Of a stretch of DNA of 64,000 nt, positions 1 to 64,000 are shown in pieces; positions within the stretch are counted from its first letter, which is position 1, and every line of letters begins with the position of its first letter. The stretch lies in the NCBI GenBank assembly GCA_018655525.1, contig JABIJM010000002.1, forward strand, positions 109,575 through 173,574, given 5' to 3'. Made by a program: the position numbers and the translations under genes. Under the pieces are notes generated by a model, which did not search any database, was not told where the DNA came from, and saw only the letters and a list, made by a program, of their open reading frames with translations. Origin of the DNA: Candidatus Woesearchaeota archaeon (GTDB taxonomy: Archaea; Nanobdellota; Nanobdellia; Woesearchaeales; GW2011-AR9).

Positions 1-67
1 CTAATATCCTTATTCTCATATAACCAAACCTTTATAAACATAAATCACTTTTCTAAGGACATAAAAG

Positions 68-2410
68 ATGGTGAACAAAATAGACGTTTTTAGTCGTACT
101 ACTCGCAAAGCTAATTCTAAGAAAGGTCAGGTTACGGTTTTCATCATAATTGGAATCATTTTAGTCTTTGTTACTGCTGGAATTATATTCATAACTCAGT
201 CTGCTTCTGATGCAGGATTAACTGCTTCTGGTGATCCAATCATTGAAGATGCTCCTCAAGAATTCCGTCCATTACAACAATTTATAGAAGGATGTGTACA
301 AGATACAGCTAAGAAAGGATTAATTACGCTTGGTGAACAAGGAGGGTACATCTCTCCAAAAGGAAAGTTCTCAGCATCAGAACCAACTGAATCAGATGGT
401 TTAAATCTTGAACCTTTGAAAGTTCCTTATTGGCATTACAATAGTAAACCTTCTTCAGCATCCACTGTTGTGTTCACATCTAAACAACCTAAATTATATG
501 CAAAAGATGATCCTGATTTTAGTATTGAAGTACAATTAGCTGATTATGTTGAAGCAAATTTAGATTCTTGTTATTCAACATTTGATTCATTTAAATCCCA
601 GGGTTTTCTTATTGAAACAGATAAAATAGATGACGTAACTGTGAAAGTAGCAACAGATACAGTCAATTTTTGGGTGAAACAAGATATCTCTGCAGAGAAA
701 GGGAGCGCTCGTCATGAAATGAATCAATATTTCATTAAAATCCCGTTACGTTTAAAACATTTTTATGAAGTCGCATCTGATTTAACAGAACAAGAATTAA
801 ATCAACAATATTTAGAAAATATTGGATTAAATAATTTGCAAACATATACATTAGCAGACACTTCCAAATTACCTCCTACAAATACTGTGACTTTTGCGGC
901 AGTTAGTACAAATTCATGGAGTACGCCATTAGTGAAAGAAGATATCAAAAATATGTTAACTTCAAATGTTCCATTAATCAGATATCAGAGTAGTGTAGAT
1001 TTTTACAGATTTGAGTTTCCAGAATCTGATAATCAAAAATTAATTCAGAAATCCTATGATAATATGATTCTTCCAATTACAAAAGCAAAAGGTGTAGAAG
1101 TTTCTTTTGATTATTATGGGTGGGAACCTTATTTAGATATCAATGGGGGCGAAGAAACAATTGAACCAGAAAATAACATTATTAAAAGCCCACTTCCCGT
1201 AATCCCCTTTAATTTTAATTTCCAAAGATATCACAACACTTACGATTTATCATATCCCGTTCTGGTTTCAGTTAGAGACCCTAAAGCATTTAGCGGAGAA
1301 GGATATACATTCAATTTTGCTTTAGAATCAAATATTGTAAATAATAGAGCAGCAGTTGCAGATTATATTCAACCTGCAGTTATTCAAAGTCTAAGCCCCT
1401 CAATGGTTTGTGATAAAAATAAAAGGGATACAGAACTAATTAGGACTGTTGTTGTTGACAGTTTTACAAAAGAACCTTTAGATTTAGTAAAAATTGGTTT
1501 TGATGTCCCAAATCAAGAATATTGTGATATAGGTGAAACAAATACGCAAGGAACATTAGATGCAAAATATCCTGCAGTTTATGGTGGAAATATTGATTTG
1601 GTAAAATCAAATTATTTGTCTGGGATTATGCCTGTAAATACGTATAATTATAAAGATCAAGAAGCTATTGTTGGATATGCTGTTGAAGGATTAAATCAGC
1701 CAGTTATTCAATTACATAAATTACATGACGTCAATTTCCGTGTTCAAAAAAAATCTTTTGAAAAATGTGTGACAGACGAAGATGGTGATGAAACATGCTT
1801 TTCACAAGGATTATTCTCAGAAAAATCTGAGAAACAAATCTCTTATGATCCAGAAATGTTAGAGGAAACCCATGGATGGTCCTTTATAGATTTAGCAAAA
1901 AATCTTGAAGATGATGAAACAGCAGCAGTAATCCTAAAACGTGTATCAGGCTTGAATAATAATATTATTGAAGATGATTTTTCCACAGTTGTAAATGTAC
2001 AAGGGAACAACGTTGCAAGATTAAAAATTGTGCCAGGGATTTATGAAGTTACTGCATACCTTACAGATGAATTAGGAATTTATATCCCAGAAAGTGAACG
2101 ATGTACACCTGGTGTCTTAGAAGCAATTGCCTGTGTAGATCTTGATGGATGTTGTGTAATGTTCCCAGATACTGAATTAAAAGAATTTATTGCGGGACGA
2201 GTTTCGTGGAAAACACCAGAAACTTACATTACCATCACGCCAGAACAATTATATACCTCACAAGAAATAATTATTACATTACCTTCATTAAATCTTCAAG
2301 GCGTTCCATTAAACAATAGGATTACTGAAGATTTACAAATCGTAGAAAATGTTGCAAAAGCTTCCGCTACTCCTGAAATTAGGAAAGCTTTAGACATTAT
2401 ATTTAGATAG
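68..2410 (+). CDS. Large surface protein with archaeal class III (type IV pilin-like) signal peptide
   Basis: N-terminus ...SKKG|QVTVFIIIGIILVFVTAGIIF is a basic leader, then G-Q, then about 20 hydrophobic residues. This is typical of substrates of the archaeal prepilin peptidase (PibD/EppA). It is paralogous to the 14998..16332 ORF over the signal and the following FIEGC...GGY region. It is the first gene of a tightly packed plus-strand operon. Confidence 0.55.
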   Translation: MVNKIDVFSRTTRKANSKKGQVTVFIIIGIILVFVTAGIIFITQSASDAGLTASGDPIIEDAPQEFRPLQQFIEGCVQDTAKKGLITLGEQGGYISPKGKFSASEPTESDGLNLEPLKVPYWHYNSKPSSASTVVFTSKQPKLYAKDDPDFSIEVQLADYVEANLDSCYSTFDSFKSQGFLIETDKIDDVTVKVATDTVNFWVKQDISAEKGSARHEMNQYFIKIPLRLKHFYEVASDLTEQELNQQYLENIGLNNLQTYTLADTSKLPPTNTVTFAAVSTNSWSTPLVKEDIKNMLTSNVPLIRYQSSVDFYRFEFPESDNQKLIQKSYDNMILPITKAKGVEVSFDYYGWEPYLDINGGEETIEPENNIIKSPLPVIPFNFNFQRYHNTYDLSYPVLVSVRDPKAFSGEGYTFNFALESNIVNNRAAVADYIQPAVIQSLSPSMVCDKNKRDTELIRTVVVDSFTKEPLDLVKIGFDVPNQEYCDIGETNTQGTLDAKYPAVYGGNIDLVKSNYLSGIMPVNTYNYKDQEAIVGYAVEGLNQPVIQLHKLHDVNFRVQKKSFEKCVTDEDGDETCFSQGLFSEKSEKQISYDPEMLEETHGWSFIDLAKNLEDDETAAVILKRVSGLNNNIIEDDFSTVVNVQGNNVARLKIVPGIYEVTAYLTDELGIYIPESERCTPGVLEAIACVDLDGCCVMFPDTELKEFIAGRVSWKTPETYITITPEQLYTSQEIIITLPSLNLQGVPLNNRITEDLQIVENVAKASATPEIRKALDIIFR

Positions 2411-2414
2411 AATA

Positions 2415-5400
2415 ATGAGTAAACAAAAAAAAGGTGTGTCTGTACTGATGATTTTCCTCATCTTAGTTTTACCAATCTATTCTGCACAAGTTCTTGCAGT
2501 GAATGTACAAATAAATACAAACACCGGATTAGCTGGTGTTGATGGATTCATTGATGCAACCGGAGATACATGGACTGTGCAAGCATTAGTTACAAGTCCA
2601 CCCACAGATGTGCAACCTGAAGATTTAATCTTACAAATTGGCACAAATTCTGCAAAATTCAATTCATGTGGTGATGATACATTAGGAAAATTATGTAAAT
2701 ATGAAAGCCCATTATCTGGTGGTGTGAAAGAAGGGTCACATCCATTCCAAGTAATCTATCAACCAGCAGGAGGCGCAGAATTAGCTTCAGATTCTAGTAT
2801 TATTACATCAGATGGATCTGGACCAACAATTTCAACAGTTAATGCATTTCAACAAGAAGGTGTTGTATTAATGACATTTACAGTTATTGAAGATGTTGAT
2901 GGGTCTGGAATCAAAAAAATAGAAATTTTAAATGCAAAATCAAGTGAAGTATTATTTACGAAAGAAATTCCTGCGAATACAAAAACCTATACATATAATG
3001 CAGAAGACGGAAAAATAGAACTACAAGGTGAAGGGCAACAGTATGTGAAAGTACGTGCAGAAGATAATCTTGGCCATGTATCTGTTTCTAATGTTGTTTC
3101 TTTCTCAGGAGACTTCGTTCCGCCTGTTATTATAGAAGATTCACTTGAATTAGTAGATTTAGGAAAATTTATCGGTCAATTTGAATCAACAACAGATATT
3201 TCTGTAAGTGTTAAAGAAAAAACAATTCCTCTTGTTACCGCATTATCAGAAGAAGCTAAAATTACAACTTCTGCAGAATGTGAAGATGATTTAACCGTTG
3301 TAGATTTATGGCATTGTACGTTTAAGAACGTGAAAGTATTTTCAGAGAGTAATACAGTGTCATTACAAGTGAAAGCCGTAGATTCAGCAGGTAATCAGGA
3401 TATAAAAACAATTACAAAGACATTAAGTAAAGATGCATCCTCACCAACTGTAAAATTCTTAGGAACAACACAAACATATAATGGGAAAAGTTTTATTAAA
3501 TCCGGTGAAAACAAAATTATTTTAATTGCAAGCGATGTTGGTTCCGGTGTAGATTTTAAATCTATTCGTGCTAATCTAAAAGGCATTGGGGGAGATTTAA
3601 GTATATCCCCAGATGCTTGTTATCAAGATGGAAAAGATACGATTTGTGTTTGGGAACAATCTAAAATATTTAGTTCTGATGAAATTATTCGTATTGGATT
3701 ATCACAGTTTAAAGATATTGCAGGAAATGAAGGAGATTTAAAAGAAGTAGAATTGTTTTCTGACATCTCAGAACCCAAAGTTGGAAAAATAGAAATCTAT
3801 GGTGGAGATAAAACATTCTTTCAAAGTAATGATCAATTAAAAATCAAAGTTAAGATTGCCGAAGAAAATGGATTACAAGTTCTTGTAAACCTAAATGATG
3901 TCGTGATGGATGCAGAAACTCTTTACCCTGCAACTGAGATCTCTGAAAAAGGATGGAAATTATTTACAGAAGAACAATGTACACGTCAAGATGGTGAAAC
4001 CGAATGGAATTGTGAATTTGTAACGGACACCATTAAATCAGGACCAGACATATTTAATTTGCAAGTAGCAGTTCATGATACTGCAGGAAATAATGCAGAA
4101 GAATGGGCGAAAAAACCCCTTAATGTAGAATCTGGTGATAAAGGAAATTATAGAATTAAGTTACTTGGATTAGATAGTGAAGCAAATCCAAATTATTGGG
4201 AAAAGTTATCTGCTGTACCTTTAGTAAAATTTGTAGATTTAGATACAACCAAATTAACACGTACCAGAATTCCATTTAATGTTCAATTTAAAAGTAAAAA
4301 AGCAAAAATGTTATCTTTAGATATTGTAGGATGTAAGCCTAAGGGTGAAAGTCCAGCTATCTCTAAAGGAAGTGTTAAGATTACAGAAAAAGGTTCAGGA
4401 GAAGATGTACCTTTGACAGAAAATCCTTCAGAAGAAGCTTCAAGTCTTCAATTAAGCCGTACATTAATAACTGGAAAGAACTTTCCAGGAGGAGATGTAT
4501 CACCAACATCCACAAAATTAATCATGGAATTCCAACCATTTGATGGTCATGAAATGTTTAATATTGGTGAAGAAGATGAATTTACAAAAGCAGAAGTAGA
4601 ATTTACATGTCAATTTAGATTATTCTCACAAGTTGGAAATTCTGCATTAAAAGCAGCAGAGATTCAAGAAATTGATGTAACTGTGCCATTTGCATTTTCT
4701 AAACTAGGTGCAGTTGATGAAAATATTGACAACAAAATACAAGATATCAAAGATGACATATGGTTTAAAATTCCAGATAGATTAGCAGTTGTTAATGACG
4801 TGTTGAAAATTGTAAGATATATTGGTCCGATTGTAAGTGTCTTGAAAAGTCTCAATGTTTTTTTTAACTTAGCCAATGGAAATATGGATGAAGTTAGAAC
4901 TTCCATTCCTGTTTATGGTCCTGCAGCTGCAATTAGTTCCTGTACAGCAACCGAAAATGTAATCCAAAAAGGATTGTGGGAAGGATTTGCAGTTTTTGAT
5001 GTAACTTTACAAGTATTATCATGTAACCCAGGACCTGCACCAACAACATGGTATGGAAAATATCAAAAAAATGTCTTAAATTTTTTTAATGCCTATAAAA
5101 GTCTTGGTATGAAACAAGATACAAGTTTATATGATAATATTTATTTATCATCGGCAGGATTATGTATTCCAGGCGTAATTCACAATTTAGAAAAATGGAG
5201 ACAAATTCAATGCATCCAGATAGATTGTTTACAAAACGTTGTTCCATCAGGAGCAGCAACAGTATCAAGCTGTGAAAAGATAAATGACATCTTAACATGT
5301 AAATATTTTACCGGAGAATTAGTTGGTATGTTTATCCCAATGACCGGATTAACAAAAGGAGTAAAAGATATGATTAAGGCAGCATTAACAAACCCAGTTG

Positions 5401-5606
5401 GTTTAGTCCGTGCAGGATTAACATTAGGTTGTTCGGCAAGTTGCGTTACATCAGGAACCGGCACAGCCTTCTGTGATTATGTTGGAATTGGAGTATTAGC
5501 AGTTGATACCATTGAAAATGTTATTGGATTAGTACAATCATACCCTACCATCAGTCAAGATTACTGCTCAAGAATAGGAGAAACAGGAACTAGTTTCCTC
5601 AGCTAA
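2415..5606 (+). CDS. Large secreted cysteine-rich surface protein (1063 aa)
   Basis: Starts 5 nt after the upstream stop. The N-terminal basic leader plus hydrophobic segment (MSKQKKGVSVLMIFLILVLPIYSAQVLA) is a Sec-type or class III-like signal. Sequence is Thr/Ser/Val-rich and beta-rich. The C-terminal 250 aa are Cys-rich. No catalytic motif recognised. Confidence 0.5.
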   Translation: MSKQKKGVSVLMIFLILVLPIYSAQVLAVNVQINTNTGLAGVDGFIDATGDTWTVQALVTSPPTDVQPEDLILQIGTNSAKFNSCGDDTLGKLCKYESPLSGGVKEGSHPFQVIYQPAGGAELASDSSIITSDGSGPTISTVNAFQQEGVVLMTFTVIEDVDGSGIKKIEILNAKSSEVLFTKEIPANTKTYTYNAEDGKIELQGEGQQYVKVRAEDNLGHVSVSNVVSFSGDFVPPVIIEDSLELVDLGKFIGQFESTTDISVSVKEKTIPLVTALSEEAKITTSAECEDDLTVVDLWHCTFKNVKVFSESNTVSLQVKAVDSAGNQDIKTITKTLSKDASSPTVKFLGTTQTYNGKSFIKSGENKIILIASDVGSGVDFKSIRANLKGIGGDLSISPDACYQDGKDTICVWEQSKIFSSDEIIRIGLSQFKDIAGNEGDLKEVELFSDISEPKVGKIEIYGGDKTFFQSNDQLKIKVKIAEENGLQVLVNLNDVVMDAETLYPATEISEKGWKLFTEEQCTRQDGETEWNCEFVTDTIKSGPDIFNLQVAVHDTAGNNAEEWAKKPLNVESGDKGNYRIKLLGLDSEANPNYWEKLSAVPLVKFVDLDTTKLTRTRIPFNVQFKSKKAKMLSLDIVGCKPKGESPAISKGSVKITEKGSGEDVPLTENPSEEASSLQLSRTLITGKNFPGGDVSPTSTKLIMEFQPFDGHEMFNIGEEDEFTKAEVEFTCQFRLFSQVGNSALKAAEIQEIDVTVPFAFSKLGAVDENIDNKIQDIKDDIWFKIPDRLAVVNDVLKIVRYIGPIVSVLKSLNVFFNLANGNMDEVRTSIPVYGPAAAISSCTATENVIQKGLWEGFAVFDVTLQVLSCNPGPAPTTWYGKYQKNVLNFFNAYKSLGMKQDTSLYDNIYLSSAGLCIPGVIHNLEKWRQIQCIQIDCLQNVVPSGAATVSSCEKINDILTCKYFTGELVGMFIPMTGLTKGVKDMIKAALTNPVGLVRAGLTLGCSASCVTSGTGTAFCDYVGIGVLAVDTIENVIGLVQSYPTISQDYCSRIGETGTSFLS

Positions 5607-5608
5607 AA

Positions 5609-8600
5609 ATGAAAAAACTAACCTTAATAATTGTACTTTTGCTTATGTTATCTAGTGTAGTCTACGCTGCAGAAGAAGTAGAAACAAATAATTGCGATGG
5701 ATTCTGGGGAAGCTTGAAATGCTTCTTAGTTGGGGATGCAGAGAATCGTGCTGGAATGAGTTGGTTTGATAGAAGCGAGAATTTAGTTGGTTTTGCTGGA
5801 GTTGTTCCAGATGGTTGGCAAAATAAACCTGCTGGAATTTATAAAGGTAAAGATGGAAAGTTATATGTTGTTGGTGTTGCTAAAAATAGAGGAATTGTTG
5901 ATCTTGCAAGAAAAGCAGCAATCGACAATGCAAAACAACAAATGGCAGAAGCAACAGGGGAATCTAATTTTAAATCAATAGCTCCAAATCAAAATTTTAA
6001 GGATGACAAGAATAAGTTATATAAAACCCTTATTGTAATTATTCCTGAAACTCCTGGGCAAAAAACTGATGTTCTAGCTTTAATGAAAAAAGTAGGAGAT
6101 AATGGTTATATGCCTACATTAGAAGATGTTCCAGTTTCACCACCGCAACCAACTCAACCTGATCAACCACAAGGTGCAACGTTGAATAAAGATTCCGTTC
6201 AATTAACTCCTAATGATTACAATACGAAGACTCCATTAACCAAAGACCAATATAAAGCTAAATTTCCAGATAATACTCCCGGTGATTATAATACTTATAG
6301 AAACATTTGGCCTTCTGTAAAATTTGAATCACAAGTAAAAAAGAATTATGATGTGAAGGATGTTAAAGTACAATCCTCAACATTAAATGGTGTGACAACA
6401 GGTCAAATAACAATCACAAAAAAAGATGGAACACAAGTTAAAATTCCTTATACTCGTGATTTAGATGATGATGTTGATAAGGGGAAGGATTTAGATCAAG
6501 TTGTGAATAAATATCTCAGTCAAAATTCAAATACTGCGAGTTTACCACCTAAATCATCTACACCTTCACCAATTGTTGTTCCACCTCTAACAAAAACTCC
6601 AACCTCCCAATCTGTATCCGCTCCAATAATTGTTCCTGCTAAAATTAAATCTGAAGTAAAAAATTCAGGAGCTCTTTCACTTTGTCAACCAACATCTCAA
6701 AAAGGATTATGTAGAGTTTCAGCGGGTGAATCTTTTAATATATTATACAAAGATGCTGAAGGAAACTTTAATCCAGTAACAAGCATCAAAGGAAAAGATA
6801 TTACTTATGATAAATCTAAAGGAACAACAGATCATACTAAAGTTACAGGAGCAGTTAATATCCTTGTTGCAAAGAAGGCTGGAGTGACAGGAGTTCCTGC
6901 AACTTCTGCACCGGTTGTTGTATCACCTACAGCACCAGCTGCACCTACCCCCGTTCCTCAAGTAATAAAGGATCTTGAAACTAAATGTAATAATGATGAT
7001 GCGAACGCTTGTTTTAATTTAGGTGTAAAATATGAATTTGGAGTTTCAGGTGTTGATAAAAATATTCCTAAATCCAAACAATTATTTAGAAAATCTTGTT
7101 TATTTGAATCTGGTGGTATAGCTTGTTCTAGTGCATTAGGTGTTGATTATGAGAACAAACCAAGTATCAAAACATATCAAGACAAATGGATCACTCAAAA
7201 ATGCCCTGATGGAGTATGTCCGACAGGAACAACGTGTATTGGAATAATTTCAAGCGGTAAATGTAAATCAAATGGAGAATTGACTGGTGAAACAGTCGCT
7301 GCAATGAAAGCAGATGTACAAACCGCTAACTTTGCTGAACCTGGAGCAGCAACACCAACTCCTTCACCAGTTCCCCCATCTTCAGCAGTACCTACACCTG
7401 CTCCTCAAACTCCAACTCAAATATCACCTGCACAAGTAGAAGCAGCAACACCACAACTAACTGATTCAGCAAAACAGATCTCAATTAAAAGTAATGGAGC
7501 TGGTGGGGCTGATATTTTGAAAAATAATGCTAAAATTACTGCTACACAAGGTGATATTACTGTAAATGGTGTTCGTCTTGATGGAGATAAAATAGTTGTT
7601 GATGCTACTAAAAAAATGTTATGGGGTGCCTATGATGGAACTGGAGACCTTGGAAGTTTTGAAAAGCAACCTGATGGTTCAGTCAAATTTATTCCTGGAG
7701 ATGATTATAATAAACTCGAAGGAGAACAAAGAACAGATTTTGATGAATTTAAGGACATGATGGTAAAAAGTCCGTCTGCTTTTAAGAAAGTTCAGGATAC
7801 AATTAAAAGTGATAGTATAGATGAAACAGTAACTGCACCAGAATTACGAGATGAAGCTAAGAAAGATGTAAAGGCAACTTTAGAAGCTAAGAAAAAAGCT
7901 GCGACTGGCGGTGATCCAACTAAACCTACTTCAGGAGAAAAAGCGAAAAAAATTTCACAAGCAGGTGGTCAAACTCCAGCTCCTACTCACGATAAAGTTA
8001 ATGAAAAACTTTTGAAGGAAGGAAAAGATCTCTATAAAAGGGGAAAAATTAAAGAAGCTGTTAAAAAGTTTGAAGAAGCTTGTGACAAAGGAAATGGCGC
8101 TTCCTGTGCAAATTTAGGTAATTTATATGGTTCTGGTTCCGCTGAAATTCCGAAAGATCAAGTCAAAGCTAATAGTTTATTCAAGAAAGCATGTGATGAT
8201 GGTACTGCTATTGCATGTAATTATTTAGGTGCAAATTATCAAGCCGGTGAAGGTATCACCAAGAACCAAGCTAAAGCTAATGAACTTTTTAAGAAAGGTT
8301 GTGAAAATGGTAACGCAGTTTCATGTAATAATCTCGCACAAAATTATTATCATGGGGATGGAGTTCCATCTGATTATGATAAAGCTAATAATCTTTTTGA
8401 AATTAGTTGTAATACAGGGAATGCAAATGCTTGTGCTTCTTTAGGATACAATTATCAAAAAGGTCTTGGTTATACTGTGAATAAAAATAAAGCTATGGAA
8501 CATTATGCTACATCTTGTAAATTAGGAGGAGATGATTCTTATTGTGCAGCAGCTGTAGGAATTACAGACGCTGATATTACAGGAGTAAAAAAATATAAAT

Positions 8601-10648
8601 CTAGTTGGATTGCAAATCATTGTACAAATGGAAAAAATTGTGATTCGCCTTGCATTGGTACAACAGCAAATGGAGTTTGCACTTCAAATGATGTATTAGA
8701 TCATAAAACAAATGCTGAGATACGAAAAGATGCTGAAGGAAGAGCACCAGCAACTGTTAAAAAGAATAAAAAGGGAGAAGGAGACTTAGGAAATTTAGGA
8801 AAAACTAGTAAAAATAGTCAACTCCCACCAATTACAAGTATTGCAACTGTTGGCATTACAGCTGCAGAAAAATCTAAGTTATTAAATGGTGGATTTAAAC
8901 TTGTAACATCAAGTGCAGGTAAAGTAACTTCTGAACTCAAAGGAGAAAACGGTGATCTCATCACACGTACGTGGGAAACAAATGGTGTGTTAGGAACCAA
9001 ATTCACAGAAAAAAAAGTAGAAAAAGGAAAACCAATCTCGGAAACAACAGAATTTATTGATAAAAATGGAAAAAAGGTTTATACACAAATTACAACAAAA
9101 GATGCAAAAGGAAATGATATCACAAAAGTAAATCATGAAAGTGGTATTTCCTTTAATCCAGATCCTGCAACATGGGATAAGAAAACGGGTTCATGTACAA
9201 AAGGAACTGCCTGTCTAAGAGCAACTTCTGGAGAATTTGCAGGACGTGCGCATTTACAAGCTTCTGAAAATGATTATGATCCCGTTCCATTTACGGTTGA
9301 AGAATTTGGTAAAGGAGATAACATTGAACGAACATTAAGTTATCAAATCATGATTGATGGTAAACTTGTTGAAATCAATGTAGATCAAGAATGTAATAAA
9401 GATTGTGATGCAGGAATAGAATCAGATGAAAGACAAGTAGGATATAAATTATTTACAGCAGATTATACTTCACATTCAACAGATTACACAACAGGAGAAA
9501 GAACTCACTATGAACGAAGCCAAGGATTATTTGGACAAATTCCAAATGGTGTTGGTGTAGGTTGTAATAAAGCTACAAAACAATGTGGTAAAAACTTTTA
9601 CTTTAGTTCTGATAATGATTATGTTTGTACAACACCTAAATGTACAAGTGAAAATGGTGTGGATTTAGATGAACAAGGTGCAGCTTTGGGTTCAGTGGTT
9701 TTAGAGGATGGAAAATTGGCTTCTGAAAAAGAACCAAAATGGCACCAATCAGTTTGTGGTTATGATAAAGCTTGTATTGAAGGTATTCAAGAAACAAACT
9801 CCGATAGATCAACACAACTATTCTTTGCAGGTAAACAAGAATGGCAACAAGCAGGAGCACAGATTCTTAATGGATTTAATGGATGGAGTGGAATCTCAAA
9901 TGCGTTAGTTGGTGATCTTTACGCAAATGAACTTGCATCAGATATTGACAGATGGTTTGCAGGTTCTATACTCTCAGAAGAATATTGGGAATCATCAGTA
10001 TGTTATGAAACGCCTGTAGACACACAGAATGACGGATTTGCATTCATTGAACGTCCGGGTGGAATTACTGGCACAGACTTCGTACCAGTTGCTGCGATTC
10101 AAGCAGAAATGTTTGAAGAGAAAACACCTTTATTATGTATGCATAATTTAGATGAAGAAGCAGAAGATGAATTTGTCTGTCCAAATAATTTATATTGCAA
10201 CCCAGATGACAGTTTCTGTTATGAAAATGAAGATGACGAAACACCAGTTAAAGCATATTTTTATAAAATCAGCTGGGGAGTTACAGCACCTTCAGATTTA
10301 GCATTCACACCATATGGAGATGAATCATCAGCTGTAGAGTTTGATTTAAAATTAGGTGATAAAAGATTAAATGATAAAACAATCAAACTGAAAAATGGTG
10401 AAACTGATAATAATCTGATTACACATTACAGTAATAATGATTATGAAAATGTTCAAGTATGTATCAAGTGGAAAAAAGCACCTATAACATATAGTCGTGG
10501 ATTTGGAAATAGTGGAACAGAACCCGTTAAAGATATTTGCTACACAATCAAAAAAGCAGAAATTGGAAATGTTATATTCACATCTGACACTGCAGCAGAA
10601 TCAGCTTCTGTAAACAATGGAGAAGTTACAATAAGTTCATCATGGTAA
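5609..10648 (+). CDS. Giant secreted protein (1679 aa) with Sel1-like repeat blocks, Cys-knot modules and Pro/Thr-rich linkers
   Basis: Signal peptide MKKLTLIIVLLLMLSSVVYA. Has P/T/Q-rich low-complexity linkers (PPQPTQPDQPQG; AATPTPSPVPPSSAVPTPAPQTPTQ). Two Sel1-like blocks carry paired Cys (xSCxNLGxxY...A/KxxLFKKxCxxG). Each block is followed by a short Cys-rich module (KCPDGVCPTGTTCIG... / HCTNGKNCDSPCIGT...). Starts 3 nt after the upstream ORF. Confidence 0.55.
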   Translation: MKKLTLIIVLLLMLSSVVYAAEEVETNNCDGFWGSLKCFLVGDAENRAGMSWFDRSENLVGFAGVVPDGWQNKPAGIYKGKDGKLYVVGVAKNRGIVDLARKAAIDNAKQQMAEATGESNFKSIAPNQNFKDDKNKLYKTLIVIIPETPGQKTDVLALMKKVGDNGYMPTLEDVPVSPPQPTQPDQPQGATLNKDSVQLTPNDYNTKTPLTKDQYKAKFPDNTPGDYNTYRNIWPSVKFESQVKKNYDVKDVKVQSSTLNGVTTGQITITKKDGTQVKIPYTRDLDDDVDKGKDLDQVVNKYLSQNSNTASLPPKSSTPSPIVVPPLTKTPTSQSVSAPIIVPAKIKSEVKNSGALSLCQPTSQKGLCRVSAGESFNILYKDAEGNFNPVTSIKGKDITYDKSKGTTDHTKVTGAVNILVAKKAGVTGVPATSAPVVVSPTAPAAPTPVPQVIKDLETKCNNDDANACFNLGVKYEFGVSGVDKNIPKSKQLFRKSCLFESGGIACSSALGVDYENKPSIKTYQDKWITQKCPDGVCPTGTTCIGIISSGKCKSNGELTGETVAAMKADVQTANFAEPGAATPTPSPVPPSSAVPTPAPQTPTQISPAQVEAATPQLTDSAKQISIKSNGAGGADILKNNAKITATQGDITVNGVRLDGDKIVVDATKKMLWGAYDGTGDLGSFEKQPDGSVKFIPGDDYNKLEGEQRTDFDEFKDMMVKSPSAFKKVQDTIKSDSIDETVTAPELRDEAKKDVKATLEAKKKAATGGDPTKPTSGEKAKKISQAGGQTPAPTHDKVNEKLLKEGKDLYKRGKIKEAVKKFEEACDKGNGASCANLGNLYGSGSAEIPKDQVKANSLFKKACDDGTAIACNYLGANYQAGEGITKNQAKANELFKKGCENGNAVSCNNLAQNYYHGDGVPSDYDKANNLFEISCNTGNANACASLGYNYQKGLGYTVNKNKAMEHYATSCKLGGDDSYCAAAVGITDADITGVKKYKSSWIANHCTNGKNCDSPCIGTTANGVCTSNDVLDHKTNAEIRKDAEGRAPATVKKNKKGEGDLGNLGKTSKNSQLPPITSIATVGITAAEKSKLLNGGFKLVTSSAGKVTSELKGENGDLITRTWETNGVLGTKFTEKKVEKGKPISETTEFIDKNGKKVYTQITTKDAKGNDITKVNHESGISFNPDPATWDKKTGSCTKGTACLRATSGEFAGRAHLQASENDYDPVPFTVEEFGKGDNIERTLSYQIMIDGKLVEINVDQECNKDCDAGIESDERQVGYKLFTADYTSHSTDYTTGERTHYERSQGLFGQIPNGVGVGCNKATKQCGKNFYFSSDNDYVCTTPKCTSENGVDLDEQGAALGSVVLEDGKLASEKEPKWHQSVCGYDKACIEGIQETNSDRSTQLFFAGKQEWQQAGAQILNGFNGWSGISNALVGDLYANELASDIDRWFAGSILSEEYWESSVCYETPVDTQNDGFAFIERPGGITGTDFVPVAAIQAEMFEEKTPLLCMHNLDEEAEDEFVCPNNLYCNPDDSFCYENEDDETPVKAYFYKISWGVTAPSDLAFTPYGDESSAVEFDLKLGDKRLNDKTIKLKNGETDNNLITHYSNNDYENVQVCIKWKKAPITYSRGFGNSGTEPVKDICYTIKKAEIGNVIFTSDTAAESASVNNGEVTISSSW
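7990..8540 (+). repeat. Four tandem ~36-aa Sel1-like repeats with paired cysteines (coding repeats inside the 1679-aa protein)
   Basis: The four repeat units are GNGASCANLGNLYGSGSAEIPKDQVKANSLFKKACDD, GTAIACNYLGANYQAGEGITKNQAKANELFKKGCEN, GNAVSCNNLAQNYYHGDGVPSDYDKANNLFEISCNT and GNANACASLGYNYQKGLGYTVNKNKAMEHYATSCKL. The periodicity and Cys pairing match the Helicobacter Hcp-type Sel1-like repeat family. A shorter block lies at about 6985-7150. Confidence 0.5.
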
Positions 10649-11460
10649 ATATAAAATCCTATTTTAAACTGGACAAAACATTTTTCAAAATCTTTGCCAT
10701 AGATTTTGTGACATTCTGGGGATTGATCCTCATCTTCCTTGCATCAAGCACTTTCTGGATCTCTAAAGTCTCTTCAGTATTACAAGGTCAATCAGTAGAA
10801 GGATTACAAAACTTCTTATTAACAGCACCAATTGGGCAAGTACAGGACTTTCAATCAGATTTAGTTACTTTTTTCGCAGGAATCATCATTTTCATGATTC
10901 TCACCTTATTGGCAATCACATTCTCACGTTCATTTGTATGGAAAACATTACACAAAAAATGGGTTCCATTCTACAAATGGTTTTTATTAGCATTAGAATT
11001 GATTATTCCTTCAACAATCTATTTCTTTGCTTTCTTTATTGTTAGAATTATCTTATTAGAGATTGTCAAATTCATAGGGAACACATCTTACAACTCTATA
11101 ATTGGATCTGGTGTATATCCACAATCATTAATTGACATAAGCACATTATATATCAATGTTTTAGGAATGATCTTATACTTAATCTTACTTTTCATAACCT
11201 TTGCATCATTCACATCTGAATTACGTGTTTTAAGGGCTGTAGAGAAATCTTATCATATCATGCGCAAACAGATCAAACAAATATCTAAACTCTTCCTCAT
11301 CGCAACAATTGTGGCTATAATCCTCTCTCTGGTTTTACTTCCATTCAGATTCACATTATCCTATCAACCAGTATTAACAATGTTTTTGAATTCTGTTCTT
11401 ACATTTATGTTTATTAGTTGGTTGAGATTCAATACCTCACGCCTTGTCACTCAAAAGTAA
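10642..11460 (+). CDS. Polytopic membrane protein (about 6 TM helices), unknown function
   Basis: Overlaps the stop of the giant protein by 7 nt, suggesting translational coupling. Has multiple long hydrophobic segments. Confidence 0.45.
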   Translation: MVNIKSYFKLDKTFFKIFAIDFVTFWGLILIFLASSTFWISKVSSVLQGQSVEGLQNFLLTAPIGQVQDFQSDLVTFFAGIIIFMILTLLAITFSRSFVWKTLHKKWVPFYKWFLLALELIIPSTIYFFAFFIVRIILLEIVKFIGNTSYNSIIGSGVYPQSLIDISTLYINVLGMILYLILLFITFASFTSELRVLRAVEKSYHIMRKQIKQISKLFLIATIVAIILSLVLLPFRFTLSYQPVLTMFLNSVLTFMFISWLRFNTSRLVTQK

Positions 11461-11499
11461 CAAAAAATTTATAAAGTATTATTCTAATTTTAGTATAAA

Positions 11500-12288
11500 A
11501 TGACACATAAATATTCTCCTTTGATAGCAACAATCATTGCATTATCAGGTTGTACTACTTTTAATTCATGTACTTCCTCACAAAGTGTCATTGAATATCA
11601 TATTGATGAATCACTTCAACCAAAAAGTTCAACTTCTCATACAGTTGTTGAAAAAGTGGTTAAACCAAGGATGCCCAAAATTGTACCAGAATCAGTAACT
11701 AAACCTAAAGGAACACTTTCATTTGGTCGTCCAGTATTTAATGAAAGATATCACAATCAAAATGAGGATTTAGAAGATTTATTGGAAGGACATACAGGTC
11801 AACGAAAAATTGTAATTGATAAATCTGCAAGAGAATTACAGATATACGTTGGTGATGAACTAATTAAATCTTATGGGATTTCATTAAGTAGACGACATCA
11901 ATCTGGGCCTAAACAAAGAAAAGGAGATCTTAAGACACCTGAAGGACATTTTTATGCTGCTCGTAAGAACCCTAATAGTAGATGGCATAAAGCAATTGTA
12001 ATAAGTTATCCTGGTAAAGAAGATGCAATACGTGGATTAAAAAAGGGAATTATAACAAAAAGACAATATACACAAATTTTGAAAGCTCAAGATGAATGTC
12101 GTGAACCTCCAAGAACAAATTTAGGATCTCTGGTAGAAATTCATGGTGCTGGTGGCGGACGATTTTATCAAGATTGGACACATGGTTGTGCTTCATTAAA
12201 TAATAGAGCTATGGATGAAGTTTATAAATTTACATTCACTGGATGTTATAAAGGAAAACCTAAAACTGAAATAATCATTAAGCGATAA
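11500..12288 (+). CDS. Lipoprotein with L,D-transpeptidase (YkuD/ErfK-like) catalytic domain
   Basis: N-terminal hydrophobic segment ends in a lipobox-like LSGC. The C-terminal region carries IHGAGGG-x13-THGCASLNN, which matches the H...[S/T]HGC catalytic signature of L,D-transpeptidases (PF03734). Confidence 0.55.
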   Translation: MTHKYSPLIATIIALSGCTTFNSCTSSQSVIEYHIDESLQPKSSTSHTVVEKVVKPRMPKIVPESVTKPKGTLSFGRPVFNERYHNQNEDLEDLLEGHTGQRKIVIDKSARELQIYVGDELIKSYGISLSRRHQSGPKQRKGDLKTPEGHFYAARKNPNSRWHKAIVISYPGKEDAIRGLKKGIITKRQYTQILKAQDECREPPRTNLGSLVEIHGAGGGRFYQDWTHGCASLNNRAMDEVYKFTFTGCYKGKPKTEIIIKR

Positions 12289-15001
12289 CTTGTTTCTTAA
12301 CATTTTCACATGCAGTTTCTTTTCCTGATGAAACAGCAACACAATTAATTCCTGTTGTTGTATAATACCATTCATTCCCTACTTTTTTATACCACGACCT
12401 TTGATTTAATGTTCGTTCTCCATGAACTGTTTTTAATTTTGAATAAACATTTTCTGTCATATCATCAAAAGAATTTGTAAGTGCAAATTGTTGTTCATAA
12501 TAAGGGGCTTTTCCATCATATCCTTGAATAGTTTGAAGATTAGGATATTTGTCAAGTAACCGTTTTGCACCTATACTGGAATGTTCTCTTATTTTTTGTT
12601 GTATCTCTTTAGAATCAGAAATCTCATTTTTTGGAGATTCTACATCAACTAATGGAGGTCCTTCATCTACTTCAGGACTCGTTAGTGAATTACAAGCACT
12701 AAAATATACATTTTTCACATTACCCTCAGGCATGTTAACAATATTAAAAGTATCAATAGGATTATAATCAGGGTTATCTAAAACTTCTGCTGGAGCAAGA
12801 CTGGATAATTTTGTTGGAGCTTCTCTAAAAAAATAATCACTATCTTTAAAGAAATGCCCTGTTACAACAATATTTTCACTTTTTGTACTTGGAGGTGAAT
12901 CTCTACTATTTACAACAATACATCCCTCAATACGGCATCTACTCTCAAGTAATTGAGCAGTATCGGGATTTTCTCCTGCCATTATTATTGTTGTTTTTGG
13001 CGTCCATGTTTTTCCCACATCAGCTTGGCTTTTACCAGCAGGAGGAATTACTTTCCCATATGCTTTTGCATATTCATATTCACATTCACTTGGAGCGCAT
13101 GTAACAAAACTATTTCTTTTTTTTCGTGACCAACTTCCAGATGAAGATTGATATGGTTTAGAAAAATAATTTTCAACAGCTTTAGGTTGAGTTGTACTTG
13201 AAGACCAATGTTTAACATAAGGTAATTTATCAACAATAACTTTCTCTGTTTTGACAGTCATTGTTGATTGGCCTCGTGAAGGAATAGGAATATGTTTCCC
13301 CCTTCCATCAACATAATCCCAACCATATTTTTTTGTAAATACTAATTTTCCTTCTACTCCATTAATATCTAATGAATTTGGTAACTGTGGTTTTGTATTA
13401 ACATTTTGATTCTTTTTAGGAGGAAGTATTACTCCTTGTTTTTTTGCTAATTCTTGTGCAGCAGTCCTTGAACCAGGATTTTTTGAAATATAAGTTGAAC
13501 TTGAAATTACTTTGTCAGATTCATAAGCATAATCAATTTTTCCAGCTCTAAATTTATTTAAATCTCCTTTTGTTGTAATTTCACCATTAGGGGAGAAAGT
13601 GACTGTTGAACTTTTTTGTAATTTTCGTAATTCTCTTCTAGCATCATTCAAATTAAGTTTACGTATTCTTCTTTTATCTTTTTCAGTAAGATCCATTGAA
13701 ATACTGTCAATTGAGATCTCACCTTGTGATAATCCCTCAACATTTATTTTATCAAAATAGGCTCTAGATGTGAAATCAATTTTTTTTAATTTATTAAATT
13801 CATAAAAACCTAATTCTTCACGGTATGGAGGGTCTGCATTTGCCCCTATTGAATTTACAATACATGGTTTAAATGCACAATAATCACGCGCTTTACTTCC
13901 GGTATTTGTTTTTTCTTCTGAATAAAATATTTTTTGATCTTCTTCATTTACCAAAGAAAAACTTGAAGTTGTTCCTGCAATAATTCCATTACGTCCCATG
14001 ATAAAACTTGTCATTTTGAACTCTTCTCCTTTCTTAGCTAAAATTGTAAATTTATCTCTTAGTAAACGTGGATCATCTTTATCCGCATTTCCATCAATAA
14101 TTGTTCCTGTAATTGTATAACCTGTCGGATTTATATATCCTTCATCTGTTTCATCTTCAGTTGCAAATCTATTGAATGACGTTCCTGAAACCATTAAATT
14201 ATCATATGTAAATTCACCAACATATTTAATTTTAACACCTTCTTGTTCAATAACCATAGCTCCAAATAAAACTTCGCCATCACCCGCGGGAATATTTAAT
14301 GTTTTTACCTTAAAATCTAAATCTGGTAATTTTCCACTTTCCTCATTAGATTTTACATCAACAATTCCACCTACTGTTGTTAAAACTCCATCAGCTTTAC
14401 CTGCACCAACGGTTCCATACATAGAAACACCTTCCTTTAGAACTAATGAACCATCCTCTAAAACCTTTGAATTAGGGAAGTCAGCAATATTAAACCCAGT
14501 TGGTTTTTCTCCATCTGTTAAAACTTTACCATCTTTAAAATCTTTTATTTTTCCACCATTATCTTCTATACCATATTTCCCAAACCATTTCTTTTTTACT
14601 TCAGGTTTATCATTAATTAATGTTGGAGTTTTTTCTATCCTTATATTCATATTTTTAAAAAGTTCATCATTATCAAGCAAATTAGGATCAGATGAAGTTG
14701 CTCTTAGAAAATTCACATCATCAATTTTAACTGCAATAGAAGGGTTGGATTGCATAGCATTTACAAGATTGACTGTACTTATTTCTCCAAAATTTGTGAC
14801 TTGTCCGGATTCAATTGCGGCAGCCAAATCAGGTCCATTCATTTGGTTATAATCAATTGTTACAGGAGTAACTTGTGTCCCTGAACCAGCAACATCAGCT
14901 GTTTGGCCTTGATTTAAAGGTGGTGGAACATAGGTATTAGCGGCATAACTAATCACTGCTAAAATCATACAAATCATTATTATTGTTATAACTTTTTTCA
15001 T
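12278..15001 (-). CDS. Large secreted surface protein (about 907-916 aa)
   Basis: Sec-type signal (MKKVITIIMICMILAVISYAANTY). An alternative upstream ATG at 15028 would add 9 aa. The protein is Gly/Thr/Val-rich and beta-rich. Its 3' end overlaps the 3' end of the plus-strand lipoprotein gene by 11 nt (convergent). It is the second gene of a minus-strand operon headed by the pilin-like gene. Confidence 0.5.
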   Translation of the reverse strand: MKKVITIIMICMILAVISYAANTYVPPPLNQGQTADVAGSGTQVTPVTIDYNQMNGPDLAAAIESGQVTNFGEISTVNLVNAMQSNPSIAVKIDDVNFLRATSSDPNLLDNDELFKNMNIRIEKTPTLINDKPEVKKKWFGKYGIEDNGGKIKDFKDGKVLTDGEKPTGFNIADFPNSKVLEDGSLVLKEGVSMYGTVGAGKADGVLTTVGGIVDVKSNEESGKLPDLDFKVKTLNIPAGDGEVLFGAMVIEQEGVKIKYVGEFTYDNLMVSGTSFNRFATEDETDEGYINPTGYTITGTIIDGNADKDDPRLLRDKFTILAKKGEEFKMTSFIMGRNGIIAGTTSSFSLVNEEDQKIFYSEEKTNTGSKARDYCAFKPCIVNSIGANADPPYREELGFYEFNKLKKIDFTSRAYFDKINVEGLSQGEISIDSISMDLTEKDKRRIRKLNLNDARRELRKLQKSSTVTFSPNGEITTKGDLNKFRAGKIDYAYESDKVISSSTYISKNPGSRTAAQELAKKQGVILPPKKNQNVNTKPQLPNSLDINGVEGKLVFTKKYGWDYVDGRGKHIPIPSRGQSTMTVKTEKVIVDKLPYVKHWSSSTTQPKAVENYFSKPYQSSSGSWSRKKRNSFVTCAPSECEYEYAKAYGKVIPPAGKSQADVGKTWTPKTTIIMAGENPDTAQLLESRCRIEGCIVVNSRDSPPSTKSENIVVTGHFFKDSDYFFREAPTKLSSLAPAEVLDNPDYNPIDTFNIVNMPEGNVKNVYFSACNSLTSPEVDEGPPLVDVESPKNEISDSKEIQQKIREHSSIGAKRLLDKYPNLQTIQGYDGKAPYYEQQFALTNSFDDMTENVYSKLKTVHGERTLNQRSWYKKVGNEWYYTTTGINCVAVSSGKETACENVKKQVIA

Positions 15002-16332
15002 TTGACTTCTAACTCCCACCGTTGCCATGTTGAACCATAATTATTAATTGCATCTACTCTAATATAATGTATTCCTACATTTTCAGGTGAAGGAGTAAAA
15101 TACATTTCTCCAGTCTTATTATTTATTTCAAAAAGGTATGTTCCTGATGAAAAAGATAAAGCACGTTCTGCATTAACTTTTAAAGAAAAGTTTGTGCCAA
15201 CATGTGCAACTTGTTTTTCAATTTTATTCATTTTTGGAGATAATTCATCTTCGATATTAATTGAAATTCGTAATGGGGCTACTTTTTCATTTCCAAAAGG
15301 ATCAATGACTTTTACATAATGTAAATATTCGTCATTACCTAATTTGACAGGATCTAATGAAATCACACCAGAGCTATCAATAGAAAATGTATCAGTATCT
15401 AATTCAAATTGTAATCCTTCGCCGAATGAAGGAACTTTTAATATTTTAATTCCATGCGTAGAAATTTTCCATGTTGGAATTTCATTTAATCCAAAAAATT
15501 CATAAAATAAAATATCTTTTACTGGTGGGATTTCTATTACTTTTTCTTCATCAAACGTCCAGTCAAATCCAAGAGCAAAATTCCATATAAAAGGATTTTG
15601 TCCGTTATCTTCATTTAAAATAATTTCAAAAAGAATATTTTCTCCATTTATACCATAATTTTGAAATTGAACTTGGATCCCCTCGTAAGACAAAGATTCT
15701 GATAGAGAACTTAATAATAATTCTTCCTTCATAGATTGAGTTTTTATAAATGAATTTACTTTTGCATAAGGTCCAATAAATTTTAGAGGAATTGACGTTT
15801 CAAAGACTCTCCGTTCCGCATTTTTTGATCCTAAGCTTACTTTAAAAGGAAATGTTAAATGTGTCATTAATTTTGTGTTTGTAAATTCTGATCTAATTAA
15901 AGGAACTCCGATATTAAATTTATAACCTTCTTTTTCAAAAGATTTGAAATTATTAATACATTCAAGAAATTTTGTTTCACTTATAGATGAAATACTCTCG
16001 GAAAATGTTGATAGTGAAGGAAACATTTTATTACTTTTATGTAAATAGAATGGTACGATTAATTTATCTGAACCTTCATTATATGTGAATCCTGCTAAAG
16101 AAGAACCAATGGTGGTATATCCTCCATTATTTAATACAATTGATGTTGATTCAGTAAGACTTTTTTCAAGACATGAACTTACAAACAATTCAACAGAATC
16201 TATATTAAATTGAACATCAGTAGGTAATTCTTCTATTGATGAAGATTTAACAAGTAAAATAATCAAAGCAGTAACAAATAACAGAATTATTCCTATAATT
16301 ATAAACACCGTAACCTGTCCTCTTTTATTCAT
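14998..16332 (-). CDS. Surface protein with archaeal class III (type IV pilin-like) signal peptide, paralog of the 68..2410 product
   Basis: N-terminus MNKRG|QVTVFIIIGIILLFVTALIIL has a short basic leader, then G-Q and a hydrophobic helix. The following LFVSSCLEKS...LNNGGY region resembles FIEGCVQDT...GEQGGY in the 780-aa protein. Confidence 0.55.
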   Translation of the reverse strand: MNKRGQVTVFIIIGIILLFVTALIILLVKSSSIEELPTDVQFNIDSVELFVSSCLEKSLTESTSIVLNNGGYTTIGSSLAGFTYNEGSDKLIVPFYLHKSNKMFPSLSTFSESISSISETKFLECINNFKSFEKEGYKFNIGVPLIRSEFTNTKLMTHLTFPFKVSLGSKNAERRVFETSIPLKFIGPYAKVNSFIKTQSMKEELLLSSLSESLSYEGIQVQFQNYGINGENILFEIILNEDNGQNPFIWNFALGFDWTFDEEKVIEIPPVKDILFYEFFGLNEIPTWKISTHGIKILKVPSFGEGLQFELDTDTFSIDSSGVISLDPVKLGNDEYLHYVKVIDPFGNEKVAPLRISINIEDELSPKMNKIEKQVAHVGTNFSLKVNAERALSFSSGTYLFEINNKTGEMYFTPSPENVGIHYIRVDAINNYGSTWQRWELEVK

Positions 16333-16430
16333 ACTACATATTAATTCTTTATCGTTTTTATATGTTTCTTAAAAATGAACTAATATATACCAAAAAATAA
16401 CTAAGAAAAGAATAAACTAAAACAATAAAA

Positions 16431-16628
16431 TTAAGATTTCTTAAAAGCACCAGCAGTATCAATTAAATCTACATGACCCATGAATAATCCTCGGCAACAG
16501 TATCGTTCTAAACCTGCATCATCCATAGCTTTTTTCGCGGAATCACCTTTCTCTAACTGATTGTTATATTGTTCCCATAAATGAGCAACTGGTTTTCCAC
16601 ATGTAAAGCATCTAATTGGTATAATCAT
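16431..16628 (-). CDS. rpoN: DNA-directed RNA polymerase subunit N (Rpb10 homolog)
   Basis: MIIPIRCFTCGKPVAHLWEQY with a CxxC...CC zinc motif. It lies downstream of S9 as in the canonical archaeal operon. Confidence 0.9.
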   Translation of the reverse strand: MIIPIRCFTCGKPVAHLWEQYNNQLEKGDSAKKAMDDAGLERYCCRGLFMGHVDLIDTAGAFKKS

Positions 16629-16683
16629 TTTGTTTTTATCTCCATTTTGGGTATGACTTCTGTCTTATTCCGTTAGGAATGAT

Positions 16684-16707
16684 CAGAAATCATCTATATG
16701 ATTTCTG
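16684..16707. promoter_or_regulatory. Perfect 10-bp inverted repeat (cagaaatcat-ctat-atgatttctg) spanning the S9 stop codon
   Basis: Read directly from the sequence. It is a hairpin-capable element between rps9 and rpoN and could act as an RNA processing, attenuation or termination signal. Confidence 0.3.
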
Positions 16708-17082
16708 TCTTTTTGCACGTGCTTTGGAATCGTTTGGTTTACAAACTTCCTTTCTTCGTACATCTGCAACCAATAATAACCTATCGTAGTCATCAAAGGT
16801 TTTCTTAAACTTATTATCGTAAATTACTAAAGCTCTTGCCATAGCTAACCTTGCTGCATCAGCCTGACCATTTTCTCCGCCACCAATAACTGTAACATCA
16901 ATGTTTACTTTCTTTGCAACATCGCCAACTAATACTAAAGGCTCTTTGATTCGTAATCGTGAAATTTCTGTACTATAATTGTCTAAGTACTGTCCATTGA
17001 TTCTTACGTTTCCCTTACCATCACGTAATGTTGCACGTGCAATTGCTTGTTTTCGTTTTCCTTGAGTGTGAATTACTTTCAT
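16690..17082 (-). CDS. rps9: 30S ribosomal protein S9
   Basis: GKRKQAIARATL...GGGENGQADAARLAMARAL...KSYR matches the conserved uS9 family, including the C-terminal YR. Confidence 0.9.
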   Translation of the reverse strand: MKVIHTQGKRKQAIARATLRDGKGNVRINGQYLDNYSTEISRLRIKEPLVLVGDVAKKVNIDVTVIGGGENGQADAARLAMARALVIYDNKFKKTFDDYDRLLLVADVRRKEVCKPNDSKARAKRQKSYR

Positions 17083-17507
17083 TCTTCATTACCGCCTAAT
17101 AAATGTTTAATTAAATGTCCAACTGTAATATATTTTAAAGTTGGTAATTTTTTAACTGATGCGTCTTCAACAGTGATTAACTCCTTTCCTTCAAGTTCAG
17201 CTGGAATTGAAGTGTAACACATAACTCTTTTGTATGCTTCTCTTCCACGAGTTGTATCCCATGGTAACATTCCTCTGATTACTCTACGAACATATCTATC
17301 AGATAAACGAATACGTTTTGCACTTTTTAAAGGATATCCTTTACGTGCTCTTCGTACTTTTTCATTATTTAAAGTTGCTACTTTCTTACCACTGATAATC
17401 ATTTTATCACAATTTACAACATTAACTTCTTCTCCTAAGAGAGCATCTTTTGCAATACGTGTTGCAAGACGTCCAAGTAACATTCCTTCACCGTTGTAAA
17501 CTTTCAT
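17079..17507 (-). CDS. rpl13: 50S ribosomal protein L13
   Basis: uL13 family similarity (GMLLGRLATRIAK...; RGMLPW). Operon position is between L18e and S9. Confidence 0.9.
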   Translation of the reverse strand: MKVYNGEGMLLGRLATRIAKDALLGEEVNVVNCDKMIISGKKVATLNNEKVRRARKGYPLKSAKRIRLSDRYVRRVIRGMLPWDTTRGREAYKRVMCYTSIPAELEGKELITVEDASVKKLPTLKYITVGHLIKHLLGGNEE

Positions 17508-17508
17508 T

Positions 17509-17859
17509 TTATCCTAAAATCCTCACTTTTTTTCCTTCCGGATTTTGTTCTAATAATTCTTTGATTGTCATAATTTTTCCATTTGCTTGTTCAATTTTTT
17601 TCTTAGCTTCTGCTGAGAAATTGAATGCTGCAACATCAACTTTTTTACTCATTTCACCTAAACTTAATACTTTTCCAGGAACTAAAACCATTTCTCCTTC
17701 TCTCGCATATTTGTCAATTTTGTAAACATTTACGCTTCTTCGTTGACGAGATGATTTTGTTAAATCCTTTACAACACGTCTCCAAAATGGGCTCTCAACT
17801 ATTTTAGGTTCTAGAGCTTTTAAAAGTTCAATTAATTCATAGTTAGTTGTACCTTTCAT
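17509..17859 (-). CDS. rpl18e: 50S ribosomal protein L18e
   Basis: Archaeal/eukaryotic L18e family by sequence similarity and canonical position between rpoD and rpl13. Confidence 0.8.
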   Translation of the reverse strand: MKGTTNYELIELLKALEPKIVESPFWRRVVKDLTKSSRQRRSVNVYKIDKYAREGEMVLVPGKVLSLGEMSKKVDVAAFNFSAEAKKKIEQANGKIMTIKELLEQNPEGKKVRILG

Positions 17860-18629
17860 TAAATTAACTTCTCCATTTCTTCAACTTTATTAAGTAAGAT
17901 TTCTGCTGATTGTGATAAAATTTCTCTACAACTTAATTGGCCCCAACTTTCTAAGTTGAATACAATGTCATCTGAGTATGTTACATCAATTCCTTCTAAT
18001 GCATCATATTGTTCTAATAAATAACTCTGATAAACTTTTTCTTCATTAACGGTAACTTTTCCGCCACTAATTTTGAAAACACCGTCAGCGTTGATTTTTT
18101 CTAATGCTTCTGCATTTACATTTCCAACTTTGATACTACCTGATTTTCTATAAAATGCCCAACCTGGTGCCCATTTCACATGATCTTTACCTTGACCCAT
18201 TACTGCAGTCATTGTAATATCAAGCTTTTGTTTTGCTAATAATCGTACAACAGGAGTGTCTTCATATACAAATGTACATTTTGGATCGCTACTTTCAGCT
18301 TCTCCAGCTAAGACATTTCCTTTTTTAGATGATTTTAATTTGATTTGAAGTGTACATCGTGCACTTTTCTCAGTTACTTCATCTTCATTTTCAGGAAGTC
18401 TGTAACTTTTTAAATCTGTTTTGATAGGTAATAATCCAATTCGTAATGCTAACATTTCATCAAATAATGCTGATCCGTTCTCTTTAATTTCAAGATCTTC
18501 TGCAGCTAATGTAGGAACTTCTTCTAAGACTAGTCTACGTACAGTGTTTGCAAACACTTCGTTTGTACCTTTCATTAAGAAGGTTAACTTTCCGTCCTTT
18601 TTCTTATCTTGAAGTTTTTCTAATTTCAT
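17859..18629 (-). CDS. rpoD: DNA-directed RNA polymerase subunit D (Rpb3 homolog)
   Basis: Rpb3/RpoD-like sequence with canonical position after S11 in the archaeal operon. Confidence 0.85.
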   Translation of the reverse strand: MKLEKLQDKKKDGKLTFLMKGTNEVFANTVRRLVLEEVPTLAAEDLEIKENGSALFDEMLALRIGLLPIKTDLKSYRLPENEDEVTEKSARCTLQIKLKSSKKGNVLAGEAESSDPKCTFVYEDTPVVRLLAKQKLDITMTAVMGQGKDHVKWAPGWAFYRKSGSIKVGNVNAEALEKINADGVFKISGGKVTVNEEKVYQSYLLEQYDALEGIDVTYSDDIVFNLESWGQLSCREILSQSAEILLNKVEEMEKLI

Positions 18630-18632
18630 ATT

Positions 18633-19103
18633 CTAAACTCTACGTCCTCTACGTCCACCTTTAGCTCTACAGCCATTGTGTGGTTCTGGTGTTACTTCTT
18701 CAATTTTTCCAATTCGTAAACCAATACGTGAGAATGTTCTAATTGCTGCTTGAGCTCCAGGACCTGGACTTTTAGGACCATTGTGACCACCTTTAGCTCT
18801 AACTTTGATATATAAACCGTTAATTCCTTTTTCTTTACAAATTTCTGCAACTTTTCTAGCCGCACCCATTGCAGCAGAAGGTGAACTTTCTAATCTGTCA
18901 GCTTTTACAACTTGTCCACCAGATGATCGTGCAATAGTTTCTGTTCCTGTGATATCTGTAACTGTAATAATTGTATTGTTGTATGAAGAATAAATGTGTG
19001 CAACGCCCCATCTCATGTTTTTATGGAAGGTTCTTGGAGCTCTATTTTGATCTGGTCTCCTTCGTGGAGGTCCTCTACTATTATTTTGTGGTGGTGGGCT
19101 CAT
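18633..19103 (-). CDS. rps11: 30S ribosomal protein S11
   Basis: [22 protein letters not shown]...[18 protein letters not shown] matches the conserved uS11 core. It has a basic N-terminal extension; an alternative start is the internal Met of MRWGVAH. Confidence 0.85.
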
Positions 19104-19768
19104 TCTTCTTTAACCTCTTTTGGTGTGTCTTCTTTAACTTCAGAGACTTCCTTTTCTTCTTTAGGGGTTTCAGAAACCTCTTCTACTGGAGCTTCTTCAG
19201 ATTTTTCTTCCTTAATAGGTTTAACAGCTTCAGCTTCTTTATGAATCTCTTTAGCTTCATTTTTCCTTTCAGGGTGATCTTCGTTAAATAATGCTGATTT
19301 TCCTCTAAAATTTAATTTTGATTCTTCTTCTAATGAAATTAAGCATGAAGGGAATGTGATCTCTTTGTCACCAATTGCAATATGTCTGTGTACAATAAAT
19401 TGACGTGCTTGATTCATTGATCGTGCTAAACCTTTTCTAAATACAACACTTTGTATTCTTCGTTCTAAAACACTCTCAACATTTAATGCAAGAATTTGAT
19501 CTAACTCTGCACCTGCGTTTAATAATCCTAACCCTTGTAATTTTCCAAGAACTTGACTTTCTTCTTTTTCTGATTGTTCTGTTTGTGATGCAATTAATCT
19601 TTTTGCAATATTTTTATATTTCTTTAAGAAAGAGTTCGCAATCATAATTTCCTGCTTTTTTCGTAATCCAAATTCTTTTGTGATCACTTTTTCTTCATCA
19701 ATAGCAGATTTAATCCACGGATGTCGCGGAGTTGCGTACTTTTTTCGTAATTTTTTTGGATCTCCCAT
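19100..19768 (-). CDS. rps4: 30S ribosomal protein S4 with Lys/Glu-rich C-terminal tail
   Basis: uS4 N-terminal and S4 domains (PRHPW...; [15 protein letters not shown]). The C-terminal ~45 aa is a KE-rich low-complexity extension ([22 protein letters not shown]...). Confidence 0.85.
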
Positions 19769-19776
19769 TTTTATTA

Positions 19777-20241
19777 TTATTTACCTTTCCTTTTAACTCC
19801 AACAACCTTTCCTTTGGTTTTTCTGAAGTTTGATCGTGTTCGTTGACCACGTACTGGTAATTTCTTCCCATGACGTACTCCACGTAATGATTTGATTTTT
19901 TTCAATCGTTTTAAATCGTTATCTTGAGTAAAAACTAAATCTCCTGTTAAAATATGTTTGTTTTCTCCAGTTTCGTAATCCTTACGTCTATTAAGCATCC
20001 ATACCGGCATACCTGCTGATTGTGGATTTTTAACAATCTCATTTAATTTTTGGATTTCTGTATCAGAAAGGTTACCTACTTTTTGGTTTTTTTCAACATT
20101 TGCTAAAGTACATACAATACCTGCAAACTGCATACCAACACCTTTAATTTTAGTTAACGCAATTTTTACTGCCTTTTCCCCAGGTACATCTACGTTTGCA
20201 ACACGTACAATATGTTTGAAATTATTTTGATTTTCTACCAT
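19777..20241 (-). CDS. rps13: 30S ribosomal protein S13
   Basis: uS13 family (FKHIVRVANVDVPGEK...; C-terminal RGQRTRSN...KGK). It is the first gene of the operon. Confidence 0.9.
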   Translation of the reverse strand: MVENQNNFKHIVRVANVDVPGEKAVKIALTKIKGVGMQFAGIVCTLANVEKNQKVGNLSDTEIQKLNEIVKNPQSAGMPVWMLNRRKDYETGENKHILTGDLVFTQDNDLKRLKKIKSLRGVRHGKKLPVRGQRTRSNFRKTKGKVVGVKRKGK

Positions 20242-20402
20242 TTTATAATTTTCAGAGAATTCACATTTACCTACCCTATACGCGTGAACTCGGGCTGAAT
20301 ATACGAAAGAGAAGCAGGTTGTTTATAAAGCTTTGCTTTTAGAAAGCTCAAAACATTAGTTTTGTTGCTATCGGAAAAACCTTGTTTTTTGTTAGCTTTC
20401 CT

Positions 20403-21854
20403 TTAGGATGGCTTAATCTGTGGATTTTGTTGGTTTTCTTCCTTATCCCCTTCTTTCTTTGGTTCAATTGAAACCTCAGAGCCATGTTCCTTATCTACAA
20501 TGACTTTCTTCTTTTTCCGACCATCTTCTTGCATCTTTAAATCACGTAAATGTCGCTTCCAACGATTCATAGTATAATTAACAGGGTTCTTGATATGGCT
20601 ACACAACATATCTTTCTCACATATGCCCATATCTACGTAATACGCTGCATTATCGCAATTTGGAGGTAACTTTTCACCTGCTTTATAATGATGCATCTGA
20701 CCGCGAATATAGCCTTCTCGTAATGGCTCTGGATTCTTAGAGTTCCACACCATCAAATACTTCTCAACTTCAGGTTTACTCCATCCAACTTTACCAAGAT
20801 AATTCATCATTGCAAATAATGTCCTTTTCTTACCGTCTTCAATACCAAGTAATGCTTTCTTAATGCAAGGAGGAAAAAAGATCTCTTGAATTGGATTTTC
20901 CAGTTTTACTTCTTGAAATTGTTTTTCTGTTTCAATCTGTCTTTTTTCATCTATTTTTGCAGCATAATCTAATGCATTTTTAAGAATCCTAGTCCCACTT
21001 TCATCAGAAACCTCACGACCTAGAAATGTAAACTCAGAAGGGATTATTTTATCTGGGTGAGCCATAGGCTTTTCAAATTCCATCACTTTAGAAGGATCAA
21101 TTGGGAGACTTGCTAATCCAGATTTCTCATGTAATGAATAAGGCATACGATAGAGGTGTCTTGATGAAATTAATACAGTGTCAATCTCCAAAAATTTGTC
21201 GACGTTAAGTTTTGATATTTTGTCGCCCATGGGGTTGGTAGAATAACGAATAATTTCTTCTTCTTTTAGCCCCACTTTTTCTTTAATTTTTCCAAAACTA
21301 CCCTCTAATTCCATAATTCTTCTTCCTAGTTCCTCGTCAATATGATCTCGGATATATAATGCAATCTTTTTAGGAAATTCAGGAAACTGTTCGCTTGTTA
21401 TAATCTCACCTACCCTTTCTGGAAACGCTTCAAAAGGCACACCAATATGGAACCCCTTATTTCCTGAAAACTTACAGCTAATGGCGTCTTCTTTCACGTG
21501 GTTAAATCTAAGAAATTTAATAATTAAATCAGCACAAATCTTACTATAATCCATAAATGGGCAATCGATATCTAACACTAAATCCCATCCGATTCTCTCT
21601 TCATTCATCTCCTTCCGCCTCATATCGGAGTGAATGTTCAAAGGATTTTGCCATCGTTCCTCGGAGGCATGTAGCGACGTTAAACCTCTTTTAGCAAAAT
21701 CAAATACATCACGAGGATAATTTAATACATCTGGTCTTTTTCCAAAAAATGTATCAAACCTTGTGCCAACCTCTTTATCGCGGGCATGTTTGATAATCTC
21801 GTTTTGAATATCTTCACGTTTATAGTACTTTAGAAGCGTGCTTTTGGTGAGCAT
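20403..21854 (-). CDS. priS: DNA primase small catalytic subunit PriS with Cys-rich C-terminal extension
   Basis: Archaeo-eukaryotic primase motifs are present (LVLDIDCPF; SGNKGFHIGVP; RHLYRMPYSLHEKSG). The 483-aa length and the C-terminal ~150 aa with four Cys (PPCIKK...; PPNCDN...GICEKDMLCSH) suggest a fused accessory or Fe-S domain. Confidence 0.8.
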   Translation of the reverse strand: MLTKSTLLKYYKREDIQNEIIKHARDKEVGTRFDTFFGKRPDVLNYPRDVFDFAKRGLTSLHASEERWQNPLNIHSDMRRKEMNEERIGWDLVLDIDCPFMDYSKICADLIIKFLRFNHVKEDAISCKFSGNKGFHIGVPFEAFPERVGEIITSEQFPEFPKKIALYIRDHIDEELGRRIMELEGSFGKIKEKVGLKEEEIIRYSTNPMGDKISKLNVDKFLEIDTVLISSRHLYRMPYSLHEKSGLASLPIDPSKVMEFEKPMAHPDKIIPSEFTFLGREVSDESGTRILKNALDYAAKIDEKRQIETEKQFQEVKLENPIQEIFFPPCIKKALLGIEDGKKRTLFAMMNYLGKVGWSKPEVEKYLMVWNSKNPEPLREGYIRGQMHHYKAGEKLPPNCDNAAYYVDMGICEKDMLCSHIKNPVNYTMNRWKRHLRDLKMQEDGRKKKKVIVDKEHGSEVSIEPKKEGDKEENQQNPQIKPS

Positions 21855-21885
21855 GTAATTTAGAAGGTTATCTGGTTAATATAGT

Positions 21886-22437
21886 TTATGGATTGATTAG
21901 TATCATAGCTTCAGGTGCCGTAAATCTAGGGTCTCCATAATTCAAACGAAGGCGTTCATTAACATCTGTGATGATGTCCGACTCCCCAATATTGTAAATT
22001 CTTGCTTCTAATGGCCCTTTTGTTGCTTTAAAAATAGGAGTGTGTTTTTGGTTCAATGTAAGATCTGGGATTAAAAGGGCGACCCTCTCCTCATTTAAAC
22101 CTCTTTTGAAGTTAATGCCAATGCAAAAGTCAAGAGTGGTGTATCCTCTGTTACATAACAAATCTATGCATCTTGAAAATGCCTCTATGTATGCTCTCTG
22201 GGGCTCACCAAGGGTAGAATTCCATTCTTGGATAGCAAAATATTTTCCTAGGCCAATTTCGCCTACTAAACAAAGTGAAATGTCAGCCTTACTGGCTACG
22301 AAATGGAATGGATTTTCTATATCTTTTCTTTGATTTTTTTTAGATAATAAAAAATATTCTCTCAACCTCTCCATTAATTCAGTAGATTTTTCTACCTCGT
22401 ACTTAATTCTTTGAGAATGATTAAATAAAAGCGACAT
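21886..22437 (-). CDS. Hypothetical protein, possibly a GINS subunit (Gins51-like), proposed from synteny with priS
   Basis: A 183-aa ORF immediately downstream of priS, an arrangement typical for archaeal GINS. Sequence similarity is not confidently recognised. Confidence 0.3.
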   Translation of the reverse strand: MSLLFNHSQRIKYEVEKSTELMERLREYFLLSKKNQRKDIENPFHFVASKADISLCLVGEIGLGKYFAIQEWNSTLGEPQRAYIEAFSRCIDLLCNRGYTTLDFCIGINFKRGLNEERVALLIPDLTLNQKHTPIFKATKGPLEARIYNIGESDIITDVNERLRLNYGDPRFTAPEAMILINP

Positions 22438-22438
22438 T

Positions 22439-22708
22439 TTACAAACTTTTAACTTCTTTTGCGAAATCTTTAGCTTGACTTTTCATGGATTTTAAAGCTT
22501 CTTTCAAAGCTTTTCTAGGGTCAGTTCCTTTTGTTTCAAGAATAAAGGTAGGGACTCCAATTAAAGGATGATCAATTTTATAACTTACCGTTTCGACACC
22601 CTTTACTTCTTGTAAAGATCTCTTTAAAAGATTACAGAATGTGTGTGTTTCGTCTTTAAGTTCAAAAACAAGTTTTGTTTTACTTTCTTCTTTAACGTTA
22701 AATTCCAT
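22439..22708 (-). CDS. rpoL: DNA-directed RNA polymerase subunit L (Rpb11 homolog)
   Basis: EDHTFCNLLKRSLQEVKGVETVSYKIDHPLIGVPTFILETKG is characteristic of RpoL/Rpb11. The start is taken at the internal Met (MEFNVKEE); the six-frame ORF extends to 22762. Confidence 0.75.
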   Translation of the reverse strand: MEFNVKEESKTKLVFELKDETHTFCNLLKRSLQEVKGVETVSYKIDHPLIGVPTFILETKGTDPRKALKEALKSMKSQAKDFAKEVKSL

Positions 22709-22884
22709 TATAATCCCTAAATTGATGATTTGTTTATAAAGTTTTCCATGAGAGAAGTTCAAAACTGAAGAATCTTATGCACTAAAATTTCATTTGAAAT
22801 TTTTGGCATCCTAAAAATTCGTAATCCAGAAAAACGTTCCTTCGTGTCTGCCTTTAATGTGGGGCGGACCGTTTTTACAAATTT

Positions 22885-23244
22885 TTATGATTCTTTAATG
22901 ATTGTCTGGATCTCCTTCTTACTTTTTCTATCCTTAAAAAACTCCTTTAATTTCAGAAATTGATTCACTTCTTTATTGATTTTATCCAAGATTTCTAAAC
23001 CAATGGGTGTAAACGTAATCATGCTTCCACCATAACTAATCAATTCCTTGTTTTCTAATGTTTCAAGATTCTTATACAACGCTCTTTGTTGTTTAATCAC
23101 AATGGAAGAATGGGACAGGAATGTTATGAATGCAATCTTAGATGTTCTCACTTTAATTGGCTTCGCAATAAGGGGTTGATTCAGCTGATGGTAGAACTGA
23201 CCTAATGCAAATAATATGAAACGTTGAGTCTTTGTGAGTTTCAT
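22885..23244 (-). CDS. Hypothetical protein (possible winged-helix DNA-binding)
   Basis: ORF only; no recognised motif. Confidence 0.35.
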   Translation of the reverse strand: MKLTKTQRFILFALGQFYHQLNQPLIAKPIKVRTSKIAFITFLSHSSIVIKQQRALYKNLETLENKELISYGGSMITFTPIGLEILDKINKEVNQFLKLKEFFKDRKSKKEIQTIIKES

Positions 23245-23295
23245 TAATTTAGAAGAGGGATGCCTCTATAAAAATATTTAGCTTGGGGAGGTTGT

Positions 23296-23715
23296 TTATT
23301 TTCTATATCTATCGACAACTTCGAAAATGTCAGCAAGAAATCTTGTTTTATTTGTGTCCCTTAAACTCTCATAAACTGTTCTCAATTCTGAAATTTGGGC
23401 AGAGTATAGGAGATCTTGTGCTTCACGCACAGTAACGGAAGGAGGGAATATCATATGGGATGAACCCTTTTTTTTTGAATTTAAAAAATCTAATCTAGGG
23501 TCATAATTGCAAGCTTCCAATAATCTCCCTACTAACTCTTCCCTGATCTTTCTTTCTCCAGAATATATTTTTTGAATAGTTGGTCTTCCTATACAAATAG
23601 CCTGGGCAAGTCTATGCTGTGTTTCATATCCATAATTATGTACTGTGACTTTAAGTAAATCAAGCTCTTCTTCAGTTATATGTTCTAAGTATAATAATCC
23701 TTTTGGTCTTCCCAT
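23296..23715 (-). CDS. Hypothetical HTH-domain protein
   Basis: ORF. A helix-turn-helix-like segment (HRLAQAICIGRPTIQKIYSGERK) is present. Confidence 0.35.
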   Translation of the reverse strand: MGRPKGLLYLEHITEEELDLLKVTVHNYGYETQHRLAQAICIGRPTIQKIYSGERKIREELVGRLLEACNYDPRLDFLNSKKKGSSHMIFPPSVTVREAQDLLYSAQISELRTVYESLRDTNKTRFLADIFEVVDRYRK

Positions 23716-23923
23716 TTATTTAATTTATCTCATTATTTTACAAAACACCTAAGAAACCACACTTAATCACTGATCGCGTAGTTCTTTTTTAAACCTTTCT
23801 CCGTTTTTCAAACATATAAATAATCCATTTTACCCTCATTAAAAAACACACCCTAACAGGTGGGGCAGATCATTATCAAAACACTTATATACCAAAAACA
23901 ATTCTTAAACTAAAAAAAGAAAG

Positions 23924-24637
23924 GTGATAATAATGAAATTAATTCTCACAAAAAAACCAAAAAATGTAACAATCATTGAAGGATTCCCCGGATTTGGTTT
24001 AATCGGTACAATTGCAACAGAATTTTTATTGGAACATTTAGATACAGAAAAAATTGGAATTGTCGAGATAGACGACATTCCTGCAATGGTAGCAATTCAT
24101 CAGAATAAGGTCATTGAACCAATTTCTATTCATTACAATAAAGCTAATAATATTGTATTAGTTCATGCAATTAACATTGGTAAAAAAATGGGCTGGAAAG
24201 TAGCAGAAGTGATTGCAAATTTAGCAAAAGAATTGTCTGCTAAAGAAATAATCTCTTTAGAAGGTGTTGGTTCGCCAACTGCAGAAGCTGGAAGAGTATT
24301 TTATTATTCTTCAAAAAATAATATCTCTAAGCGAATGGAAGGTGTCGCAAATCCTTTGATGGAAGGGATTATTGTAGGGGTTACTGGAGCATTATTGGCT
24401 AAATCTACTAAAGTTCCTTTGACTGCATTATTTGCAGAAGCAAGAAGCGGATTGCCAGATAGTAAAGCAGCTGCACATATTATTCAAGCATTAGATTCTT
24501 ACACTGGATTAAAAATAGATCCTAAGCCTTTATTGAAACAAGCACAGATGTTTGAACAAAAATTAAAAGGCATTATGAAACAACAACAAAAAGCAGAAGA
24601 AGTACAAGATGATAAACACTTAAGCTATGTTGGTTAG
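23924..24637 (+). CDS. Proteasome assembly chaperone family protein (PAC2-like)
   Basis: IIEGFPGFGLIGTIATEFL and overall similarity to the archaeal PAC2/ATP-grasp-like proteasome assembly chaperone family. Confidence 0.7.
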   Translation: MIIMKLILTKKPKNVTIIEGFPGFGLIGTIATEFLLEHLDTEKIGIVEIDDIPAMVAIHQNKVIEPISIHYNKANNIVLVHAINIGKKMGWKVAEVIANLAKELSAKEIISLEGVGSPTAEAGRVFYYSSKNNISKRMEGVANPLMEGIIVGVTGALLAKSTKVPLTALFAEARSGLPDSKAAAHIIQALDSYTGLKIDPKPLLKQAQMFEQKLKGIMKQQQKAEEVQDDKHLSYVG

Positions 24638-25067
24638 TTTTTTATTTTTTTCATGTAATTAATTCTTTTTTTAATTTTTTTCATCAATTTAATTATCTAA
24701 TTATTATTTCTAAACTATTTAATCATTTATTTGAGGTTTTAGTTTGAGGTTCCCTTTCTTGTCAAACATTTGGTAGTTAAACTATTTAATCAAACCTTGT
24801 AAAGTCTAGTTCTTTTTGAAACAAAACCTTTTGCGTTCGCTTAAATATTTTATTCTTTATTTCTTTTATCAATTCACCGAAAATTAGGAACTTAAAATGG
24901 GCTATTTTATCAAAAAGACCTGCCTTTTCAAACAAGATCTTGCCTTCTAACTCATTCCCTTCACAAATCTTTAAAATAAACGGCGCATAATGTATATTAT
25001 GCGAAGTCTAAGAATTTTTGAGGCGTTTTTTAACAAATTTTATAAAAAAACAACACTGACTAATTAA

Positions 25068-25382
25068 ATGCCTGAAGAAAATTGGAATAAATTGCCTCTT
25101 GAAAGAAAATTAAAGGTTTATTTGGATGTTTGTTCTCCTTTTCCAAATCCTGCAGTTTATAATTCGAGTGGGATTATCTTGCATTCTTTTATTGATACTC
25201 CTTGGTTCGATGGCGTTGCCGACGCATTAAGGGGAAACGCATGCATTGCGGATCATTTATTGGATGAAGGGGATTCTTTTCAGAATAAAGGGGGCTACTT
25301 GTCTGGGCGAAATTTTTTGAGAAGAGCGGGATTGGAGCGATCTATTTTTCCTTATGAATTTATTGAGTATTATAGAAAATAA
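25068..25382 (+). CDS. Hypothetical protein
   Basis: ORF in an otherwise long AT-rich non-coding stretch (24638-25576). Coding status is uncertain. Confidence 0.3.
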   Translation: MPEENWNKLPLERKLKVYLDVCSPFPNPAVYNSSGIILHSFIDTPWFDGVADALRGNACIADHLLDEGDSFQNKGGYLSGRNFLRRAGLERSIFPYEFIEYYRK

Positions 25383-25576
25383 AACTTAAACTCTTTGATT
25401 AATATTTTCTGCGTTAAATGTTTTAAGCGATTCTTTGGTTTTTGGCTCCTTTCTTTTTCAATTCTTTTTTAACACCTCCGCTAAAACTATCTGGTTCCGA
25501 TTAAAACTTTCAGAATTCAAACAACTACTCTTTCAAAGTACCAAATACTTAAAAACCACAATAATAATATTCTTTC

Positions 25577-27304
25577 ATGGAATATAAAACAGCTCCTTGG
25601 GATCTTTCAGAGATCACACCTAAGGATATTAATAAAACATTTAAGACCATAGAACGACATACAAATAATATTGTTAAGAAAAAAAAATTATTAACAAATT
25701 CTATCTCTACAAAAACGTTCTTAGATATTGTTAAACAACTAGAAAATCTACGTATTATCTCCGCTAAATTAGGGATATCAGCACACCTTGCATGGTCTGC
25801 AAATGCTGAAGATCAAAAAGCCGCTGCACTTGCTAGTAAAGTTGAAAATTTTTTGACAAAACAAGGAAATAAACTGATATTCTTTAGTTTATGGTTCAAA
25901 AAATTATCCGATAAAAAGGCTAAACAATTAATTGCTGCTTCTGGAAAGTATCATTATCATTTTGAGATGTTAAGAAAAAGAAAAAAACATACTTTAGAAG
26001 AAAATGAAGAAAAAATTATTAACATTAAAGATACAACAGGTGCATCTGCATTAACCAATATCTATAACATATTAACAAGCAAATTTGAATATGATTTTCA
26101 AGGAGAAAAACGCACGCAAGAAGAGATGGTTACATTTGTAAGATCTTCATCTTCTAAGACGAGAAAAGAAGCATATCTGACATTATTTAAGCCGTATCAA
26201 GAACACAAGGATTTGATTGGTGAAATCTATAAGAATCTTATTAATGATTGGCGTGAAGAATCCGTAAATTTACGTGGTTACAAAGATCCAATTAATGTTA
26301 GAAATTCTGTAAATGATATTCCAGATAAGGCGATTCAAGCTTTGTTGAATGTTTGTGCAAAAAATGAAAAAATGTTTCATAAATTCTTTGAAATTAAACG
26401 TAAGAAATTAAAATTGCAGAAGCTGAGAAGGTTTGATATCTATGCTCCATTAAAAGAAGAAAAAGAAACAATTTCTTACAACAAAGCTGTAAATATGGTA
26501 CTTGAAACGTTTGAAGGATTTGCACCTGAGTTCCATGCAGCTGCGTCAAACATTATTAATCAGAATCACATACATTCTAATGTACAGAAAGGAAAGCGTT
26601 CAGGCGCGTTTTGTTGTCCAACCACAACCCAACACTCTCCATACGTTTTATTGTCTTATACAGGAAAATATAGAGATGTATCAACGCTTGCACATGAGTT
26701 AGGTCACGGGATCCATATGTCGCTTGCAAATATGAAACAAACTGAATTTACAGCTGATGCGTGTTTACCATTAGCAGAAACTGCTTCAATCTTTTCAGAG
26801 ATGTTATTATCAGAGAAAGTGATGAAAGATAATCCTAAGGCTGCAAAAAATATGTTGTTTACAAAGTTAGATGATTTGTATGCTTCAATCATCCGTCAAG
26901 CTGGATTTGTACGGTTTGAAATTCAAGCACATGAAATGATGAAAGAAGGTAAAACAATTGATGAGATGTCTGATGTGTATCTTAAGATGTTAAAGAAACA
27001 ATTAGGTCCTAAAGTTGAAGTAGATGATATTTACAAATATGAATGGGCATACATCCCACATATTTTTCACACACCGTTTTATTGTTACGCTTACGCATTT
27101 GGAAATTTGTTGACACTTGCAATTTATGAGATGTATAAAGAAAAAGGTCCTTCATTCGCACGTAAAGTTATTCATATGTTAGAAGCAGGTGGAAGTTGTG
27201 AGCCTGTGAAGATTGCAAAGATTGTGGGTGCTGATATTACTTCTGAAGCTTTTTGGCAGAAAGGGTTTGACGTGATTAAGGATATGATTAAGCAAGTTGA
27301 ATAA
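25577..27304 (+). CDS. pepF: Oligoendopeptidase F (M3B family zinc metallopeptidase)
   Basis: HEXXH zinc motif (AHELGHGIH) and overall M3B PepF-like architecture and length (575 aa). Confidence 0.85.
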   Translation: MEYKTAPWDLSEITPKDINKTFKTIERHTNNIVKKKKLLTNSISTKTFLDIVKQLENLRIISAKLGISAHLAWSANAEDQKAAALASKVENFLTKQGNKLIFFSLWFKKLSDKKAKQLIAASGKYHYHFEMLRKRKKHTLEENEEKIINIKDTTGASALTNIYNILTSKFEYDFQGEKRTQEEMVTFVRSSSSKTRKEAYLTLFKPYQEHKDLIGEIYKNLINDWREESVNLRGYKDPINVRNSVNDIPDKAIQALLNVCAKNEKMFHKFFEIKRKKLKLQKLRRFDIYAPLKEEKETISYNKAVNMVLETFEGFAPEFHAAASNIINQNHIHSNVQKGKRSGAFCCPTTTQHSPYVLLSYTGKYRDVSTLAHELGHGIHMSLANMKQTEFTADACLPLAETASIFSEMLLSEKVMKDNPKAAKNMLFTKLDDLYASIIRQAGFVRFEIQAHEMMKEGKTIDEMSDVYLKMLKKQLGPKVEVDDIYKYEWAYIPHIFHTPFYCYAYAFGNLLTLAIYEMYKEKGPSFARKVIHMLEAGGSCEPVKIAKIVGADITSEAFWQKGFDVIKDMIKQVE

Positions 27305-27799
27305 TCATGCTGTTAAAATTCTTACTCTAATCTTCTGAGTTGTAGCTTGTGAAGAAACTGGTTTTGACTGAAAATGTTCTTGCAAAGCTAACTCTAATTC
27401 AGAAGGTTTTTCTGATGGCAGAATGCTATCGTGGGGAACTACATAACTCATTGTTTGTTTAAATTTCTTTTTTCCTTTTGGGCCTGATGCTATCAATTCA
27501 CAATCATATAGTGCTCTCTGTTTATTTTCTCCTTTACCAGAAACAATCAAAGCTGCATATTTGTCTCCTTGACTCATATGGTAAACCGCTCCAGCAAAGG
27601 TAGGGGTTGAACCATCAGGGGCAAGTAACTCGACTTGAGAATCTCTTGCAATAACTGAATCGTAACCTAAACTTGCTGCCATACCATGTAATACTTGTGT
27701 GGAAAATCCTTTCTCAATTAATATCCCTGTTAATCTAATTTCTACCATTTTGTGTTTGAATAAGGTGTTTTTTATAAAGATTTTCTCAAGAATGTTCAC
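27305..27799 (-). CDS. Conserved hypothetical protein
   Basis: A 164-aa ORF with a globular alpha/beta-like composition. Family not confidently recognised. Confidence 0.4.
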   Translation of the reverse strand: MNILEKIFIKNTLFKHKMVEIRLTGILIEKGFSTQVLHGMAASLGYDSVIARDSQVELLAPDGSTPTFAGAVYHMSQGDKYAALIVSGKGENKQRALYDCELIASGPKGKKKFKQTMSYVVPHDSILPSEKPSELELALQEHFQSKPVSSQATTQKIRVRILTA

Positions 27800-27835
27800 A
27801 AAACTTTTTTAAATAACTCTCTACAAAATGATCAA

Positions 27836-28267
27836 ATGGAAAGATATTCCCTCAGAGGAGGAATAAATAATGCTGCTAAGATCTTTGGCAGAATAGAAGA
27901 TCGTTTTAATGGAGAGCTCGTAATAAGTCCGCAAGGGTCAATAATTGGTCTTTTACATGAAAGAAGTTGTCTTTCTAGATCTATTAATTTTATAGGAACA
28001 TTAGGTTCTGGAAATTATAAGGGGATTGCAATTTCTTTTGTTGTACCACCACGAAATAAAGATGCTGTTCCCATAACATATAGCCTTACAACTAAAGATT
28101 TAAATGATTTATATGCAGGAAGATATGAGTTAAGAAGAACACCTCATGTAGAAATTTTAAATGCATCTGTAGATTTTGAATTAGAAGGAAATTCTGAAGT
28201 GATTGAACTCAATCCTGATTTTGAATTAGGTGATGTTTGTGAAGTAATTTTAACCAGATTAGAATAA
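27836..28267 (+). CDS. Hypothetical protein
   Basis: ORF only. Confidence 0.35.
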   Translation: MERYSLRGGINNAAKIFGRIEDRFNGELVISPQGSIIGLLHERSCLSRSINFIGTLGSGNYKGIAISFVVPPRNKDAVPITYSLTTKDLNDLYAGRYELRRTPHVEILNASVDFELEGNSEVIELNPDFELGDVCEVILTRLE

Positions 28268-28496
28268 ATTAAAAAAATAAAAAATTATTCCATTTTCTTC
28301 TTGCAACAAGAATACCTTTCAGAAACTTTGTCCCAATTGACTAGCCACTCGACAAAAATCTTTGATCAGTTGTCTAGTGTGAAAACGCTTGAAATATCAA
28401 AAATCATTAGTTTCAATCATTTTAATTCTATTACTTCCCCACTAGACAACCACAGAGAGAACTTATAACTGACAAATATCTAAAATTTAAGGAAAG

Positions 28497-29327
28497 ATGG
28501 ATATAAGAAAAAATCATGATTTACGGTTAAGAACATATGATCATTTAATCAAACTTAAAAAACAAGGCATTTCAAGAAAAAAAATTATTGATTTAACTTA
28601 TGATAATTATAAAATTTCAATTGGAACATTATATTCATGGTATTCGGGGAATAAACCTTATGGAAGGAAAGATAATGTTGTTTATGTACCAGAATTGTTT
28701 TATGTTTTAGGAGCACTTTTAGGGGATGGTTGTCCATACCAATGGAAAATTACAAATAATTATGTTATTCTTGTAGGTGATAATAATTTTACAACAAAAT
28801 ATTCAAATAAACTTGCTTCTTGTATTAAAAAAATTGATAAACCATATATTGACAGAAGTAAAAATGTTTGGTTTGTAAGATCTAATAATTATGAATTGTT
28901 TACTCTTTTTAAAAAATCGCGTGAAAATAATGATTTTCTTAAAAAAATGATTAATAAAGAAAAACATTTATCATCTATTTTTTTTGTTGAAGGTTTCTTT
29001 GATGCTGAAGGCTGTGTCAAAATAATTAAAGAAAAAACAAGAAAAATACCAAAAATTTGTCTTGATTTTACAAATACAGACTTTAAGATTCTTGAAGTAA
29101 TTAAACTAATTCTTAAAGAAAATCTTGGAATTGATGCAAGGTATTCTGAACAAAAATCTTATGTTGGGAGAGATGGATCTTATAGAAAAAAGTGTTATCA
29201 TCTTAGAATTTACAAAAAGAATTATGTTAAAATATTCTTAGAAAATATTCACACAACAAAATTAACAAATAAAAAAGCAACTTTGGTCAAAAAATGGATT
29301 AAAAAAATAAAAATTAAGCAGTTTTAA
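28497..29327 (+). CDS. Free-standing LAGLIDADG homing-endonuclease-like protein with N-terminal HTH-like region
   Basis: Two LAGLIDADG-type motifs are present, LFYVLGALLGDGC and FFVEGFFDAEGCV. It is not embedded in an intein or intron host gene. The sequence is Lys/Asn-rich. Confidence 0.6.
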   Translation: MDIRKNHDLRLRTYDHLIKLKKQGISRKKIIDLTYDNYKISIGTLYSWYSGNKPYGRKDNVVYVPELFYVLGALLGDGCPYQWKITNNYVILVGDNNFTTKYSNKLASCIKKIDKPYIDRSKNVWFVRSNNYELFTLFKKSRENNDFLKKMINKEKHLSSIFFVEGFFDAEGCVKIIKEKTRKIPKICLDFTNTDFKILEVIKLILKENLGIDARYSEQKSYVGRDGSYRKKCYHLRIYKKNYVKIFLENIHTTKLTNKKATLVKKWIKKIKIKQF

Positions 29328-29913
29328 CTTTCTCATAACGTTTAGCTACTTTATCCCAGTTTATGATTTTCCAAAAACTTTCAATCCAGCTAACGCGATC
29401 AGGTCCCCATTTTTTGTAGTATGCATGTTCCCACACATCACAAAGTAAGATTGGTCGTAATCCTGGTGGAAAAGATTTCTGATGGTTCTCAACAGCAAAG
29501 ATGTGTAAACTTCCTTGTGGACATTTTGCGAGAACTCCCCATCCACTTCCTTCTACTGCTGCGGTTGCTGCTTTGAATTGTGCAACAAATTTATCCCAAG
29601 ATCCAAACCATTTTTCAATCGCTTCTAATAGGTCTCCTGAAGCTTTGTTGTCTTCTTTTCCTGGTTGCATGCTCTCCCAGAACATTTCATGAAAAAAATG
29701 GCCTGCGCCATGAAATGCAGATTCTCGTTCCCAATGTTTAATTAATGAGAAGTCTCCTGTTTCTCTTGCTTCTGCTAACTTCTTTGTTGCATTATTCAAT
29801 CCTTTCACATATCCTGCATGATGTTTACCATGGTGGATTTCTAATGTTTCTTTATCATAATATGGTTCTAATGCATCGTATGCATAGGGTAATTTTTTTA
29901 ATTCAAATTCCAT
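29314..29913 (-). CDS. sod: Superoxide dismutase (Fe/Mn family)
   Basis: LPYAYDALEPYYDKETLEIHHGKHH at the N-terminus and the DVWEHAYY metal-binding signature. Confidence 0.9.
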   Translation of the reverse strand: MEFELKKLPYAYDALEPYYDKETLEIHHGKHHAGYVKGLNNATKKLAEARETGDFSLIKHWERESAFHGAGHFFHEMFWESMQPGKEDNKASGDLLEAIEKWFGSWDKFVAQFKAATAAVEGSGWGVLAKCPQGSLHIFAVENHQKSFPPGLRPILLCDVWEHAYYKKWGPDRVSWIESFWKIINWDKVAKRYEKVKTA

Positions 29914-29914
29914 C

Positions 29915-30490
29915 TTATATTTTCCCCACTAAATCTAATCCTGGTTTTAAGGTTTTTTCACCAGGTTGCCAATTAGCTGGACATACTTCTCCGCCATTCT
30001 CACGAACGAATTGTGCAGCTTTTACTTTTCTAATCAATTCAGCTGAACTTCTCCCGATAGAATTATCATTTAATTCAAATGATTTTAAAACTCCGTCAGG
30101 ATCAATTATGAACGTTCCACGTAATGATAATCCTTCCATTGGAATCATTGTTCCATATGCATTACAAATTTGCCCTGCAGGGTCTGCAACCATTGGGAAT
30201 GTAATTTTTTTAATTGTTTCAGAAGCGTCATGCCATGCTTTATGAACAAACGCTGTGTCTGTACTTACAGAAAGAACTTCGCAATTTAATTCTTGCAATT
30301 CTGCATATTTATCTGCTAAATCTCCAAGTTCTGTTGGACAGATGAATGTAAAGTCTGCTGGATAAAAGAATAATACAACCCATTTCCCTTTATAATCGGA
30401 TAATTTCACTGTTTTTATTTGTTCTTCATGAAACGCCTGCGCTTCAAATGCTGGTGCTTCACCATTTATTTCTAATTTATTTGTTTCCAT
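29915..30490 (-). CDS. Typical 2-Cys peroxiredoxin (AhpC/Prx1 family)
   Basis: Peroxidatic Cys in FTFICPTE and resolving Cys in GEVCPANW. The start is taken at the internal Met (METNKLEING); the six-frame ORF extends to 30529 and would overlap fur. Confidence 0.85.
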   Translation of the reverse strand: METNKLEINGEAPAFEAQAFHEEQIKTVKLSDYKGKWVVLFFYPADFTFICPTELGDLADKYAELQELNCEVLSVSTDTAFVHKAWHDASETIKKITFPMVADPAGQICNAYGTMIPMEGLSLRGTFIIDPDGVLKSFELNDNSIGRSSAELIRKVKAAQFVRENGGEVCPANWQPGEKTLKPGLDLVGKI

Positions 30491-30500
30491 TTTTTCCTCC

Positions 30501-30881
30501 TTATGTGCAAGTTTTACAAATACCTTCACATTGAATGTTATATTTTGTGATTGCTAAGTTTGATTTTGCTAATTTTTTTTCTAAATATTTGTTTAAATCA
30601 TCTAAAAATAAATCTTTAATTATTTTACAATTCTCGCAAATAAAATGAAGATGTGGCATCAGATCTCCATCAAAATGATATTTTCCATTGATTTCTAGCT
30701 TCTTAGCTTTTTTTTCTTCTGTAAGAATATGTAAATTACGATACACGGTTGCTAATGTGATGTTGGGAAATTTGTGTTTTACCACATTAAAAACTTGTTC
30801 GGCGGTTGGATGTGTTTTAACCGATTGCAGGTGTTCGAGTATAATCTGTCGTTGAGGTGTGAATCTCCTATTAATAACCAT
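30501..30881 (-). CDS. Fur-family transcriptional regulator (PerR/Fur-like)
   Basis: A 126-aa protein with an N-terminal winged-helix region (LATVYRNLHILTEEK) and C-terminal CxxC...CxxC pairs (CENCK; CEGICKTC). It heads the prx-sod operon. Confidence 0.75.
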   Translation of the reverse strand: MVINRRFTPQRQIILEHLQSVKTHPTAEQVFNVVKHKFPNITLATVYRNLHILTEEKKAKKLEINGKYHFDGDLMPHLHFICENCKIIKDLFLDDLNKYLEKKLAKSNLAITKYNIQCEGICKTCT

Positions 30882-30951
30882 TATTGATAGTAAGCTTATT
30901 TAGTATATAAATCTTTTTATTTTAGTTAATAATGCTAACTTTTAGCATAAG

Positions 30952-30968
30952 TTTATAAAGGGCATCTT
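30952..30968. promoter_or_regulatory. AT-rich palindrome atgcta-N5-tagcat upstream of the fur-like gene; candidate Fur/PerR operator
   Basis: Read from the sequence in the fur/csp divergent intergenic region. The assignment is speculative. Confidence 0.25.
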
Positions 30969-31075
30969 TTTTCTACCCGTTAACAGATTTAGTTTACTAA
31001 GTTTGTTACAAAAATAGTAAAATGTGAGTAAGAAAATGAAAATTTTCAAACAAACATTTTTTAGGAGAACATAAA

Positions 31076-31270
31076 ATGAATGGAACAGTAAAATTTTTTA
31101 ACGAGAGTAAAGGATTCGGCTTCATTCAATCAGAAGATGGCAAAGAGTTTTTTGTGCATCAAACTGGATTGAAAGAAGGAGTAAGAATCAGAGATAACGA
31201 CGCAGTAACCTTTGATGTAGAAGAAGGAGACCGTGGTCCAAAAGCAGTTAACGTTGAATTAGCAAATTAA
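31076..31270 (+). CDS. Cold-shock domain protein (CspA family)
   Basis: MNGTVKFFNESKGFGFIQSEDGKEFFVHQTGL carries the RNP1-like KGFGFI motif. The 64-aa length is typical of bacterial-type Csp. Confidence 0.85.
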   Translation: MNGTVKFFNESKGFGFIQSEDGKEFFVHQTGLKEGVRIRDNDAVTFDVEEGDRGPKAVNVELAN

Positions 31271-31365
31271 TAATAAGAATCATACTTAATTTATAATAAT
31301 TTCAGCTTAATTTTTTTCTTTTTTTTTTAATTTTTTAAATTCTGAAAAAATAATAATAAAAATAT

Positions 31366-31701
31366 TTAATCTTCAGAAGTTTCTTCATCTAGATAATGTT
31401 CATCAATCTCTTTATCTTCTTCATCATCGACTGTTTCTACTTTAATAGTCACAGTTCCAGATTTAATTGTTGCTTGACACGCTAATCGATGTGTTTCATC
31501 ACGATCTTCCATTTCTTCTTCTTTTGCTGTTAATGGACCTAAATTATCTTCTCCTTCTTCAATAATAATTTTACAAGCTCCGCAAACTCCTTTTTTACAT
31601 CCAAAAGGAACACCTAATTCTTCACAGGCTGCTCTAATGTTGTCGCCATCTTTAACTTCTTCTCGTTTTTCACCTAGAATGATATTTGCCATCATAATCA
31701 C
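31366..31701 (-). CDS. 2Fe-2S ferredoxin (plant-type) with acidic termini
   Basis: C-x4-C-x2-C ... C pattern (GCKKGVCGACKI ... RLACQ). Confidence 0.7.
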   Translation of the reverse strand: MIMMANIILGEKREEVKDGDNIRAACEELGVPFGCKKGVCGACKIIIEEGEDNLGPLTAKEEEMEDRDETHRLACQATIKSGTVTIKVETVDDEEDKEIDEHYLDEETSED

Positions 31702-31762
31702 CTCATCTATAGAATTAAGAGGTGTTAAAAGATATATAAACGTTGTGGAAAATTGGCAATAC

Positions 31763-32140
31763 TTAACTTTTAACCTTTAAACTTACAACTGTTTTGTCTT
31801 TAAAATTTAGTGGTGCTTCCTGCACATACTTCTTTCCATATCTAAGAGCAAGTTCTGCTTTATAGAATTCTTTTCCAAGATAAGCTGCATGTTCCATCCT
31901 AGAAACAAGTTTCTCACGGATTACGGTATGATAAAGATCCATAGCATTTTTTCCTGTAACCATTTTAGAGATAACATGTTTACCTGTAACGTAACCTGCT
32001 TCAATCAGTTTTTTCTTATGATTTACTTTGATTAAAAAATATCCTTTAGGATCTTGATGCCATTCTTTGATAGGGTTATGGTGTGCTTCAATGGTTTCTT
32101 TGATGTTTGTAACTTGTTTCACCCATGTATACTTTGCCAT
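31763..32140 (-). CDS. Hypothetical protein
   Basis: ORF only. Confidence 0.35.
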   Translation of the reverse strand: MAKYTWVKQVTNIKETIEAHHNPIKEWHQDPKGYFLIKVNHKKKLIEAGYVTGKHVISKMVTGKNAMDLYHTVIREKLVSRMEHAAYLGKEFYKAELALRYGKKYVQEAPLNFKDKTVVSLKVKS

Positions 32141-32238
32141 CTTGATTAAAAAACTATTTTCCTTTATAACTGTTTTGTAACATCTATTTTAAAAAATGTA
32201 CAAAAAGATTAATAAGTTCAAGGGCATTTCTAACTCAT

Positions 32239-33384
32239 ATGAAAAAAGAGATTATTGTTTTAAGTGATATTGAACTAGGCGCAGGAAATCTTACGGATGA
32301 TTTTATTAGCGATAAAACACTTGCAAAATTTATAAAATCATTAAAAGGACGTAATCATCCAGTTGATTTAATTTTAAATGGAGACATCATAGATTTTTTG
32401 AAATGTCCTTATATTCAAAACGAGAAATATTCTTATCCGCGGCATGTTTCTGAAGAAATTTCTTTGGTAAAATTACAAACAGTTTATGATGCTCATTCAT
32501 TAGTTTTTGATGCATTGAAAGAATTTGGAAGACCTGATAAAAACAAAATTTATTTTGTGATTGGAAATCACGATCATGATTTGTATTTTAAAGGCGTTCA
32601 AAAAGCAATCAAGCGATTGATTAACAAAAAGAAAGGTGTATATTTCCCATTACGTTATAAACAACATAGCGTATGGGTAGAACATGGTCATCAACATGAT
32701 TTCTTAAATAAAACAAATCATAAAAAACCGTTTGATTGGTATCTTGGAAAAAAAATATTGAATTACCCGTGGGTTTCTTTTGGTGTTATTAGTAGGGCTT
32801 TAATCATGAAGGAAGAACATCCTTTTATGGAACGGATAAAACCATACCCTTTATTATTCAAACATCACAAAGTTGTAATTAGAAAAATATCACGAGGTGC
32901 ATTAGAATATGCATTGAAAAGTTTTCTTTATTATCCTTTACGATTTTTTAGGGATCCAACATACCGTATGCCACGAGATTTCGTGATGGAATTTTATACG
33001 AGATTTAGAAATGGAAATTGGGATATTGAAGACATTACAGATAATTTTAAACGAAAGAAAAAAAATAAGATGAGGGACTATAGGCTATATGTTTTTGGTC
33101 ACACTCATGAAAAATTGATTGAAGAGAAAGATGGATGGGCAATCGCAATTCCCGATACATGGCGAGATGAATATACTATGGATCCAATGACAAAAGAGTT
33201 AATTCCTAAAACAAAGAAGTATGTCCAGGTATTTGTGAGTAATGATGATCAAATTGCATGGGAAATGCAAGAGATTAAAGTTAAACGAAAACCTCTTTTC
33301 TTTAATGATGTTATAAAGGAAGAGATTAAATACATTAAACTTGTTGCAAAGGATGAAGGATTTGTTTCTAGAGTTTTAAAGTAA
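32239..33384 (+). CDS. Calcineurin-like metallophosphoesterase
   Basis: Phosphoesterase motifs are present: LSDIELGAGN (D-x-H/G-like), LNGDIIDF, GNHDHD and a later GHTHE. Confidence 0.7.
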   Translation: MKKEIIVLSDIELGAGNLTDDFISDKTLAKFIKSLKGRNHPVDLILNGDIIDFLKCPYIQNEKYSYPRHVSEEISLVKLQTVYDAHSLVFDALKEFGRPDKNKIYFVIGNHDHDLYFKGVQKAIKRLINKKKGVYFPLRYKQHSVWVEHGHQHDFLNKTNHKKPFDWYLGKKILNYPWVSFGVISRALIMKEEHPFMERIKPYPLLFKHHKVVIRKISRGALEYALKSFLYYPLRFFRDPTYRMPRDFVMEFYTRFRNGNWDIEDITDNFKRKKKNKMRDYRLYVFGHTHEKLIEEKDGWAIAIPDTWRDEYTMDPMTKELIPKTKKYVQVFVSNDDQIAWEMQEIKVKRKPLFFNDVIKEEIKYIKLVAKDEGFVSRVLK

Positions 33385-33422
33385 TGTCAACTCTGTCTAG
33401 AAGGTTACAAAAATGTATACTA

Positions 33423-33445
33423 CGTGCCGGCACGATTATTTTTTC
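33423..33445 (+). terminator. Perfect 12-bp palindrome cgtgccggcacg followed by a T-run; candidate transcript-end signal for the phosphoesterase gene
   Basis: Read from the sequence. A GC-rich palindrome in an AT-rich genome, 39 nt after the stop, followed by ttatttttt. Confidence 0.35.
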
Positions 33446-33552
33446 TAGAAAAAGAAAAAATGTGCCTATTGCAGGTAGTATACAAAATAGAAATTTTCTG
33501 GACAGCACAGTAATGTCATAAACTTTATATATCATCAAGATAAAATTATGCT

Positions 33553-34161
33553 GTGAAAGAAAATTTAGAACAGAAAATTGATGAAAATCAAAATCATATT
33601 CTTATGGGGAAAGCATTAGCAGATTCTCTTAGAAATTCTATTGAACAAGTTCAGAAAGAGATTAAAAAATCTAAAAAACCGATTGATCAAAAATTAAAAA
33701 AGATTCTTAAAAAAGTTAAAATCAAAAAGAAAGAAGAAAAAGAAGTTAAAGTTGAAAGTGACGATGACATTTTAGAGATATCTAAGGATGATATTAAAGT
33801 AACATACGGAAACAAAGAAAATTTTGAAGGTATCTCTTATGCTGATTCTTCACCTGTAAGTTATTCAGATGTGATGTACGGTAATGATAAATCTCATTTC
33901 GGTTCTGAAGAGGATGGGTTCTATGAAGCACAAACAAAACAAGAGATGGAACTTGCTGAAACCATGAATGATGATGAAGCAGAAATTACAGTTAAAGATG
34001 TGCAATATGCAACTGTTATGGGTCAACAGGTGGATGTTGATATTAATGCACGAAAACGTTTTTCGACATGGTTAACTGCTGGTCAGAATAATCATATGTT
34101 GGCATACTTTGAAATTGTCCATGGAATTACACGAGATGTTGATTATAATGTTAAGAATTAA
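33553..34161 (+). CDS. Hypothetical protein (GTG start), Lys/Glu-rich N-terminal half
   Basis: ORF only. Confidence 0.35.
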   Translation: MKENLEQKIDENQNHILMGKALADSLRNSIEQVQKEIKKSKKPIDQKLKKILKKVKIKKKEEKEVKVESDDDILEISKDDIKVTYGNKENFEGISYADSSPVSYSDVMYGNDKSHFGSEEDGFYEAQTKQEMELAETMNDDEAEITVKDVQYATVMGQQVDVDINARKRFSTWLTAGQNNHMLAYFEIVHGITRDVDYNVKN

Positions 34162-34163
34162 TT

Positions 34164-34922
34164 CTATTTCCACATATCAACAATTTCTTCTTCAGAGAAA
34201 TGCATTTTACCAGGAATAATCAAACTATGTAGTGGTTTACCAAAATCTACTTCTTTCAATTGCTTCAAGGTTCCTGAAATAATTTTGAAATCACTGCATC
34301 CTAATCTTGCACAACCAATGGCAAATGTATCATCTGAAATCACATTCTCAGAAACTCGTGATTCAATATCTTCCATAACTTCAATTGCTTGTTTAACAGT
34401 CATAAATCGTTCCTGTTCAACTTTTATGTCTAATAACAACAAAGTGTGTGCACCGATCTTTTGATTCTGTTGTAGGATTCTATAAGGTGTTTCTAGTTGT
34501 GGGAAATCATCTAGGAAAGGAATGGATGTTGTTTTTCCGAATTTGTATAATTGTAATCCTGTTTGACCAATTGCAGTGAGAATTGAGGCATTGTGAATCA
34601 CATCTACTTTAACGCCTTCATCTTTTGCAATTTTAAATAATGCTGTATGTGTGGTTGCTGAGAATGGATCTCCAATTACAAGGAATGCAACATTTTCTGT
34701 TTTTGCTTGCGCAACAATTTTTTCCATACCTTGTTCAGATGTGTTTCTATCAGCTAATGTGATTTCTCTATCATAGAATTTTGCTAAATCATGGAATGAA
34801 CATTGTAGTAATGATGTATATCGTTCTAGGTAAACTTCATCACATGATTTGACTAGTTCTAATCCTTTGACTGTAATGTCTTCTGGTCCGTTCAATCCTA
34901 ATCCTATGATGTATAATGTCAT
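34164..34922 (-). CDS. dph5: Diphthine synthase (EF-2 diphthamide biosynthesis methyltransferase)
   Basis: MTLYIIGLGLNGPEDITVKGLELVKSCDEVYLERYTS is the tetrapyrrole-methylase-fold N-terminus typical of diphthine synthase. The length is 252 aa. Confidence 0.85.
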   Translation of the reverse strand: MTLYIIGLGLNGPEDITVKGLELVKSCDEVYLERYTSLLQCSFHDLAKFYDREITLADRNTSEQGMEKIVAQAKTENVAFLVIGDPFSATTHTALFKIAKDEGVKVDVIHNASILTAIGQTGLQLYKFGKTTSIPFLDDFPQLETPYRILQQNQKIGAHTLLLLDIKVEQERFMTVKQAIEVMEDIESRVSENVISDDTFAIGCARLGCSDFKIISGTLKQLKEVDFGKPLHSLIIPGKMHFSEEEIVDMWK

Positions 34923-35437
34923 TATTTAATCCCATACACAACGATTCGTGCATCCTTCATATCGTCAAACCCTACTTGAACAGATGAATCCCAGATAAAA
35001 ATGTTTCCTTCAGTAAGTTCTACAGGTACATGCATGCCATTATTCTTATATTCAAGAGTTGGTGTTCCTTGTAAAACTACGCATGCGGTTAACCCTTCTT
35101 TTGAATTTTGAATTTTTTCTAAAAAGATATTTGTTGAATCATATAATCTTATCTCTCCAATTCTTCCAGTTGATGCTCCATGCTCTTGATATAATCTTCG
35201 CATTGGTACGCTTGCAATTTCTTCTATAAGATCATAACAATCATTAATTCTTTCATACGTTCTTAGGTTACATATTCCATGATCATAAGAAACTTTTTTT
35301 GCAATAATTTCTCTCATCCAATCAATTCTATCTTCAAGATGAGACGTATTAATTCGTTGTGCTAATTGTGTTTCTTCTTCAGGTTCTACTAACCTTAAAT
35401 GTTGTTGTGGGTGTGGTAATATTCTTGCTAATGTCAT
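34922..35437 (-). CDS. Hypothetical cupin-like protein encoded between elp3 and dph5
   Basis: Its start and stop codons overlap both neighbours. The C-terminal beta-barrel-like segment has cupin-like composition. Family not recognised. Confidence 0.4.
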   Translation of the reverse strand: MTLARILPHPQQHLRLVEPEEETQLAQRINTSHLEDRIDWMREIIAKKVSYDHGICNLRTYERINDCYDLIEEIASVPMRRLYQEHGASTGRIGEIRLYDSTNIFLEKIQNSKEGLTACVVLQGTPTLEYKNNGMHVPVELTEGNIFIWDSSVQVGFDDMKDARIVVYGIK

Positions 35438-37110
35438 AGTTTTTTGACCATATATGGTCCCTCCTTGGTATATCTTAATTTTTGTTCGTAATATTTACGA
35501 ACACCTACACCACTGATCACCACAATCTTTTTCTTTCCATGTTCTTTTGAAATTTCTTCTGCTTTCTGCATTAATTTTTGTCCCCATCCTTTATGTTGGA
35601 CTTGCCCTTTATTACCAAGAGCTGTAGCGGTTCCATACACATGTAATTCACGGATTAACGCTGAATCTTTTGTAATTTCTTCACGTAATAATTCTTTAGG
35701 AAATCGTAATCTACAAAATCCTATAATAATATCTTGGCTAACATCTTCTGCTGCAATGAAAAATTCTTTACTTCCAGATGCGTTAAATTCTATGATTTTT
35801 AATTCTACTTTATCCCAATTGATTATTCTTCCTTTTGGTTCTCTTGCTCTAATATCTCTGCTCTTAACGCCATATGTTTGATCCATATATTGTCTAAGGT
35901 TGGTTCTATCCACACCTGCTTCCCAATATTTTGTTGGAACATCTCGTTGTACACGTTGAATCCTACAATATTCTGGAATGTCTGGGATAATTTCTGCGAT
36001 TCTTTTCGCAGCTTCATCTGTCGTGATTGGTTGAAATTCTCCTTTTTTGAATTTGTGATATAAAGGAGTTCCTTCTGCAACCATACATGGATAAAATTTA
36101 ATCATATCTGGTTTGTAATCTGGATTGAAAAATAATTCGCGCATTCCTTTTACATCTCGTTCTTCATCTGTTAATGGAAGTCCTGGCATGTAATGGAAAT
36201 TAATTTTGAATCCTAAGTCACGTAGAACTTGAATTGATTTGATTGAAATAGCTGAATCATGTCCTCTATGGACTTCTTTTAAAACATCATTATACACAGA
36301 TTGGATTCCTAATTCTACTCTTGTGCATCCTTGACGTAACATTTCATTTCCTTCTTTGAGTAATCCCCAATCAGGTTTTGTTTCAATACATAATGCAACA
36401 CATCGAACATGGGATGATTCGTTACGTAATTGTTCTTCTTCTAATGAAATAATATTTTTTGGTTTCATTTCTAATAATTTTGATTTTATGTTTGAAGCTC
36501 TTTCTTTGCTATACATTTCTCCTGGCAATTCAAAGAACCTTTTGAATTTCGGAAAATCAAATTTTCCATTTTCAAAGAATGTATCTGAGAAATCGTTCAT
36601 TGCTTTGAACGTTCCAAGAATAAATTCTTCTTGATATTCTTGAGCTGCTGCTGTAAACGTTCCACCCATAACAATGATTTCAATTTTATCAAATGTGTGA
36701 CCGAGTAAAACATATTGTTCTAATCTGTTGAATACTTGAAGATACGCATCATAATCGTTTCTCATCCCACGCATTGTAGCTGGTTCATGTCCTGTATATG
36801 ATTGTGGCACATCTCCCCATGGGCTGTTAATACCACCTGGACAGTATGTACACTTTCCATGAGGACATCTGCTTGGTGCAGTCATAATTGCGACTGGAGA
36901 AACTCCTGAAATAGTTCTTGTAGGTTTCGTAAGTAACTTTGCCTTTACTAAAGAAACTTGATCATCTGGGATGTGAAGAAGGATATCGATGTTTGATGGA
37001 ATTGTTTTGAGACTATGTGTATTTGCAATTTCCATCTTTTTAGTCGTCCATTTTTTCATATCAAATGAATCGTCTTTGAGTACAGGGATGATATCTTCGT
37101 AAAATGTCAT
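35434..37110 (-). CDS. elp3: Elp3-family radical SAM/GNAT tRNA wobble-uridine modification enzyme
   Basis: Radical SAM cluster motif (SRCPHGKCTYCPGG), then SYTGHEPATMRGMRNDYDAY as in eukaryotic and archaeal Elp3, and a C-terminal GNAT-like region (QHKGWGQKLM). Confidence 0.85.
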   Translation of the reverse strand: MTFYEDIIPVLKDDSFDMKKWTTKKMEIANTHSLKTIPSNIDILLHIPDDQVSLVKAKLLTKPTRTISGVSPVAIMTAPSRCPHGKCTYCPGGINSPWGDVPQSYTGHEPATMRGMRNDYDAYLQVFNRLEQYVLLGHTFDKIEIIVMGGTFTAAAQEYQEEFILGTFKAMNDFSDTFFENGKFDFPKFKRFFELPGEMYSKERASNIKSKLLEMKPKNIISLEEEQLRNESSHVRCVALCIETKPDWGLLKEGNEMLRQGCTRVELGIQSVYNDVLKEVHRGHDSAISIKSIQVLRDLGFKINFHYMPGLPLTDEERDVKGMRELFFNPDYKPDMIKFYPCMVAEGTPLYHKFKKGEFQPITTDEAAKRIAEIIPDIPEYCRIQRVQRDVPTKYWEAGVDRTNLRQYMDQTYGVKSRDIRAREPKGRIINWDKVELKIIEFNASGSKEFFIAAEDVSQDIIIGFCRLRFPKELLREEITKDSALIRELHVYGTATALGNKGQVQHKGWGQKLMQKAEEISKEHGKKKIVVISGVGVRKYYEQKLRYTKEGPYMVKKL

Positions 37111-37451
37111 TGTATTAATTTTGTTAAATTATAACTAGCTGCAAATAATACTGTGCCTTTCATTGCTCCAGTAAGAACCCCACCAACAAAAGCATCAAAA
37201 TATAATATTTTGGTCGCAAATCTATTTTCATCTTGCGTAGAATCTGAGGTAAATGCCGTATATCCATATGTTTGAAAATGAGATGTAATTTTATAGGCCG
37301 TTCTTTCTATGGTTGGAACCATAACTCCAATGGTACCTAATGATGCTAATGATTCTGCATCAACTTGTGTAGCTAATAAACCACAAGCTACTGGAACTAT
37401 ATATCCTGCAGTACCTTCAATTAATTTAGATATTAAACTCATCCTATTCAT
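37107..37451 (-). CDS. Hypothetical Gly/Ala-rich small protein
   Basis: ORF overlapping the elp3 start by 4 nt. Confidence 0.35.
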   Translation of the reverse strand: MNRMSLISKLIEGTAGYIVPVACGLLATQVDAESLASLGTIGVMVPTIERTAYKITSHFQTYGYTAFTSDSTQDENRFATKILYFDAFVGGVLTGAMKGTVLFAASYNLTKLIQ

Positions 37452-37532
37452 AACTAGAAAGTGACGTATTTATAAAGCTTCTTCTTAAAACACACAAAAT
37501 ACTTTTATAAGACTATACAAAATTCATTAAAT

Positions 37533-38504
37533 ATGTCAGAATTAAAGCAAGAAGTCTATAAACATTTGATGTTTAAAGTCTATTTCCTTAACTCAGGAAT
37601 AGAGCCAACGGAAGAATGGGAGAAGAATCATTTTCCATTTACATATGTTACGCGTCAAAATTCAGGTCTTGATGTACTTACTGTGGGTACAGAATTATTT
37701 TCAGATGTTAGAGTAAATAATTATGAAGCTAATGTTCCCTTAGGTCAATTTTCATGGGATAATGTTCTTTGTTATGAAGCTTTTGAGGATGTAGAAATTG
37801 ATGGAGAGATATTACCTTCTGGTGCAAAGGTGCCACTTTTTGATGAACAAACAATTAGATTAGCATTAGCTCCAGATAGAAGATTAATTGATGTTACAAC
37901 TTTAAAATTTGAGGATAGGGGTACTTCTTTGTTGAAGGTATTTCTACGTAATCCTGGATATAATTCAAATGAAGATTTAATTTATTTACCGCGATCAGAA
38001 TCAAAAGAGGCTCTTGTCGTTCCTATAAATGAAAGACGTGAACGGTTATATACTCTTGTTCCCCCCTCTTATAATTCTGATTCTTTAGCTTCTTTAGGAA
38101 CAGAAATCAAACAATTTGAGTTAGATTCACTCGTTTCAAAATATGCTGGTGAAGATGATAAAGCATTGAAACTTCTTGAATATGCCCATAGTAGAAATAA
38201 ATTAGGTTTAGTCATGAGTCTTCTTAAAAAAGGAACAGAAGAAAAAAGTGATCCAACAAGTTCAAAGTTAGTTGCACTTTCAAGTTGTTATAAAGCACTT
38301 GAATTAGAAGAACCAGATAAAACAACAGCACATCCAGTTGTAACATCTTTGCGGGTAACAGGATCAGGCCCTAGAAGGTCAGAAAGAGCAGTTCATAGTG
38401 ATACAGATCTTTCCATAGATGACTTAGAAGCAAAGTTACGAATACAATTTAATGAACCAGCGCCAGAAGTAACAGTTCAAGTTGGTGTTGTTGAGGAAGA
38501 TTGA
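37533..38504 (+). CDS. Hypothetical protein
   Basis: A 323-aa ORF with no recognised motif. Confidence 0.4.
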   Translation: MSELKQEVYKHLMFKVYFLNSGIEPTEEWEKNHFPFTYVTRQNSGLDVLTVGTELFSDVRVNNYEANVPLGQFSWDNVLCYEAFEDVEIDGEILPSGAKVPLFDEQTIRLALAPDRRLIDVTTLKFEDRGTSLLKVFLRNPGYNSNEDLIYLPRSESKEALVVPINERRERLYTLVPPSYNSDSLASLGTEIKQFELDSLVSKYAGEDDKALKLLEYAHSRNKLGLVMSLLKKGTEEKSDPTSSKLVALSSCYKALELEEPDKTTAHPVVTSLRVTGSGPRRSERAVHSDTDLSIDDLEAKLRIQFNEPAPEVTVQVGVVEED

Positions 38505-38596
38505 AATTTTCTCATTGAAACCTATCAAAATTTACATTTTGGACTTTCCTAACTTTGTACGGAAAGTTTATAAATGAACCCTTTCTCTACCCTCCT

Positions 38597-38887
38597 ATGG
38601 TTACTAGAATAGGTACAAAACAACGGAAAACACGGCATAAATTAAGCCAACCTTATAGAAAAAAAGGTAAAATTTCAATACGTCAGTATTTCCAAGAATT
38701 TGCAGTAGGAGATAAAGCAAACTTAAAAATACATCCTTCAGTACAAAAAGGACGATTTTTCCCACGATTTCATGGTTTAACAGGAAATATCACAGGAAAA
38801 ATGAAAGGTCAATGTTACGAAGTAATTATCAAAGATGGTGGAAAAACAAAAGCATTATTTATTCACCCAATTCACTTAAAAAAATAA
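38597..38887 (+). CDS. rpl21e: 50S ribosomal protein L21e
   Basis: RIGTKQRKTRHKLSQ...FAVGDKANLKIHPSVQKGRFFPRFHGLTGNITG matches the eL21 family. The start is taken at the internal Met; the six-frame ORF begins at 38555. Confidence 0.8.
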   Translation: MVTRIGTKQRKTRHKLSQPYRKKGKISIRQYFQEFAVGDKANLKIHPSVQKGRFFPRFHGLTGNITGKMKGQCYEVIIKDGGKTKALFIHPIHLKK

Positions 38888-38891
38888 AAAA

Positions 38892-39239
38892 ATGGCAAAC
38901 CCAATATTTGTGGAAGAGAACACATTATCTTTACAAGAGGTAAAGTCAATCCTAAACAAAGTAGCTAAAAGAGATACAGAATTAAATTATCGTTCAAACA
39001 AAGCAAAGGAATTCGTTGAAAACTTTGCTAATTCTTTAAATGAAAAACAAAAAGATGAGTTGCTTGAAAAACTCAAAGGTCTTGGTCTCACAAGGTTACG
39101 AGAAGAACATATGAAAAAAATCATTGACTTCCTTCCAACCACGGTTGATGACTTGAGATCTGTTCTTCAAGCATATCCATTAAGTATGCCGAAAAAAGAT
39201 CAAGAAGCGATCGTTGGCGCTGTGAAGGGATTCGCATAA
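38892..39239 (+). CDS. rpoF: DNA-directed RNA polymerase subunit F (Rpb4 homolog)
   Basis: A 115-aa helical protein immediately downstream of rpl21e, as in the conserved archaeal L21e-RpoF-DUF655 operon. Sequence similarity is weak, so the call rests mainly on synteny. Confidence 0.6.
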   Translation: MANPIFVEENTLSLQEVKSILNKVAKRDTELNYRSNKAKEFVENFANSLNEKQKDELLEKLKGLGLTRLREEHMKKIIDFLPTTVDDLRSVLQAYPLSMPKKDQEAIVGAVKGFA

Positions 39240-39305
39240 TTTTTCTTAAATTGCCTTCAAAAAGAGCAACTTTTATTAAGATAAAAAAAATACTACTAAT
39301 ATAAC

Positions 39306-39869
39306 ATGAATCAACCAACCGAAAAAATCATCAGAGAAGAGAACGCAATTGTCCTAGATTATCTGCCACATGGCTATTCTACAGATCAAGGAACGATGAA
39401 ACAGCCTATAGCACAAGGTCTTGGAGTTGGTCATTTAACATTATTAGAATTAATTCCTAAAAAAGAAGTTCATTTACAACCACATCAAGAGGTATACATT
39501 GGTGAAGGTAAAAGGGATGAAATTCATCACATTAAAGGTAAAATTGAACATGATAAACTTACAAGTACAGCTGAAAAAGAATTGAAACATGCAGTTGAAG
39601 CAGCTGTTGGTAAAGATGAATCACGATTTGTTGAATTCTTTAACAAAGCTGCACCGTTAAGTATGAGAATGCACCAGCTTGAATTACTTCCAGGATTAGG
39701 AAAGAAACACATGTGGGAAGTTATTAACGAACGTAAAGGTAAACCTTTCATAAGTTTTGAAGATTTGAAAGCACGTGTGAAATTATTACCAGATCCTAAA
39801 CAGATTGTTGTAAAAAGAATTATGTCTGAGATTCAAGGTAAAGAAAAGTATAACATTTTTGTTAAATAG
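39306..39869 (+). CDS. Conserved archaeal DUF655-family putative nucleic-acid-binding protein
   Basis: It takes the third position of the L21e-RpoF operon. It has an N-terminal OB/S1-like region and an HhH-like LLPGLGKKHMWEVI segment. Confidence 0.6.
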   Translation: MNQPTEKIIREENAIVLDYLPHGYSTDQGTMKQPIAQGLGVGHLTLLELIPKKEVHLQPHQEVYIGEGKRDEIHHIKGKIEHDKLTSTAEKELKHAVEAAVGKDESRFVEFFNKAAPLSMRMHQLELLPGLGKKHMWEVINERKGKPFISFEDLKARVKLLPDPKQIVVKRIMSEIQGKEKYNIFVK

Positions 39870-39870
39870 A

Positions 39871-40269
39871 TTACCACTGAAACTTCCATCGTGGATCTTT
39901 CTTTTTCTCTTTTACAATGGACTTCATTTTTTCATGTGATGCATGTTTCAAGAATTCTCCTGCAATTTGTTTCACACGTAATCCGTTGATATCAACATCA
40001 TTCTGGAAGAATTCATATCGTTGTATGATAGAATCTAAAATTTCTTCTTGTGCTTCTAGATTCACAGGAACAAGTTTCTTTGATGCAACTTTACGTTCCT
40101 TTTCAAGTTCTTCAAGTTTGTGTAAATCTTCTAATAATGCTTTTGGATCGTCTTGTGCATGTTCTAAGAATTCAATAATTGCTTGGATATCTTTAAGAGA
40201 ATCTACTTTTTTCTTTGGTGGTTTAGCACCAAATACTTTTTTCCATAGACTTCTTTCATACACCTTCAT
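39871..40269 (-). CDS. Hypothetical helical protein
   Basis: ORF. The start is taken at the internal Met (MKVYERSLW) to avoid an 87-nt overlap with the downstream plus-strand gene. Confidence 0.35.
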   Translation of the reverse strand: MKVYERSLWKKVFGAKPPKKKVDSLKDIQAIIEFLEHAQDDPKALLEDLHKLEELEKERKVASKKLVPVNLEAQEEILDSIIQRYEFFQNDVDINGLRVKQIAGEFLKHASHEKMKSIVKEKKKDPRWKFQW

Positions 40270-40344
40270 ATATGAAAAGAATAATTTGAGGTATTTAAAA
40301 CTTTTTAAGAAAGCTATATAAAACCCTAATTTTTTATTTGAAGC

Positions 40345-40737
40345 ATGAAAGGAAATTCCTGGAAGAAAAAGAAAACGTATGGTGAATACAAAGTTGCAAC
40401 TTGCCCTTTTTGTGAGCGTCAAGCAACGCAAAAGAATGAACAGGGTTTAGATGTCTGTCATCAACATACTGCTTCCAAGATGGAAGAAATCAAGTGTACA
40501 TGCGGGAAATGGTTAGAACAACTAGTAGGAAAGTTTGGTGCGTACTTCAACTGTATTGATTGTGGGAACATGAATTACAATAAAGCAATGGAAATGAAAG
40601 ATGTTACCATGAAAGATCAACCAAAACCATCATCTTCTCAGTTTCAGCCGGCTCCTGTTAAGAAACAGAGACAGATGGAGAAACGTGAACCTAAAGTTAC
40701 GTATATCACTTCTAATGATGTAGAATATTTTGATTGA
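40345..40737 (+). CDS. Zinc-ribbon protein
   Basis: Two CxxC pairs (CPFC...C..H and CTCGKW...CIDCGN), consistent with a treble-clef or zinc-ribbon fold. Confidence 0.4.
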   Translation: MKGNSWKKKKTYGEYKVATCPFCERQATQKNEQGLDVCHQHTASKMEEIKCTCGKWLEQLVGKFGAYFNCIDCGNMNYNKAMEMKDVTMKDQPKPSSSQFQPAPVKKQRQMEKREPKVTYITSNDVEYFD

Positions 40738-40839
40738 ATAACTTTTTTATTATTTTTTAGAGAAAATCTTATAAATCAGCAATATTTTTTAGTTAAAAGA
40801 GTTGATTCTGATGTGTTATGATTAGTGAGGGAATTATAA

Positions 40840-41178
40840 ATGAGTATTGATTCAATTACATTTGATGTATATAAATCCAAAAATGGAGAATTAAACAGAA
40901 GCGAATTTAAAGCTGTTCAGAGATATAATTGTACAGAAGATCAAATAGATGAAGCAATAGATTATATTATGGATGCTTATTTAGGCATTAATCTAAATAT
41001 TGTTGTCCCAGATGGTGATTATGAATTTGCTGCAAAGTTGCTTGGTGTATTGGGAGATAAAATACCCAAAGAAGTAGATGAAACAGGTCCACATAAAATG
41101 TGGCTATTAACTGAAGCATATTTACTTCAAGGAAAAGATACAACAACAATTCATAAAGCTATTTTAAAAAATATGTGA
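40840..41178 (+). CDS. Hypothetical protein
   Basis: ORF only. Confidence 0.35.
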   Translation: MSIDSITFDVYKSKNGELNRSEFKAVQRYNCTEDQIDEAIDYIMDAYLGINLNIVVPDGDYEFAAKLLGVLGDKIPKEVDETGPHKMWLLTEAYLLQGKDTTTIHKAILKNM

Positions 41179-41299
41179 GGTTATTGTTGTTTTAATTCAC
41201 TATTTCTTCAAAACTTAAGACCTTCATTTTTATATTTAACAAATTTCACTCTATTCTTTCGCAAGATTTAAAAACAAAACCTTCACAAATGAAAGTTCA

Positions 41300-41581
41300 A
41301 TGTTTAAAAATAAAAAAGGTAATATTGCGCTTATTGCAATCATTTTGGCATTAGTCATTTTAGGATATATGTTAACAACATTTGCATTAAGAGATTGTAA
41401 TAATAATACGGATTGTGCAGAAAATGCATATTGTGGTTCTGATTATGAATGTCATGCATATCCAGATGAAATTGTGTATAAACAAAATAACTTTGTACCT
41501 GCATCATTGATTCTTGGAATTTCGTTAATACTTGCAGCGTATTTATTTAGAACAAGTAAAATTCCTTTTAAAAAATATTAG
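41300..41581 (+). CDS. Small two-TM protein with Cys-rich extracytoplasmic loop
   Basis: An N-terminal TM helix, then the loop DCNNNTDCAENAYCGSDYECHAYPDE, then a C-terminal TM helix. Confidence 0.35.
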   Translation: MFKNKKGNIALIAIILALVILGYMLTTFALRDCNNNTDCAENAYCGSDYECHAYPDEIVYKQNNFVPASLILGISLILAAYLFRTSKIPFKKY

Positions 41582-41866
41582 AAAGAGAAGATTAATTAGG
41601 TACATTTATACCCAATTTCTTACAAATCTTCTTTTGGTTATCTGTTAATTTTTTGTAATGTTTCATAACAAATTCCTCAAATTCTCCGTCGACATCTCTT
41701 ATCATTATACACCACCTCCCACGCGCGAATCACTGTGATTCACAACAATTTATGGATTCATTAATCCTTTATAAAAGTTGTTGATTCACTTCCAGAAGTA
41801 AAAGAAAGTTGTCACCGAAACGGAAAACATAATTTGTTAAAAACATCTAAGCAGAAATCGTTTTTA

Positions 41867-43060
41867 TTAAAAATTGGTTAATTTTAATTGCGTTTTATTT
41901 TCTTTCAGAAGTTTACTTTCATCTAATAAAACATTTAGGTTAAATCCAAATTTATTTTTTACAAATTCTTTTGCGTAATCTAACATTAATTTCTCAGAAG
42001 CAAATCTAAGTGGCTTTGTGTTTGCAGATTTTCGCGCTGATTCCCTACATACCCATACACCTAATGGGACTTTATATTCATCTGTGATAAATCTAAGAGC
42101 AATACATCTATATTGTCGTTTATCTTTCTTCATTTTTTCTAGCACGGGTAATTGTGCTGCAAAATAGCCGCCTGCAGTTTCTTCAGGATATGTTTTTCGT
42201 CCACCATAGGATTCATGATCTGTAGAATAGGCATAGCCTTGCTTACTCCAAGGATTTACAGGATTTTTAAGATATGTTTCAAATAATTCATATCCCCAGA
42301 CTTCTGGATAATATAAAAGAAGATAATAATTCCCCCAATTTCCTCCAAAATGTAGTTGGAAATCTCCAACAGGATAATCTTTGACTTCTTTTGTAAGTTG
42401 TTTACAAATCGTAGAATCTGCAGCTGTGATACTCCATCGTGTTGGTACAAGTTTACGATTTTTTTTTATTCCTAAATTTCCTACAGAAATAAGTTTGCTT
42501 AAGACACCTTCCTCAAATCCTTTTTTGTAAAGTTTTAACATACCACCAGCTGCTTTAAGATCTGTATCAAACACAACTTTTTCAACTTTATGATCTACTT
42601 TTGTATTTGATGTTATACGAGCTCTCTGAACACCTGAAGCTGGACCCCAGGGTGTAACTTCAGATTCTCCTTTTAAGTTTAAAGAAGGTGCTTTTTTGAG
42701 CGTGACATCTAATTCTGCTGGACGTTTTGCCATTCCAACTTCTTGAATGATATTCAACATATTTCCACCAGAATGTAAATCCTTAACTTTCCATTTCTGT
42801 CTGCTATTTACAAGCCCATATCTCATATTTGCAATCTGATTCATTTTGAAGTTTCCTGAACTCCAAAGTTTCGGAGAATCATAGTAAGAAGTATCTCCAG
42901 AGAATTGTGGGGATAAGAATCCGATGTTTACGTGCGGATATCCAAACCTTCCTATGAATGGAGCTGGTGCAGATCCTTGGAATTGTTGTTTGAAATTCTT
43001 TTTAACTTTAAGTTTAGGAGTCTGTTCAATATCTTTGTATTTGATACGATGGATATTCAT
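41867..43060 (-). CDS. Conserved hypothetical protein (possibly archaeal Nre-like DUF650/DUF651 family)
   Basis: A 397-aa ORF. The family assignment is tentative and based on size and composition only. Confidence 0.35.
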   Translation of the reverse strand: MNIHRIKYKDIEQTPKLKVKKNFKQQFQGSAPAPFIGRFGYPHVNIGFLSPQFSGDTSYYDSPKLWSSGNFKMNQIANMRYGLVNSRQKWKVKDLHSGGNMLNIIQEVGMAKRPAELDVTLKKAPSLNLKGESEVTPWGPASGVQRARITSNTKVDHKVEKVVFDTDLKAAGGMLKLYKKGFEEGVLSKLISVGNLGIKKNRKLVPTRWSITAADSTICKQLTKEVKDYPVGDFQLHFGGNWGNYYLLLYYPEVWGYELFETYLKNPVNPWSKQGYAYSTDHESYGGRKTYPEETAGGYFAAQLPVLEKMKKDKRQYRCIALRFITDEYKVPLGVWVCRESARKSANTKPLRFASEKLMLDYAKEFVKNKFGFNLNVLLDESKLLKENKTQLKLTNF

Positions 43061-43143
43061 AGAATAAATTTGGTGTTAGAAGTTTATATAGATTGCGTGG
43101 ACTTGTCTAGTGTGGGGTGTGGGATATAATGATCAGAAATACT

Positions 43144-43896
43144 TTAATATTGAATAAGACTATCTTGATATGCTCTCGCTTCTTTAACAGCTGACATAAA
43201 CTCTCTTACTCTTCCTCTATCAACAGGATTAGATGTATTGTTTCCAACTTTCAAACAAGTTCCAACAATAGCACCATCAGTAATACATAATTGGTCATAT
43301 GCGTTTTCTGGAGTTAAACCTGCCCCAATAACAAGAGGATGCTCACCCGTTATTTCACGAAATCTTCTAATTTTATCAAATGGAGTTTCTTTTCCGGTTC
43401 CTGGGCCTGTTACTACAATTGCTTCTGCTCTTTCCGTTCCAAGCCTAACATCTGCTTCTAAATTAGATCCGTCAAGTGGACGATAATATTTTGGCCATAC
43501 GCCACCAAGAACCATTACATTTGGAAATCTTTCTTTTTGTGAAGCATATGCAGAAAAATTTATTTCACCAGAACGATATTTTCCAGAAACATGGTCTAAT
43601 TGAATAAAATCAGCGCCATATTGTGCAGCTAATTGAAATGCTTGATTAAATTCATTAGGTAAAACATTGATTCCAATAACAACATTTGTATCAAGTCTTG
43701 ATGTTGCTTGCAATGTTTGAATGACATCATCAACAGAACCATGATAATTTTCAACAATGGCACCGTCAATACCTTCTTCTTCAAATAAAGTTAATTCGTC
43801 TAATGCTCTCTTTACAGGTTCATTTCCTGCCAAATGAATCATTCCTAAAATTGGAATTTTTCCGAAAACATTTTTATATCTATTATTTAATTGCAT
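43144..43896 (-). CDS. BtpA/SgcQ-family TIM-barrel protein
   Basis: ILGMIHLAGN...GIDGAIVENYHG is characteristic of the BtpA family. The length is 250 aa. Confidence 0.7.
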   Translation of the reverse strand: MQLNNRYKNVFGKIPILGMIHLAGNEPVKRALDELTLFEEEGIDGAIVENYHGSVDDVIQTLQATSRLDTNVVIGINVLPNEFNQAFQLAAQYGADFIQLDHVSGKYRSGEINFSAYASQKERFPNVMVLGGVWPKYYRPLDGSNLEADVRLGTERAEAIVVTGPGTGKETPFDKIRRFREITGEHPLVIGAGLTPENAYDQLCITDGAIVGTCLKVGNNTSNPVDRGRVREFMSAVKEARAYQDSLIQY

Positions 43897-44017
43897 AATA
43901 TCTTTGAAGAGTAATGATTAATAAACTTAATGAAATTTAGGATATCAATCTAAAAATAAATAACTTTATACTTATTTCACACACACCTTTATAACTAACC
44001 TGTATATTTGAACCTAT

Positions 44018-45340
44018 ATGACAGATTTCAAAGATTTAAATTTAAAACCAGAACTAGAAAAAGCATTATCTAAATTACATTATGTAACTCCTACTCCAAT
44101 CCAATTACAAGCAATTCCAGGATTAATGAAAGGAAATGATTTAATTGGTATTGCGCAAACAGGTACTGGTAAGACAGCAGCATTCACACTTCCAATTCTT
44201 CATCAAATGAAAGAAGAATATCCAAGGAAAATTAAAACATTAGTAATTGCACCAACAAGAGAACTCGCAGCGCAAATCGGCGAAAGTTTTGCGAAGTATG
44301 GAGAATTTCTTAAGTTTAAACATACCACTATTTTTGGTGGTGTGAAACAAGGAAGACAAGTTGAAGCGTTAAAAAAAGGTGTTGACATTCTTGTTGCAAC
44401 ACCAGGTAGATTAATGGATTTATTAAATCAAGGTAAATTATCTTTGAAAGAAGTTGAGTTCTTTGTACTTGATGAAGCTGATAGAATGCTTGACATGGGC
44501 TTTATTCATGATATCAGAAAAGTCATTGCGAAATTACCACATAGAAGACAATCATTATTTTTTTCAGCAACAATGTCACCTCAGGTTAATACACTTGCAC
44601 GGAGCCTTCTAAGAGATCCTATTCACGTAGAGGTTACGCCACAAGCAACAACTGTTGAACGTATCACTCAAGAAGTTTATTTTGTTGATCAGAAGTCTAA
44701 AGATAAATTATTACTTGAACTTTTAGAAGAAGATCATCTTACAAGTATTTTAGTATTTACGAGAACGAAACATAAAGCCAATAAGGTTGCTGTTTTTCTA
44801 AATAAAAATAAAATTCCAGCAGAAGCAATCCATGGAAATAAATCACAAGGTGCAAGAACGAGAGCAATTAAAAATTTTAAAAGTGGAGAAGTTAAAGTTT
44901 TAGTAGCTACAGATATTGCAGCTAGAGGAATTGACATCGATAATATTTCACATGTAATTAATTATGAACTTCCTAATGAAGCAGAAAGTTATGTTCACAG
45001 AATTGGAAGAACCGCGCGAGCTGGAACTGATGGCGCTGCATTTTCATTTTGCTCAGCTGAGGAACGAGATTATCTTCGTAGCATTGTAAAGTTAATTAAG
45101 CAAGAGCTTGAAGTAATCAAACATAAATATCATTCTGAGAAGGCTGAATATGCTGTTGGTGAAGCAGCAAGACCTCCAAAGAAACAAAGGAGAGGACAGC
45201 GTAATAGAAGTTCTAAACCACGAAATAATAATGAGAATAAAGGTGGCAGTGGAAATGGAAGTAAAAGACCATTCACAAAAACCTATAAGGGCAAAAAGAA
45301 AAGAGGCGGGAATCAACGTCGTCAATCTACACGTAGGTAG
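44018..45340 (+). CDS. DEAD-box ATP-dependent RNA helicase with basic C-terminal tail
   Basis: Q-motif, AQTGTGKT (motif I), PTRELA, DEAD, SAT and HRIGRTAR motifs. The tail is Arg/Lys/Gly-rich. Confidence 0.85.
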   Translation: MTDFKDLNLKPELEKALSKLHYVTPTPIQLQAIPGLMKGNDLIGIAQTGTGKTAAFTLPILHQMKEEYPRKIKTLVIAPTRELAAQIGESFAKYGEFLKFKHTTIFGGVKQGRQVEALKKGVDILVATPGRLMDLLNQGKLSLKEVEFFVLDEADRMLDMGFIHDIRKVIAKLPHRRQSLFFSATMSPQVNTLARSLLRDPIHVEVTPQATTVERITQEVYFVDQKSKDKLLLELLEEDHLTSILVFTRTKHKANKVAVFLNKNKIPAEAIHGNKSQGARTRAIKNFKSGEVKVLVATDIAARGIDIDNISHVINYELPNEAESYVHRIGRTARAGTDGAAFSFCSAEERDYLRSIVKLIKQELEVIKHKYHSEKAEYAVGEAARPPKKQRRGQRNRSSKPRNNNENKGGSGNGSKRPFTKTYKGKKKRGGNQRRQSTRR

Positions 45341-45414
45341 AATTTAGTTTATTATTCTTGCATCCTATCCATAACTTAAAATTTATTAATTGTAAATATA
45401 AATGTAATGGAAAA

Positions 45415-46998
45415 TTACCTTCTTTTTACAGGTTTCCGTTTTCCGTAAGCACCGGGGCTTCGTTTAGAAAAACTTCCTTTATTAGAATCGCCTCTATGAG
45501 ATGGTTTTTTTGAGCGGTCACGGCTTGATCCTTCTTTACTTCCTGAATCTCTACGTCCAAAAGATCTTCCTGTATCTCGGGATCTTCCTCTGCCACGTGT
45601 GTCTCTGTCACTTAAACCACGATCATTAGATTTTCTACGGTTACCACGAAAACCTCCTCTACGATCGCCTCTATCGGAACCACCTGAAACTTTTTTCAGA
45701 GGTTGATATTTCTTTTCATCTAATACTCCTCTAAATGCTTCTTTTAATAATGCGCTTACGATTGCTTTTGGATCATGGTTTGCGATTAAATCTTCTGCAA
45801 AGCCTTCATATTTTTTAGATTTTCCAGCTTCAATTAATGAATGAACTTTTGTAATCATTTTTGCTTTACGTGCTTCAACAATTAATTCAGCTGAAGGAAT
45901 TTCTCTTTTTTCTATTACACGGTTTGTGATTCTTTCAACAAACTTCAATTTTCGTTTATCTGAAGGTGTTAATAATGTGATTGCAATACCTTTCTTACCA
46001 GCTCGTGCTGTTCTTCCGATTCTATGTGTATAAGATTCAGGACTTTGAGGCAATGAAAAGTTTACAACATGAGTTAAATCATTAACATCAATTCCTCGTG
46101 CTGCTACATCAGTTGCAACTAAAATTGTAATTTGTTTATTTCTTAATTGTAATAAGATTTTTTCACGTTGTGGTTGTGAAATGTCTCCATGAAGTGCTGC
46201 TGCTCTGTAATCTGAATGTACTAGTTGATGTGTAACAGAATCTACATCTGCTTTTGTATTACAAAAGATGATTCCATAGAAATCTTCATTCATATCAATA
46301 ACACGTCTTACTACTTGATATCTATCGCGTGCCATTACACTATAATAAAATTCTTCAATTTGAAGAGTTTCTTGTTTTCGTTCTAATTTTATATGAACAG
46401 GATCACGCATGAATTTCTTTGCAATACCAATAATAGCACGAGGCATGGTTGCAGAGAATAAGATCATTTTTTTTCCTTTAGGTGTATTGCTAAGAATGGT
46501 TTCAATATCTTCAATGAAACCCATATTCAACATTTCATCTGCTTCATCTAATACTGCAAATTTTACGTTACTAAGGTCTAATGCTCTTCGTTTGATTAAG
46601 TCAAGTGTTCTTCCTGGTGTTCCTACAATAACTTGAACACCTCGTTTGATTGCACTTAATTGTTCTCTGATTGAAGATCCACCATATACTGCAAGTGAAA
46701 ATACTTTTTTATCTCCTCGTAAGGATTCAAATTCCTTTGCAACTTGCATTGCTAATTCACGTGTAGGAGCTAAGATTATTGCTTGAACTTTTTTAGAAGT
46801 TGTGTCAACTTGTTCAATAATTGGAAGTGCAAATGATGCTGTTTTTCCTGAACCTGTTTGAGATTCACCAATCACATCTTTACCTTTTAATAATAAAGGA
46901 ATTGTTTTTTCTTGAATCTCTGTAGCAGTAGTATAACCTTTCTTTTCTAGTGCTTTTAGTATGGTACTTGATAAACCTAAATCTTTAAAATCTGTCAT
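45415..46998 (-). CDS. DEAD-box ATP-dependent RNA helicase (CshA/DeaD-like) with RG/RS-rich C-terminal tail
   Basis: ESQTGSGKT, PTRELA, DEAD, SAT and HRIGRTARAG motifs. The C-terminal ~90 aa is RGG/RD/RS-rich low complexity. Confidence 0.85.
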   Translation of the reverse strand: MTDFKDLGLSSTILKALEKKGYTTATEIQEKTIPLLLKGKDVIGESQTGSGKTASFALPIIEQVDTTSKKVQAIILAPTRELAMQVAKEFESLRGDKKVFSLAVYGGSSIREQLSAIKRGVQVIVGTPGRTLDLIKRRALDLSNVKFAVLDEADEMLNMGFIEDIETILSNTPKGKKMILFSATMPRAIIGIAKKFMRDPVHIKLERKQETLQIEEFYYSVMARDRYQVVRRVIDMNEDFYGIIFCNTKADVDSVTHQLVHSDYRAAALHGDISQPQREKILLQLRNKQITILVATDVAARGIDVNDLTHVVNFSLPQSPESYTHRIGRTARAGKKGIAITLLTPSDKRKLKFVERITNRVIEKREIPSAELIVEARKAKMITKVHSLIEAGKSKKYEGFAEDLIANHDPKAIVSALLKEAFRGVLDEKKYQPLKKVSGGSDRGDRRGGFRGNRRKSNDRGLSDRDTRGRGRSRDTGRSFGRRDSGSKEGSSRDRSKKPSHRGDSNKGSFSKRSPGAYGKRKPVKRR

Positions 46999-47102
46999 AA
47001 TATAGAATTTAGGAGGGGAGTTTATAAACCTTCTGATTATTTATGACTATTTGGTGGGAAAAGATAGAATGTTTTTTAAAGAAACAGTTTAAATAGCGTA
47101 TT

Positions 47103-47432
47103 ATGACAATTAACGCATATTTTACAATCCCTGGACAAGATGATTTTACAGTAAATCAACCATATATTAAATTATTTAAATCTCTTAATCTTGGAGATCA
47201 AATCAATGTTTTTGGAGAACCATATGTAGTAATAGGTTCTTCAGGAGGATTCTCAAAGAAATTTGGAAATTTTCTTGCACAATCTCTTTCTCCAAAAGAT
47301 GAATTTGTACTTACAAGAGAAAGTGATTGCTTGGTAAATTTCTATACAGCAAATGCTGAACAATCAAAATTAGGATCTGAAAGGTTAACCGGAAATAAAT
47401 ATGATTTAAGCGATTTTTGTTCCATTAACTAA
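47103..47432 (+). CDS. Hypothetical protein
   Basis: ORF only. Confidence 0.3.
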   Translation: MTINAYFTIPGQDDFTVNQPYIKLFKSLNLGDQINVFGEPYVVIGSSGGFSKKFGNFLAQSLSPKDEFVLTRESDCLVNFYTANAEQSKLGSERLTGNKYDLSDFCSIN

Positions 47433-47781
47433 AAACAGTTTTAAAATGATGCTGATACGTTCTTTGAGCTTTAACAATATTTGGTAAAAGATTAGAAAAT
47501 TCAGGATTGTCATTTGCTAATTTCTTTGCAACACTTAACGTAACAAGAGGTTCAGCTAAAACTACAGGCACTTTTCTTTCTGCATAATCCATTAATACTT
47601 CCATTAACCCATCATTTTGAGAGAGATTATTTTTAGACAAATATTTTGGGTCTCCGAGTAAATCAGCAGTGATCGCAGTAGTAAGTAAATTATCGGCATG
47701 AGTTGGTGTATCTCTAGGAATTTGAATAGTCCCAAGATCTGGATGTCCTCTTACATGATAATCTAATGTATTTTTGATCAT
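47425..47781 (-). CDS. Hypothetical protein
   Basis: ORF only. Confidence 0.3.
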   Translation of the reverse strand: MIKNTLDYHVRGHPDLGTIQIPRDTPTHADNLLTTAITADLLGDPKYLSKNNLSQNDGLMEVLMDYAERKVPVVLAEPLVTLSVAKKLANDNPEFSNLLPNIVKAQRTYQHHFKTVFS

Positions 47782-47823
47782 TATTTTAAATGAAAAAAAG
47801 AAGTTTCTTTATAAAGATGAGGT

Positions 47824-49161
47824 TCATTTTTTCATAAAGAACATATGTTCTCTGAAGAAATTCATTGTCTTTGGATATGAATTAATTTCATCTATTGTAG
47901 ACAGGTATTTTTTACGTAATTTCTTTGCGTCTTCGTTAGATAAACCTTCTTTTACAGAATATGATATTTTGGGTTCTAAAACAGTTCTTTTACTTTCTTC
48001 AATTGAAGTGATTCCAAATTTCTGAGAATTTTGATAAACATTTGTTCCTGGTTGTAAGCCAAAGATACTTGTTGAAATTAGATCTATATTTTTATTATTA
48101 GATTTTAAAAATTCAATTGTTTCAATGAAATCTTCTTCTGTTTCTCCAGGGAAGCCAAACATAATATAACAGACATTCTTTACACCAGCAGTAAAACTAT
48201 TCTTTAAAACAGATTCAACATCTTCAACGTTCGTTCCTTTCTTAATTGCATCCAATGTTTTCTGACATCCTGATTCTACACCCCACAATACGAATGTTAA
48301 TCCACAATCATACAACGTTTTCATTACTTCTTCAGTAAATTCTTTTGTTGGACGTAACTGACATCCCCATTTTGCGCCATTCTTTGAAAACATTTCTCCT
48401 AATGCAAGCAAACGTTTCACAGGAATCATGTCATCAATAAGAAAGAAATGTTTCATCTTAGATTTAACAACTGTATTTTGAATGTTTTCTAAAGGATATT
48501 CTTTATACGGAACATTTGCATAATGTGCACAGAACGTACATTGTTGATAATAACATGTTGTAGATGTTTTTAATGGTATTACAGTTTCTGGTGTGAAATA
48601 TTCTTCAAGGTTATAGATTGAAAAATCTAAGGGGAAGTCAAATACTAAATCCTTATGTTCCTTCTTTTCAATAAAATTCAGAAATTCCAATTCATTTTTG
48701 AAGTGATGATCTGCTAATGTCATTAATTTCTCACTAACAGCAGGACCACCTATAACTGTTGTAATATTTTTCAATGATTTCAATAATGCATGTGCATAGA
48801 ATGCTTGTGAAGAATAAACTACACTAAATGCTACAACATCTGGTTTTTCATCTTTAATTTGTTGTAATAATTCATCAAAGTATTCTGGGGATTCATTATG
48901 AACAACTTTCCAATTGTTTTTTGAATACACTTTCTTTGTTTCTTGATGATACTTGTTTGCAAAATCTTCATAATTATTCCAATTAGATGATTGAAAATAT
49001 TTTTTTCCGTGTGAAAACTTTAATGAATGAAATTTCACATTCAAATCTAGGACTTTAATCTCTTCTGTTGAATTATGTGTTAAGAAAGCATGTAGATTAG
49101 TCAATGAATATGGTGGGCTCACTGGAGTACAAAATGGAAGGTATACTAACAAGATTTTCAT
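47824..49161 (-). CDS. B12-binding domain radical SAM protein
   Basis: N-terminal Rossmann-like B12-binding-type segment (KILLVYLPFCTPVSPPYSL). The radical-SAM Cys triad is in TCYYQQCTFCAH, which is Cx4Cx2C spacing. The length is 445 aa. Confidence 0.6.
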   Translation of the reverse strand: MKILLVYLPFCTPVSPPYSLTNLHAFLTHNSTEEIKVLDLNVKFHSLKFSHGKKYFQSSNWNNYEDFANKYHQETKKVYSKNNWKVVHNESPEYFDELLQQIKDEKPDVVAFSVVYSSQAFYAHALLKSLKNITTVIGGPAVSEKLMTLADHHFKNELEFLNFIEKKEHKDLVFDFPLDFSIYNLEEYFTPETVIPLKTSTTCYYQQCTFCAHYANVPYKEYPLENIQNTVVKSKMKHFFLIDDMIPVKRLLALGEMFSKNGAKWGCQLRPTKEFTEEVMKTLYDCGLTFVLWGVESGCQKTLDAIKKGTNVEDVESVLKNSFTAGVKNVCYIMFGFPGETEEDFIETIEFLKSNNKNIDLISTSIFGLQPGTNVYQNSQKFGITSIEESKRTVLEPKISYSVKEGLSNEDAKKLRKKYLSTIDEINSYPKTMNFFREHMFFMKK

Positions 49162-49237
49162 AGAAGGTTATTTTGGATGTTTCTATTAAAATGTATAGGT
49201 TGAATTTGTAAAAGTAAGAAACGTTAGTTTTGATATT

Positions 49238-50089
49238 TTATTCGCTATTAACTAATTGATCTAAAAGATGAGATCTTCTTTTACTTTCTTCTAAAGCTTT
49301 TTTAGCTTCTTTTAATTCTTTTTGTTTCTTTAATTTTTCTGAAGAAGCTTTATCTTGATCTTTTTTATCTTCATGGTCAATAAGATAATCTCTCAACTTA
49401 TTCTGATAAACAAATACCATCTTTTGGTCTTCAAGATTTAATGGAGAATCAAGTTTGATTACACGATCAACAAGGACTTTATCAAATTCACGAAGTTTAA
49501 AATGAAGTGTATTATTTTGAAAATCACGTTCTAAAAATACATGCCCATATGGTTTTTGACTTTTATAGGAAATTCTAATTACACCATCTTTTGTATATGA
49601 TGCTCCTTCAATATTTCTATTTATAGGCATTGCAAGAGCATACTGCGCATGTGGAATTCTCCCAAAAAATGTCTTAGGAGTATAATTTATTAAACATGGC
49701 TCTGCTTCACCTAATCTTCCTTTAATTGATAGATGTGGAACTGAATCATCAACAGTTTCACAATGTTCAATTCCGAATTCTTCCCAACAACTTTCATGGG
49801 ATCCATATGTAAGTAGTTCGTCAACTGGAACACCATTTTCTTTTAATAAATTTCTACAAAGGTTTATTGAATTAAATTTAGATGCATCCATATTGTTTCC
49901 TTGAGAATCCTTCATAAATTGTTCTAAATAATCACATTCTAACTTTGTTGAAGCTCGTTCACGATCTTCACAATGAGAGGGGATATTTCGTGTAGGCTGT
50001 TTTGATGTAGTACCATAACTACATCCCATAGCTCCAACTGTAAGACCTGCCGCAAGAATTGTGTGTGCTAATAATTTTTTTAATCCCAT
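49238..50089 (-). CDS. Secreted/lipoprotein-like protein with KE-rich coiled-coil C-terminus
   Basis: Signal peptide with a Cys after the hydrophobic core (AAGLTVGAMGCS). The C-terminal tail is KDQDKASSEKLKKQKELKEAKKALEESKRR. Confidence 0.4.
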   Translation of the reverse strand: MGLKKLLAHTILAAGLTVGAMGCSYGTTSKQPTRNIPSHCEDRERASTKLECDYLEQFMKDSQGNNMDASKFNSINLCRNLLKENGVPVDELLTYGSHESCWEEFGIEHCETVDDSVPHLSIKGRLGEAEPCLINYTPKTFFGRIPHAQYALAMPINRNIEGASYTKDGVIRISYKSQKPYGHVFLERDFQNNTLHFKLREFDKVLVDRVIKLDSPLNLEDQKMVFVYQNKLRDYLIDHEDKKDQDKASSEKLKKQKELKEAKKALEESKRRSHLLDQLVNSE

Positions 50090-50149
50090 TAAACCTATAA
50101 ATAGACACCTATTTATAAAGTTTTTCCTGAGGAGTGGTGATTCCTCATT

Positions 50150-51280
50150 TTGACAAAAAACTTAATAAGAGGTTATTCTTCACACAAAAACATGATTTAC
50201 AAAAATATCTTGAAACCGATCTTTTTCAAACAAGATCCTGAAAAGATTCATGAATCTATGACAAAGATTGGTTCTATTTTAGGAAAATTTATAGTTACAA
50301 GATTATTAGTTTCATCTATTCTTAATTATAAACATTCTTCTCTTACGCAAACAGTTGATGGAATCACATACCAAAATCCAATTGGATTAGCTGCTGGATT
50401 TGATAAGGATGCACATTTGACACAAATACTTCCATCTATTGGATTTGGATTTGAAGAGATAGGATCTGTGACAGCACTTCCTTGTAAAGGGAATCCTAAA
50501 CCACGATTATGGCGATTACCAAAATATAAATCATTAGTTGTATATTATGGATTGAAAAATAAAGGATGTGAAGCAATTGCACAAAAACTTCAAAATAAAA
50601 AGTTTGATTTTCCATTAGGTATTAGTATTGCAAAAACGAATTGTAAAGAAACGGTTGATATAGATACTGCGATTGAAGATTATTATACTTCTCTTGTAAG
50701 ATTAGAACCCTTTGCAGATTATATTACAATAAACATCAGTTGTCCAAATGCGTTTGGAGGTCAGCCGTTTACATCTGCTGAACTTTTAGATGCATTATTA
50801 GAGAAACTTGATACATTTGAAAGTAACAAGCCTCGTTACATAAAAGTATCACCAGATCTATCAATAGATCAAGTTGATGATTTGATTTCGGTTTCAGAGA
50901 ATCATAACATTCAAGGTTTTATTATTAGTAATCTTTTGAAGAAACGTGAAAACTCAGGTATTCCTTTAGAAGAATTTTCTAAAGTTGGACATGGAGGATT
51001 GAGTGGGAAACCAGTTCAAAAACATGCAAACAAAATGATCTCTTATGTCCATAAAAAAACAAAAGGTAGGTTTACAATCATTGGCGTTGGTGGTGTTTTC
51101 ACAGGTAAAGATGCATATGCAAAAATAAAAGCTGGTGCTTCTCTGATTCAACTGGTGACAGGATTAGTGTATGGTGGTCCTACAACGATTAAAAGAATTA
51201 ATCAAGAATTAGTTGTTCTTTTGGAGAAAGATGGTTTTTCTAATATTTCTGAAGCTGTTGGCTCTAATCATAAAAAATAA
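50150..51280 (+). CDS. pyrD: Dihydroorotate dehydrogenase, class-2-like (quinone-type architecture)
   Basis: N-terminal extension, then NPIGLAAGFDKD, GFGFEEIGSVT, NISCPN, GGLSGKP and IIGVGGV motifs. These are co-linear with E. coli PyrD. Unusually, the active-site position reads SCPN (Cys) rather than the SSPN of class 2. Confidence 0.85.
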   Translation: MTKNLIRGYSSHKNMIYKNILKPIFFKQDPEKIHESMTKIGSILGKFIVTRLLVSSILNYKHSSLTQTVDGITYQNPIGLAAGFDKDAHLTQILPSIGFGFEEIGSVTALPCKGNPKPRLWRLPKYKSLVVYYGLKNKGCEAIAQKLQNKKFDFPLGISIAKTNCKETVDIDTAIEDYYTSLVRLEPFADYITINISCPNAFGGQPFTSAELLDALLEKLDTFESNKPRYIKVSPDLSIDQVDDLISVSENHNIQGFIISNLLKKRENSGIPLEEFSKVGHGGLSGKPVQKHANKMISYVHKKTKGRFTIIGVGGVFTGKDAYAKIKAGASLIQLVTGLVYGGPTTIKRINQELVVLLEKDGFSNISEAVGSNHKK

Positions 51281-51298
51281 AAAAATAAAAATAAAAAA

Positions 51299-52021
51299 TT
51301 AGTTTTCTGCTTGACCAACATCAGCTGGTTTCCCTTTATCTTCAGGAACAACATCTTCTGGTTTCTCTTGAGCTCCTGCATCCTCAGGTTTTTTCTCATC
51401 TGCTTTTGCCATTTTATCCTTGGTTTCTTCCTCAGAAAGAATTTTAATGGTTGGTTTTAATTTATACTCGCCATTACCTGTTGCAATCACAGATTGTTGT
51501 GCATCAAAATCTAATGTCAAAGTTGTTGTTTCACCTGCAAGAATATCAAATCCTTTTACTAACTTTATTTTTCCAGACGGAACTTCTAAGTTATGCTCTT
51601 CACCATCAATTGTAACTTTAGCTTCCTTAAGAGTTAATCGTACTTGTGTATATTTTCCTGTATCTAACTCTGCTTGTCCTAATACATCAACAACATTAAC
51701 TAATTCCATTAAATCAAAAGTTTGTTCTTCTGCAACAACTGTAAACCATCCTGCTTTAGTTTCTTCTTCTACTTCTTCCGTAGTTTCTGTTTCTTCAGAC
51801 GTTTCAGGCACCTCAGGTTCTACAGCATCTTCTACTTCTTCATTATCTTCGCCAGCTACATGAACTTGAACTTCAGAAATTGTTACTAAAGCTTTCTCAA
51901 TGTTTAAATCCGCAGGAGCATCGGTGATTTGCATCACTAAAGTTCCTTTCTCTTCAACTGGTGTACAACCTATAATAAGAAATAAAACCAAGATTGCCGC
52001 CAAAATACTTACTATTCTCAT
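51299..52021 (-). CDS. Acidic secreted lipoprotein (DUF4382-like)
   Basis: Signal plus lipobox-like IIGCT. MQITDAP resembles the DUF4382 N-terminus. The central region is Glu/Thr/Val-rich and acidic. Confidence 0.4.
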   Translation of the reverse strand: MRIVSILAAILVLFLIIGCTPVEEKGTLVMQITDAPADLNIEKALVTISEVQVHVAGEDNEEVEDAVEPEVPETSEETETTEEVEEETKAGWFTVVAEEQTFDLMELVNVVDVLGQAELDTGKYTQVRLTLKEAKVTIDGEEHNLEVPSGKIKLVKGFDILAGETTTLTLDFDAQQSVIATGNGEYKLKPTIKILSEEETKDKMAKADEKKPEDAGAQEKPEDVVPEDKGKPADVGQAEN

Positions 52022-52129
52022 ACTAACACCTCATTTATTTTTAATTGAAGATTATTTTATACTTAATAAAGGTTACTTTAAAAGATAGATTATGGAACTA
52101 TTTAAATACTTTAATATTAAAATATTTTT

Positions 52130-52825
52130 ATGTTTACAAAAATCAAAGAAGACCTTCTAAAACAACAACGTCCTTCAAAGGCTGAGTTTCATTTACGTTT
52201 TTTTAAATGTGGAAAAGGGGAGTATGGTGAAGGGGATCAATTCCTTGGCGTTTCGGTTCCAGATCAAAGAAAAATCGCAAAGAAATATTTCAAAGAAGTT
52301 TCTTATGAAGATGTTCAAAGATTATTAGATTCAAAAATTCATGAACATCGGTTGACTGGTCTTTTCTTATTAAATTATAAGTTTGAAAAGTTTCCAGAAG
52401 AAAGAAAAAAGATTTATGAGTTATGGATTAAAAATACAAAAAATATTAACAACTGGGACTTGATAGATTGTTCTGCACCAAATGTTGTTGGTGAATATCT
52501 ATTAGATAAAGATAAATCCTTATTATATGAATTTGCAAAATCCAGTAATTTATGGAAGAAAAGAATTTCAATATTATCTACATTTAGATTCATTAAAAAT
52601 AATCGATTTAATGATACGATCAAAATTGCAGAAATTCTTGTAAATGATAAACATGATTTGATTCATAAAGCGGTAGGATGGATGTTACGAGAAGTTGGTA
52701 AGAAGGATCAAGCTGTTGAAGAAGCATTTCTTAAGAGATATCACAAAACAATGCCACGTACGATGTTGCGATATGCGATTGAGAGATTTAGTCAAGAGAA
52801 GCGAGAATACTACATGAAGAAATGA
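52130..52825 (+). CDS. DNA alkylation repair protein (AlkD/AlkC-like HEAT-repeat glycosylase family)
   Basis: The HEAT-like repeat architecture and 231-aa length are typical of the AlkD family (FHLRFFKCGKGEYGEGDQFLGVSVP...WDLID...HKAVGWMLREVGK). Confidence 0.65.
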   Translation: MFTKIKEDLLKQQRPSKAEFHLRFFKCGKGEYGEGDQFLGVSVPDQRKIAKKYFKEVSYEDVQRLLDSKIHEHRLTGLFLLNYKFEKFPEERKKIYELWIKNTKNINNWDLIDCSAPNVVGEYLLDKDKSLLYEFAKSSNLWKKRISILSTFRFIKNNRFNDTIKIAEILVNDKHDLIHKAVGWMLREVGKKDQAVEEAFLKRYHKTMPRTMLRYAIERFSQEKREYYMKK

Positions 52826-52830
52826 AATAT

Positions 52831-53184
52831 TTATATCCTATACCCTTCAAAAAATCTATCACTATTTTGCCCATAAGTTGCTCTAACTTTAAATATTCCA
52901 GATGGACTTTCAAAAACCTTTCCTTCTTTTTCAAATTCAATTAATGCCTTTTCAGCTACAAATCCTAAGTCATAATTTGTACCATCATTCACTAGCCAAT
53001 CCGGATTCTCTTCTTTTGGGTGTCCGTTTTGTAATAAACAAGTTGTTACAGAATCATCTAAATATGCTTCCACATTAGTTGAACACAAAGGAACCCGATT
53101 ATTTTGGAAATATCCTTCTAAAATGCCTTTACAACTCTTTATTTGTTCTCGTAATTTTTCTCCTGTTAGTTCTGTAGTTACCAT
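52831..53184 (-). CDS. Hypothetical protein
   Basis: ORF only. Confidence 0.3.
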   Translation of the reverse strand: MVTTELTGEKLREQIKSCKGILEGYFQNNRVPLCSTNVEAYLDDSVTTCLLQNGHPKEENPDWLVNDGTNYDLGFVAEKALIEFEKEGKVFESPSGIFKVRATYGQNSDRFFEGYRI

Positions 53185-53396
53185 AAACCATAAATGAATA
53201 TTATTAATATTTAAGGATTTAGATTATTAAAAAGACAATAGAAATTATTGAAAGATTATCTCCGATACCTTTATAAACACCCCCTCTAAATATATGATAT
53301 TAATTGGATCGGCAGAAACAGAGAGCCACCATACTTATTCTGTTTCACTTTACAAAATTTAGAAGTAATTAAGCGAACTCCAATGGAGAAAATAAT

Positions 53397-54680
53397 ATGA
53401 AACGATTTACAGATTTAGGTGTAAAACCTGAGATAGTACGAGGATTAGAAGATGATAAGATTTACAATCCTACCAACATTCAAGAACAATCAATTCCTGC
53501 AGCACATGAAGGAAAAGACGTCATTGGAATGAGCCGAACTGGTTCAGGAAAAACAGCAGCATTCGGAGTCCCTGTATTAGAAAAAGTACAGAAGTCACAA
53601 GGATTACAAGCAGTTATCCTTACACCAACACGAGAATTAGCAGTTCAAATTTCACGTCAGATGCAAAAATGGGCAAAGTATACAGAATTAAAAATTTGTA
53701 CAGTCTATGGTGGAGTAGCATATGAACCACAAATTGAAAATTTAAAAATTTCTGAGATTATGGTTGGAACACCAGGAAGAGTTTTAGATATCATGGAAAA
53801 GGGATTCTTAAAACTTCATCAGATTAATACCTTTGTATTAGATGAAGCTGATAAGATGGTTGAGATGGGTTTCATTGAAGATATTGAAAGAATTATACAA
53901 CCAATGCCTAAAGATAGACAAATCATTTTATTCGGTGCAACTCTTTCAAGTGAAATTGATCATATTAAAAACACACACATGAATGATCCAATCACCGCAG
54001 AATCTTCATTACATGTTGAGAAGGATTTATTGAAACAATATTACTATGAAATTTCACATAGGGAAAAGTTTTCTTTATTAGTTCATTTACTTAAGAAAGA
54101 AGAAACAGATAGAGTTATGATTTTCTGTAGTTCACGTTCAACTGTTGAATTAGTCTACAAAAATTTACGACATCAAAATATCAAAGCAGAAATGATCCAT
54201 GGAAAATTATCTCAAAATAAACGTCAAAGAGTAATTGATGGATTTAACAAAGGGAGACCTAAAATTTTAATCGCATCAGCAGTTGCTGCAAGAGGATTAG
54301 ATATCCAAGATGTGACACATGTATTCAATTATGACCTTTCACAAGATCCTCAAGAATACATCCACAGAGTTGGACGAACTGCAAGAGCAGGTGCAGAAGG
54401 AGTAGCATTCACATTATTAAGTGAACGTGATCACGAAACATTTGATCAGATTATGCGAAGGTACAACATTCCAGCTGTATTGCTTCCAAAAGAGAGTTTT
54501 CCACCTTTAAGATTTGACACTGGTGTTAAGAAACGATTTGGTGACAGACAGAACCATCAGCATCGTGGAAGTAGTAGCGGAAGTTACAGAGGAAACAACA
54601 GTTCAAGTGGACGAAGCAGCTTTGGGCGATCACAAGCACCTGCAAAGAATAAGCTAGCTTCTTCTGGTTGGAATGCGTAA
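53397..54680 (+). CDS. DEAD-box ATP-dependent RNA helicase with Ser/Gly/Arg-rich tail
   Basis: MSRTGSGKT, PTRELA, DEAD, GAT (SAT variant) and HRVGRTARAG motifs. Confidence 0.85.
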   Translation: MKRFTDLGVKPEIVRGLEDDKIYNPTNIQEQSIPAAHEGKDVIGMSRTGSGKTAAFGVPVLEKVQKSQGLQAVILTPTRELAVQISRQMQKWAKYTELKICTVYGGVAYEPQIENLKISEIMVGTPGRVLDIMEKGFLKLHQINTFVLDEADKMVEMGFIEDIERIIQPMPKDRQIILFGATLSSEIDHIKNTHMNDPITAESSLHVEKDLLKQYYYEISHREKFSLLVHLLKKEETDRVMIFCSSRSTVELVYKNLRHQNIKAEMIHGKLSQNKRQRVIDGFNKGRPKILIASAVAARGLDIQDVTHVFNYDLSQDPQEYIHRVGRTARAGAEGVAFTLLSERDHETFDQIMRRYNIPAVLLPKESFPPLRFDTGVKKRFGDRQNHQHRGSSSGSYRGNNSSSGRSSFGRSQAPAKNKLASSGWNA

Positions 54681-54751
54681 TTTTTTTATTTTATTTTTTA
54701 TCTAGTTTAAATCCTAGAAAACTTTTTAAGCCAATAATCTACAAACAATAG

Positions 54752-55462
54752 ATGCAACTAGATTCCTTTATCACATTCCTTAAAACATTAGAAAAAGACA
54801 ACGATCTTTTTCGCGTAAAGACAGTAGAAATGGATCTTAAAGGCATGTTGAATCCGACGAATGTATTAGATGATTTATTCTTTAAACAACAAAAATGGTT
54901 AGGATTTGATGAATTCTATTTGTATTATGTGCAGAAATTTTCTGAGCAATTAATTCGGAAATTTAATCCTACAAATATTGAGAATTTCAGATTGGGTTTG
55001 AAAGCAAGATTATATAGAACACAATTTGGATTTCTTACAGAATATCAAGCATTCTTGTTAGCTAAAGAAATCTTTGGTGATGTTGTACGAGATATTGCAT
55101 TAGATAAGAGAGGTGTTGATTTTCAAATTACATATAATGGAAAGAAATATAACATCCACATATTCGTTGATACTTCTAGAAGCTGGTTTTATAGAAATTT
55201 TAAATCACAACATAAACATGTTGAATCAGTTGAAGGGATACATGTGAATCTTCCATATGCGCTTGAAACAAACAAATTTAATTCGTTGATGTATTTACCA
55301 AATGGATTTGGGATCTATACAAAGGAGTATTTTGAACATTTCAAGAAAGAAATTGATTCTGGGAACTTGAAGAAGATTATTGGAACGAAGGATGACGGAT
55401 TTATTTATGAAGAATCCCTCGCCCTAACTTCACATACTCTTTATTCAACTCAAACGCGATAA
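54752..55462 (+). CDS. Hypothetical protein; candidate type II restriction endonuclease partner of the adjacent methyltransferase
   Basis: It is convergent with the MTase gene and their 3' ends overlap. A possible PD-(D/E)xK-like segment is (LDKRGVDFQITYNGKKYNIHIFVD). The assignment is by context only. Confidence 0.3.
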   Translation: MQLDSFITFLKTLEKDNDLFRVKTVEMDLKGMLNPTNVLDDLFFKQQKWLGFDEFYLYYVQKFSEQLIRKFNPTNIENFRLGLKARLYRTQFGFLTEYQAFLLAKEIFGDVVRDIALDKRGVDFQITYNGKKYNIHIFVDTSRSWFYRNFKSQHKHVESVEGIHVNLPYALETNKFNSLMYLPNGFGIYTKEYFEHFKKEIDSGNLKKIIGTKDDGFIYEESLALTSHTLYSTQTR

Positions 55463-56240
55463 AATCTATTCCTAATTTCTTTGCAACAACACATTCACTT
55501 CCGCTTCCTGCAAATGGAATTAATACAACACTATTATCTGCTTTAGAAGACATCAACAATCTCTTCGTAAGTTCCATTGGCTTCTGAGTCGGATGTTTCA
55601 AGACATCATGTTCTTTGTGATTTTTTAATTCTTTAGAAGCATAGACTTTTTTACAAGATCTACAAAGGAACCATCTCTCGGATGCACCTGCACCTCCTGC
55701 TAATGCGGATACTTTCAACACATCTCTTGGTAAGGCTCCTCTTTTATGTGCTTTGTAGATTGTTTCTTTGCCATTCTTACTGAATCTTCCAACAGTTCCT
55801 TTCCGTACTTTTCCTGCTGCATTATTCAAAAAGGAAGCTGTATAAGGTTCGCGAACAGCATCTCTGTTAAAGGTGGGAGCATCTTTCCAACAACAGATAA
55901 TGGATTCATGAGATCTCTGCCAGAAGTTTAAGGAAGGAATATTTTTATTTGTATAATGCCAAATTAACCATCTCTTTTGTAATGGTATCCTTACAGAAAG
56001 ATGTGCAAGAATTTCAGAAAAACCGTAAATGTACATTGTTCCTGTTGGTTTTAAAACACGTGTTGCTTCTGCAATCCATTTTTCTGACCATGTTAAATAT
56101 TCTTTGAGATCTTTCCTAATCGTAACACCGAAGTCCTTACCGATGTTGTATGGAGGATCTGCGATAATGATGTCTACAGAATGGTCTTTCAATTTCTTGA
56201 AGCCTTTGAGAACATCTATGTGGTGGATTTTGTTGAGCAT
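55401..56240 (-). CDS. DNA methyltransferase (N6-adenine/N4-cytosine, beta class)
   Basis: DPPY catalytic motif (IIIADPPYNIG) near the N-terminus and the AdoMet-binding FAGSGS near the C-terminus. This is the beta-class motif order (IV before I). Confidence 0.8.
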   Translation of the reverse strand: MLNKIHHIDVLKGFKKLKDHSVDIIIADPPYNIGKDFGVTIRKDLKEYLTWSEKWIAEATRVLKPTGTMYIYGFSEILAHLSVRIPLQKRWLIWHYTNKNIPSLNFWQRSHESIICCWKDAPTFNRDAVREPYTASFLNNAAGKVRKGTVGRFSKNGKETIYKAHKRGALPRDVLKVSALAGGAGASERWFLCRSCKKVYASKELKNHKEHDVLKHPTQKPMELTKRLLMSSKADNSVVLIPFAGSGSECVVAKKLGIDFIAFELNKEYVKLGRGILHK

Positions 56241-56351
56241 GGTTATTTTAGAGATAGGAGGTATAAATAGTTTGTTGTAATCTAATAGATTCTAAAAACT
56301 AATGATTCAAATAAATATATGTTTAAATATTGAATCAGATAAATCAAATAT

Positions 56352-56642
56352 ATGACTGATGAACCATTATATGAAGATAAAAATATTAAAATTGATTATC
56401 ATCCTACATCTGGAGAAGATCATTTTATAGAATTTGGTAGTTTTAGATACACTTTAGCAAGAGGTGTATTAGAAGATTTTGCAAGAGTTCCAAGAGAACA
56501 TTTAGTAGGAAGAATTGAAACATACAATTCTATGATTTTAGGTGGATTAGGAAGAAGTGATGTTGGTATTGACGGTTTGTATGATGCTTTATGTCAAGCT
56601 TATGCAGAAGAAGGACGTAGAATTAGAGCATATGTTCCTTGA
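56352..56642 (+). CDS. Hypothetical small protein
   Basis: ORF with slightly higher GC than its surroundings. Confidence 0.25.
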   Translation: MTDEPLYEDKNIKIDYHPTSGEDHFIEFGSFRYTLARGVLEDFARVPREHLVGRIETYNSMILGGLGRSDVGIDGLYDALCQAYAEEGRRIRAYVP

Positions 56643-56951
56643 TTAATGTATTCTGTAAGAATTAACAGAAAAATGAGAACCAGCAATATCTGCTTCCTGT
56701 GTTGAATCATAAACTATTCCTGCACCTCTTAGTAAACGAGGCATAGCTTCACTGAATGCAGCATCTCTGTCATGAGGAGGAAAATCTTTTTTTCTTTGTG
56801 TATACCAACTTAAATGTGCATCAACAATTTTAATTGCAGAATCAATTGCATCTGGAATCGTTTCTCCTTGACCACAAAGAGCATAACCTGTATGAGCAAT
56901 ATAAAGAGTTCTATCCCAACTTCTTTGTACTACAACATCAAGGTGTGGCAT
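56643..56951 (-). CDS. HicB/UPF0150-like small protein (possible antitoxin)
   Basis: YIAHTGYALCGQGETIPDAIDSAIKIVDAHL resembles the HicB N-terminal domain. The start is taken at the internal Met; the six-frame ORF extends to 57023. Confidence 0.3.
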   Translation of the reverse strand: MPHLDVVVQRSWDRTLYIAHTGYALCGQGETIPDAIDSAIKIVDAHLSWYTQRKKDFPPHDRDAAFSEAMPRLLRGAGIVYDSTQEADIAGSHFSVNSYRIH

Positions 56952-57030
56952 ATATAATAAGGAAGAGATTATATTTATAAATATTTCCAAACCCAAAACA
57001 ATTAAATAGTTCAAAGTTCGCATAACTTCT

Positions 57031-57831
57031 ATGAATCAATTGATTACCGAACTTAAGCTACGTGGATTTTCTAAGCAAACGGTAAAAACATATCTGTTAC
57101 AAAATAAATTATTTCTCAAACATATAAACAAAGAAGAAGCAGATATTACAGAAGCTGATGTTAAATCGTATCTTGGATATTTAATTTCAGATAAACAAAT
57201 GGAAATGTCTTCTGTTGCTCTTGCTAAAGCTGCATTGAAATTTTATTATGATGAAATTCTTGGAAAAAATATTGTTACATTGAAAACACCAAAGATTGCA
57301 CGAAAGTTACCAGAAGTATTAACGAAAGACGAAGTTAAGTTATTATTAAAGGCTGTGACACATACAAAAAGCAGGATTATTATCAAACTTTTGTATTCTT
57401 CCGGCATCCGTTTATCTGAATGTTTAAACATCAAAATTAAGGATTTAAATTTGAAGGAGAAGTATGGATGGGTCCGTGGTGGTAAAGGTGGGAAAGATCG
57501 GATGTTTATTTTGTCGGAAGATGTGTGTGATGAATTATGGAAATACACCCTTCAAAGACAGGGATTTGTCTTCCAAGGAAAGAATGGCGCATTATCACCA
57601 AGAAATGTACAGAAGATTGTACGAAAAGCTGCAGAGAAAGCTGGAATCAATAAAATCATCACACCACATAAATTACGTCATTCCTTTGCAACACATTTAT
57701 TGGAAGCTGGAACCGACATAAGAATCATTCAAGAATTGTTAGGACATTCTAATTTACAAACGACTCAAATTTATACGAAAGTTTCTCAGGAACAAATGAA
57801 GAAAGTGAGAAGTCCTTTGGATATGTTGTAG
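57031..57831 (+). CDS. Tyrosine recombinase (XerA/XerC/XerD-like integrase)
   Basis: The C-terminal catalytic region HKLRHSFATHLLEAGTDIRIIQELLGHSNLQTTQIYTKV carries the R..H..R..Y signature elements. It has an N-terminal SAM-like domain and is 266 aa long. Confidence 0.8.
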   Translation: MNQLITELKLRGFSKQTVKTYLLQNKLFLKHINKEEADITEADVKSYLGYLISDKQMEMSSVALAKAALKFYYDEILGKNIVTLKTPKIARKLPEVLTKDEVKLLLKAVTHTKSRIIIKLLYSSGIRLSECLNIKIKDLNLKEKYGWVRGGKGGKDRMFILSEDVCDELWKYTLQRQGFVFQGKNGALSPRNVQKIVRKAAEKAGINKIITPHKLRHSFATHLLEAGTDIRIIQELLGHSNLQTTQIYTKVSQEQMKKVRSPLDML

Positions 57832-57871
57832 TTTTCGCAAGTGTTTTAAAGTATTATAAATTTCTCCTAAC

Positions 57872-59614
57872 ATGTCAAATCCTATAATTTCACTTTCAAA
57901 ATTAATGTGGAAGTTTTCGGAGAAGAAAAGTGTCATTTCATTCTATGTATTATTTCTATTTTCAAACACTGTTGATTTCTTCCATCCATTAATTGTAGGG
58001 AAGATTTTGAATATTATTCAAGAACAAGGAATTAATGCAGAGAATATTGGATTTATCACATTATTATTGTCAGGATTTATTATTCTTAATGTTGCATTCT
58101 GGGCGTTCCACGGACCAGGTAGAGTAATTGAGCTAGGTAATGCGTTTAATGTAAGGTCAAAATATAAAAAATATTTAATTGATGGAACAATGGAGCTTCC
58201 AGCACAATGGCATACAGACCACCATTCAGGTGATACGATTGATAAAATCAATAAATCTACAGATGCATTGTATAAATTTTCTTCAGAAAATTTTATTATC
58301 ATTGAAAGTGTTTTACGTTTAATTAGTTCTTATATTGCACTTGCATATTTTAATTTACATGCTGGGTATATTGTCTTATTTATGATTGTAACAACAATCT
58401 GGTTAATCTTAAAATTTGATAAGAAACTTGTTCCACAATGGAATAAATTGTTGAAAGCAGAGAATACGGTTTCTGCAAAGATTTTTGATACTATTAGTAA
58501 TATTACCACAGTAATTATTCTTCGTGTAGGAAAACTAGTATCTAAATCTATTATGAGTAAAATCATGAAACCATTTTCATTGTATAAAGAAAATATTAAT
58601 ATCAATGAGACAAAATGGTTTTTTGTTTCATTAAGTTCTGCAATTATGACTTTCTTAGTATTGTTTACATACATATTTACAAATTACAAATCAGGAGTAC
58701 TTATTGGAACAATTTTTGTTCTCTACGAATATGTTGGAAGAATTAATTCTTTATTTTTTAGGTTTGCATATAAATATTCTGACATTGTACAACAACAAAC
58801 AACGATCACGAATGTTGAAGAAATAAGTGATGAATTTAAGAAAATCAAGAAGGTTAAACAACATCCATTACAACGATGGAATGAAATGAAAGTTGAAGCG
58901 TTAGAATTTACCTACCATACAGAAAAAGGTGCACATCCTCACATTGATAACGTTTCATTAACAATCAAACGAAATCAAAAGATTGCATTGATTGGAGATT
59001 CAGGATCTGGAAAAACAACGTTTTTGAAAGTCATGAGAGATATTTATTCTCCAAGGTACGTGAATCTATATATTGATGGAAAAATTGTAAAGGATGGCTT
59101 TAAATCAATCAGTTCATACATTTCATTAATCCCTCAAGACCCTGAAATCTTTTCATCCACAATTAAAGAAAATATTACGCTAGGATTAAAACATACAGAT
59201 TTGGAGATTAAATTATTTACAGATATGGCAAGATTTTCAGATGTTGTGAAGAAATTACCAAATGGATTAAAATCTTCTATTGTAGAAAAAGGTGTGAATT
59301 TATCAGGTGGAGAAAAACAAAGGTTAGCATTATCTAGAGGATTATTAGCTTCAGAAGATAAAGAGATCATTCTCTTGGATGAACCTACAAGTAGTGTTGA
59401 TAGTAAGAATGAATTATTAATCTATCAGAACATCTTTAATAGATTTAAGAATAAAACTATTATTAGTTCTATTCACAGATTACATTTATTGCCGTTGTTT
59501 GATCAGATCTATTTCTTTAAGAATGGAAAGATCATCGCTTCTGGAGATTATAGGCAACTTAAAAGAAGATCTTCTGAGTTCCAGATGATGCTGAGAAAGT
59601 ATCGTAATAGATAG
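57872..59614 (+). CDS. ABC transporter, fused permease/ATPase exporter (MsbA-like)
   Basis: N-terminal 6-TM domain. The C-terminal nucleotide-binding domain has Walker A (GDSGSGKTT), the ABC signature (LSGGEKQRLALSRG) and Walker B (ILLDEPTS). Confidence 0.8.
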   Translation: MSNPIISLSKLMWKFSEKKSVISFYVLFLFSNTVDFFHPLIVGKILNIIQEQGINAENIGFITLLLSGFIILNVAFWAFHGPGRVIELGNAFNVRSKYKKYLIDGTMELPAQWHTDHHSGDTIDKINKSTDALYKFSSENFIIIESVLRLISSYIALAYFNLHAGYIVLFMIVTTIWLILKFDKKLVPQWNKLLKAENTVSAKIFDTISNITTVIILRVGKLVSKSIMSKIMKPFSLYKENININETKWFFVSLSSAIMTFLVLFTYIFTNYKSGVLIGTIFVLYEYVGRINSLFFRFAYKYSDIVQQQTTITNVEEISDEFKKIKKVKQHPLQRWNEMKVEALEFTYHTEKGAHPHIDNVSLTIKRNQKIALIGDSGSGKTTFLKVMRDIYSPRYVNLYIDGKIVKDGFKSISSYISLIPQDPEIFSSTIKENITLGLKHTDLEIKLFTDMARFSDVVKKLPNGLKSSIVEKGVNLSGGEKQRLALSRGLLASEDKEIILLDEPTSSVDSKNELLIYQNIFNRFKNKTIISSIHRLHLLPLFDQIYFFKNGKIIASGDYRQLKRRSSEFQMMLRKYRNR

Positions 59615-59741
59615 TGTCAATTCAAAAGCATTCTTTGGGTTTGTTAAAAATAGTCCCCTTTGTTTTTAGTGGGGTATATTTTTTACATTTATTTAGAGGT
59701 AGTTTTTCTATTGATTGAAAAAGGGAGGAATGTTTACTTCT

Positions 59742-60545
59742 TTAAGAGTTTCCTTTCTCACAATGTTTCCACATAAACTCAAAATACTTTCTATATCCTT
59801 CTGCTATTTTATTACTAATTATCACAACAACCATTGGTTCCTCACCCCAATACATTGAGGCCACCCTATTTCCATAAATTTCTATGGAGCAGGTTGAGGT
59901 AAAGTCTTTTGGAAGGAATCTATATTTATTGTTCTTTAATATTTTTGTAATTGCGTGATTCGGATGTTTAGAATTTTTCAATTCATTATAAAAGATATGA
60001 CGATATTTAATCCCTTTCTTTAGTCTATCTCTATCAAATTTAGGTAAGAAAAATTTCCATCTTGGATCAAGCCAATTACCTCTACCGCCTAAAACCCAAA
60101 GATCTTCCCCTTGTTTTATCATATCCCAATAAACATTTTTTACTGATTCAATCCCTTTGTAAACAATAGTTTGTTCTACAGGGGCAATTGCTTCAAACCG
60201 ATTAACCATTCCAGGAAGGGTTTGTTGTAGTATAGACTCTTTTTCTTTAATTAGATCCATTAATCTTTGAGGATGGATTGCTTTGAATTGACGAATCCCC
60301 TCCTCCACTACCTCAGAACATAAACTCTTTTCCTTGAGCTGTTTAACAGTATCATAAACATTTCTTCTTTGAATTTTTGCTTCTAATGCTATTTTATTTG
60401 CAGTTGTGATCCCTAAAGTTAAAAGAGCTTCATACACTTTTGATTCATTAACACTCAACCCCATCTTTTGAAGTATTTCTTGGTACATATGGATTAATAA
60501 CAGCATTGTATATATAAATTTGTTGGTTGTGGTGTTAATTAACAC
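59742..60545 (-). CDS. TrmB-family transcriptional regulator
   Basis: N-terminal HTH (GLSVNESKVYEALLTLGITTANKIA) plus a C-terminal TrmB-like domain. Confidence 0.5.
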   Translation of the reverse strand: MLINTTTNKFIYTMLLLIHMYQEILQKMGLSVNESKVYEALLTLGITTANKIALEAKIQRRNVYDTVKQLKEKSLCSEVVEEGIRQFKAIHPQRLMDLIKEKESILQQTLPGMVNRFEAIAPVEQTIVYKGIESVKNVYWDMIKQGEDLWVLGGRGNWLDPRWKFFLPKFDRDRLKKGIKYRHIFYNELKNSKHPNHAITKILKNNKYRFLPKDFTSTCSIEIYGNRVASMYWGEEPMVVVIISNKIAEGYRKYFEFMWKHCEKGNS

Positions 60546-60589
60546 CGCACAGGTTTAAATAGGGGACCCAACTACTAACAAGTAACAAA

Positions 60590-61246
60590 ATGAAATATGC
60601 TCCCTATGATGGATTAGAACAGGATAAAATCACAGTAGTTAAGACATTAGACAAATTACGTCACATTGAGCAATCTGAGAAAATTTACAATAATAGTACA
60701 AACTTAAGTGAATTAATTGGAAATGAAACCACATTATGGGAACAATTTACCGAATCCGAAGAAGAAGCATCCGAGCGTCTCGGAAGAACTGAGGAGATTT
60801 ATTTTAGTTTGCAAACGGTTATCTCAAGATTGAGAGAACATTACTCTCCAAAAAGAGGGAAATTAGAAAATCTTGCTAAACCAAAAATAACGGGAGATCA
60901 ACTAAAAGATAGAATAAATAGAGATATGTACCAAGAAAATTTATATTCACTTAGAACCATTGAAAATTCACGGGTAAATCTCTATGAAACCGGATGTCAA
61001 GATAGGTATAACCAATATGGAAAACCACCTTTAGCAGATGAACTTCACGAATCAGAAGAATTATTTGAATCAATTAAACAGAATCAAATAACACGGGCAC
61101 AAAAAATTTACACTGGATTTTTTGGAGCTTGTTTTGCCCAATATGAGAATAATGGTGAAGCATTATCATTAAAGGAAAGGAATCACCTTACACAACAGAA
61201 AATTATGAAGGGAACTTCTCTTTTATCAAAAAAGTTACTATCATAA
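60590..61246 (+). CDS. Hypothetical protein
   Basis: ORF only. Confidence 0.35.
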   Translation: MKYAPYDGLEQDKITVVKTLDKLRHIEQSEKIYNNSTNLSELIGNETTLWEQFTESEEEASERLGRTEEIYFSLQTVISRLREHYSPKRGKLENLAKPKITGDQLKDRINRDMYQENLYSLRTIENSRVNLYETGCQDRYNQYGKPPLADELHESEELFESIKQNQITRAQKIYTGFFGACFAQYENNGEALSLKERNHLTQQKIMKGTSLLSKKLLS

Positions 61247-61328
61247 ACAAACCTCCGATTTTCTAAAGGATCAGAAATATAAACAATCCTCTCCCAGTAA
61301 CTTATTCTAAATTAATTCAATCAAAAAT

Positions 61329-61775
61329 TCACATAAAACTATTCAAACTTAAATTAATCAGATTCTCTTTTGCTTGACGTTCTTTAAATTCTGGTTTTAA
61401 TTTCAGAAATAATTTACTATTCAAATATGTTCGTTGGAATGGGATACCTTTATTGATTAATGCTGAAATACAATCCTGTACAATTGCTACAGGCATATCG
61501 GTTTTTACAGCTAACTCTTCATATGCTAAAGGTGTTTCTTCAGTATATAATGCTAAGAAAACTTTACGTTCTAAATGATTTAAAGGCGCAATTTTTACGT
61601 CTTCTTCACGGTTATGATGTAATTGTAATTCTTCTATTCTAGAATTTAATTTTTCAACTTTTTGCTCCATTTCTTGAAGATAATCGAACAAAGATTGTAT
61701 CTCAGAAGTGTTTTCATTTATAGACGACAAATGTTCTTCAAGAGCATGTCGTATGGTTGCAAATTCGTATTCCAT
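61329..61775 (-). CDS. Coiled-coil plus winged-helix protein (putative regulator)
   Basis: N-terminal coiled-coil (QKVEKLNSRIEELQ) and a C-terminal wHTH-like segment (LERKVFLALYTEETPLAYEELAVKTDMPVAIVQDCISALINKG). Confidence 0.35.
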   Translation of the reverse strand: MEYEFATIRHALEEHLSSINENTSEIQSLFDYLQEMEQKVEKLNSRIEELQLHHNREEDVKIAPLNHLERKVFLALYTEETPLAYEELAVKTDMPVAIVQDCISALINKGIPFQRTYLNSKLFLKLKPEFKERQAKENLINLSLNSFM

Positions 61776-62023
61776 TTTTAATATAGCTGAAGCTGAATAG
61801 TTTCATTTGAAGAAGTGTTCAACACCTCTTTTCTACCACGCCCCTTGATAAAAAAAAGATATTCTTGTGCTTTAAATACCTTTCGTTTTTTGATCATAGT
61901 TTCACTTTGGAATGGTCAGGAAAGTATTATAAAGATAAACTAAACTCTTTGATAATGCGTTTTCTGGAAGATTAAAAAATGATTGTGGGAAGTTTATTAA
62001 AGTAGAATCTATTTTTCTCATAA

Positions 62024-62644
62024 ATGGTAAAATCACAACGTGACTTGAGTAGAGAACTATCTAAATTAAAACTATTTGAAGATCCACAGTTTAAATTAGA
62101 ACAATATGAAACGCCACCACATATCGCTGCGGATTGGATCTGGGAGATGGCGCAACGAAGCGAAGTTGCTGGTAAAACAATCTTAGATGCTGGATGTGGT
62201 ACAGGGATTTTAGGTTTAGGATTATTATTAATGGGTGCACGTAAAATATATTTTGTAGAAAAAGATGAATCTGCAATGAAAATTTGCATGGAGAATTATA
62301 ATACATTAAAAAAAGAATATGAGATTGGTGAAGCTGAATTTATTTTACATGATATTTCAATTTTTGATGAACAGGTGGATGTTGTTGTACAAAATCCACC
62401 ATTTGGAACAAAAGAAGTTCATGCAGATAAAGTATTTTTAGAGGTAGCATTTAAATCTACAAACATTATTTACTCCATGCACAAATATTCAACTGCAAAA
62501 TTTGTAGAAGCAATTAGTAAGGATTTTGGATTTACAATCACAAAAACATGGAGATATGATTTTCCGATTAAAGCTAAATATGAATTTCATCAAAAACCTG
62601 TAAAGGATATTGATGTTGGATTATGGAGAATGGAGAAAATTTAA
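62024..62644 (+). CDS. METTL5-like RNA (putative rRNA m6A) methyltransferase
   Basis: AdoMet motif I (ILDAGCGTGILG) and the NPPFG catalytic motif. The ~200-aa size matches archaeal METTL5/MJ0882-like methylases. Confidence 0.65.
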   Translation: MVKSQRDLSRELSKLKLFEDPQFKLEQYETPPHIAADWIWEMAQRSEVAGKTILDAGCGTGILGLGLLLMGARKIYFVEKDESAMKICMENYNTLKKEYEIGEAEFILHDISIFDEQVDVVVQNPPFGTKEVHADKVFLEVAFKSTNIIYSMHKYSTAKFVEAISKDFGFTITKTWRYDFPIKAKYEFHQKPVKDIDVGLWRMEKI

Positions 62645-63792
62645 AGATTTTTTGACTTTTTCCAAAGTTTTTCAAAATGTTTTTTGTATGTATTTATTGT
62701 TTCTTGATCTTTATTGATAATAACTTTAAACTCTTTTTCAGTATAAATAAATGTAACAACCACATAATCTGAAAAAGTCACACAAACAGGACCTTGCAAT
62801 TCTTCTGGAAGAAAACGTACTTCAAATAATTTAACTTTTGAAGCTCTTGGTTTAAAATAATCAATGGAAGCATTATCATCAAAAGAAATGATCTTGTTAT
62901 CAATACCTTTCTTAATACGTTTCTTATGCCAACTATCACTAAATTTCTTGGAGTATACATCAGCAAGTATTTTTGAGTAACCATAACCACGAAATTCTTT
63001 CACATCTCCTGAAATAAGTTCCCAATATGCTTGGCGGATTCCATTAATTCCTGAATAAATCTTTACATCCCTATCCCAGAGTCCATTGAAAAAGTGAATA
63101 TTACTTTTTGCAACTTCTTTACTTTCTGTTAATATAGCAACTGGAACAGCACTCCACAGAATAACTACCGTTTTATTACCAAAGGTAAAAGTTGTCGTAT
63201 TTGTTTTATGTTCTTTAGAAAGATAATCTATTTCTGTATTATCTATTTCAACATTATCGGGTGTAAGAATTTTTGTTTTAATCTTATTTTTTATTCTTTG
63301 TTTATTCCAGATTTCATAATAATGAGTCATAATTTCTTGAAATTTTTCTAATGAACCATAAATATAAAGTTCTTTTTTATCTTTAAGAATAAGATTCAAC
63401 ACAGATTTTATCCCTCTTTTTGTAGAATAAAGTTCAACATGAGGCATTTCATCTTTTGGTTTTCTAAGTTTTAATAAACTCGGGACAAGATTTTCAATAT
63501 CTATTCTTTTGCTTTCCAATTCAGAAATAATTTTTTCTTGATTTTCTTTTAAAATTGCGACAAGATTATGGGGATCTGCTGCTTTAAAGTATTTCTTATC
63601 ATCTTTAATAAAAAAACTTACTAATCCTTTTTTGACTAATTTATCAATCCGATCATAAGTAAAAGTCCTATTTAAGCTATTACGATGTGCAATCTCAGAT
63701 GCCGTGGATTCACTCATTTCTAATAAAGATAAGAATATATTTACTTCAGTTTCTGTGAGCCCAAAGTTCTCAATTAGGAGTGATTTATTCAT
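62641..63792 (-). CDS. TrmB-like HTH transcriptional regulator with extended C-terminal domain
   Basis: N-terminal LTETEVNIFLSLLEMSESTASEIAHRNSLNRTFTYDRIDKLVKKGLV is a TrmB-type wHTH. Confidence 0.45.
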   Translation of the reverse strand: MNKSLLIENFGLTETEVNIFLSLLEMSESTASEIAHRNSLNRTFTYDRIDKLVKKGLVSFFIKDDKKYFKAADPHNLVAILKENQEKIISELESKRIDIENLVPSLLKLRKPKDEMPHVELYSTKRGIKSVLNLILKDKKELYIYGSLEKFQEIMTHYYEIWNKQRIKNKIKTKILTPDNVEIDNTEIDYLSKEHKTNTTTFTFGNKTVVILWSAVPVAILTESKEVAKSNIHFFNGLWDRDVKIYSGINGIRQAYWELISGDVKEFRGYGYSKILADVYSKKFSDSWHKKRIKKGIDNKIISFDDNASIDYFKPRASKVKLFEVRFLPEELQGPVCVTFSDYVVVTFIYTEKEFKVIINKDQETINTYKKHFEKLWKKSKNL

Positions 63793-63908
63793 TTTAAGGA
63801 TGATTAGTTTAAGACTATTTAAACATGTCGTTTTACTTCTAAGACAACAACACTTGATATACCTTGCATGTTACTACTTAGATATAACAAACAAGAGGTA
63901 AAATAAAA

Positions 63909-64000
63909 TGGAAAAATTCAAAAAAGTAGTGGCGTTGGATACAATTATTTTTTATCCAGAACATGAGGAAGTATTAAAACAACTTGTTGAAAAACCAAAA
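63909..64000 (+). CDS. Partial ORF (5' end) running off the window
   Basis: ATG at 63909 followed by an open frame to the window end (MEKFKKVVALDTIIFYPEHEEVLKQLVEKPK). Confidence 0.3.

What the first reader, a model, noticed from the sequence alone, without database searches (positions are those of the whole stretch)
1..16332. Convergent two-operon cell-surface locus: pilin-like leaders heading giant secreted proteins
Two tightly packed operons, plus strand 68-12288 and minus strand 16332-12278, face each other with 3' ends overlapping by 11 nt. Each begins with a protein carrying an archaeal class III (prepilin-type) signal peptide. Each then continues into giant secreted proteins of 1063, 1679 and 916 aa, a polytopic membrane protein and an L,D-transpeptidase-like lipoprotein. 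Intergenic gaps are 3-5 nt or the genes overlap, suggesting co-translation of a multi-component apparatus. In a small-genome archaeon this reads as a dedicated adhesion or host-attachment machine, not housekeeping S-layer genes. None of the large proteins has a motif I can tie to a described archaeal surface structure.
Basis: partly seen in the sequence, partly recalled or inferred. Interest (0 to 1): 0.85.

Follow-up and report, generated by a model that had tools for sequence, protein, structure and literature searches.

The report
Woesearchaeal anchor-plus-giant-protein surface gene modules
This stretch of an uncultured Woesearchaeota (DPANN) genome holds a four-gene cell-surface cassette found in at least 417 related species, plus an optional add-on module; each starts with a member of an unnamed protein family with a pilin-type N-terminus that nearly always sits just upstream of a giant secreted protein, a likely route by which these tiny archaea dress their surface.

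Summary

The two operons differ in status.
- O1-O2-O3-O4 (68-11460) is collinear, follows MetRS, and relatives of O1 occur in at least 417 species-level Woesearchaeota/Nanoarchaeota genomes.
- O5 (YkuD) and O7->O6 are an accessory trio. They appear in only some relatives, beside the cassette, in variable orientation.

O1 and O7 belong to one unannotated superfamily, here called LEAD (2087 cluster representatives at E<=1e-3). Its leader is [KR][KR]-[G/A/S]-Q-[VI]-T-[VI]-F-I-I-x-G-I, followed by a ~200-aa domain with no PDB match.
- In 103 of 124 cases a LEAD gene is followed, at a median gap of 2 nt, by a Sec-signal protein of 500 aa or more from a highly variable family.
- LEAD subtype tracks the partner family.

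Best reading: modular surface display, in which a pilin-like or bitopic anchor holds its own giant exoprotein. Cleavage by a prepilin peptidase, filament formation and host attachment remain untested. No pilin HMM matches, and no type IV filament machinery lies nearby. I rate it a new variant of a known kind, of moderate to high interest.

The parts
68..2410 (+). O1: 780-aa LEAD-family protein. It has a basic N-region, the 'KKG|QVTVFIIIGIILVF' class-III-like leader and TM helix (aa 19-49), a low-confidence linker, a novel alpha/beta domain (about aa 64-440) and tandem CnaB/transthyretin-like beta-sandwiches (about aa 450-780). First gene of the conserved cassette. A TTTATA box lies ~35 nt upstream of the ATG, just before the window start.
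   Evidence: >400 homologues, all 'hypothetical', no Pfam; Q21 invariant; G20, T23, F25, I26, I27, G29, I30 conserved; AF2 pLDDT 88.2; only beta-sandwich fold matches; promoter-like TATA.
2415..5606 (+). O2: 1063-aa secreted protein. It has a Sec signal (conserved P.YSA), about 6-7 Ig/FN3-like beta-sandwich domains (aa 30-760) and a Cys-rich, hydrophobic all-helical C-terminal domain (aa 765-1063, poorly modelled). Cognate partner of O1.
5609..10648 (+). O3: 1679-aa secreted protein. The signal plus N-terminal Cys motif and the last ~270 aa are conserved. The central region varies between genomes (O3 relatives range from about 350 to 1679 aa); here it is expanded with PT-rich linkers, 5 Sel1 repeats (about aa 800-975) and duplicated Cys modules.
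   Evidence: Sel1 106.8 bits; only aa ~1400-1679 and aa 1-60 match relatives.
10642..11460 (+). O4: 272-aa polytopic membrane protein (~6 TM helices, no Cys). It overlaps the O3 stop by 7 nt and is the last gene of the conserved cassette. No known family and no catalytic signature: only W113 is invariant (besides the start Met), and D21, W100, F190 and R262 are nearly invariant.
   Evidence: (38 loci).
11500..12288 (+). O5: 262-aa YkuD (L,D-transpeptidase-fold) protein with a lipobox-like 'ALSGC' and conserved IHG...GC catalytic residues. Accessory: it recurs next to LEAD+O6-type and LEAD+c42-type modules, not next to every cassette.
12278..15028 (-). O6: secreted protein of 916 aa, or 907 aa if it starts at 15001. 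It is the fast-evolving partner of O7. The conserved C-terminal domain (aa ~600-900) has invariant GH(725) and S-x-C(779)-N and no family match.
   Evidence: only itself found by word search; 24-36% identical relatives directly after O7 orthologues in L089-L093 and L147; a C-terminal fragment in L106.
14998..16332 (-). O7: 444-aa LEAD-family protein. It has the leader 'MNKRG|QVTVFIIIGIILLF', the shared ~200-aa N-domain (conserved C54, G70-G71-Y72, C125) and C-terminal PKD/Ig-like repeats. First gene of the accessory module. TATA-like boxes lie 30-50 nt upstream.
   Evidence: (2087 representatives at E<=1e-3).

Best explanation
The region holds two instances of one modular design: a LEAD protein followed by its own giant Sec-exported partner.

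Proposed mechanism:
1. The LEAD protein (O1, O7) inserts through its strictly conserved N-terminal hydrophobic helix. The [KR][KR]-[G/A/S]|Q grammar suggests the short basic leader is removed by the archaeal prepilin (class III) peptidase, as for pilins and for the Sulfolobus bindosome sugar-binding proteins.
2. The helix then keeps the protein in the membrane or in a short pilin-like bundle.
3. A flexible linker tethers a ~200-aa disulfide-bonded domain that docks the partner encoded immediately downstream and translated in a coupled way (O2 for O1, O6 for O7). The exoprotein is thereby held on the surface of a cell with no wall to bind it.

O1-O2-O3-O4 is the core version and is probably a structural or adhesive envelope complex. 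O1 supplies a beta-sandwich stalk, O2 an Ig-domain arm, O3 a variable interaction module (Sel1 repeats here) and O4 a membrane platform. O7-O6 with the YkuD enzyme O5 is an optional add-on. It is probably enzymatic and may act on an envelope polymer of a neighbouring cell.

Shown here: family membership, leader conservation, gene adjacency and coupling, co-inheritance of each LEAD subtype with its partner family, and secretion signals.
Inferred: leader cleavage, physical docking, surface retention and the biological target.
For: - Conserved cassette. O1-O2-O3(C-terminus)-O4 is collinear in nearly every locus with enough flank, downstream of MetRS. Relatives of O1 occur in at least 417 species-level genomes.
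- One superfamily. O1 and O7 share the leader and N-domain motifs (C...QGGY...PY[WY]). There are 2087 representatives at E<=1e-3. Every named member is from Woesearchaeota/Nanoarchaeota and labelled 'hypothetical'.
- Leader conservation beyond what hydrophobicity needs. K at -3 in 82%, R/K at -2 in 89%, a small residue at -1, T at +3 in 93%, F at +5 in 97%. Q is invariant in independent alignments. G, A or S at -1 persists in distant members, and leader length varies from 4 to 66 aa while the motif stays at the start of the helix.
- Pairing. 103 of 124 LEAD genes are followed on the same strand, at a median gap of 2 nt, by an ORF of 500 aa or more. 100 of those 103 have N-terminal signals. The control rate for other genes is 17%.
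- LEAD subtype tracks partner family: 21 of 24 nearest neighbours agree, against 1.1 expected.
- The O7-O6-O5 trio recurs next to the cassette in different orientations (L090, L092, L089, L133).
- The AF2 model shows helix 19-49, then a low-confidence linker, then globular domains and a CnaB/transthyretin-like stalk.
- Precedents in the literature. Non-pilin class-III-signal proteins encoded away from type IV filament clusters, and large Ig-rich adhesin-like proteins in archaeal type IV filament loci, including in DPANN (bioRxiv 10.64898/2026.04.22.720090; PMC4858521). The archaellin gene flaB is among the top expressed Woesearchaeota genes, which implies that a prepilin peptidase exists in the lineage (PMC11606122).
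Against: - No curated class III signal, pilin or archaellin HMM matches any LEAD N-terminus, even at E<=10.
- No prepilin peptidase, secretion ATPase or platform protein was seen in the window, within 10 kb either side, or in about 2 Mb of related loci. The scan of the loci used motifs only and is a weak test.
- The helix-linker-domain model is not a canonical pilin fold, and no pilin appears among the listed fold matches. The conserved leader could serve helix-helix packing in an uncleaved signal anchor.
- Physical LEAD-partner binding is inferred from gene order only. The tracking of LEAD subtype with partner family can also come from the pair being inherited as a unit.
- The O2 C-terminal domain and all of O3, O4 and O6 remain without a fold assignment.
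Confidence: 0.5

Rival explanations
1. A true type IV filament. LEAD proteins would be (minor or modular) pilins polymerised by machinery encoded elsewhere in the genome. The giant partners would be tip or shaft adhesins, comparable to PilY1 or the DUF2341 proteins, so the locus would encode the parts of an attachment pilus.
For: The class III grammar of the leader. Small pilin-sized ORFs (141-205 aa) with [KR][GA]Q leaders occur inside some LEAD clusters. Several LEADs sit in tandem in some loci. Large adhesin-like proteins are known in archaeal type IV filament loci, and such systems exist in DPANN (PMC4858521; 10.64898/2026.04.22.720090). Bimodular pilins with grafted domains are known in Streptococcus sanguinis (from my own knowledge).
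Against: No pilin HMM matches. The predicted helix is short and is followed by a variable-length, low-confidence linker rather than a continuous alpha-1 helix packed on a sheet. No pilin appears among the listed fold matches. No ATPase, platform or peptidase gene was linked to any of 168 loci. An 80-kDa LEAD such as O1 is very bulky for a filament subunit.
Confidence: 0.2
2. An ordinary two-component S-layer. O1 would be a membrane-anchored stalk, like SlaB, and O2 (with or without O3) the outer lattice protein, like SlaA. The cassette would then be housekeeping envelope.
Against: Those fold matches are generic beta-sandwich hits at the same level as dozens of unrelated proteins. No S-layer Pfam family matches. 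35-47% identity across the order is high for S-layer proteins. Other genes are already annotated and expressed as S-layer proteins in Woesearchaeota (PMC11606122; a faint S_layer_C hit on a different gene in L003). The same LEAD design is reused with many unrelated partners, some of them enzymatic, which an S-layer does not explain.
Confidence: 0.15
3. An antagonism or predation toolkit. The giant partners would be deployed enzymes or toxins against the envelope of a bacterial or archaeal host, and LEAD would be their delivery or presentation subunit. O5 (YkuD) and O6 would attack or remodel peptidoglycan-like polymers.
For: O5 is a YkuD-fold enzyme with intact His and Cys in an organism that makes no murein. 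One partner family in related loci carries a poly-gamma-glutamate hydrolase domain (PF05908, 8.9e-38). A NAGPA phosphodiester glycosidase is encoded next to LEAD modules on the opposite strand. An HExxH motif occurs in another partner family (sequence). Peptidoglycan hydrolases are frequent in Nanoarchaeota (PMC12352652), and Woesearchaeota have been proposed to degrade bacterial walls (PMC9723730).
Against: O2, O3 and O6 themselves have no recognisable hydrolase domain. The GH...SxCN motif in O6 is only a conjecture. The core cassette looks structural. YkuD enzymes build or trim cross-links rather than lyse walls.
Confidence: 0.15

Closest known systems
Sulfolobus bindosome substrate-binding proteins (GlcS, AraS, TreS) and other non-pilin class III signal peptide proteins
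   Same: Large non-pilin ectodomains behind a conserved class-III-type leader and hydrophobic helix. They are encoded away from the type IV filament machinery and are tethered at the surface (10.64898/2026.04.22.720090; PMC4858521).
   Different: LEAD ectodomains are not solute-binding proteins and do not sit next to ABC transporters. They are paired with giant secreted partners. No assembly ATPase or platform (BasEF equivalent) has been identified. Cleavage is unproven.
Type IV pilus minor pilin / adhesin sets (PilY1 with minor pilins; archaeal DUF2341 proteins; modular pilins of Streptococcus sanguinis)
   Same: A pilin-type N-terminus is combined with bulky extra domains, and large adhesin-like proteins are encoded beside pilin-like genes.
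   Different: No pilin HMM or fold match was found. The helix is separated from the domain by a flexible linker. No DUF2341/PilY1 domain is present. No machinery genes are linked.
SlaA/SlaB two-component S-layer of Sulfolobales
   Different: The anchor is N-terminal and pilin-like, not a C-terminal TM helix. There is no sequence relationship. The cassette has four genes including a polytopic membrane protein. The same anchor family is reused with many partner families.
YkuD / ErfK / YafK L,D-transpeptidase-fold enzymes (for O5 only)
   Same: Pfam PF03734 scores above the gathering threshold. The His and Cys are conserved. The N-terminus is lipoprotein-like.
   Different: The host is an archaeon without murein. 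NCBIfam LdtF/DpaA/YafK scores far below its cut-off (43.8 against 365 bits). The motif reads 'THGCASL', without the Arg that I recall following the Cys in classical HGC[IV]R.

Membership tests
Archaeal class III (prepilin-type) signal peptide proteins | N-terminal basic residues, a small residue (G/A/S) at -1 and a fixed +1 residue immediately before a ~20-residue hydrophobic helix (FlaFind-type grammar) | tested here: met
   O1 has KKG|QVTVFIIIGIILVF and O7 has KRG|QVTVFIIIGIILLF. Over 153 distinct LEADs: K at -3 in 82%, R/K at -2 in 89%, T at +3 in 93%, F at +5 in 97%. Q is invariant in A1 and A3. S or A at -1 occurs in distant members.
Archaeal class III (prepilin-type) signal peptide proteins | Match to a curated class III signal, archaeal pilin or archaellin profile (for example PF04021, PF07790, PF01917) | tested here: not met
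   No such family was returned for O1 or O7 at E<=0.1, nor for their N-termini and four small pilin-like ORFs at E<=10.
Archaeal class III (prepilin-type) signal peptide proteins | Cleavage by a PibD/FlaK/EppA-type A24 peptidase encoded in the same genome | not testable with these tools
   Only about 84 kb of the 253-kb contig could be seen and no A24 family was found there. A GxGD[K/R] motif scan of the window and loci gave only chance hits in O2 homologues. The rest of the genome could not be read.
Type IV pilins | Continuous N-terminal alpha-helix whose C-terminal half packs on an antiparallel beta-sheet (pilin fold) | tested here: inconclusive
Type IV filament systems | Genomic linkage with a secretion ATPase (PilB/FlaI family) and a platform protein (PilC/FlaJ/TadC) | tested here: not met
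   No T2SSE or T2SSF Pfam hit among the 30 largest other ORFs of the window. No GxTGSGKT[TS] Walker motif in the window or in 1764 ORFs of 168 loci. Bindosome-type class III proteins are also unlinked from their machinery, so this does not exclude processing.
Archaeal S-layer proteins | Match to an S-layer family, or specific structural similarity to a known S-layer protein | tested here: inconclusive
YkuD L,D-transpeptidase catalytic domain (O5) | Pfam PF03734 above the gathering score, with the catalytic His and Cys conserved | tested here: met
   54.4 bits against a cut-off of 23.4, E=2.8e-14. 'IHG' and 'GC' are conserved in all 9 distinct homologues aligned.
LdtF/DpaA/YafK amidase equivalog (O5) | NCBIfam NF040599 above its curated cut-off | tested here: not met
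   43.8 bits against a cut-off of 365, with only residues 104-180 matched.
Sel1 repeat proteins (O3, central region) | Pfam PF08238 repeats above the gathering score | tested here: met
   106.8 bits against 30.7, five repeats at about aa 800-975. The repeats are absent from most O3 homologues, in which only the C-terminus aligns.

The most novel reading that the evidence does not exclude
LEAD plus partner is a previously undescribed archaeal 'two-partner' surface system. A dedicated docking subunit with a class-III-type leader is co-translated with each giant exoprotein and holds it on the cell. The O1-O4 version would organise the whole envelope of Woesearchaeales. Interchangeable accessory versions (O7-O6-O5 here) would deploy enzymes against the walls of host or prey cells, making this the molecular basis of woesearchaeal attachment and 'vampirism'.
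Probability: 0.3. Interest if true: 0.8.

Novelty: new variant of a known kind. Interest (0 to 1): 0.6.

Why it matters
Woesearchaeota are among the most abundant and diverse DPANN archaea. None has been studied in pure co-culture, and nothing is known about how they build their surface or contact partners.

This locus points to three things:
- A near-universal four-gene cassette in that lineage.
- A very large protein family (2087 representatives at 50% identity) with no Pfam or NCBIfam annotation.
- A simple, testable rule: leader protein first, giant secreted partner second.

If the leader is a real class III signal, the set of non-filament proteins that use the pilin pathway grows considerably. 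It would also give concrete targets (O1, O2) for antibodies, surface proteomics and cryo-ET in enrichment cultures. The accessory modules, with YkuD and, in relatives, a poly-gamma-glutamate hydrolase domain and a neighbouring phosphodiester glycosidase, tie into current proposals that these archaea attack bacterial envelopes.

Tried and rejected
- Pfam, NCBIfam and PHROGs on all seven proteins gave only Sel1 (O3), YkuD (O5) and sub-threshold Ig/PKD hits.
- Profile searches of the O1, O4 and O6 families against PDB sequences found nothing credible.
- O2, O3 and O6 are not paralogues of each other.
- A word-based homologue search suggested O6 is an orphan. tblastn on loci fetched through O7 overturned this by finding divergent O6-like genes.
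- I considered O6 to be a clan CD (caspase/CHAT-like) peptidase because of 'VVTGH...FSACN'. No Pfam or PDB support was found, so it remains a conjecture.
- I considered O4 to be an archaeosortase or rhomboid-like enzyme. I rejected this: it has no Cys, no conserved catalytic residues and no family match.
- A viral or mobile origin is not supported. There is no LEAD relative in IMG/VR, the only PHROG hits are to the Sel1 and YkuD domains, and the neighbourhood is housekeeping.
- The first alignment of the O7 family was too diverse for a locus search and was redone with closer members.
- Motif scans for an A24 peptidase and a PilB-like ATPase found nothing. This is a weak negative.


Full report
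**1. Observation**

The ORF map matches the finding exactly.
- On the + strand: O1 68-2410 (780 aa), O2 2415-5606 (1063 aa), O3 5609-10648 (1679 aa), O4 10642-11460 (272 aa), O5 11500-12288 (262 aa).
- On the - strand: O7 16332-14998 (444 aa), O6 15028-12278 (916 aa).

The junctions are a 4-nt gap, a 2-nt gap, a 7-nt overlap and a 39-nt gap on the + strand. The O7/O6 junction is a 31-nt overlap, or an ATGA overlap if O6 starts at its tenth codon, as NCBI annotates it. The two 3' ends overlap by 11 nt. TATA-like boxes lie about 30-50 nt upstream of both first genes; this rests on consensus reading only.

The proteins look as described.
- O2, O3 and O6 have Sec-type signals.
- O4 has about six hydrophobic helices and no cysteine.
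- O5 is a YkuD-domain protein (PF03734, 54.4 bits) with a lipobox-like ALSGC.
- O1 and O7 carry the only two '[KR]GQ + hydrophobic run' leaders in the 64-kb window. They align over their first ~100 residues.

**2. Organism and setting**

Downstream of O7 lie rpoN, S9, L13, L18e, rpoD, S11, S4, S13 and a fused PriS-PriL primase. The rest of the window is archaeal housekeeping, plus a TaqI-like restriction-modification pair and a Xer-like recombinase.

The identical locus is in the Candidatus Woesearchaeota assembly GCA_018672075.1 and in a 253-kb ENA contig, with MetRS directly upstream of O1. GC content is about 32% throughout, so nothing suggests a foreign island.

**3. The two operons are not equivalent**

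O1 has more than 400 homologues. All are full length, 33-47% identical outside the closest relatives, all are called 'hypothetical' and none has a Pfam domain. A scan of one genome per GTDB species found relatives in at least 417 genomes. Every titled record is Woesearchaeota or Nanoarchaeota, or carries a generic label.

tblastn of all seven proteins against 85 loci shows O1, O2, the C-terminal ~270 aa of O3, and O4 in that order on one strand, wherever the contig is long enough. O5 and O6 are never present, and O7 matches only the O1 N-terminus apart from a few separate paralogues. ORF maps give MetRS, then O1 (~770-860 aa), O2 (~1040-1200 aa), O3 (about 350-1679 aa) and O4 (~260-290 aa).

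In L056 and L064, O4 is followed directly by a convergent run of ORFs whose sizes match the S9...S4 operon of the window. This suggests O5-O7 were inserted at that spot in this lineage; the identity of those ORFs was judged from size and order only.

**4. The accessory trio is nevertheless real and linked**

The O7 family has 2087 representatives at E<=1e-3 and 419 at E<=1e-10. They include ~445-aa orthologues and many ~250-aa proteins that consist of the leader plus the N-domain only.

Loci fetched through this family show several arrangements:
- L092 has O7->O6-> <-O5<-O4<-O3, the same convergent layout as the window. O3 and O4 are 72-77% identical to the window copies, but O7 is only 35% and O6 24-31% identical.
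- L090 has O2, O3, O4, O7 and O6 all on one strand, with O5 opposite.
- L089 has O5, O7, O6 and O5.
- L133 has O3, O4, an O7-like gene and O5.

So O6 is not an orphan, as the word-based search had suggested. It is a fast-evolving partner. The trio is a recurrent, movable neighbour of the cassette.

**5. A general rule emerges**

I clustered 1764 ORFs from 168 loci and mapped gene order. LEAD genes are almost always followed by a large gene on the same strand.
- 103 of 124 distinct LEADs with room downstream are followed in this way. The median gap is 2 nt, the partner is 554-2841 aa, and 100 of 103 partners have an N-terminal hydrophobic signal. The rate for other genes is 17%.
- Partner families are highly diverse (O2, O6-type and at least five others), and most have no annotation. 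One carries a poly-gamma-glutamate hydrolase domain, and a neighbouring gene encodes a NAGPA phosphodiester glycosidase.
- YkuD genes recur beside two kinds of module.
- The nearest-neighbour LEAD, compared over the N-terminal 260 aa, has the same partner family in 21 of 24 non-O2 cases, against 1.1 expected. The pair is therefore inherited, and probably functions, as a unit.
- LEAD relatives are absent from IMG/VR.

**6. The leader**

Across 153 distinct LEADs the consensus is K(82%)-[RK](89%)-[G/A]-Q-[VI]-T(93%)-[IV]-F(97%)-I-I-x-G(77%)-I. In that logo the G/A and Q positions were fixed by the search pattern. However, Q is invariant, and G nearly so, in independently built alignments. Distant members use S or A at -1. 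The motif always sits at the start of the helix, whether 4 or 66 residues precede it.

This is the grammar of archaeal class III signals. From my own knowledge, substrates of the EppA peptidase in Methanococcus have Q at +1; PMC4858521 confirms that EppA processes pilins there.

Against this, no curated class III or pilin HMM matches. No peptidase, ATPase or platform gene is visible in the ~84 kb of this genome I could read, or near any related locus.

The lineage does have type IV filament systems. flaB is among the top expressed woesearchaeal genes (PMC11606122), and type IV filament systems are reported in DPANN (10.64898/2026.04.22.720090). Non-pilin class III proteins such as bindosome components are typically encoded away from the machinery (same preprint).

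**7. Structures**

- O1 models well (pLDDT 88.2). It has helix 19-49, a low-confidence linker, an alpha/beta region of about 380 aa and then beta-sandwich domains.
- O4 has no family match and no conserved catalytic residues.
- The O6 C-terminal domain keeps an invariant GH...SxCN pattern, but no family match was found.

**8. Interpretation**

The most economical reading is a modular surface-display system. A LEAD subunit is anchored by a pilin-type helix, which is probably processed. It is tethered by a linker and holds the giant exoprotein encoded next to it.

O1-O4 is the core, probably structural or adhesive version. O7-O6-O5 is an optional version that is probably enzymatic. I put this at about 0.5.

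The rivals are:
- A true pilus with tip adhesins (0.2).
- A SlaA/SlaB-like S-layer for O1-O2 (0.15).
- An envelope-attack toolkit (0.15). This overlaps with the main model for the accessory module.

Its 'single dedicated attachment machine' is only partly supported. The pilin link is motif-level only, the two operons have different evolutionary status, and attachment is untested.

**9. Novelty**

My literature searches found no description of this family or cassette. The concepts it resembles are known: class III signals on non-pilin proteins, and large Ig-rich adhesins beside pilin genes. I therefore rate it a new variant of a known kind, with interest 0.6. It is a large, unannotated, lineage-defining family with a clear and testable gene-pair rule.

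Noticed in passing
window 20403-21854 (-): A single 483-aa ORF hits both the DNA primase small subunit (PF01896) and large subunit (PF04104), which indicates a fused PriS-PriL primase.
   Followed up: no
window 54752-55462 (+) and 55401-56240 (-): A TaqI-like restriction endonuclease gene and an N6/N4 DNA methylase gene converge and overlap by about 60 nt. A Xer/phage-integrase-family recombinase lies nearby at 57031-57831.
   Followed up: no
window 44018-45340 (+), 45415-46998 (-), 53397-54680 (+): Three DEAD-box helicase paralogues lie within 11 kb.
   Followed up: no
window 28497-29327 (+); L086 1-512 and 931-2085: A LAGLIDADG-domain ORF lies in the window. A second LAGLIDADG ORF sits just upstream of RtcB in the region before the window start, which may be a homing endonuclease or intein remnant.
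   Followed up: no
window 1-64000: There are no tRNA genes and no Rfam family at gathering threshold in 64 kb.
   Followed up: no
L121 17081-17569, L137 12384-12815, L159 12939-13364, L167 9324-9941: Small (141-205 aa), Cys-rich ORFs with their own [KR][GA]Q + hydrophobic leaders lie inside LEAD gene clusters of related metagenome contigs. They are pilin-sized but match no pilin HMM. None is present in the window.
   Followed up: partly
L162 (whole locus), L121, L151, L156, L164: Some relatives carry arrays of two to four LEAD+partner modules in tandem, often just downstream of PCNA. The Cys-rich 'c20' partner family is itself duplicated in these arrays.
   Followed up: partly
window 12278-12288: The convergent O5 and O6 coding regions overlap by 11 nt, leaving no room for a terminator between them. 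Transcripts from either side must therefore run into the other gene's 3' end.
   Followed up: no
L003 15471-19019: In one relative, a block of nucleotidyltransferase/HEPN toxin-antitoxin-like genes is inserted between the O2 and O3 homologues, so the cassette tolerates interruption there. Small ORFs also sit between O2 and O3 in several other loci.
   Followed up: no

What the first reader, a model, noticed from the sequence alone, without database searches (positions are those of the whole stretch)
68..16332. Two paralogous pilin-like N-termini (K[KR]GQVTVFIIIGIIL) on 780-aa and 444-aa proteins
The ORFs at 68..2410 and 14998..16332 share an almost identical mature N-terminus, QVTVFIIIGIILVFVTAGIIF and QVTVFIIIGIILLFVTALIIL. 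Both are preceded by a basic leader ending in G. Their DNA shares the core caggttacggt. Homology continues into the globular region (FIEGC...GEQGGY versus FVSSC...LNNGGY). A G|Q cleavage site followed by a hydrophobic helix matches EppA/PibD-type archaeal pilins. However, the mature domains are far larger than canonical pilins, which suggests pilus-tip adhesins or pilin-anchored surface proteins. The two genes sit at opposite ends of the locus as operon leaders.
Basis: seen in the sequence. Interest (0 to 1): 0.7.

Follow-up and report, generated by a model that had tools for sequence, protein, structure and literature searches.

The report
Prepilin-like anchors for giant surface proteins
Two genes of a tiny symbiotic-type archaeon (Woesearchaeota) belong to a very large, unnamed protein family with a pilin-style start signal, and each sits directly in front of a giant secreted protein it probably holds on the cell surface.

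Summary
ORF A (68..2410 +, 780 aa) and ORF B (14998..16332 -, 444 aa) share K[KR]G|QVTVFIIIGIIL, with 18 of 21 residues identical after the Gly. Homology continues for about 250 residues (hhalign probability 99.8%, E 3e-29).

They are paralogs in a large DPANN superfamily with no Pfam or NCBIfam match. It has at least 9,220 clusters at 50% identity, and all named sources are Woesearchaeota or Nanoarchaeota.

In 255 members the leader varies from 4 to 98 aa. Position -1 is only G, A or S, and +1 is always Q. Positions -2 and -3 are mostly K or R, and T+3, F+5 and G+9 are nearly invariant. This fits an archaeal class III, EppA-type prepilin cleavage site.

After the signal comes a novel alpha/beta domain with two invariant Cys, then adhesin-like beta-sandwiches.

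In 28 of 33 readable loci the next gene is a 450 to more than 1,900 aa Sec-signal protein. A 5-6 TM protein often lies adjacent. No pilus ATPase or prepilin peptidase appears in the window or in 0.43 Mb of related loci.

Best reading: prepilin-like membrane anchors or adaptors that present giant secreted adhesins, not classical filament pilins. Cleavage is inferred, not shown. This is a new variant of a known kind.

The parts
68..2410 (+). ORF A, 780 aa. A-type member of the superfamily and first gene of a 5-gene operon.
   Evidence: One search gives the ORF. One search finds more than 400 full-length homologs at 37-99% identity, all 'hypothetical', from Woesearchaeota or Nanoarchaeota. One search finds no Pfam hit in 29 members.
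68..127 (+). Leader of A (aa 1-20), basic and ending in KKG. Putative class III signal peptide, with predicted cleavage between G20 and Q21.
   Evidence: Searches show the sequence. In the family alignment the leader varies in length and sequence. tallies -1 as G/A/S only and +1 as Q in 255 of 255 members.
128..193 (+). Conserved hydrophobic N-terminal helix of A (aa 21-42, QVTVFIIIGIILVFVTAGIIFI).
   Evidence: One search shows Q21, I27 and G29 invariant. models a helix over residues 18-46. One search gives the position tally.
245..1342 (+). Novel alpha/beta N-domain of A (aa ~60-265), with an A-type middle insertion and closing strands (aa ~266-425). Contains invariant C76 and C168 and the GxQGGY motif.
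   Evidence: The small 250-aa family members consist of this core only.
1403..2407 (+). C-terminal beta-sandwich region of A (aa ~446-780), with transthyretin / CarboxypepD_reg / CnaB-like domains.
2415..5606 (+). 1063-aa partner protein with a Sec-type signal peptide, Ig-like repeats and a Cys-rich C-terminal region. Always follows A-type genes.
   Evidence: Synteny in L001, L002, L004, L038 and others, and divergent copies next to divergent A-like paralogs.
5609..10648 (+). 1679-aa secreted protein with Sel1 repeats. Its C-terminal ~270-aa Cys-rich domain is conserved in the third gene of the operon in other genomes.
   Evidence: Sel1, E 4e-31. (C-terminal domain 35-42% identical in L001 and L002, 32% in L009).
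10642..11460 (+). 272-aa polytopic membrane protein (5-6 TM, C-terminal W[LA]RxY motif). A recurrent neighbour of family members.
   Evidence: No Pfam match. No invariant catalytic-type residue.
11500..12288 (+). 262-aa YkuD-type L,D-transpeptidase with a lipobox-like N-terminus. Last gene of the A operon.
   Evidence: PF03734, E 2.8e-14. A homolog lies next to a family member in L024.
12278..15028 (-). 916-aa partner protein of B with a Sec-type signal peptide. Overlaps B by 31 bp.
   Evidence: P916-like genes follow B-like genes in L017 and L018. Not homologous to the 1063-aa protein.
14998..16332 (-). ORF B, 444 aa. B-type member of the superfamily and first gene of a 2-gene operon.
   Evidence: The best hits are B-type cluster representatives. 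One search aligns 23 B-type sequences.
16318..16332 (-). Leader of B (MNKRG, aa 1-5). Predicted cleavage between G5 and Q6.
16249..16317 (-). Conserved hydrophobic N-terminal helix of B (aa 6-28, QVTVFIIIGIILLFVTALIILLV).
   Evidence: Searches show G5, Q6 and F10 invariant, and G14 invariant or nearly so.
15583..16215 (-). N-domain of B (aa ~40-250), homologous to the N-domain of A. Contains invariant C54 and C125 and the GGY motif.
15001..15582 (-). C-terminal Ig-like region of B (aa ~251-444), of the He_PIG / cadherin-like type.
   Evidence: weak PKD hit. (He_PIG hit, E 2e-6, and cadherin hits in B-family members).

Best explanation
ORF A and ORF B are two old paralogs of a very large, so far unannotated family of extracellular proteins in Woesearchaeota/Nanoarchaeota (DPANN).

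Proposed mechanism:
- Each protein is made with an archaeal class III (type IV prepilin-like) signal. This is a variable basic leader ending in [KR]-[GA], followed by an invariant Gln and an almost invariant hydrophobic helix (QVTVFIIIGI...).
- The leader stays in the cytoplasm and is probably removed at G|Q by an EppA/PibD-type prepilin peptidase.
- The hydrophobic helix then keeps the protein in the membrane. Possibly it sits in a short pilin-like stalk, or together with the neighbouring 5-6 TM protein.
- Outside the cell, a family-specific alpha/beta domain, probably disulfide-stabilised, docks the large Sec-secreted protein encoded immediately downstream. Variable beta-sandwich domains extend from it.
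- The result is a set of paralogous cell-surface complexes (anchor/adaptor plus giant adhesin-like partner), most plausibly used for attachment to hosts or surfaces.

Shown by computation: the motif and its conservation pattern, the homology between A and B, the family size and distribution, the domain composition, and the gene pairing.

Inferred: cleavage, anchoring, partner docking and the adhesion role.
For: - Motif. Both ORFs match the FlaFind-type rule and have an uncharged hydrophobic stretch of at least 20 aa.
- Conservation pattern. In 255 of 268 fetched family members, -1 is G 221 / A 32 / S 2, +1 is Q 255/255, -2 is K/R in 222, -3 is K/R in 220, T+3 in 242, F+5 in 250 and G+9 in 254. 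Leader length ranges from 4 to 98 aa (alignments).
- Conservation that starts exactly at a small residue followed by Gln, behind a variable leader, is what a processing site predicts. Gln at +1 is reported as essential for EppA (PMC4390842).
- Epd-type 'system 1' type IV filament loci are reported in some DPANN (bioRxiv 10.64898/2026.04.22.720090). Makarova et al. 2016 note nanoarchaeal secretion ATPases whose pilins could not be identified.
- Class III signals on large non-pilin extracellular proteins are an established category, the bindosome binding proteins.
- Extracellular location. Two Cys are invariant in both families (C76/C168 in A, C54/C125 in B). The C-terminal domains are beta-sandwiches of adhesin or stalk type.
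- Pairing. In 28 of 33 loci with readable downstream sequence, the next gene starts within a few bases or overlaps, and encodes a 450 to more than 1,900 aa protein with a Sec-type signal.
- Co-variation of partners. A-like paralogs sit with P1063-like paralogs, and B-like genes with P916-like genes.
- Family size. 9,220 clusters at E<=1e-3, nearly all matching from their first residues. Some genomes carry at least two or three copies.
Against: - No A24 prepilin peptidase, secretion ATPase or platform protein was found in the 64-kb window or in 0.43 Mb of related loci. One study states that type IV pilus components are missing in DPANN genomes (bioRxiv 10.1101/2020.05.14.094862).
- All 43 exact GQVTVFIIIG matches in GTDB genomes lie in an ORF. 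Every ORF long enough to test also carries the N-domain, and none lies in an unrelated protein. The segment could therefore be a family-specific TM helix rather than a general sorting signal.
- No Pfam or NCBIfam class III, archaellin or pilin model matches.
- The AlphaFold models show a break and a low-confidence linker between the hydrophobic helix and the domain.
- Partner docking rests only on gene adjacency and parallel divergence.
Confidence: 0.5

Rival explanations
1. Uncleaved N-terminal signal-anchor. The basic stretch plus hydrophobic helix is simply a type II membrane anchor (N-in, C-out). Its strong conservation reflects helix-helix packing with the neighbouring 5-6 TM membrane protein, not recognition by a prepilin peptidase. 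The rest of the model (surface anchor for the secreted partner) stays the same.
For: - A ~250-280 aa polytopic membrane protein lies next to family members in the window and in L001, L007, L011, L027, L033 and L034. It diverges in parallel with them.
- The conserved helix was found only in this family among the 43 exact matches.
- No peptidase or pilus machinery is seen nearby.
- Type IV pilus components are reported as missing in DPANN.
- There is a linker between the helix and the domain in the models.
Against: - A plain anchor does not explain why -1 is restricted to G/A/S and +1 to Gln in 255 of 255 members, while the preceding leader varies freely from 4 to 98 aa.
- It also does not explain why some leaders carry tandem copies of the K[RS]GQ unit.
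- The B operon has no polytopic membrane gene of its own.
Confidence: 0.3
2. True type IV filament subunits. A and B would be minor or modular pilins, or tip adhesins, polymerised into a pilus by a type IV filament machinery encoded elsewhere in the genome.
For: - Class III-type motif with Gln at +1.
- Several paralogs per genome share one N-terminal helix, as pilin sets do.
- 250-aa members with only the core domain exist.
- Large modular pilins are known in bacteria (PMC8179133, listed).
- Nanoarchaeal secretion ATPases without identified pilins are reported.
Against: - No linkage to ATPase, platform or peptidase genes in 45 loci.
- The helix is not continuous with the globular domain in the models.
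- The consistent partner is a Sec-secreted giant protein rather than other pilins.
Confidence: 0.12
3. Core cell-envelope (S-layer-like) system. The A operon would encode the main surface layer of Woesearchaeota. A would be the membrane anchor, functionally like SlaB, and the 1063-aa protein the lattice-forming subunit.
For: - A-type orthologs are found in hundreds of MAGs at 37-47% identity, with conserved operon order and a housekeeping neighbour (MetRS).
Against: - There are many divergent paralogous modules per genome with different partners, which is unlike a single S-layer.
- No S-layer Pfam family matches.
Confidence: 0.08

Closest known systems
EppA-processed type IV pilin-like proteins of Methanococcus maripaludis (Epd pilins; 'system 1' archaeal type IV filaments)
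   Same: - Short basic leader ending in K/R-G.
- Gln at +1, immediately followed by a hydrophobic helix.
- System 1 is reported in some DPANN.
   Different: - No QxSxExxxL / DUF361 motif and no Pfam hit.
- Mature proteins are 250-965 aa with a novel domain.
- Not encoded in a pilus locus, and the peptidase has not been identified.
Bindosome-type substrate-binding proteins of Sulfolobales (GlcS, AraS, TreS) with class III signal peptides
   Same: Large non-pilin extracellular proteins that carry a prepilin-like signal and are encoded away from the filament machinery. They are thought to be held at the surface by the N-terminal helix.
   Different: - No solute-binding fold and no ABC transporter neighbour.
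- Here the constant neighbour is a giant Sec-secreted protein.
- The N-terminal helix is tied to one specific domain family.
Bacterial modular or minor pilins with large partners (S. sanguinis PilB/PilC, GspK, minor pilins with PilY1)
   Same: A prepilin-type N-terminus fused to large adhesive modules. Functional pairing of pilin-like proteins with a large Sec-secreted adhesin (PilY1) is my own knowledge. PilB is taken from PMC8179133, listed.
   Different: - No Glu at +5.
- No assembly genes nearby.
- The lineage is archaeal.
SlaA/SlaB two-component S-layer of Sulfolobales
   Different: - The SlaB anchor is C-terminal and includes a coiled coil.
- Here the anchor is N-terminal and prepilin-like.
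- Here there are many paralogous modules per genome.

Membership tests
Archaeal class III (type IV prepilin-like) signal peptide proteins, FlaFind criteria | Positively charged leader ending in [KR]-[GA] just before the hydrophobic segment | tested here: met
   A has ...SKKG and B has MNKRG. Across the family, -1 is G/A/S in 255 of 255, -2 is K/R in 222 and -3 is K/R in 220.
Archaeal class III (type IV prepilin-like) signal peptide proteins, FlaFind criteria | Permitted +1 residue followed by an uninterrupted hydrophobic stretch of about 20 residues | tested here: met
   Gln at +1 is invariant. The uncharged hydrophobic stretch is 22-23 residues.
Archaeal class III (type IV prepilin-like) signal peptide proteins, FlaFind criteria | Leader removed by an A24-family prepilin peptidase (PibD, FlaK or EppA) | not testable with these tools
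   This needs N-terminal proteomics or a cleavage assay.
Archaeal class III (type IV prepilin-like) signal peptide proteins, FlaFind criteria | An A24 peptidase is encoded in the same genome | not testable with these tools
   Only 64 kb of the genome is visible. No candidate was found there or in 0.43 Mb of related loci. Whole genomes could not be fetched.
Type IV pilins / archaeal pilins (filament subunits) | The N-terminal helix continues into, or packs directly on, the globular domain (pilin fold) | tested here: inconclusive
   [not shown]
Type IV pilins / archaeal pilins (filament subunits) | Gene linked to a secretion ATPase, a platform protein or other pilins | tested here: not met
   No T2SSE-type Walker A motif is found in 45 loci or the window. 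The neighbours are instead Sec-secreted giants and a 5-6 TM protein.
Type IV pilins / archaeal pilins (filament subunits) | Recognised by curated pilin or archaellin N-terminal models | tested here: not met
   There are no Pfam or NCBIfam hits at E<=0.1 for A or B, or at E<=1 for the small family members P0124 and P0126 against NCBIfam.
EppA substrates / Pfam Class_IIIsignal (DUF361) | Gln at +1 | tested here: met
   255 of 255 members. The requirement for Gln is stated in PMC4390842.
EppA substrates / Pfam Class_IIIsignal (DUF361) | QxSxExxxL motif / Pfam match | tested here: not met
   The sequence is Q-V-T-V-F-I-I-I-G. There is no Pfam match in 29 A-type members, and no class III or pilin family among the 23 B-type members.
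Bindosome-type class III binding proteins | Solute-binding fold and ABC transporter neighbourhood | tested here: not met
   The fold searches give beta-sandwich and novel alpha/beta domains. The neighbours are not transporters.
SlaB-like S-layer anchors | C-terminal TM helix with a coiled-coil stalk | tested here: not met
   The only TM segment is N-terminal.

The most novel reading that the evidence does not exclude
The family defines a previously undescribed, DPANN-wide surface display system. A prepilin-like processed anchor protein (invariant G|QVTVFIIIG helix plus a novel docking domain), together with a dedicated 5-6 TM membrane protein, would present interchangeable giant secreted adhesins. 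This would work without a pilus ATPase. The system would be multiplied into several paralogous modules per genome and would serve as the main host-attachment apparatus of Woesearchaeota. It could also account for the 'missing pilins' noted for nanoarchaeal secretion ATPases.
Probability: 0.25. Interest if true: 0.75.

Novelty: new variant of a known kind. Interest (0 to 1): 0.55.

Why it matters
Woesearchaeota and their relatives are abundant, uncultured archaea with small genomes. They are assumed to live attached to other cells, but the molecules that mediate contact are unknown.

This family has at least 9,220 clusters at 50% identity and no Pfam or NCBIfam model. It has an unusually sharp, testable sequence signature, and it is consistently paired with giant secreted proteins. 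It is therefore a concrete candidate for the attachment apparatus.

It also offers a direct test of two questions. The first is whether these organisms use prepilin-peptidase processing at all. The second is whether class III signals serve as general surface anchors outside pili, as proposed for the Sulfolobus bindosome.

A family model built from these alignments would annotate thousands of 'hypothetical proteins'.

Tried and rejected
- Curated family libraries. Pfam and NCBIfam scans of A, B and all operon partners gave only Sel1 (1679-aa protein), YkuD (262-aa protein) and weak Ig-type hits. Per-member scans of 29 A-type members gave nothing, and of 23 B-type members gave only weak He_PIG/cadherin-type Ig hits.
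- Sequence search of the PDB with the A profile, the 1063-aa protein, the 916-aa protein and the C-terminal domain of the 1679-aa protein gave nothing below E 0.5.
- Fold search of the core N-domain gave only weak, non-specific alpha+beta matches. The pilin fold is neither confirmed nor excluded.
- The afdb50 library was not available.
- Idea: the 916-aa and 1063-aa partners are paralogs. Rejected, because BLASTP shows no similarity beyond the signal peptide.
- Idea: the 272-aa polytopic protein is the processing peptidase or a new sortase-like enzyme. Rejected as unsupported. It has no GxGD motif and no invariant Asp, His, Cys, Ser or Glu among 7 homologs.
- Motif searches for pilus ATPases (G.[TS]GSGK[ST]T) and A24-like GxGD proteins in all loci and the window were negative. 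However, only about 0.5 Mb was covered, so this is uninformative at genome level.
- Literature search for type IV pili or prepilin peptidases specifically in Woesearchaeota found no direct statement.
- M50 site-2 proteases lie 4-5 kb from A-type orthologs in three loci. I treated this as conserved synteny, not as a functional link.


Full report
**Setting.** The window has about 32% G+C and carries archaeal housekeeping genes. These include a ribosomal protein and RNA polymerase subunit cluster at 16.4-20.2 kb, a fused PriS-PriL primase, and Nre. All close homologs of the two ORFs come from metagenome-assembled Candidatus Woesearchaeota or Nanoarchaeota, which are DPANN archaea.

**Observation.** Both ORFs are present as described.
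- ORF A lies at 68..2410 (+), is 780 aa, and begins MVNKIDVFSRTTRKANSKKG|QVTVFIIIGIILVFVTAGIIF.
- ORF B lies at 14998..16332 (-), is 444 aa, and begins MNKRG|QVTVFIIIGIILLFVTALIIL.
- After the Gly, 18 of 21 residues are identical.
- The shared DNA core caggttacggt is there. However, 9 of 20 identical residues use different synonymous codons. The duplication is therefore old and the identity is kept by selection on the protein.
- Homology continues well beyond the helix. BLASTP gives 31% identity over 114 aa. A profile comparison of the B family (23 sequences) with the A family (29 sequences) gives probability 99.8% and E 3.4e-29, with confident alignment over the hydrophobic segment plus about 250 residues.
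- No other ORF in the window has this kind of N-terminus.

**The family.**
- ORF A has more than 400 full-length homologs at 37-99% identity, all annotated 'hypothetical'.
- ORF B found few relatives in the word-indexed search, but many with a profile.
- A profile of the shared N-terminal region matched 9,220 cluster representatives (50% identity clusters) at E<=1e-3 and 7,000 at E<=1e-10. Among the 150 listed, nearly all matches begin within the first 35 residues of the protein.
- A scan of one genome per GTDB species for DNA encoding exactly GQVTVFIIIG gave 43 loci. All come from MAGs titled Woesearchaeota, Nanoarchaeota or plain 'archaeon', apart from several titled 'uncultured Methanosarcinales' that are probably mislabelled DPANN bins. 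Some genomes have two or three loci.
- The ORFs carrying the motif range from 250 to 965 aa when complete. Every one long enough to test also carries the downstream N-domain. The 250-aa members consist of the helix plus this domain only.
- No member tested matches any Pfam or NCBIfam family, apart from weak Ig-type hits in B-type C-termini.

**The N-terminal signature.** The tally covers 255 of 268 fetched members. The other 13 are mostly truncated gene calls or slight variants.

| Position | Residues |
|---|---|
| -3 | K/R in 220 |
| -2 | K/R in 222 |
| -1 | G 221, A 32, S 2 |
| +1 | Q 255 |
| +3 | T 242 |
| +5 | F 250 |
| +9 | G 254 |

- The leader in front varies freely in sequence. Its length runs from 4 to 98 aa and is bimodal, at 4-9 and 15-35 aa.
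- This is the archaeal class III (prepilin-like) pattern.
- A small residue at -1 followed by an invariant Gln is hard to explain for a plain anchor. It is expected for a cleavage site, and Gln at +1 is reported as essential for the Methanococcus pilin peptidase EppA (PMC4390842).
- The Epd-type 'system 1' filament loci that use such a peptidase are reported in some DPANN (bioRxiv 10.64898/2026.04.22.720090).
- Makarova et al. 2016 noted nanoarchaeal secretion ATPases whose pilins could not be identified (PMC4858521).

**Structure.**
- The AlphaFold model of A has mean pLDDT 80.6. It shows a hydrophobic helix (residues 18-46), a poorly defined linker, an alpha/beta region, and C-terminal beta-sandwiches.
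- The core domain is therefore effectively novel, and a pilin fold is neither shown nor excluded.
- Two Cys are invariant in both families. This suggests an extracellular disulfide, which is an inference.
- B-type C-termini are He_PIG/cadherin-like Ig domains.

**Gene context.**
- A leads a tight operon. The order is A, then a 1063-aa Sec-signal protein, then a 1679-aa Sel1-repeat protein, then a 272-aa 5-6 TM protein, then a YkuD L,D-transpeptidase.
- The first four genes recur in the same order in a distant genome at 25-42% identity. Parts of the set recur in many other genomes.
- B overlaps a 916-aa Sec-signal protein by 31 bp. P916-like genes follow B-like genes in L017 and L018.
- Across all loci, 28 of 33 members with readable downstream sequence are followed directly by a protein of 450 to more than 1,900 aa with a Sec-type signal. 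A few of these are cut shorter by the end of the locus.
- Divergent A-like paralogs sit beside divergent P1063-like paralogs.
- A homologous ~250-280 aa polytopic membrane protein lies adjacent in at least seven loci. It has no invariant catalytic-type residue.
- No secretion ATPase, platform protein or A24 peptidase was seen in the window or in 0.43 Mb of related loci. This sample is too small to say anything about whole genomes. One study states that type IV pilus components are missing in DPANN.

**Interpretation.**
- The best-supported reading (confidence about 0.5) is that A and B are prepilin-like processed membrane anchors or adaptors. A conserved N-domain holds the giant secreted protein encoded next to it, and this forms paralogous surface adhesion complexes.
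- This reading works like the Sulfolobus bindosome proteins (class III signal on non-pilin surface proteins) and like minor-pilin/PilY1 pairs. It is not a member of either family.
- The main rival (about 0.3) keeps the same architecture but with an uncleaved signal-anchor whose helix packs against the 5-6 TM protein.
- An S-layer role for the A operon is a further minority option (about 0.08).

**Verdict.** The finding is a new variant of a known kind: a large, unannotated DPANN family with a class III-type signal, a novel core domain and an obligate secreted partner. Its interest is moderate to fairly high because it gives a concrete and testable candidate for the cell-contact apparatus of Woesearchaeota. 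Cleavage, anchoring and function remain inferred.

Noticed in passing
window 11500-12288 (+); L024 6030-6476: A YkuD-type L,D-transpeptidase with a bacterial-style lipobox (…LSGC) is the fifth gene of the archaeal A operon. A homolog lies next to another family member in L024. An enzyme that acts on peptidoglycan, placed in a surface-adhesin operon of an archaeon, could hint at bacterial hosts.
   Followed up: partly
homologs P0019, P0086 (alignment A1); L008 41-69: Some leaders contain tandem copies of the cleavage-type unit, for example '...SKRGQVKRVSPLSKRGQVTVF' and 'NKRSQIW...NKSGQIR...NKRGQIW...NKSGQITVF'. It looks as if the K[RS]GQ unit had been duplicated upstream of the functional copy.
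   Followed up: no
window 5609-10648 (+): A 1679-aa secreted protein has five Sel1 repeats, Pro/Thr-rich linkers and a ~270-aa Cys-rich C-terminal domain. That domain is the only part conserved in the third operon gene of other genomes (625 aa in L001).
   Followed up: partly
L002 15471-19019: Several nucleotidyltransferase/HEPN toxin-antitoxin cassettes are inserted between the second and third genes of the otherwise conserved operon.
   Followed up: no
L009 and L029: A-type genes are split into two consecutive ORFs (397+426 aa and 261+416 aa). These are frameshifts, assembly errors or pseudogenes.
   Followed up: no
L002 3820-4917; L039 4460-5665; L040 6720-7898: An M50 site-2 protease (with a CBS domain in L039 and L040) lies 4-5 kb from A-type orthologs in three loci. 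This is probably the same conserved synteny block as MetRS. A functional link to the type II-oriented helix was not tested.
   Followed up: partly
L042 217-693 and 766-1497: Two small proteins (158 and 243 aa) begin MKRG|Q followed by a hydrophobic helix, but they are unrelated to the family. They are possible ordinary pilin-like proteins, which shows that the KRG|Q signature is used elsewhere in Woesearchaeota. They have no significant family hits.
   Followed up: partly
window 41300-41581 (+): A 93-aa ORF has MFKNKKG|N, an N-terminal hydrophobic helix, a Cys-rich middle and a second C-terminal hydrophobic helix. It has no significant family match.
   Followed up: partly
window 20403-21854 (-): A single 483-aa ORF matches both the small and the large primase subunits (PriS-PriL fusion).
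   Followed up: no
L004, L010, L013, L018, L021, L027, L029, L030, L037, L039, L040, L042: MAGs titled 'uncultured Methanosarcinales archaeon' carry this DPANN-type family and its operon. They are probably mislabelled bins.
   Followed up: no

What the first reader, a model, noticed from the sequence alone, without database searches (positions are those of the whole stretch)
11500..12288. L,D-transpeptidase-type catalytic motif in a lipoprotein of a peptidoglycan-less archaeon
The 262-aa lipoprotein ends in a domain with IHGAGGG...THGCASLNN, matching the His/Cys catalytic signature of YkuD-family L,D-transpeptidases. These enzymes act on bacterial peptidoglycan stem peptides. An archaeon without murein has no obvious substrate. 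The gene is the last member of the pilin/giant-protein operon. Possibilities are remodelling of a bacterial host or prey wall, cross-linking of its own surface proteins, or horizontal acquisition.
Basis: partly seen in the sequence, partly recalled or inferred. Interest (0 to 1): 0.65.

Follow-up and report, generated by a model that had tools for sequence, protein, structure and literature searches.

The report
Archaeal DpaA-like YkuD cell-wall peptidase
A tiny symbiotic-type archaeon with no bacterial-style cell wall carries a well-conserved, surface-anchored enzyme of the bacterial YkuD family, but of the bond-cutting (DpaA/carboxypeptidase-like) type, not the cross-linking type, so it most likely cuts the walls of neighbouring bacteria.

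Summary

The interpretation needs three corrections.
1. The enzyme lacks the Arg two residues after the catalytic Cys that cross-linking L,D-transpeptidases have (S232 here; A/G/S in all 83 relatives). By sequence it matches only the hydrolase-type members with solved structures (DpaA, Bd1075, Csd6, Pgp2). "Transpeptidase" is therefore unlikely.
2. It is not a one-off. It belongs to a diverse Woesearchaeota/Nanoarchaeota clade marked by a co-varying Cys200-Cys249 pair, with bacterial relatives at 40-47% identity.
3. It has its own conserved archaeal BRE/TATA promoter, so it is not the tail of the giant-protein operon. The conserved linkage is with two convergent, fast-evolving surface-protein genes.

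The most likely role is hydrolysis of bacterial peptidoglycan peptides or peptidoglycan-protein tethers, for scavenging or host contact. That is inferred, not shown. It is a moderately interesting new variant of a known kind.

The parts
11460..11475 (+). Archaeal promoter: A-rich BRE-like stretch (11460-11467) plus TATA box TTTATAAA (11468-11475), 24 nt upstream of the ATG. This implies a leaderless or very short-leader transcript.
   Evidence: Sequence read. The same 'aaaaa(g/t)TTTATA(A/T)A' lies at a similar distance (about 12-25 nt before the start codon) upstream of the homologues in L007, L008, L009, L010, L030 and L090. TTTAWAWA starting 26-45 nt upstream is found for 14 of 66 window ORFs against 1.3% of random positions.
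11500..12288 (+). CDS of the 262-aa YkuD-domain lipoprotein (stop codon included).
   Evidence: Identical to an NCBI protein named 'L,D-transpeptidase family protein [Candidatus Woesearchaeota archaeon]'.
11500..11553 (+). Signal peptide with lipobox L15-S16-G17-C18. The predicted lipid-anchored residue is Cys18 (11551-11553).
   Evidence: Read directly from the sequence. Many family members carry a lipobox at the same place. Lipoproteins and the AliA lipidation enzyme are reported as prevalent in DPANN (PMC12462473).
11554..11742 (+). Low-complexity, poorly conserved linker (aa 19-81), predicted disordered.
   Evidence: pLDDT 47-70 over these blocks and almost no secondary structure. The region does not align across the family.
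11743..12285 (+). YkuD-fold catalytic domain (aa 82-262). The Pfam match covers aa 102-245 (11803-12234).
11923..11946 (+). G142-D-L-K-T146-P-E-G149 motif, shared with DpaA, Bd1075, Csd6 and Pgp2.
   Evidence: D143, T146, P147 and G149 are identical in all 83 sequences tabulated; G142 is invariant in A1 and at least 90% conserved in A3. The motif aligns to GDxKTPEG/GDLKTPxG in the solved hydrolase-type YkuD proteins.
12016..12123 (+). Two-helix insert of about 35 aa (aa 173-208, KEDAIRGLKKGIITKRQYTQILKAQDECREPPRTNL) between the SYP strand and the catalytic His. It contains Cys200 (12097-12099).
   Evidence: Helices 173-181 and 187-198 in the model. The insert is absent from DpaA (8ikr) and from the short (about 170 aa) bacterial relatives. 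It is present in the long bacterial relatives.
12142..12144 (+). Catalytic His215 codon.
   Evidence: Invariant. Aligned with the His of the IHG motif in Csd6, Pgp2 and Bd1075.
12187..12195 (+). Catalytic Cys230 (12187-12189), Ala231 and Ser232 (12193-12195). Ser232 occupies the position where cross-linking LDTs have Arg.
   Evidence: Cys is invariant. Position +2 is A/G/S in all 83 sequences and never R. The significance of the Arg comes from PMC8263019.
12244..12246 (+). Cys249 codon, the predicted disulfide partner of Cys200.
   Evidence: Co-variation: in the archaeal plus unlabelled clade, 36 sequences have both Cys, 4 have neither and none has one alone. Labelled bacteria: 24 have neither and 6 Myxococcota-type sequences have only the first.
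12278..15028 (-). Convergent, 3'-overlapping partner gene: a 916-aa secreted protein with no known family. Its C-terminal domain has invariant His725 (12854-12856) and Cys779 (12692-12694).
   Evidence: Homologues lie convergent to the YkuD gene in L007, L008, L010, L012 and L090. There is no Pfam or PDB match.
14998..16332 (-). First gene of the partner transcription unit: a 444-aa protein with a class III (type IV pilin-like) signal peptide, MNKRGQVTVFIIIGIILL. It overlaps the start of the 916-aa gene by 31 nt.
   Evidence: Homologues at 30-35% identity sit in the same position in L008, L010, L012 and L090. It is a paralogue of the 780-aa protein at 68-2410.

Best explanation
The gene encodes an extracellular, lipid-anchored cysteine peptidase or amidase with the YkuD fold. 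It belongs to the arginine-less, hydrolase-type branch of that superfamily, the branch that contains DpaA/LdtF/YafK and the LD-carboxypeptidases Csd6, Pgp2 and Bd1075. Shown: the fold; the invariant His215/Cys230 pair; the absence of the transpeptidase-associated Arg; the lipobox; the archaeal host; the gene's own archaeal promoter; and a diversified archaeal clade with a co-varying Cys200-Cys249 pair. Inferred: an ancestor of these Woesearchaeota/Nanoarchaeota acquired the gene from bacteria, and it has since been inherited and domesticated. The protein is exported, lipidated at Cys18 and held off the membrane by a linker of about 60 residues. Cys230, activated by His215, attacks an amide bond at a diaminopimelate or D-amino-acid centre of a bacterial peptidoglycan stem peptide. 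The acyl-enzyme is then resolved by water rather than by an amine acceptor. The result would be trimming of stem peptides or release of proteins tethered to peptidoglycan. Because the archaeon has no murein, the substrate would be the wall of bacteria it contacts, or wall debris. That would serve envelope access or amino-acid scavenging. The enzyme probably works alongside the two conserved, fast-evolving surface proteins encoded next to it.
For: Hydrolase-type branch: a family profile hits only DpaA, Bd1075, Csd6 and Pgp2 among all PDB sequences at E<=0.01. The best NCBIfam model is LdtF_DpaA_YafK. Position Cys+2 is Ser in the query and A/G/S in 83 of 83 relatives. PMC8263019 states that DpaA-like proteins and LD-carboxypeptidases lack this Arg and that DpaA has no transpeptidase activity.
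Ancestral peptidoglycan context: bacterial relatives at 40-47% identity occur in Acidobacteriota, Myxococcota, Desulfobacterota, Nitrospirota and others. In two Acidobacteriota the gene follows yjeF-tsaE, and in a Desulfobacterales locus it lies next to a second YkuD gene.
Real archaeal gene: same contig as the archaeal core operon in many independent assemblies; conserved BRE/TATA; named Woesearchaeota/Nanoarchaeota members; conserved three-gene neighbourhood despite different flanks.
Against: There is no biochemical evidence. No peptidoglycan-binding module (LysM, PG_binding) is present. No other peptidoglycan-directed gene lies in the 64-kb window, and the rest of the genome could not be inspected. 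The score against the DpaA equivalog model is far below its cut-off (43.8 against 365 bits), so substrate specificity cannot be transferred. The missing-Arg rule is an empirical correlation, not a proof of hydrolase chemistry. The conserved neighbours are archaeal surface proteins of unknown function, which fits a self-directed role equally well. The phylogeny is unresolved (NJ bootstrap 2-4% for the archaeal clade), so the direction and donor of transfer are inferred from taxonomic distribution only.
Confidence: 0.5

Rival explanations
1. Self-directed surface enzyme. The YkuD protein processes, releases or covalently links the archaeon's own envelope proteins, for example the neighbouring 916-aa secreted protein and the 444-aa pilin-signal protein. 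This would be a peptidoglycan-independent use of the fold, either sortase-like or isopeptidase-like.
For: The YkuD gene, the 916-aa homologue and the 444-aa homologue stay together in at least six archaeal loci whose outer flanks differ. All three evolve much faster than their surroundings: 43%, 31% and 35% identity between the window and L008, against 77-88% for adjacent genes. This is the pattern expected of co-evolving surface components. DpaA chemistry is cleavage of a protein-Lys isopeptide bond (PMC8263019), so protein substrates are within the family's repertoire.
Against: All characterised YkuD enzymes need a D-centre (meso-DAP or D-Ala) in the acyl donor, and none is known in archaeal surface proteins (established knowledge of the family). 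Convergent genes are not co-transcribed, and the YkuD gene has its own promoter. Bacterial relatives sit in cell-wall contexts. No recognisable sorting motif was found, and the partner domains could not be assigned to any fold.
Confidence: 0.17
2. A genuine L,D-transpeptidase. It forms or exchanges bonds, for example by incorporating amines or D-amino acids into a bacterial host's peptidoglycan, or by cross-linking.
Confidence: 0.1
3. An assembly or binning artefact, or a decaying relic of a recent bacterial transfer with no function in the archaeon.
For: The family is overwhelmingly bacterial. Bacterial relatives reach 47% identity, close to the 43-62% seen among archaeal ones.
Against: The gene lies between archaeal genes on a 253-kb contig and was assembled identically in many samples. 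Its G+C matches the surroundings at about 32%. It has a conserved archaeal promoter. The ORF is intact with all 12 family-invariant residues. A syntenic orthologue exists at 62% identity overall and 75% in the domain. About 40 diverged relatives (clusters at 50% identity) group with the archaeal sequences and share the Cys pair.
Confidence: 0.03

Closest known systems
DpaA (LdtF/YafK), the peptidoglycan meso-DAP protein amidase of E. coli; PDB 8ikr
   Same: YkuD fold. It is the best sequence and Foldseek match. It shares the GDxKTPEG motif and the IHG...GC(x)A...N active-site pattern, has no Arg at Cys+2, is a single-domain secreted protein and has no peptidoglycan-binding module.
   Different: Only 28-34% identity. 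It scores 43.8 bits against the NF040599 cut-off of 365. The window protein has a two-helix insert of about 35 aa before the catalytic His, a C-terminal extension with a co-varying Cys pair, a lipobox and a long linker, and its host is an archaeon that has neither Lpp nor murein.
LD-carboxypeptidases Csd6 (H. pylori), Pgp2 (C. jejuni) and Bd1075 (Bdellovibrio)
   Different: Those proteins carry additional domains (a C-terminal NTF2-like domain, from my own knowledge of the structures). The window protein ends with the YkuD domain. Identity is 17-25%.
Canonical L,D-transpeptidases (B. subtilis YkuD, LdtMt2, E. coli LdtA-E)
   Different: They have Arg at Cys+2 and usually a conserved His before Gly-Cys. 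Here Cys+2 is Ser, and the pre-Gly position varies across the family (H/W/L/F/Y/D/A). None is hit by the family profile at E<=0.01.
Tlde1/Tae5, T6SS antibacterial effectors with an altered LD-transpeptidase fold
   Different: It is a distant structural relative, is delivered by a T6SS with an immunity protein, and is bacterial.
Peptidoglycan-directed enzymes already reported in Woesearchaeota/Pacearchaeota (giant GH23 lytic transglycosylase proteins; muramoyl-tetrapeptide carboxypeptidase)
   Same: Bacterial-type murein enzymes in murein-less DPANN archaea, interpreted as tools for bacterial hosts, prey or necromass (PMC8204110, PMC9723730, PMC11537232).
   Different: They belong to different folds and cleave different bonds. 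I found no paper describing a YkuD family in DPANN, and it is absent from the survey of archaeal peptidoglycan hydrolases in PMC12352652.

Membership tests
YkuD / PF03734 superfamily | Profile match above the curated gathering score | tested here: met
   54.4 bits against 23.4, E=2.8e-14, nearly full-length profile coverage.
YkuD / PF03734 superfamily | Catalytic His followed 14-17 residues later by x-G-C...N | tested here: met
   H215, then 14 residues, then C230, with T227-H-G-C-A-S-L-N234. His and Cys are invariant in 83 sequences and align to the IHG...GC motif of solved members.
YkuD / PF03734 superfamily | YkuD beta-sandwich fold | tested here: met
YkuD / PF03734 superfamily | His and Cys side chains juxtaposed in the active site | not testable with these tools
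This is only inferred from the alignments to solved structures.
Cross-linking L,D-transpeptidases (LdtA-E, LdtMt2, YkuD sensu stricto) | Conserved Arg two positions after the catalytic Cys | tested here: not met
   Ser232 in the query; A/G/S in 83 of 83 relatives. The criterion is from PMC8263019.
Cross-linking L,D-transpeptidases (LdtA-E, LdtMt2, YkuD sensu stricto) | Transpeptidase activity on stem peptides, or acylation by carbapenems | not testable with these tools
   Requires biochemistry.
DpaA/LdtF/YafK (NCBIfam NF040599 equivalog) | Score at or above the curated equivalog cut-off | tested here: not met
   43.8 bits against 365. It is the best-scoring NCBIfam model, but the protein is not an equivalog.
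DpaA-like / LD-carboxypeptidase-like (Arg-less) branch of YkuD | Small residue instead of Arg at Cys+2, plus the GDxKTPEG motif at the start of the domain | tested here: met
   S232 (family consensus Ala) and G142-D-L-K-T-P-E-G149. Only DpaA, Bd1075, Csd6 and Pgp2 are recovered from PDB by the family profile.
DpaA-like / LD-carboxypeptidase-like (Arg-less) branch of YkuD | Hydrolytic activity on meso-DAP-linked bonds | not testable with these tools
   Requires muropeptide or sacculus assays.
Csd6/Pgp2-type LD-carboxypeptidases | Multi-domain architecture with a C-terminal NTF2-like domain | tested here: not met
   The protein ends at the YkuD domain (aa 262), and no other Pfam domain is found. 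The architecture of Csd6/Pgp2 is recalled from knowledge.
Lipobox lipoproteins | Signal peptide ending in [LVI][ASTVI][GAS]C | tested here: met
   L15-S16-G17-C18 after K4 and a hydrophobic core. The motif definition and DPANN prevalence come from PMC12462473. Actual lipidation was not tested.

The most novel reading that the evidence does not exclude
The YkuD enzyme has been recruited into a three-gene surface module specific to Nanoarchaeota/Woesearchaeota. The module comprises the YkuD lipoprotein, a 700-900-aa secreted protein with an uncharacterised invariant His/Cys domain, and a protein with a type IV pilin signal. In this reading the enzyme acts on the archaeon's own surface proteins, cutting or forming isopeptide links. 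That would be the first peptidoglycan-independent substrate for the YkuD fold and a new way of building or remodelling an archaeal cell surface or host-attachment organelle.
Probability: 0.15. Interest if true: 0.75.

Novelty: new variant of a known kind. Interest (0 to 1): 0.42.

Why it matters
Whether Woesearchaeota and related DPANN archaea live on bacteria rather than on other archaea is an open question. Until now it has rested mainly on the presence of GH23 lytic transglycosylase domains. A second, independent and conserved class of murein-type enzyme adds weight to that idea. It is surface-anchored, runs from a native archaeal promoter, keeps its active site intact, evolves fast like a host-interaction factor, and sits beside two equally fast-evolving surface proteins. 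The soluble domain is small (about 180 aa), so it can be expressed and tested on defined muropeptides. The finding also shows that the database label 'L,D-transpeptidase family protein' is probably wrong in chemistry for this clade. If the enzyme instead acts on archaeal proteins, it would extend the YkuD fold beyond peptidoglycan.

Tried and rejected
1. Phylogeny. An NJ tree of 83 domain sequences groups all labelled archaeal sequences except L030, together with nearly all unlabelled top hits, next to a Myxococcota group that includes L030. Bootstrap support is negligible: 2-4% for the clade, and labelled archaea separate from labelled bacteria in only 20 of 100 replicates. I therefore make no claim about monophyly or donor from the tree. 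I rely instead on the Cys-pair signature and on synteny.
2. Partner protein function. The 916-aa and 444-aa proteins gave no Pfam hit and no significant PDB sequence hit, either alone or as a profile of the C-terminal domain. A homologue search with that profile returned only 2 proteins. The resulting 3-sequence AlphaFold model had pLDDT 47, and its Foldseek search had no hit at E<=1e-3. My guess that the VVTGH...FSACN pattern is a caspase-like His/Cys protease is therefore unsupported.
3. The afdb50 fold library was unavailable.
4. The first search for related loci attempt with the full alignment failed for lack of a conserved stretch. A trimmed alignment worked.
5. Taxonomic labels for the high-G+C family members (P0030, P0044, P0047) could not be obtained. 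Their context (L088, 62% G+C, followed by a 1795-aa protein and an S8 peptidase) is uninformative.
6. No other peptidoglycan-related gene, tRNA or Rfam RNA was found in the window.
7. Assembly artefact or contamination was considered and rejected.
8. dN/dS between the window gene and its 62% orthologue was not attempted, because synonymous sites would be saturated.

Full report
**What is there.** ORF 11500-12288 (+) encodes 262 aa (numbering verified).
- The N-terminus MTHKYSPLIATIIALSGC has the n-region, h-region and lipobox (L15-S-G-C18) of a lipoprotein signal peptide.
- Residues 19-81 are low-complexity, do not align between relatives and are predicted disordered.
- Residues 82-262 form one compact domain.
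- Pfam assigns aa 102-245 to YkuD (PF03734) with E=2.8e-14 and 54.4 bits against a cut-off of 23.4.
- An AlphaFold2 model built on 84 homologues has pLDDT >90 across the domain.
- H215 and C230 are invariant in every alignment I made. They align with the IHG...GC active-site motif of Csd6, Pgp2, Bd1075 and DpaA.
- I could not measure the His-Cys geometry because model coordinates are not exposed.

**The host is an archaeon and the gene belongs to it.**
- 4.4 kb downstream lies the archaeal operon S13-S4-S11-RpoD(Rpb3)-L18e-L13-S9-RpoN, followed by a single ORF combining the small and large primase subunits.
- The rest of the window carries L21e, Rpb4, RpoL, ELP3, Nre, PAC2 and DUF655.
- G+C is uniform at about 32%.
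- The identical protein is in NCBI as 'L,D-transpeptidase family protein [Candidatus Woesearchaeota archaeon]'. It occurs in the same context on contigs assembled independently from many samples, one of them 253 kb long. Contamination or chimerism is excluded.

**Which kind of YkuD protein it is.**
- The best NCBIfam model is LdtF_DpaA_YafK, though far below its equivalog cut-off (43.8 against 365 bits).
- The best PDB sequence match and the best Foldseek match are both DpaA, 8ikr.
- A profile of the closest family members recovers only four solved proteins at E<=0.01: DpaA, Bd1075, Csd6 and Pgp2. These are the amidase and the LD-carboxypeptidases of the superfamily. No cross-linking enzyme is recovered.
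- Winkle et al. (PMC8263019, read) showed that DpaA has no transpeptidase or carboxypeptidase activity and instead cleaves Lpp from meso-DAP. [quoted passage not shown]
- In the window protein that position is Ser232. In 83 of 83 relatives it is Ala, Gly or Ser.
- I conclude that it works like a DpaA/LD-carboxypeptidase-type hydrolase. It is a member of the YkuD superfamily and of its Arg-less branch. It is not an equivalog of DpaA and is unlikely to be a transpeptidase.

**The family.**
- An exhaustive search of 1.84 billion cluster representatives found 3,580 relatives at E<=1e-3 and 44 at E<=1e-30.
- The top hits are 220-290 aa with the same architecture: a signal peptide, often with a lipobox; a variable linker; and a YkuD domain carrying a two-helix insert of about 35 aa (EDAxRGLxxGLIxxxQ...CxxPPQNTxLG) before the catalytic His.
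- Every top hit for which a source supplies an organism name is Woesearchaeota or Nanoarchaeota.
- In species-representative genomes the best matches are Woesearchaeota, Nanoarchaeota and two MAGs labelled 'Methanosarcinales' (label unverified), at 44-50% identity.
- These are followed by many bacteria at 38-48%: Pyrinomonadaceae and other Acidobacteriota, Myxococcota including Labilithrix luteola, Desulfobacterota, Nitrospirota and Planctomycetota.
- The bacterial long forms share the insert. Shorter (about 170 aa) Bacteroidota-type proteins lack it.
- A signature separates the archaeal-type clade: Cys200 in the insert and Cys249 in a C-terminal extension (FAxxGCxxxGxPxT). Among labelled archaeal plus unlabelled top hits, 36 have both, 4 have neither and none has one alone. 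Labelled bacteria have neither (24) or only the first (6, Myxococcota-type). This co-variation predicts a disulfide staple, which fits an extracellular enzyme.
- An NJ tree groups the archaeal-type sequences next to the Myxococcota group. Bootstrap support is negligible.
- Bacterial origin is therefore inferred from taxonomic distribution, and the donor lineage is unknown.

**Transcription and neighbourhood.**
- The 39-nt spacer upstream of the gene contains an A-rich BRE-like stretch plus TTTATAAA at 11460-11475, ending 24 nt before the ATG.
- The same element is present upstream of the homologues in all seven archaeal loci examined, although the proteins are only 43-62% identical; it ends 22-25 nt before the start codon in six of them and about 12 nt before the called TTG start in L010.
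- Across the window, TTTAWAWA starting 26-45 nt upstream occurs for 14 of 66 ORFs against 1.3% of random positions. It is present before the 780-aa gene at position 68 but absent before the 1063-, 1679- and 272-aa genes that follow it.
- The giant-protein operon (68-11460) and the YkuD gene therefore have separate promoters.
- Upstream neighbours differ among loci. What is conserved is the convergent pair downstream: a 444-aa protein with a class III (type IV pilin-like) signal peptide, MNKRGQVTVFIIIG, followed by an overlapping gene for a 916-aa secreted protein whose 3' end overlaps the YkuD stop by 11 nt.
- Homologues of both occupy the same positions in L008, L010, L012 and L090, and partially in L007, even where the outer flanks are unrelated.
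- In L008, a close relative (ribosomal proteins 80-88% identical, the upstream 272-aa membrane protein 77%), the trio has diverged to 43% (YkuD), 31% and 35%. This marks a fast-evolving surface module in a conserved backbone.
- The catalytic domain is nevertheless under constraint: 75% identity in the domain against 62% overall to the nearest orthologue, and all family-invariant residues are kept.

**Function.**
- Nothing in the window makes or needs murein, and Woesearchaeota are not known to have it (established knowledge).
- Bacterial relatives sit in cell-wall-type contexts. In two Acidobacteriota the gene follows yjeF-tsaE, the slot where E. coli has the amidase gene amiB (from my own knowledge of that operon). 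In a Desulfobacterales locus it lies beside a second YkuD gene.
- The literature already reports bacterial-type murein enzymes in Woesearchaeota and Pacearchaeota and interprets them as evidence for bacterial hosts, prey or necromass use. Examples are giant extracellular GH23 lytic transglycosylase proteins and muramoyl-tetrapeptide carboxypeptidase (PMC8204110, PMC9723730, PMC11537232).
- One archaeal locus carrying the same trio has an S66 (LdcA-type) peptidase gene about 6.4 kb away.
- YkuD-like folds are used as antibacterial effectors (Tlde1).
- Lipobox lipoproteins and the AliA lipidation enzyme are reported as prevalent in DPANN (PMC12462473).
- The best-supported model is therefore a lipid-anchored, disulfide-stabilised, outward-facing Cys/His hydrolase that trims bacterial stem peptides or severs peptidoglycan-protein tethers. 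I put this at about 0.5.
- The main rival is action on the archaeon's own surface proteins, suggested by the conserved trio. I put this at about 0.17.
- True transpeptidation (about 0.1) and artefact or relic (about 0.03) are less likely.

**Novelty.**
- The protein is already auto-annotated in NCBI, and murein-directed enzymes in these archaea are a known theme.
- In full-text searches I found no description of a YkuD family in DPANN. It is also absent from the text and supplements of the recent survey of archaeal peptidoglycan hydrolases, PMC12352652.
- The following appear to be new observations: the Arg-less assignment, the archaeal-clade Cys pair, the native promoter and the conserved fast-evolving three-gene module.
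- I rate it a new variant of a known kind, of moderate interest.

Noticed in passing
window 12278-15028 (-), especially 12281-13228: The 916-aa secreted protein convergent to the YkuD gene has a conserved C-terminal domain of about 300 aa. It carries invariant His725 (VVTGH) and Cys779 (FSACN) plus several invariant Cys residues. It has no Pfam or PDB match, and only 2 database homologues were found by word-indexed search. It could be an uncharacterised Cys/His enzyme.
   Followed up: partly
window 14998-16332 (-) and 68-2410 (+): These are paralogous proteins (444 and 780 aa) sharing the class III, type IV pilin-like signal peptide K(R/K)GQVTVFIIIGIIL. Further paralogues flank the YkuD trio in L010.
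   Followed up: partly
window 20403-21854 (-): A single 483-aa ORF matches both the small (PF01896) and the large (PF04104) primase subunit, i.e. a fused PriS-PriL primase.
   Followed up: no
window 5609-10648 (+): A 1679-aa signal-peptide protein with two blocks of Sel1 repeats (Pfam E=3.9e-31). It is the third gene of a four-gene operon (780, 1063, 1679 and 272 aa) with one TATA box at about -37 of the first gene. Its C-terminus and the 272-aa membrane protein are 65% and 77% identical in L008.
   Followed up: partly
L009 4921-7464 (-), next to the YkuD homologue at 4039-4914: In a MAG labelled 'Methanosarcinales' (39% G+C), the convergent neighbour is not the 916-aa homologue. It is an 847-aa protein whose C-terminus carries a canonical-looking YkuD motif (IHPN...SHGCMHIAPTN), so the locus has two different YkuD-type genes side by side. 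The other flanking genes (409 and 428 aa) have no homologue among the window's neighbourhood proteins and were not identified.
   Followed up: no
L090 548-1579 (-): An archaeal contig (with class I LysRS) that carries the same YkuD, 728-aa and 441-aa trio also encodes a Peptidase_S66 (LdcA-type L,D-carboxypeptidase) about 6.4 kb from the YkuD gene.
   Followed up: no
L017 3268-6459 and L024 3362-6450: In two Acidobacteriota the long-form YkuD relative directly follows yjeF (NAD(P)HX repair) and tsaE. In E. coli that position is occupied by the murein amidase gene amiB.
   Followed up: no
window, genome-wide: TTTAWAWA starts 26-45 nt upstream of 14 of 66 ORF start codons (background 1.3%), which suggests mostly leaderless or short-leader transcripts. 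No tRNA gene and no Rfam family were found in 64 kb.
   Followed up: partly
window about 21.9-41.2 kb and 41.9-63.8 kb (exact ORFs not resolved): Batch Pfam scans show a LAGLIDADG_3 domain ORF in the first stretch. The second stretch has a phage-type integrase, a TaqI-like restriction endonuclease with an N6/N4 DNA methylase, and three DEAD/ResIII helicases. This may be an integrated element or defence island.
   Followed up: no
L088 809-9570: A 62% G+C contig carries a family member that has the archaeal-type Cys pair (P0235), followed by a 1795-aa protein and an S8 peptidase. The organism is unknown. Either the Cys-pair clade is not restricted to low-G+C Nanoarchaeota, or it also occurs in bacteria.
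   Followed up: partly
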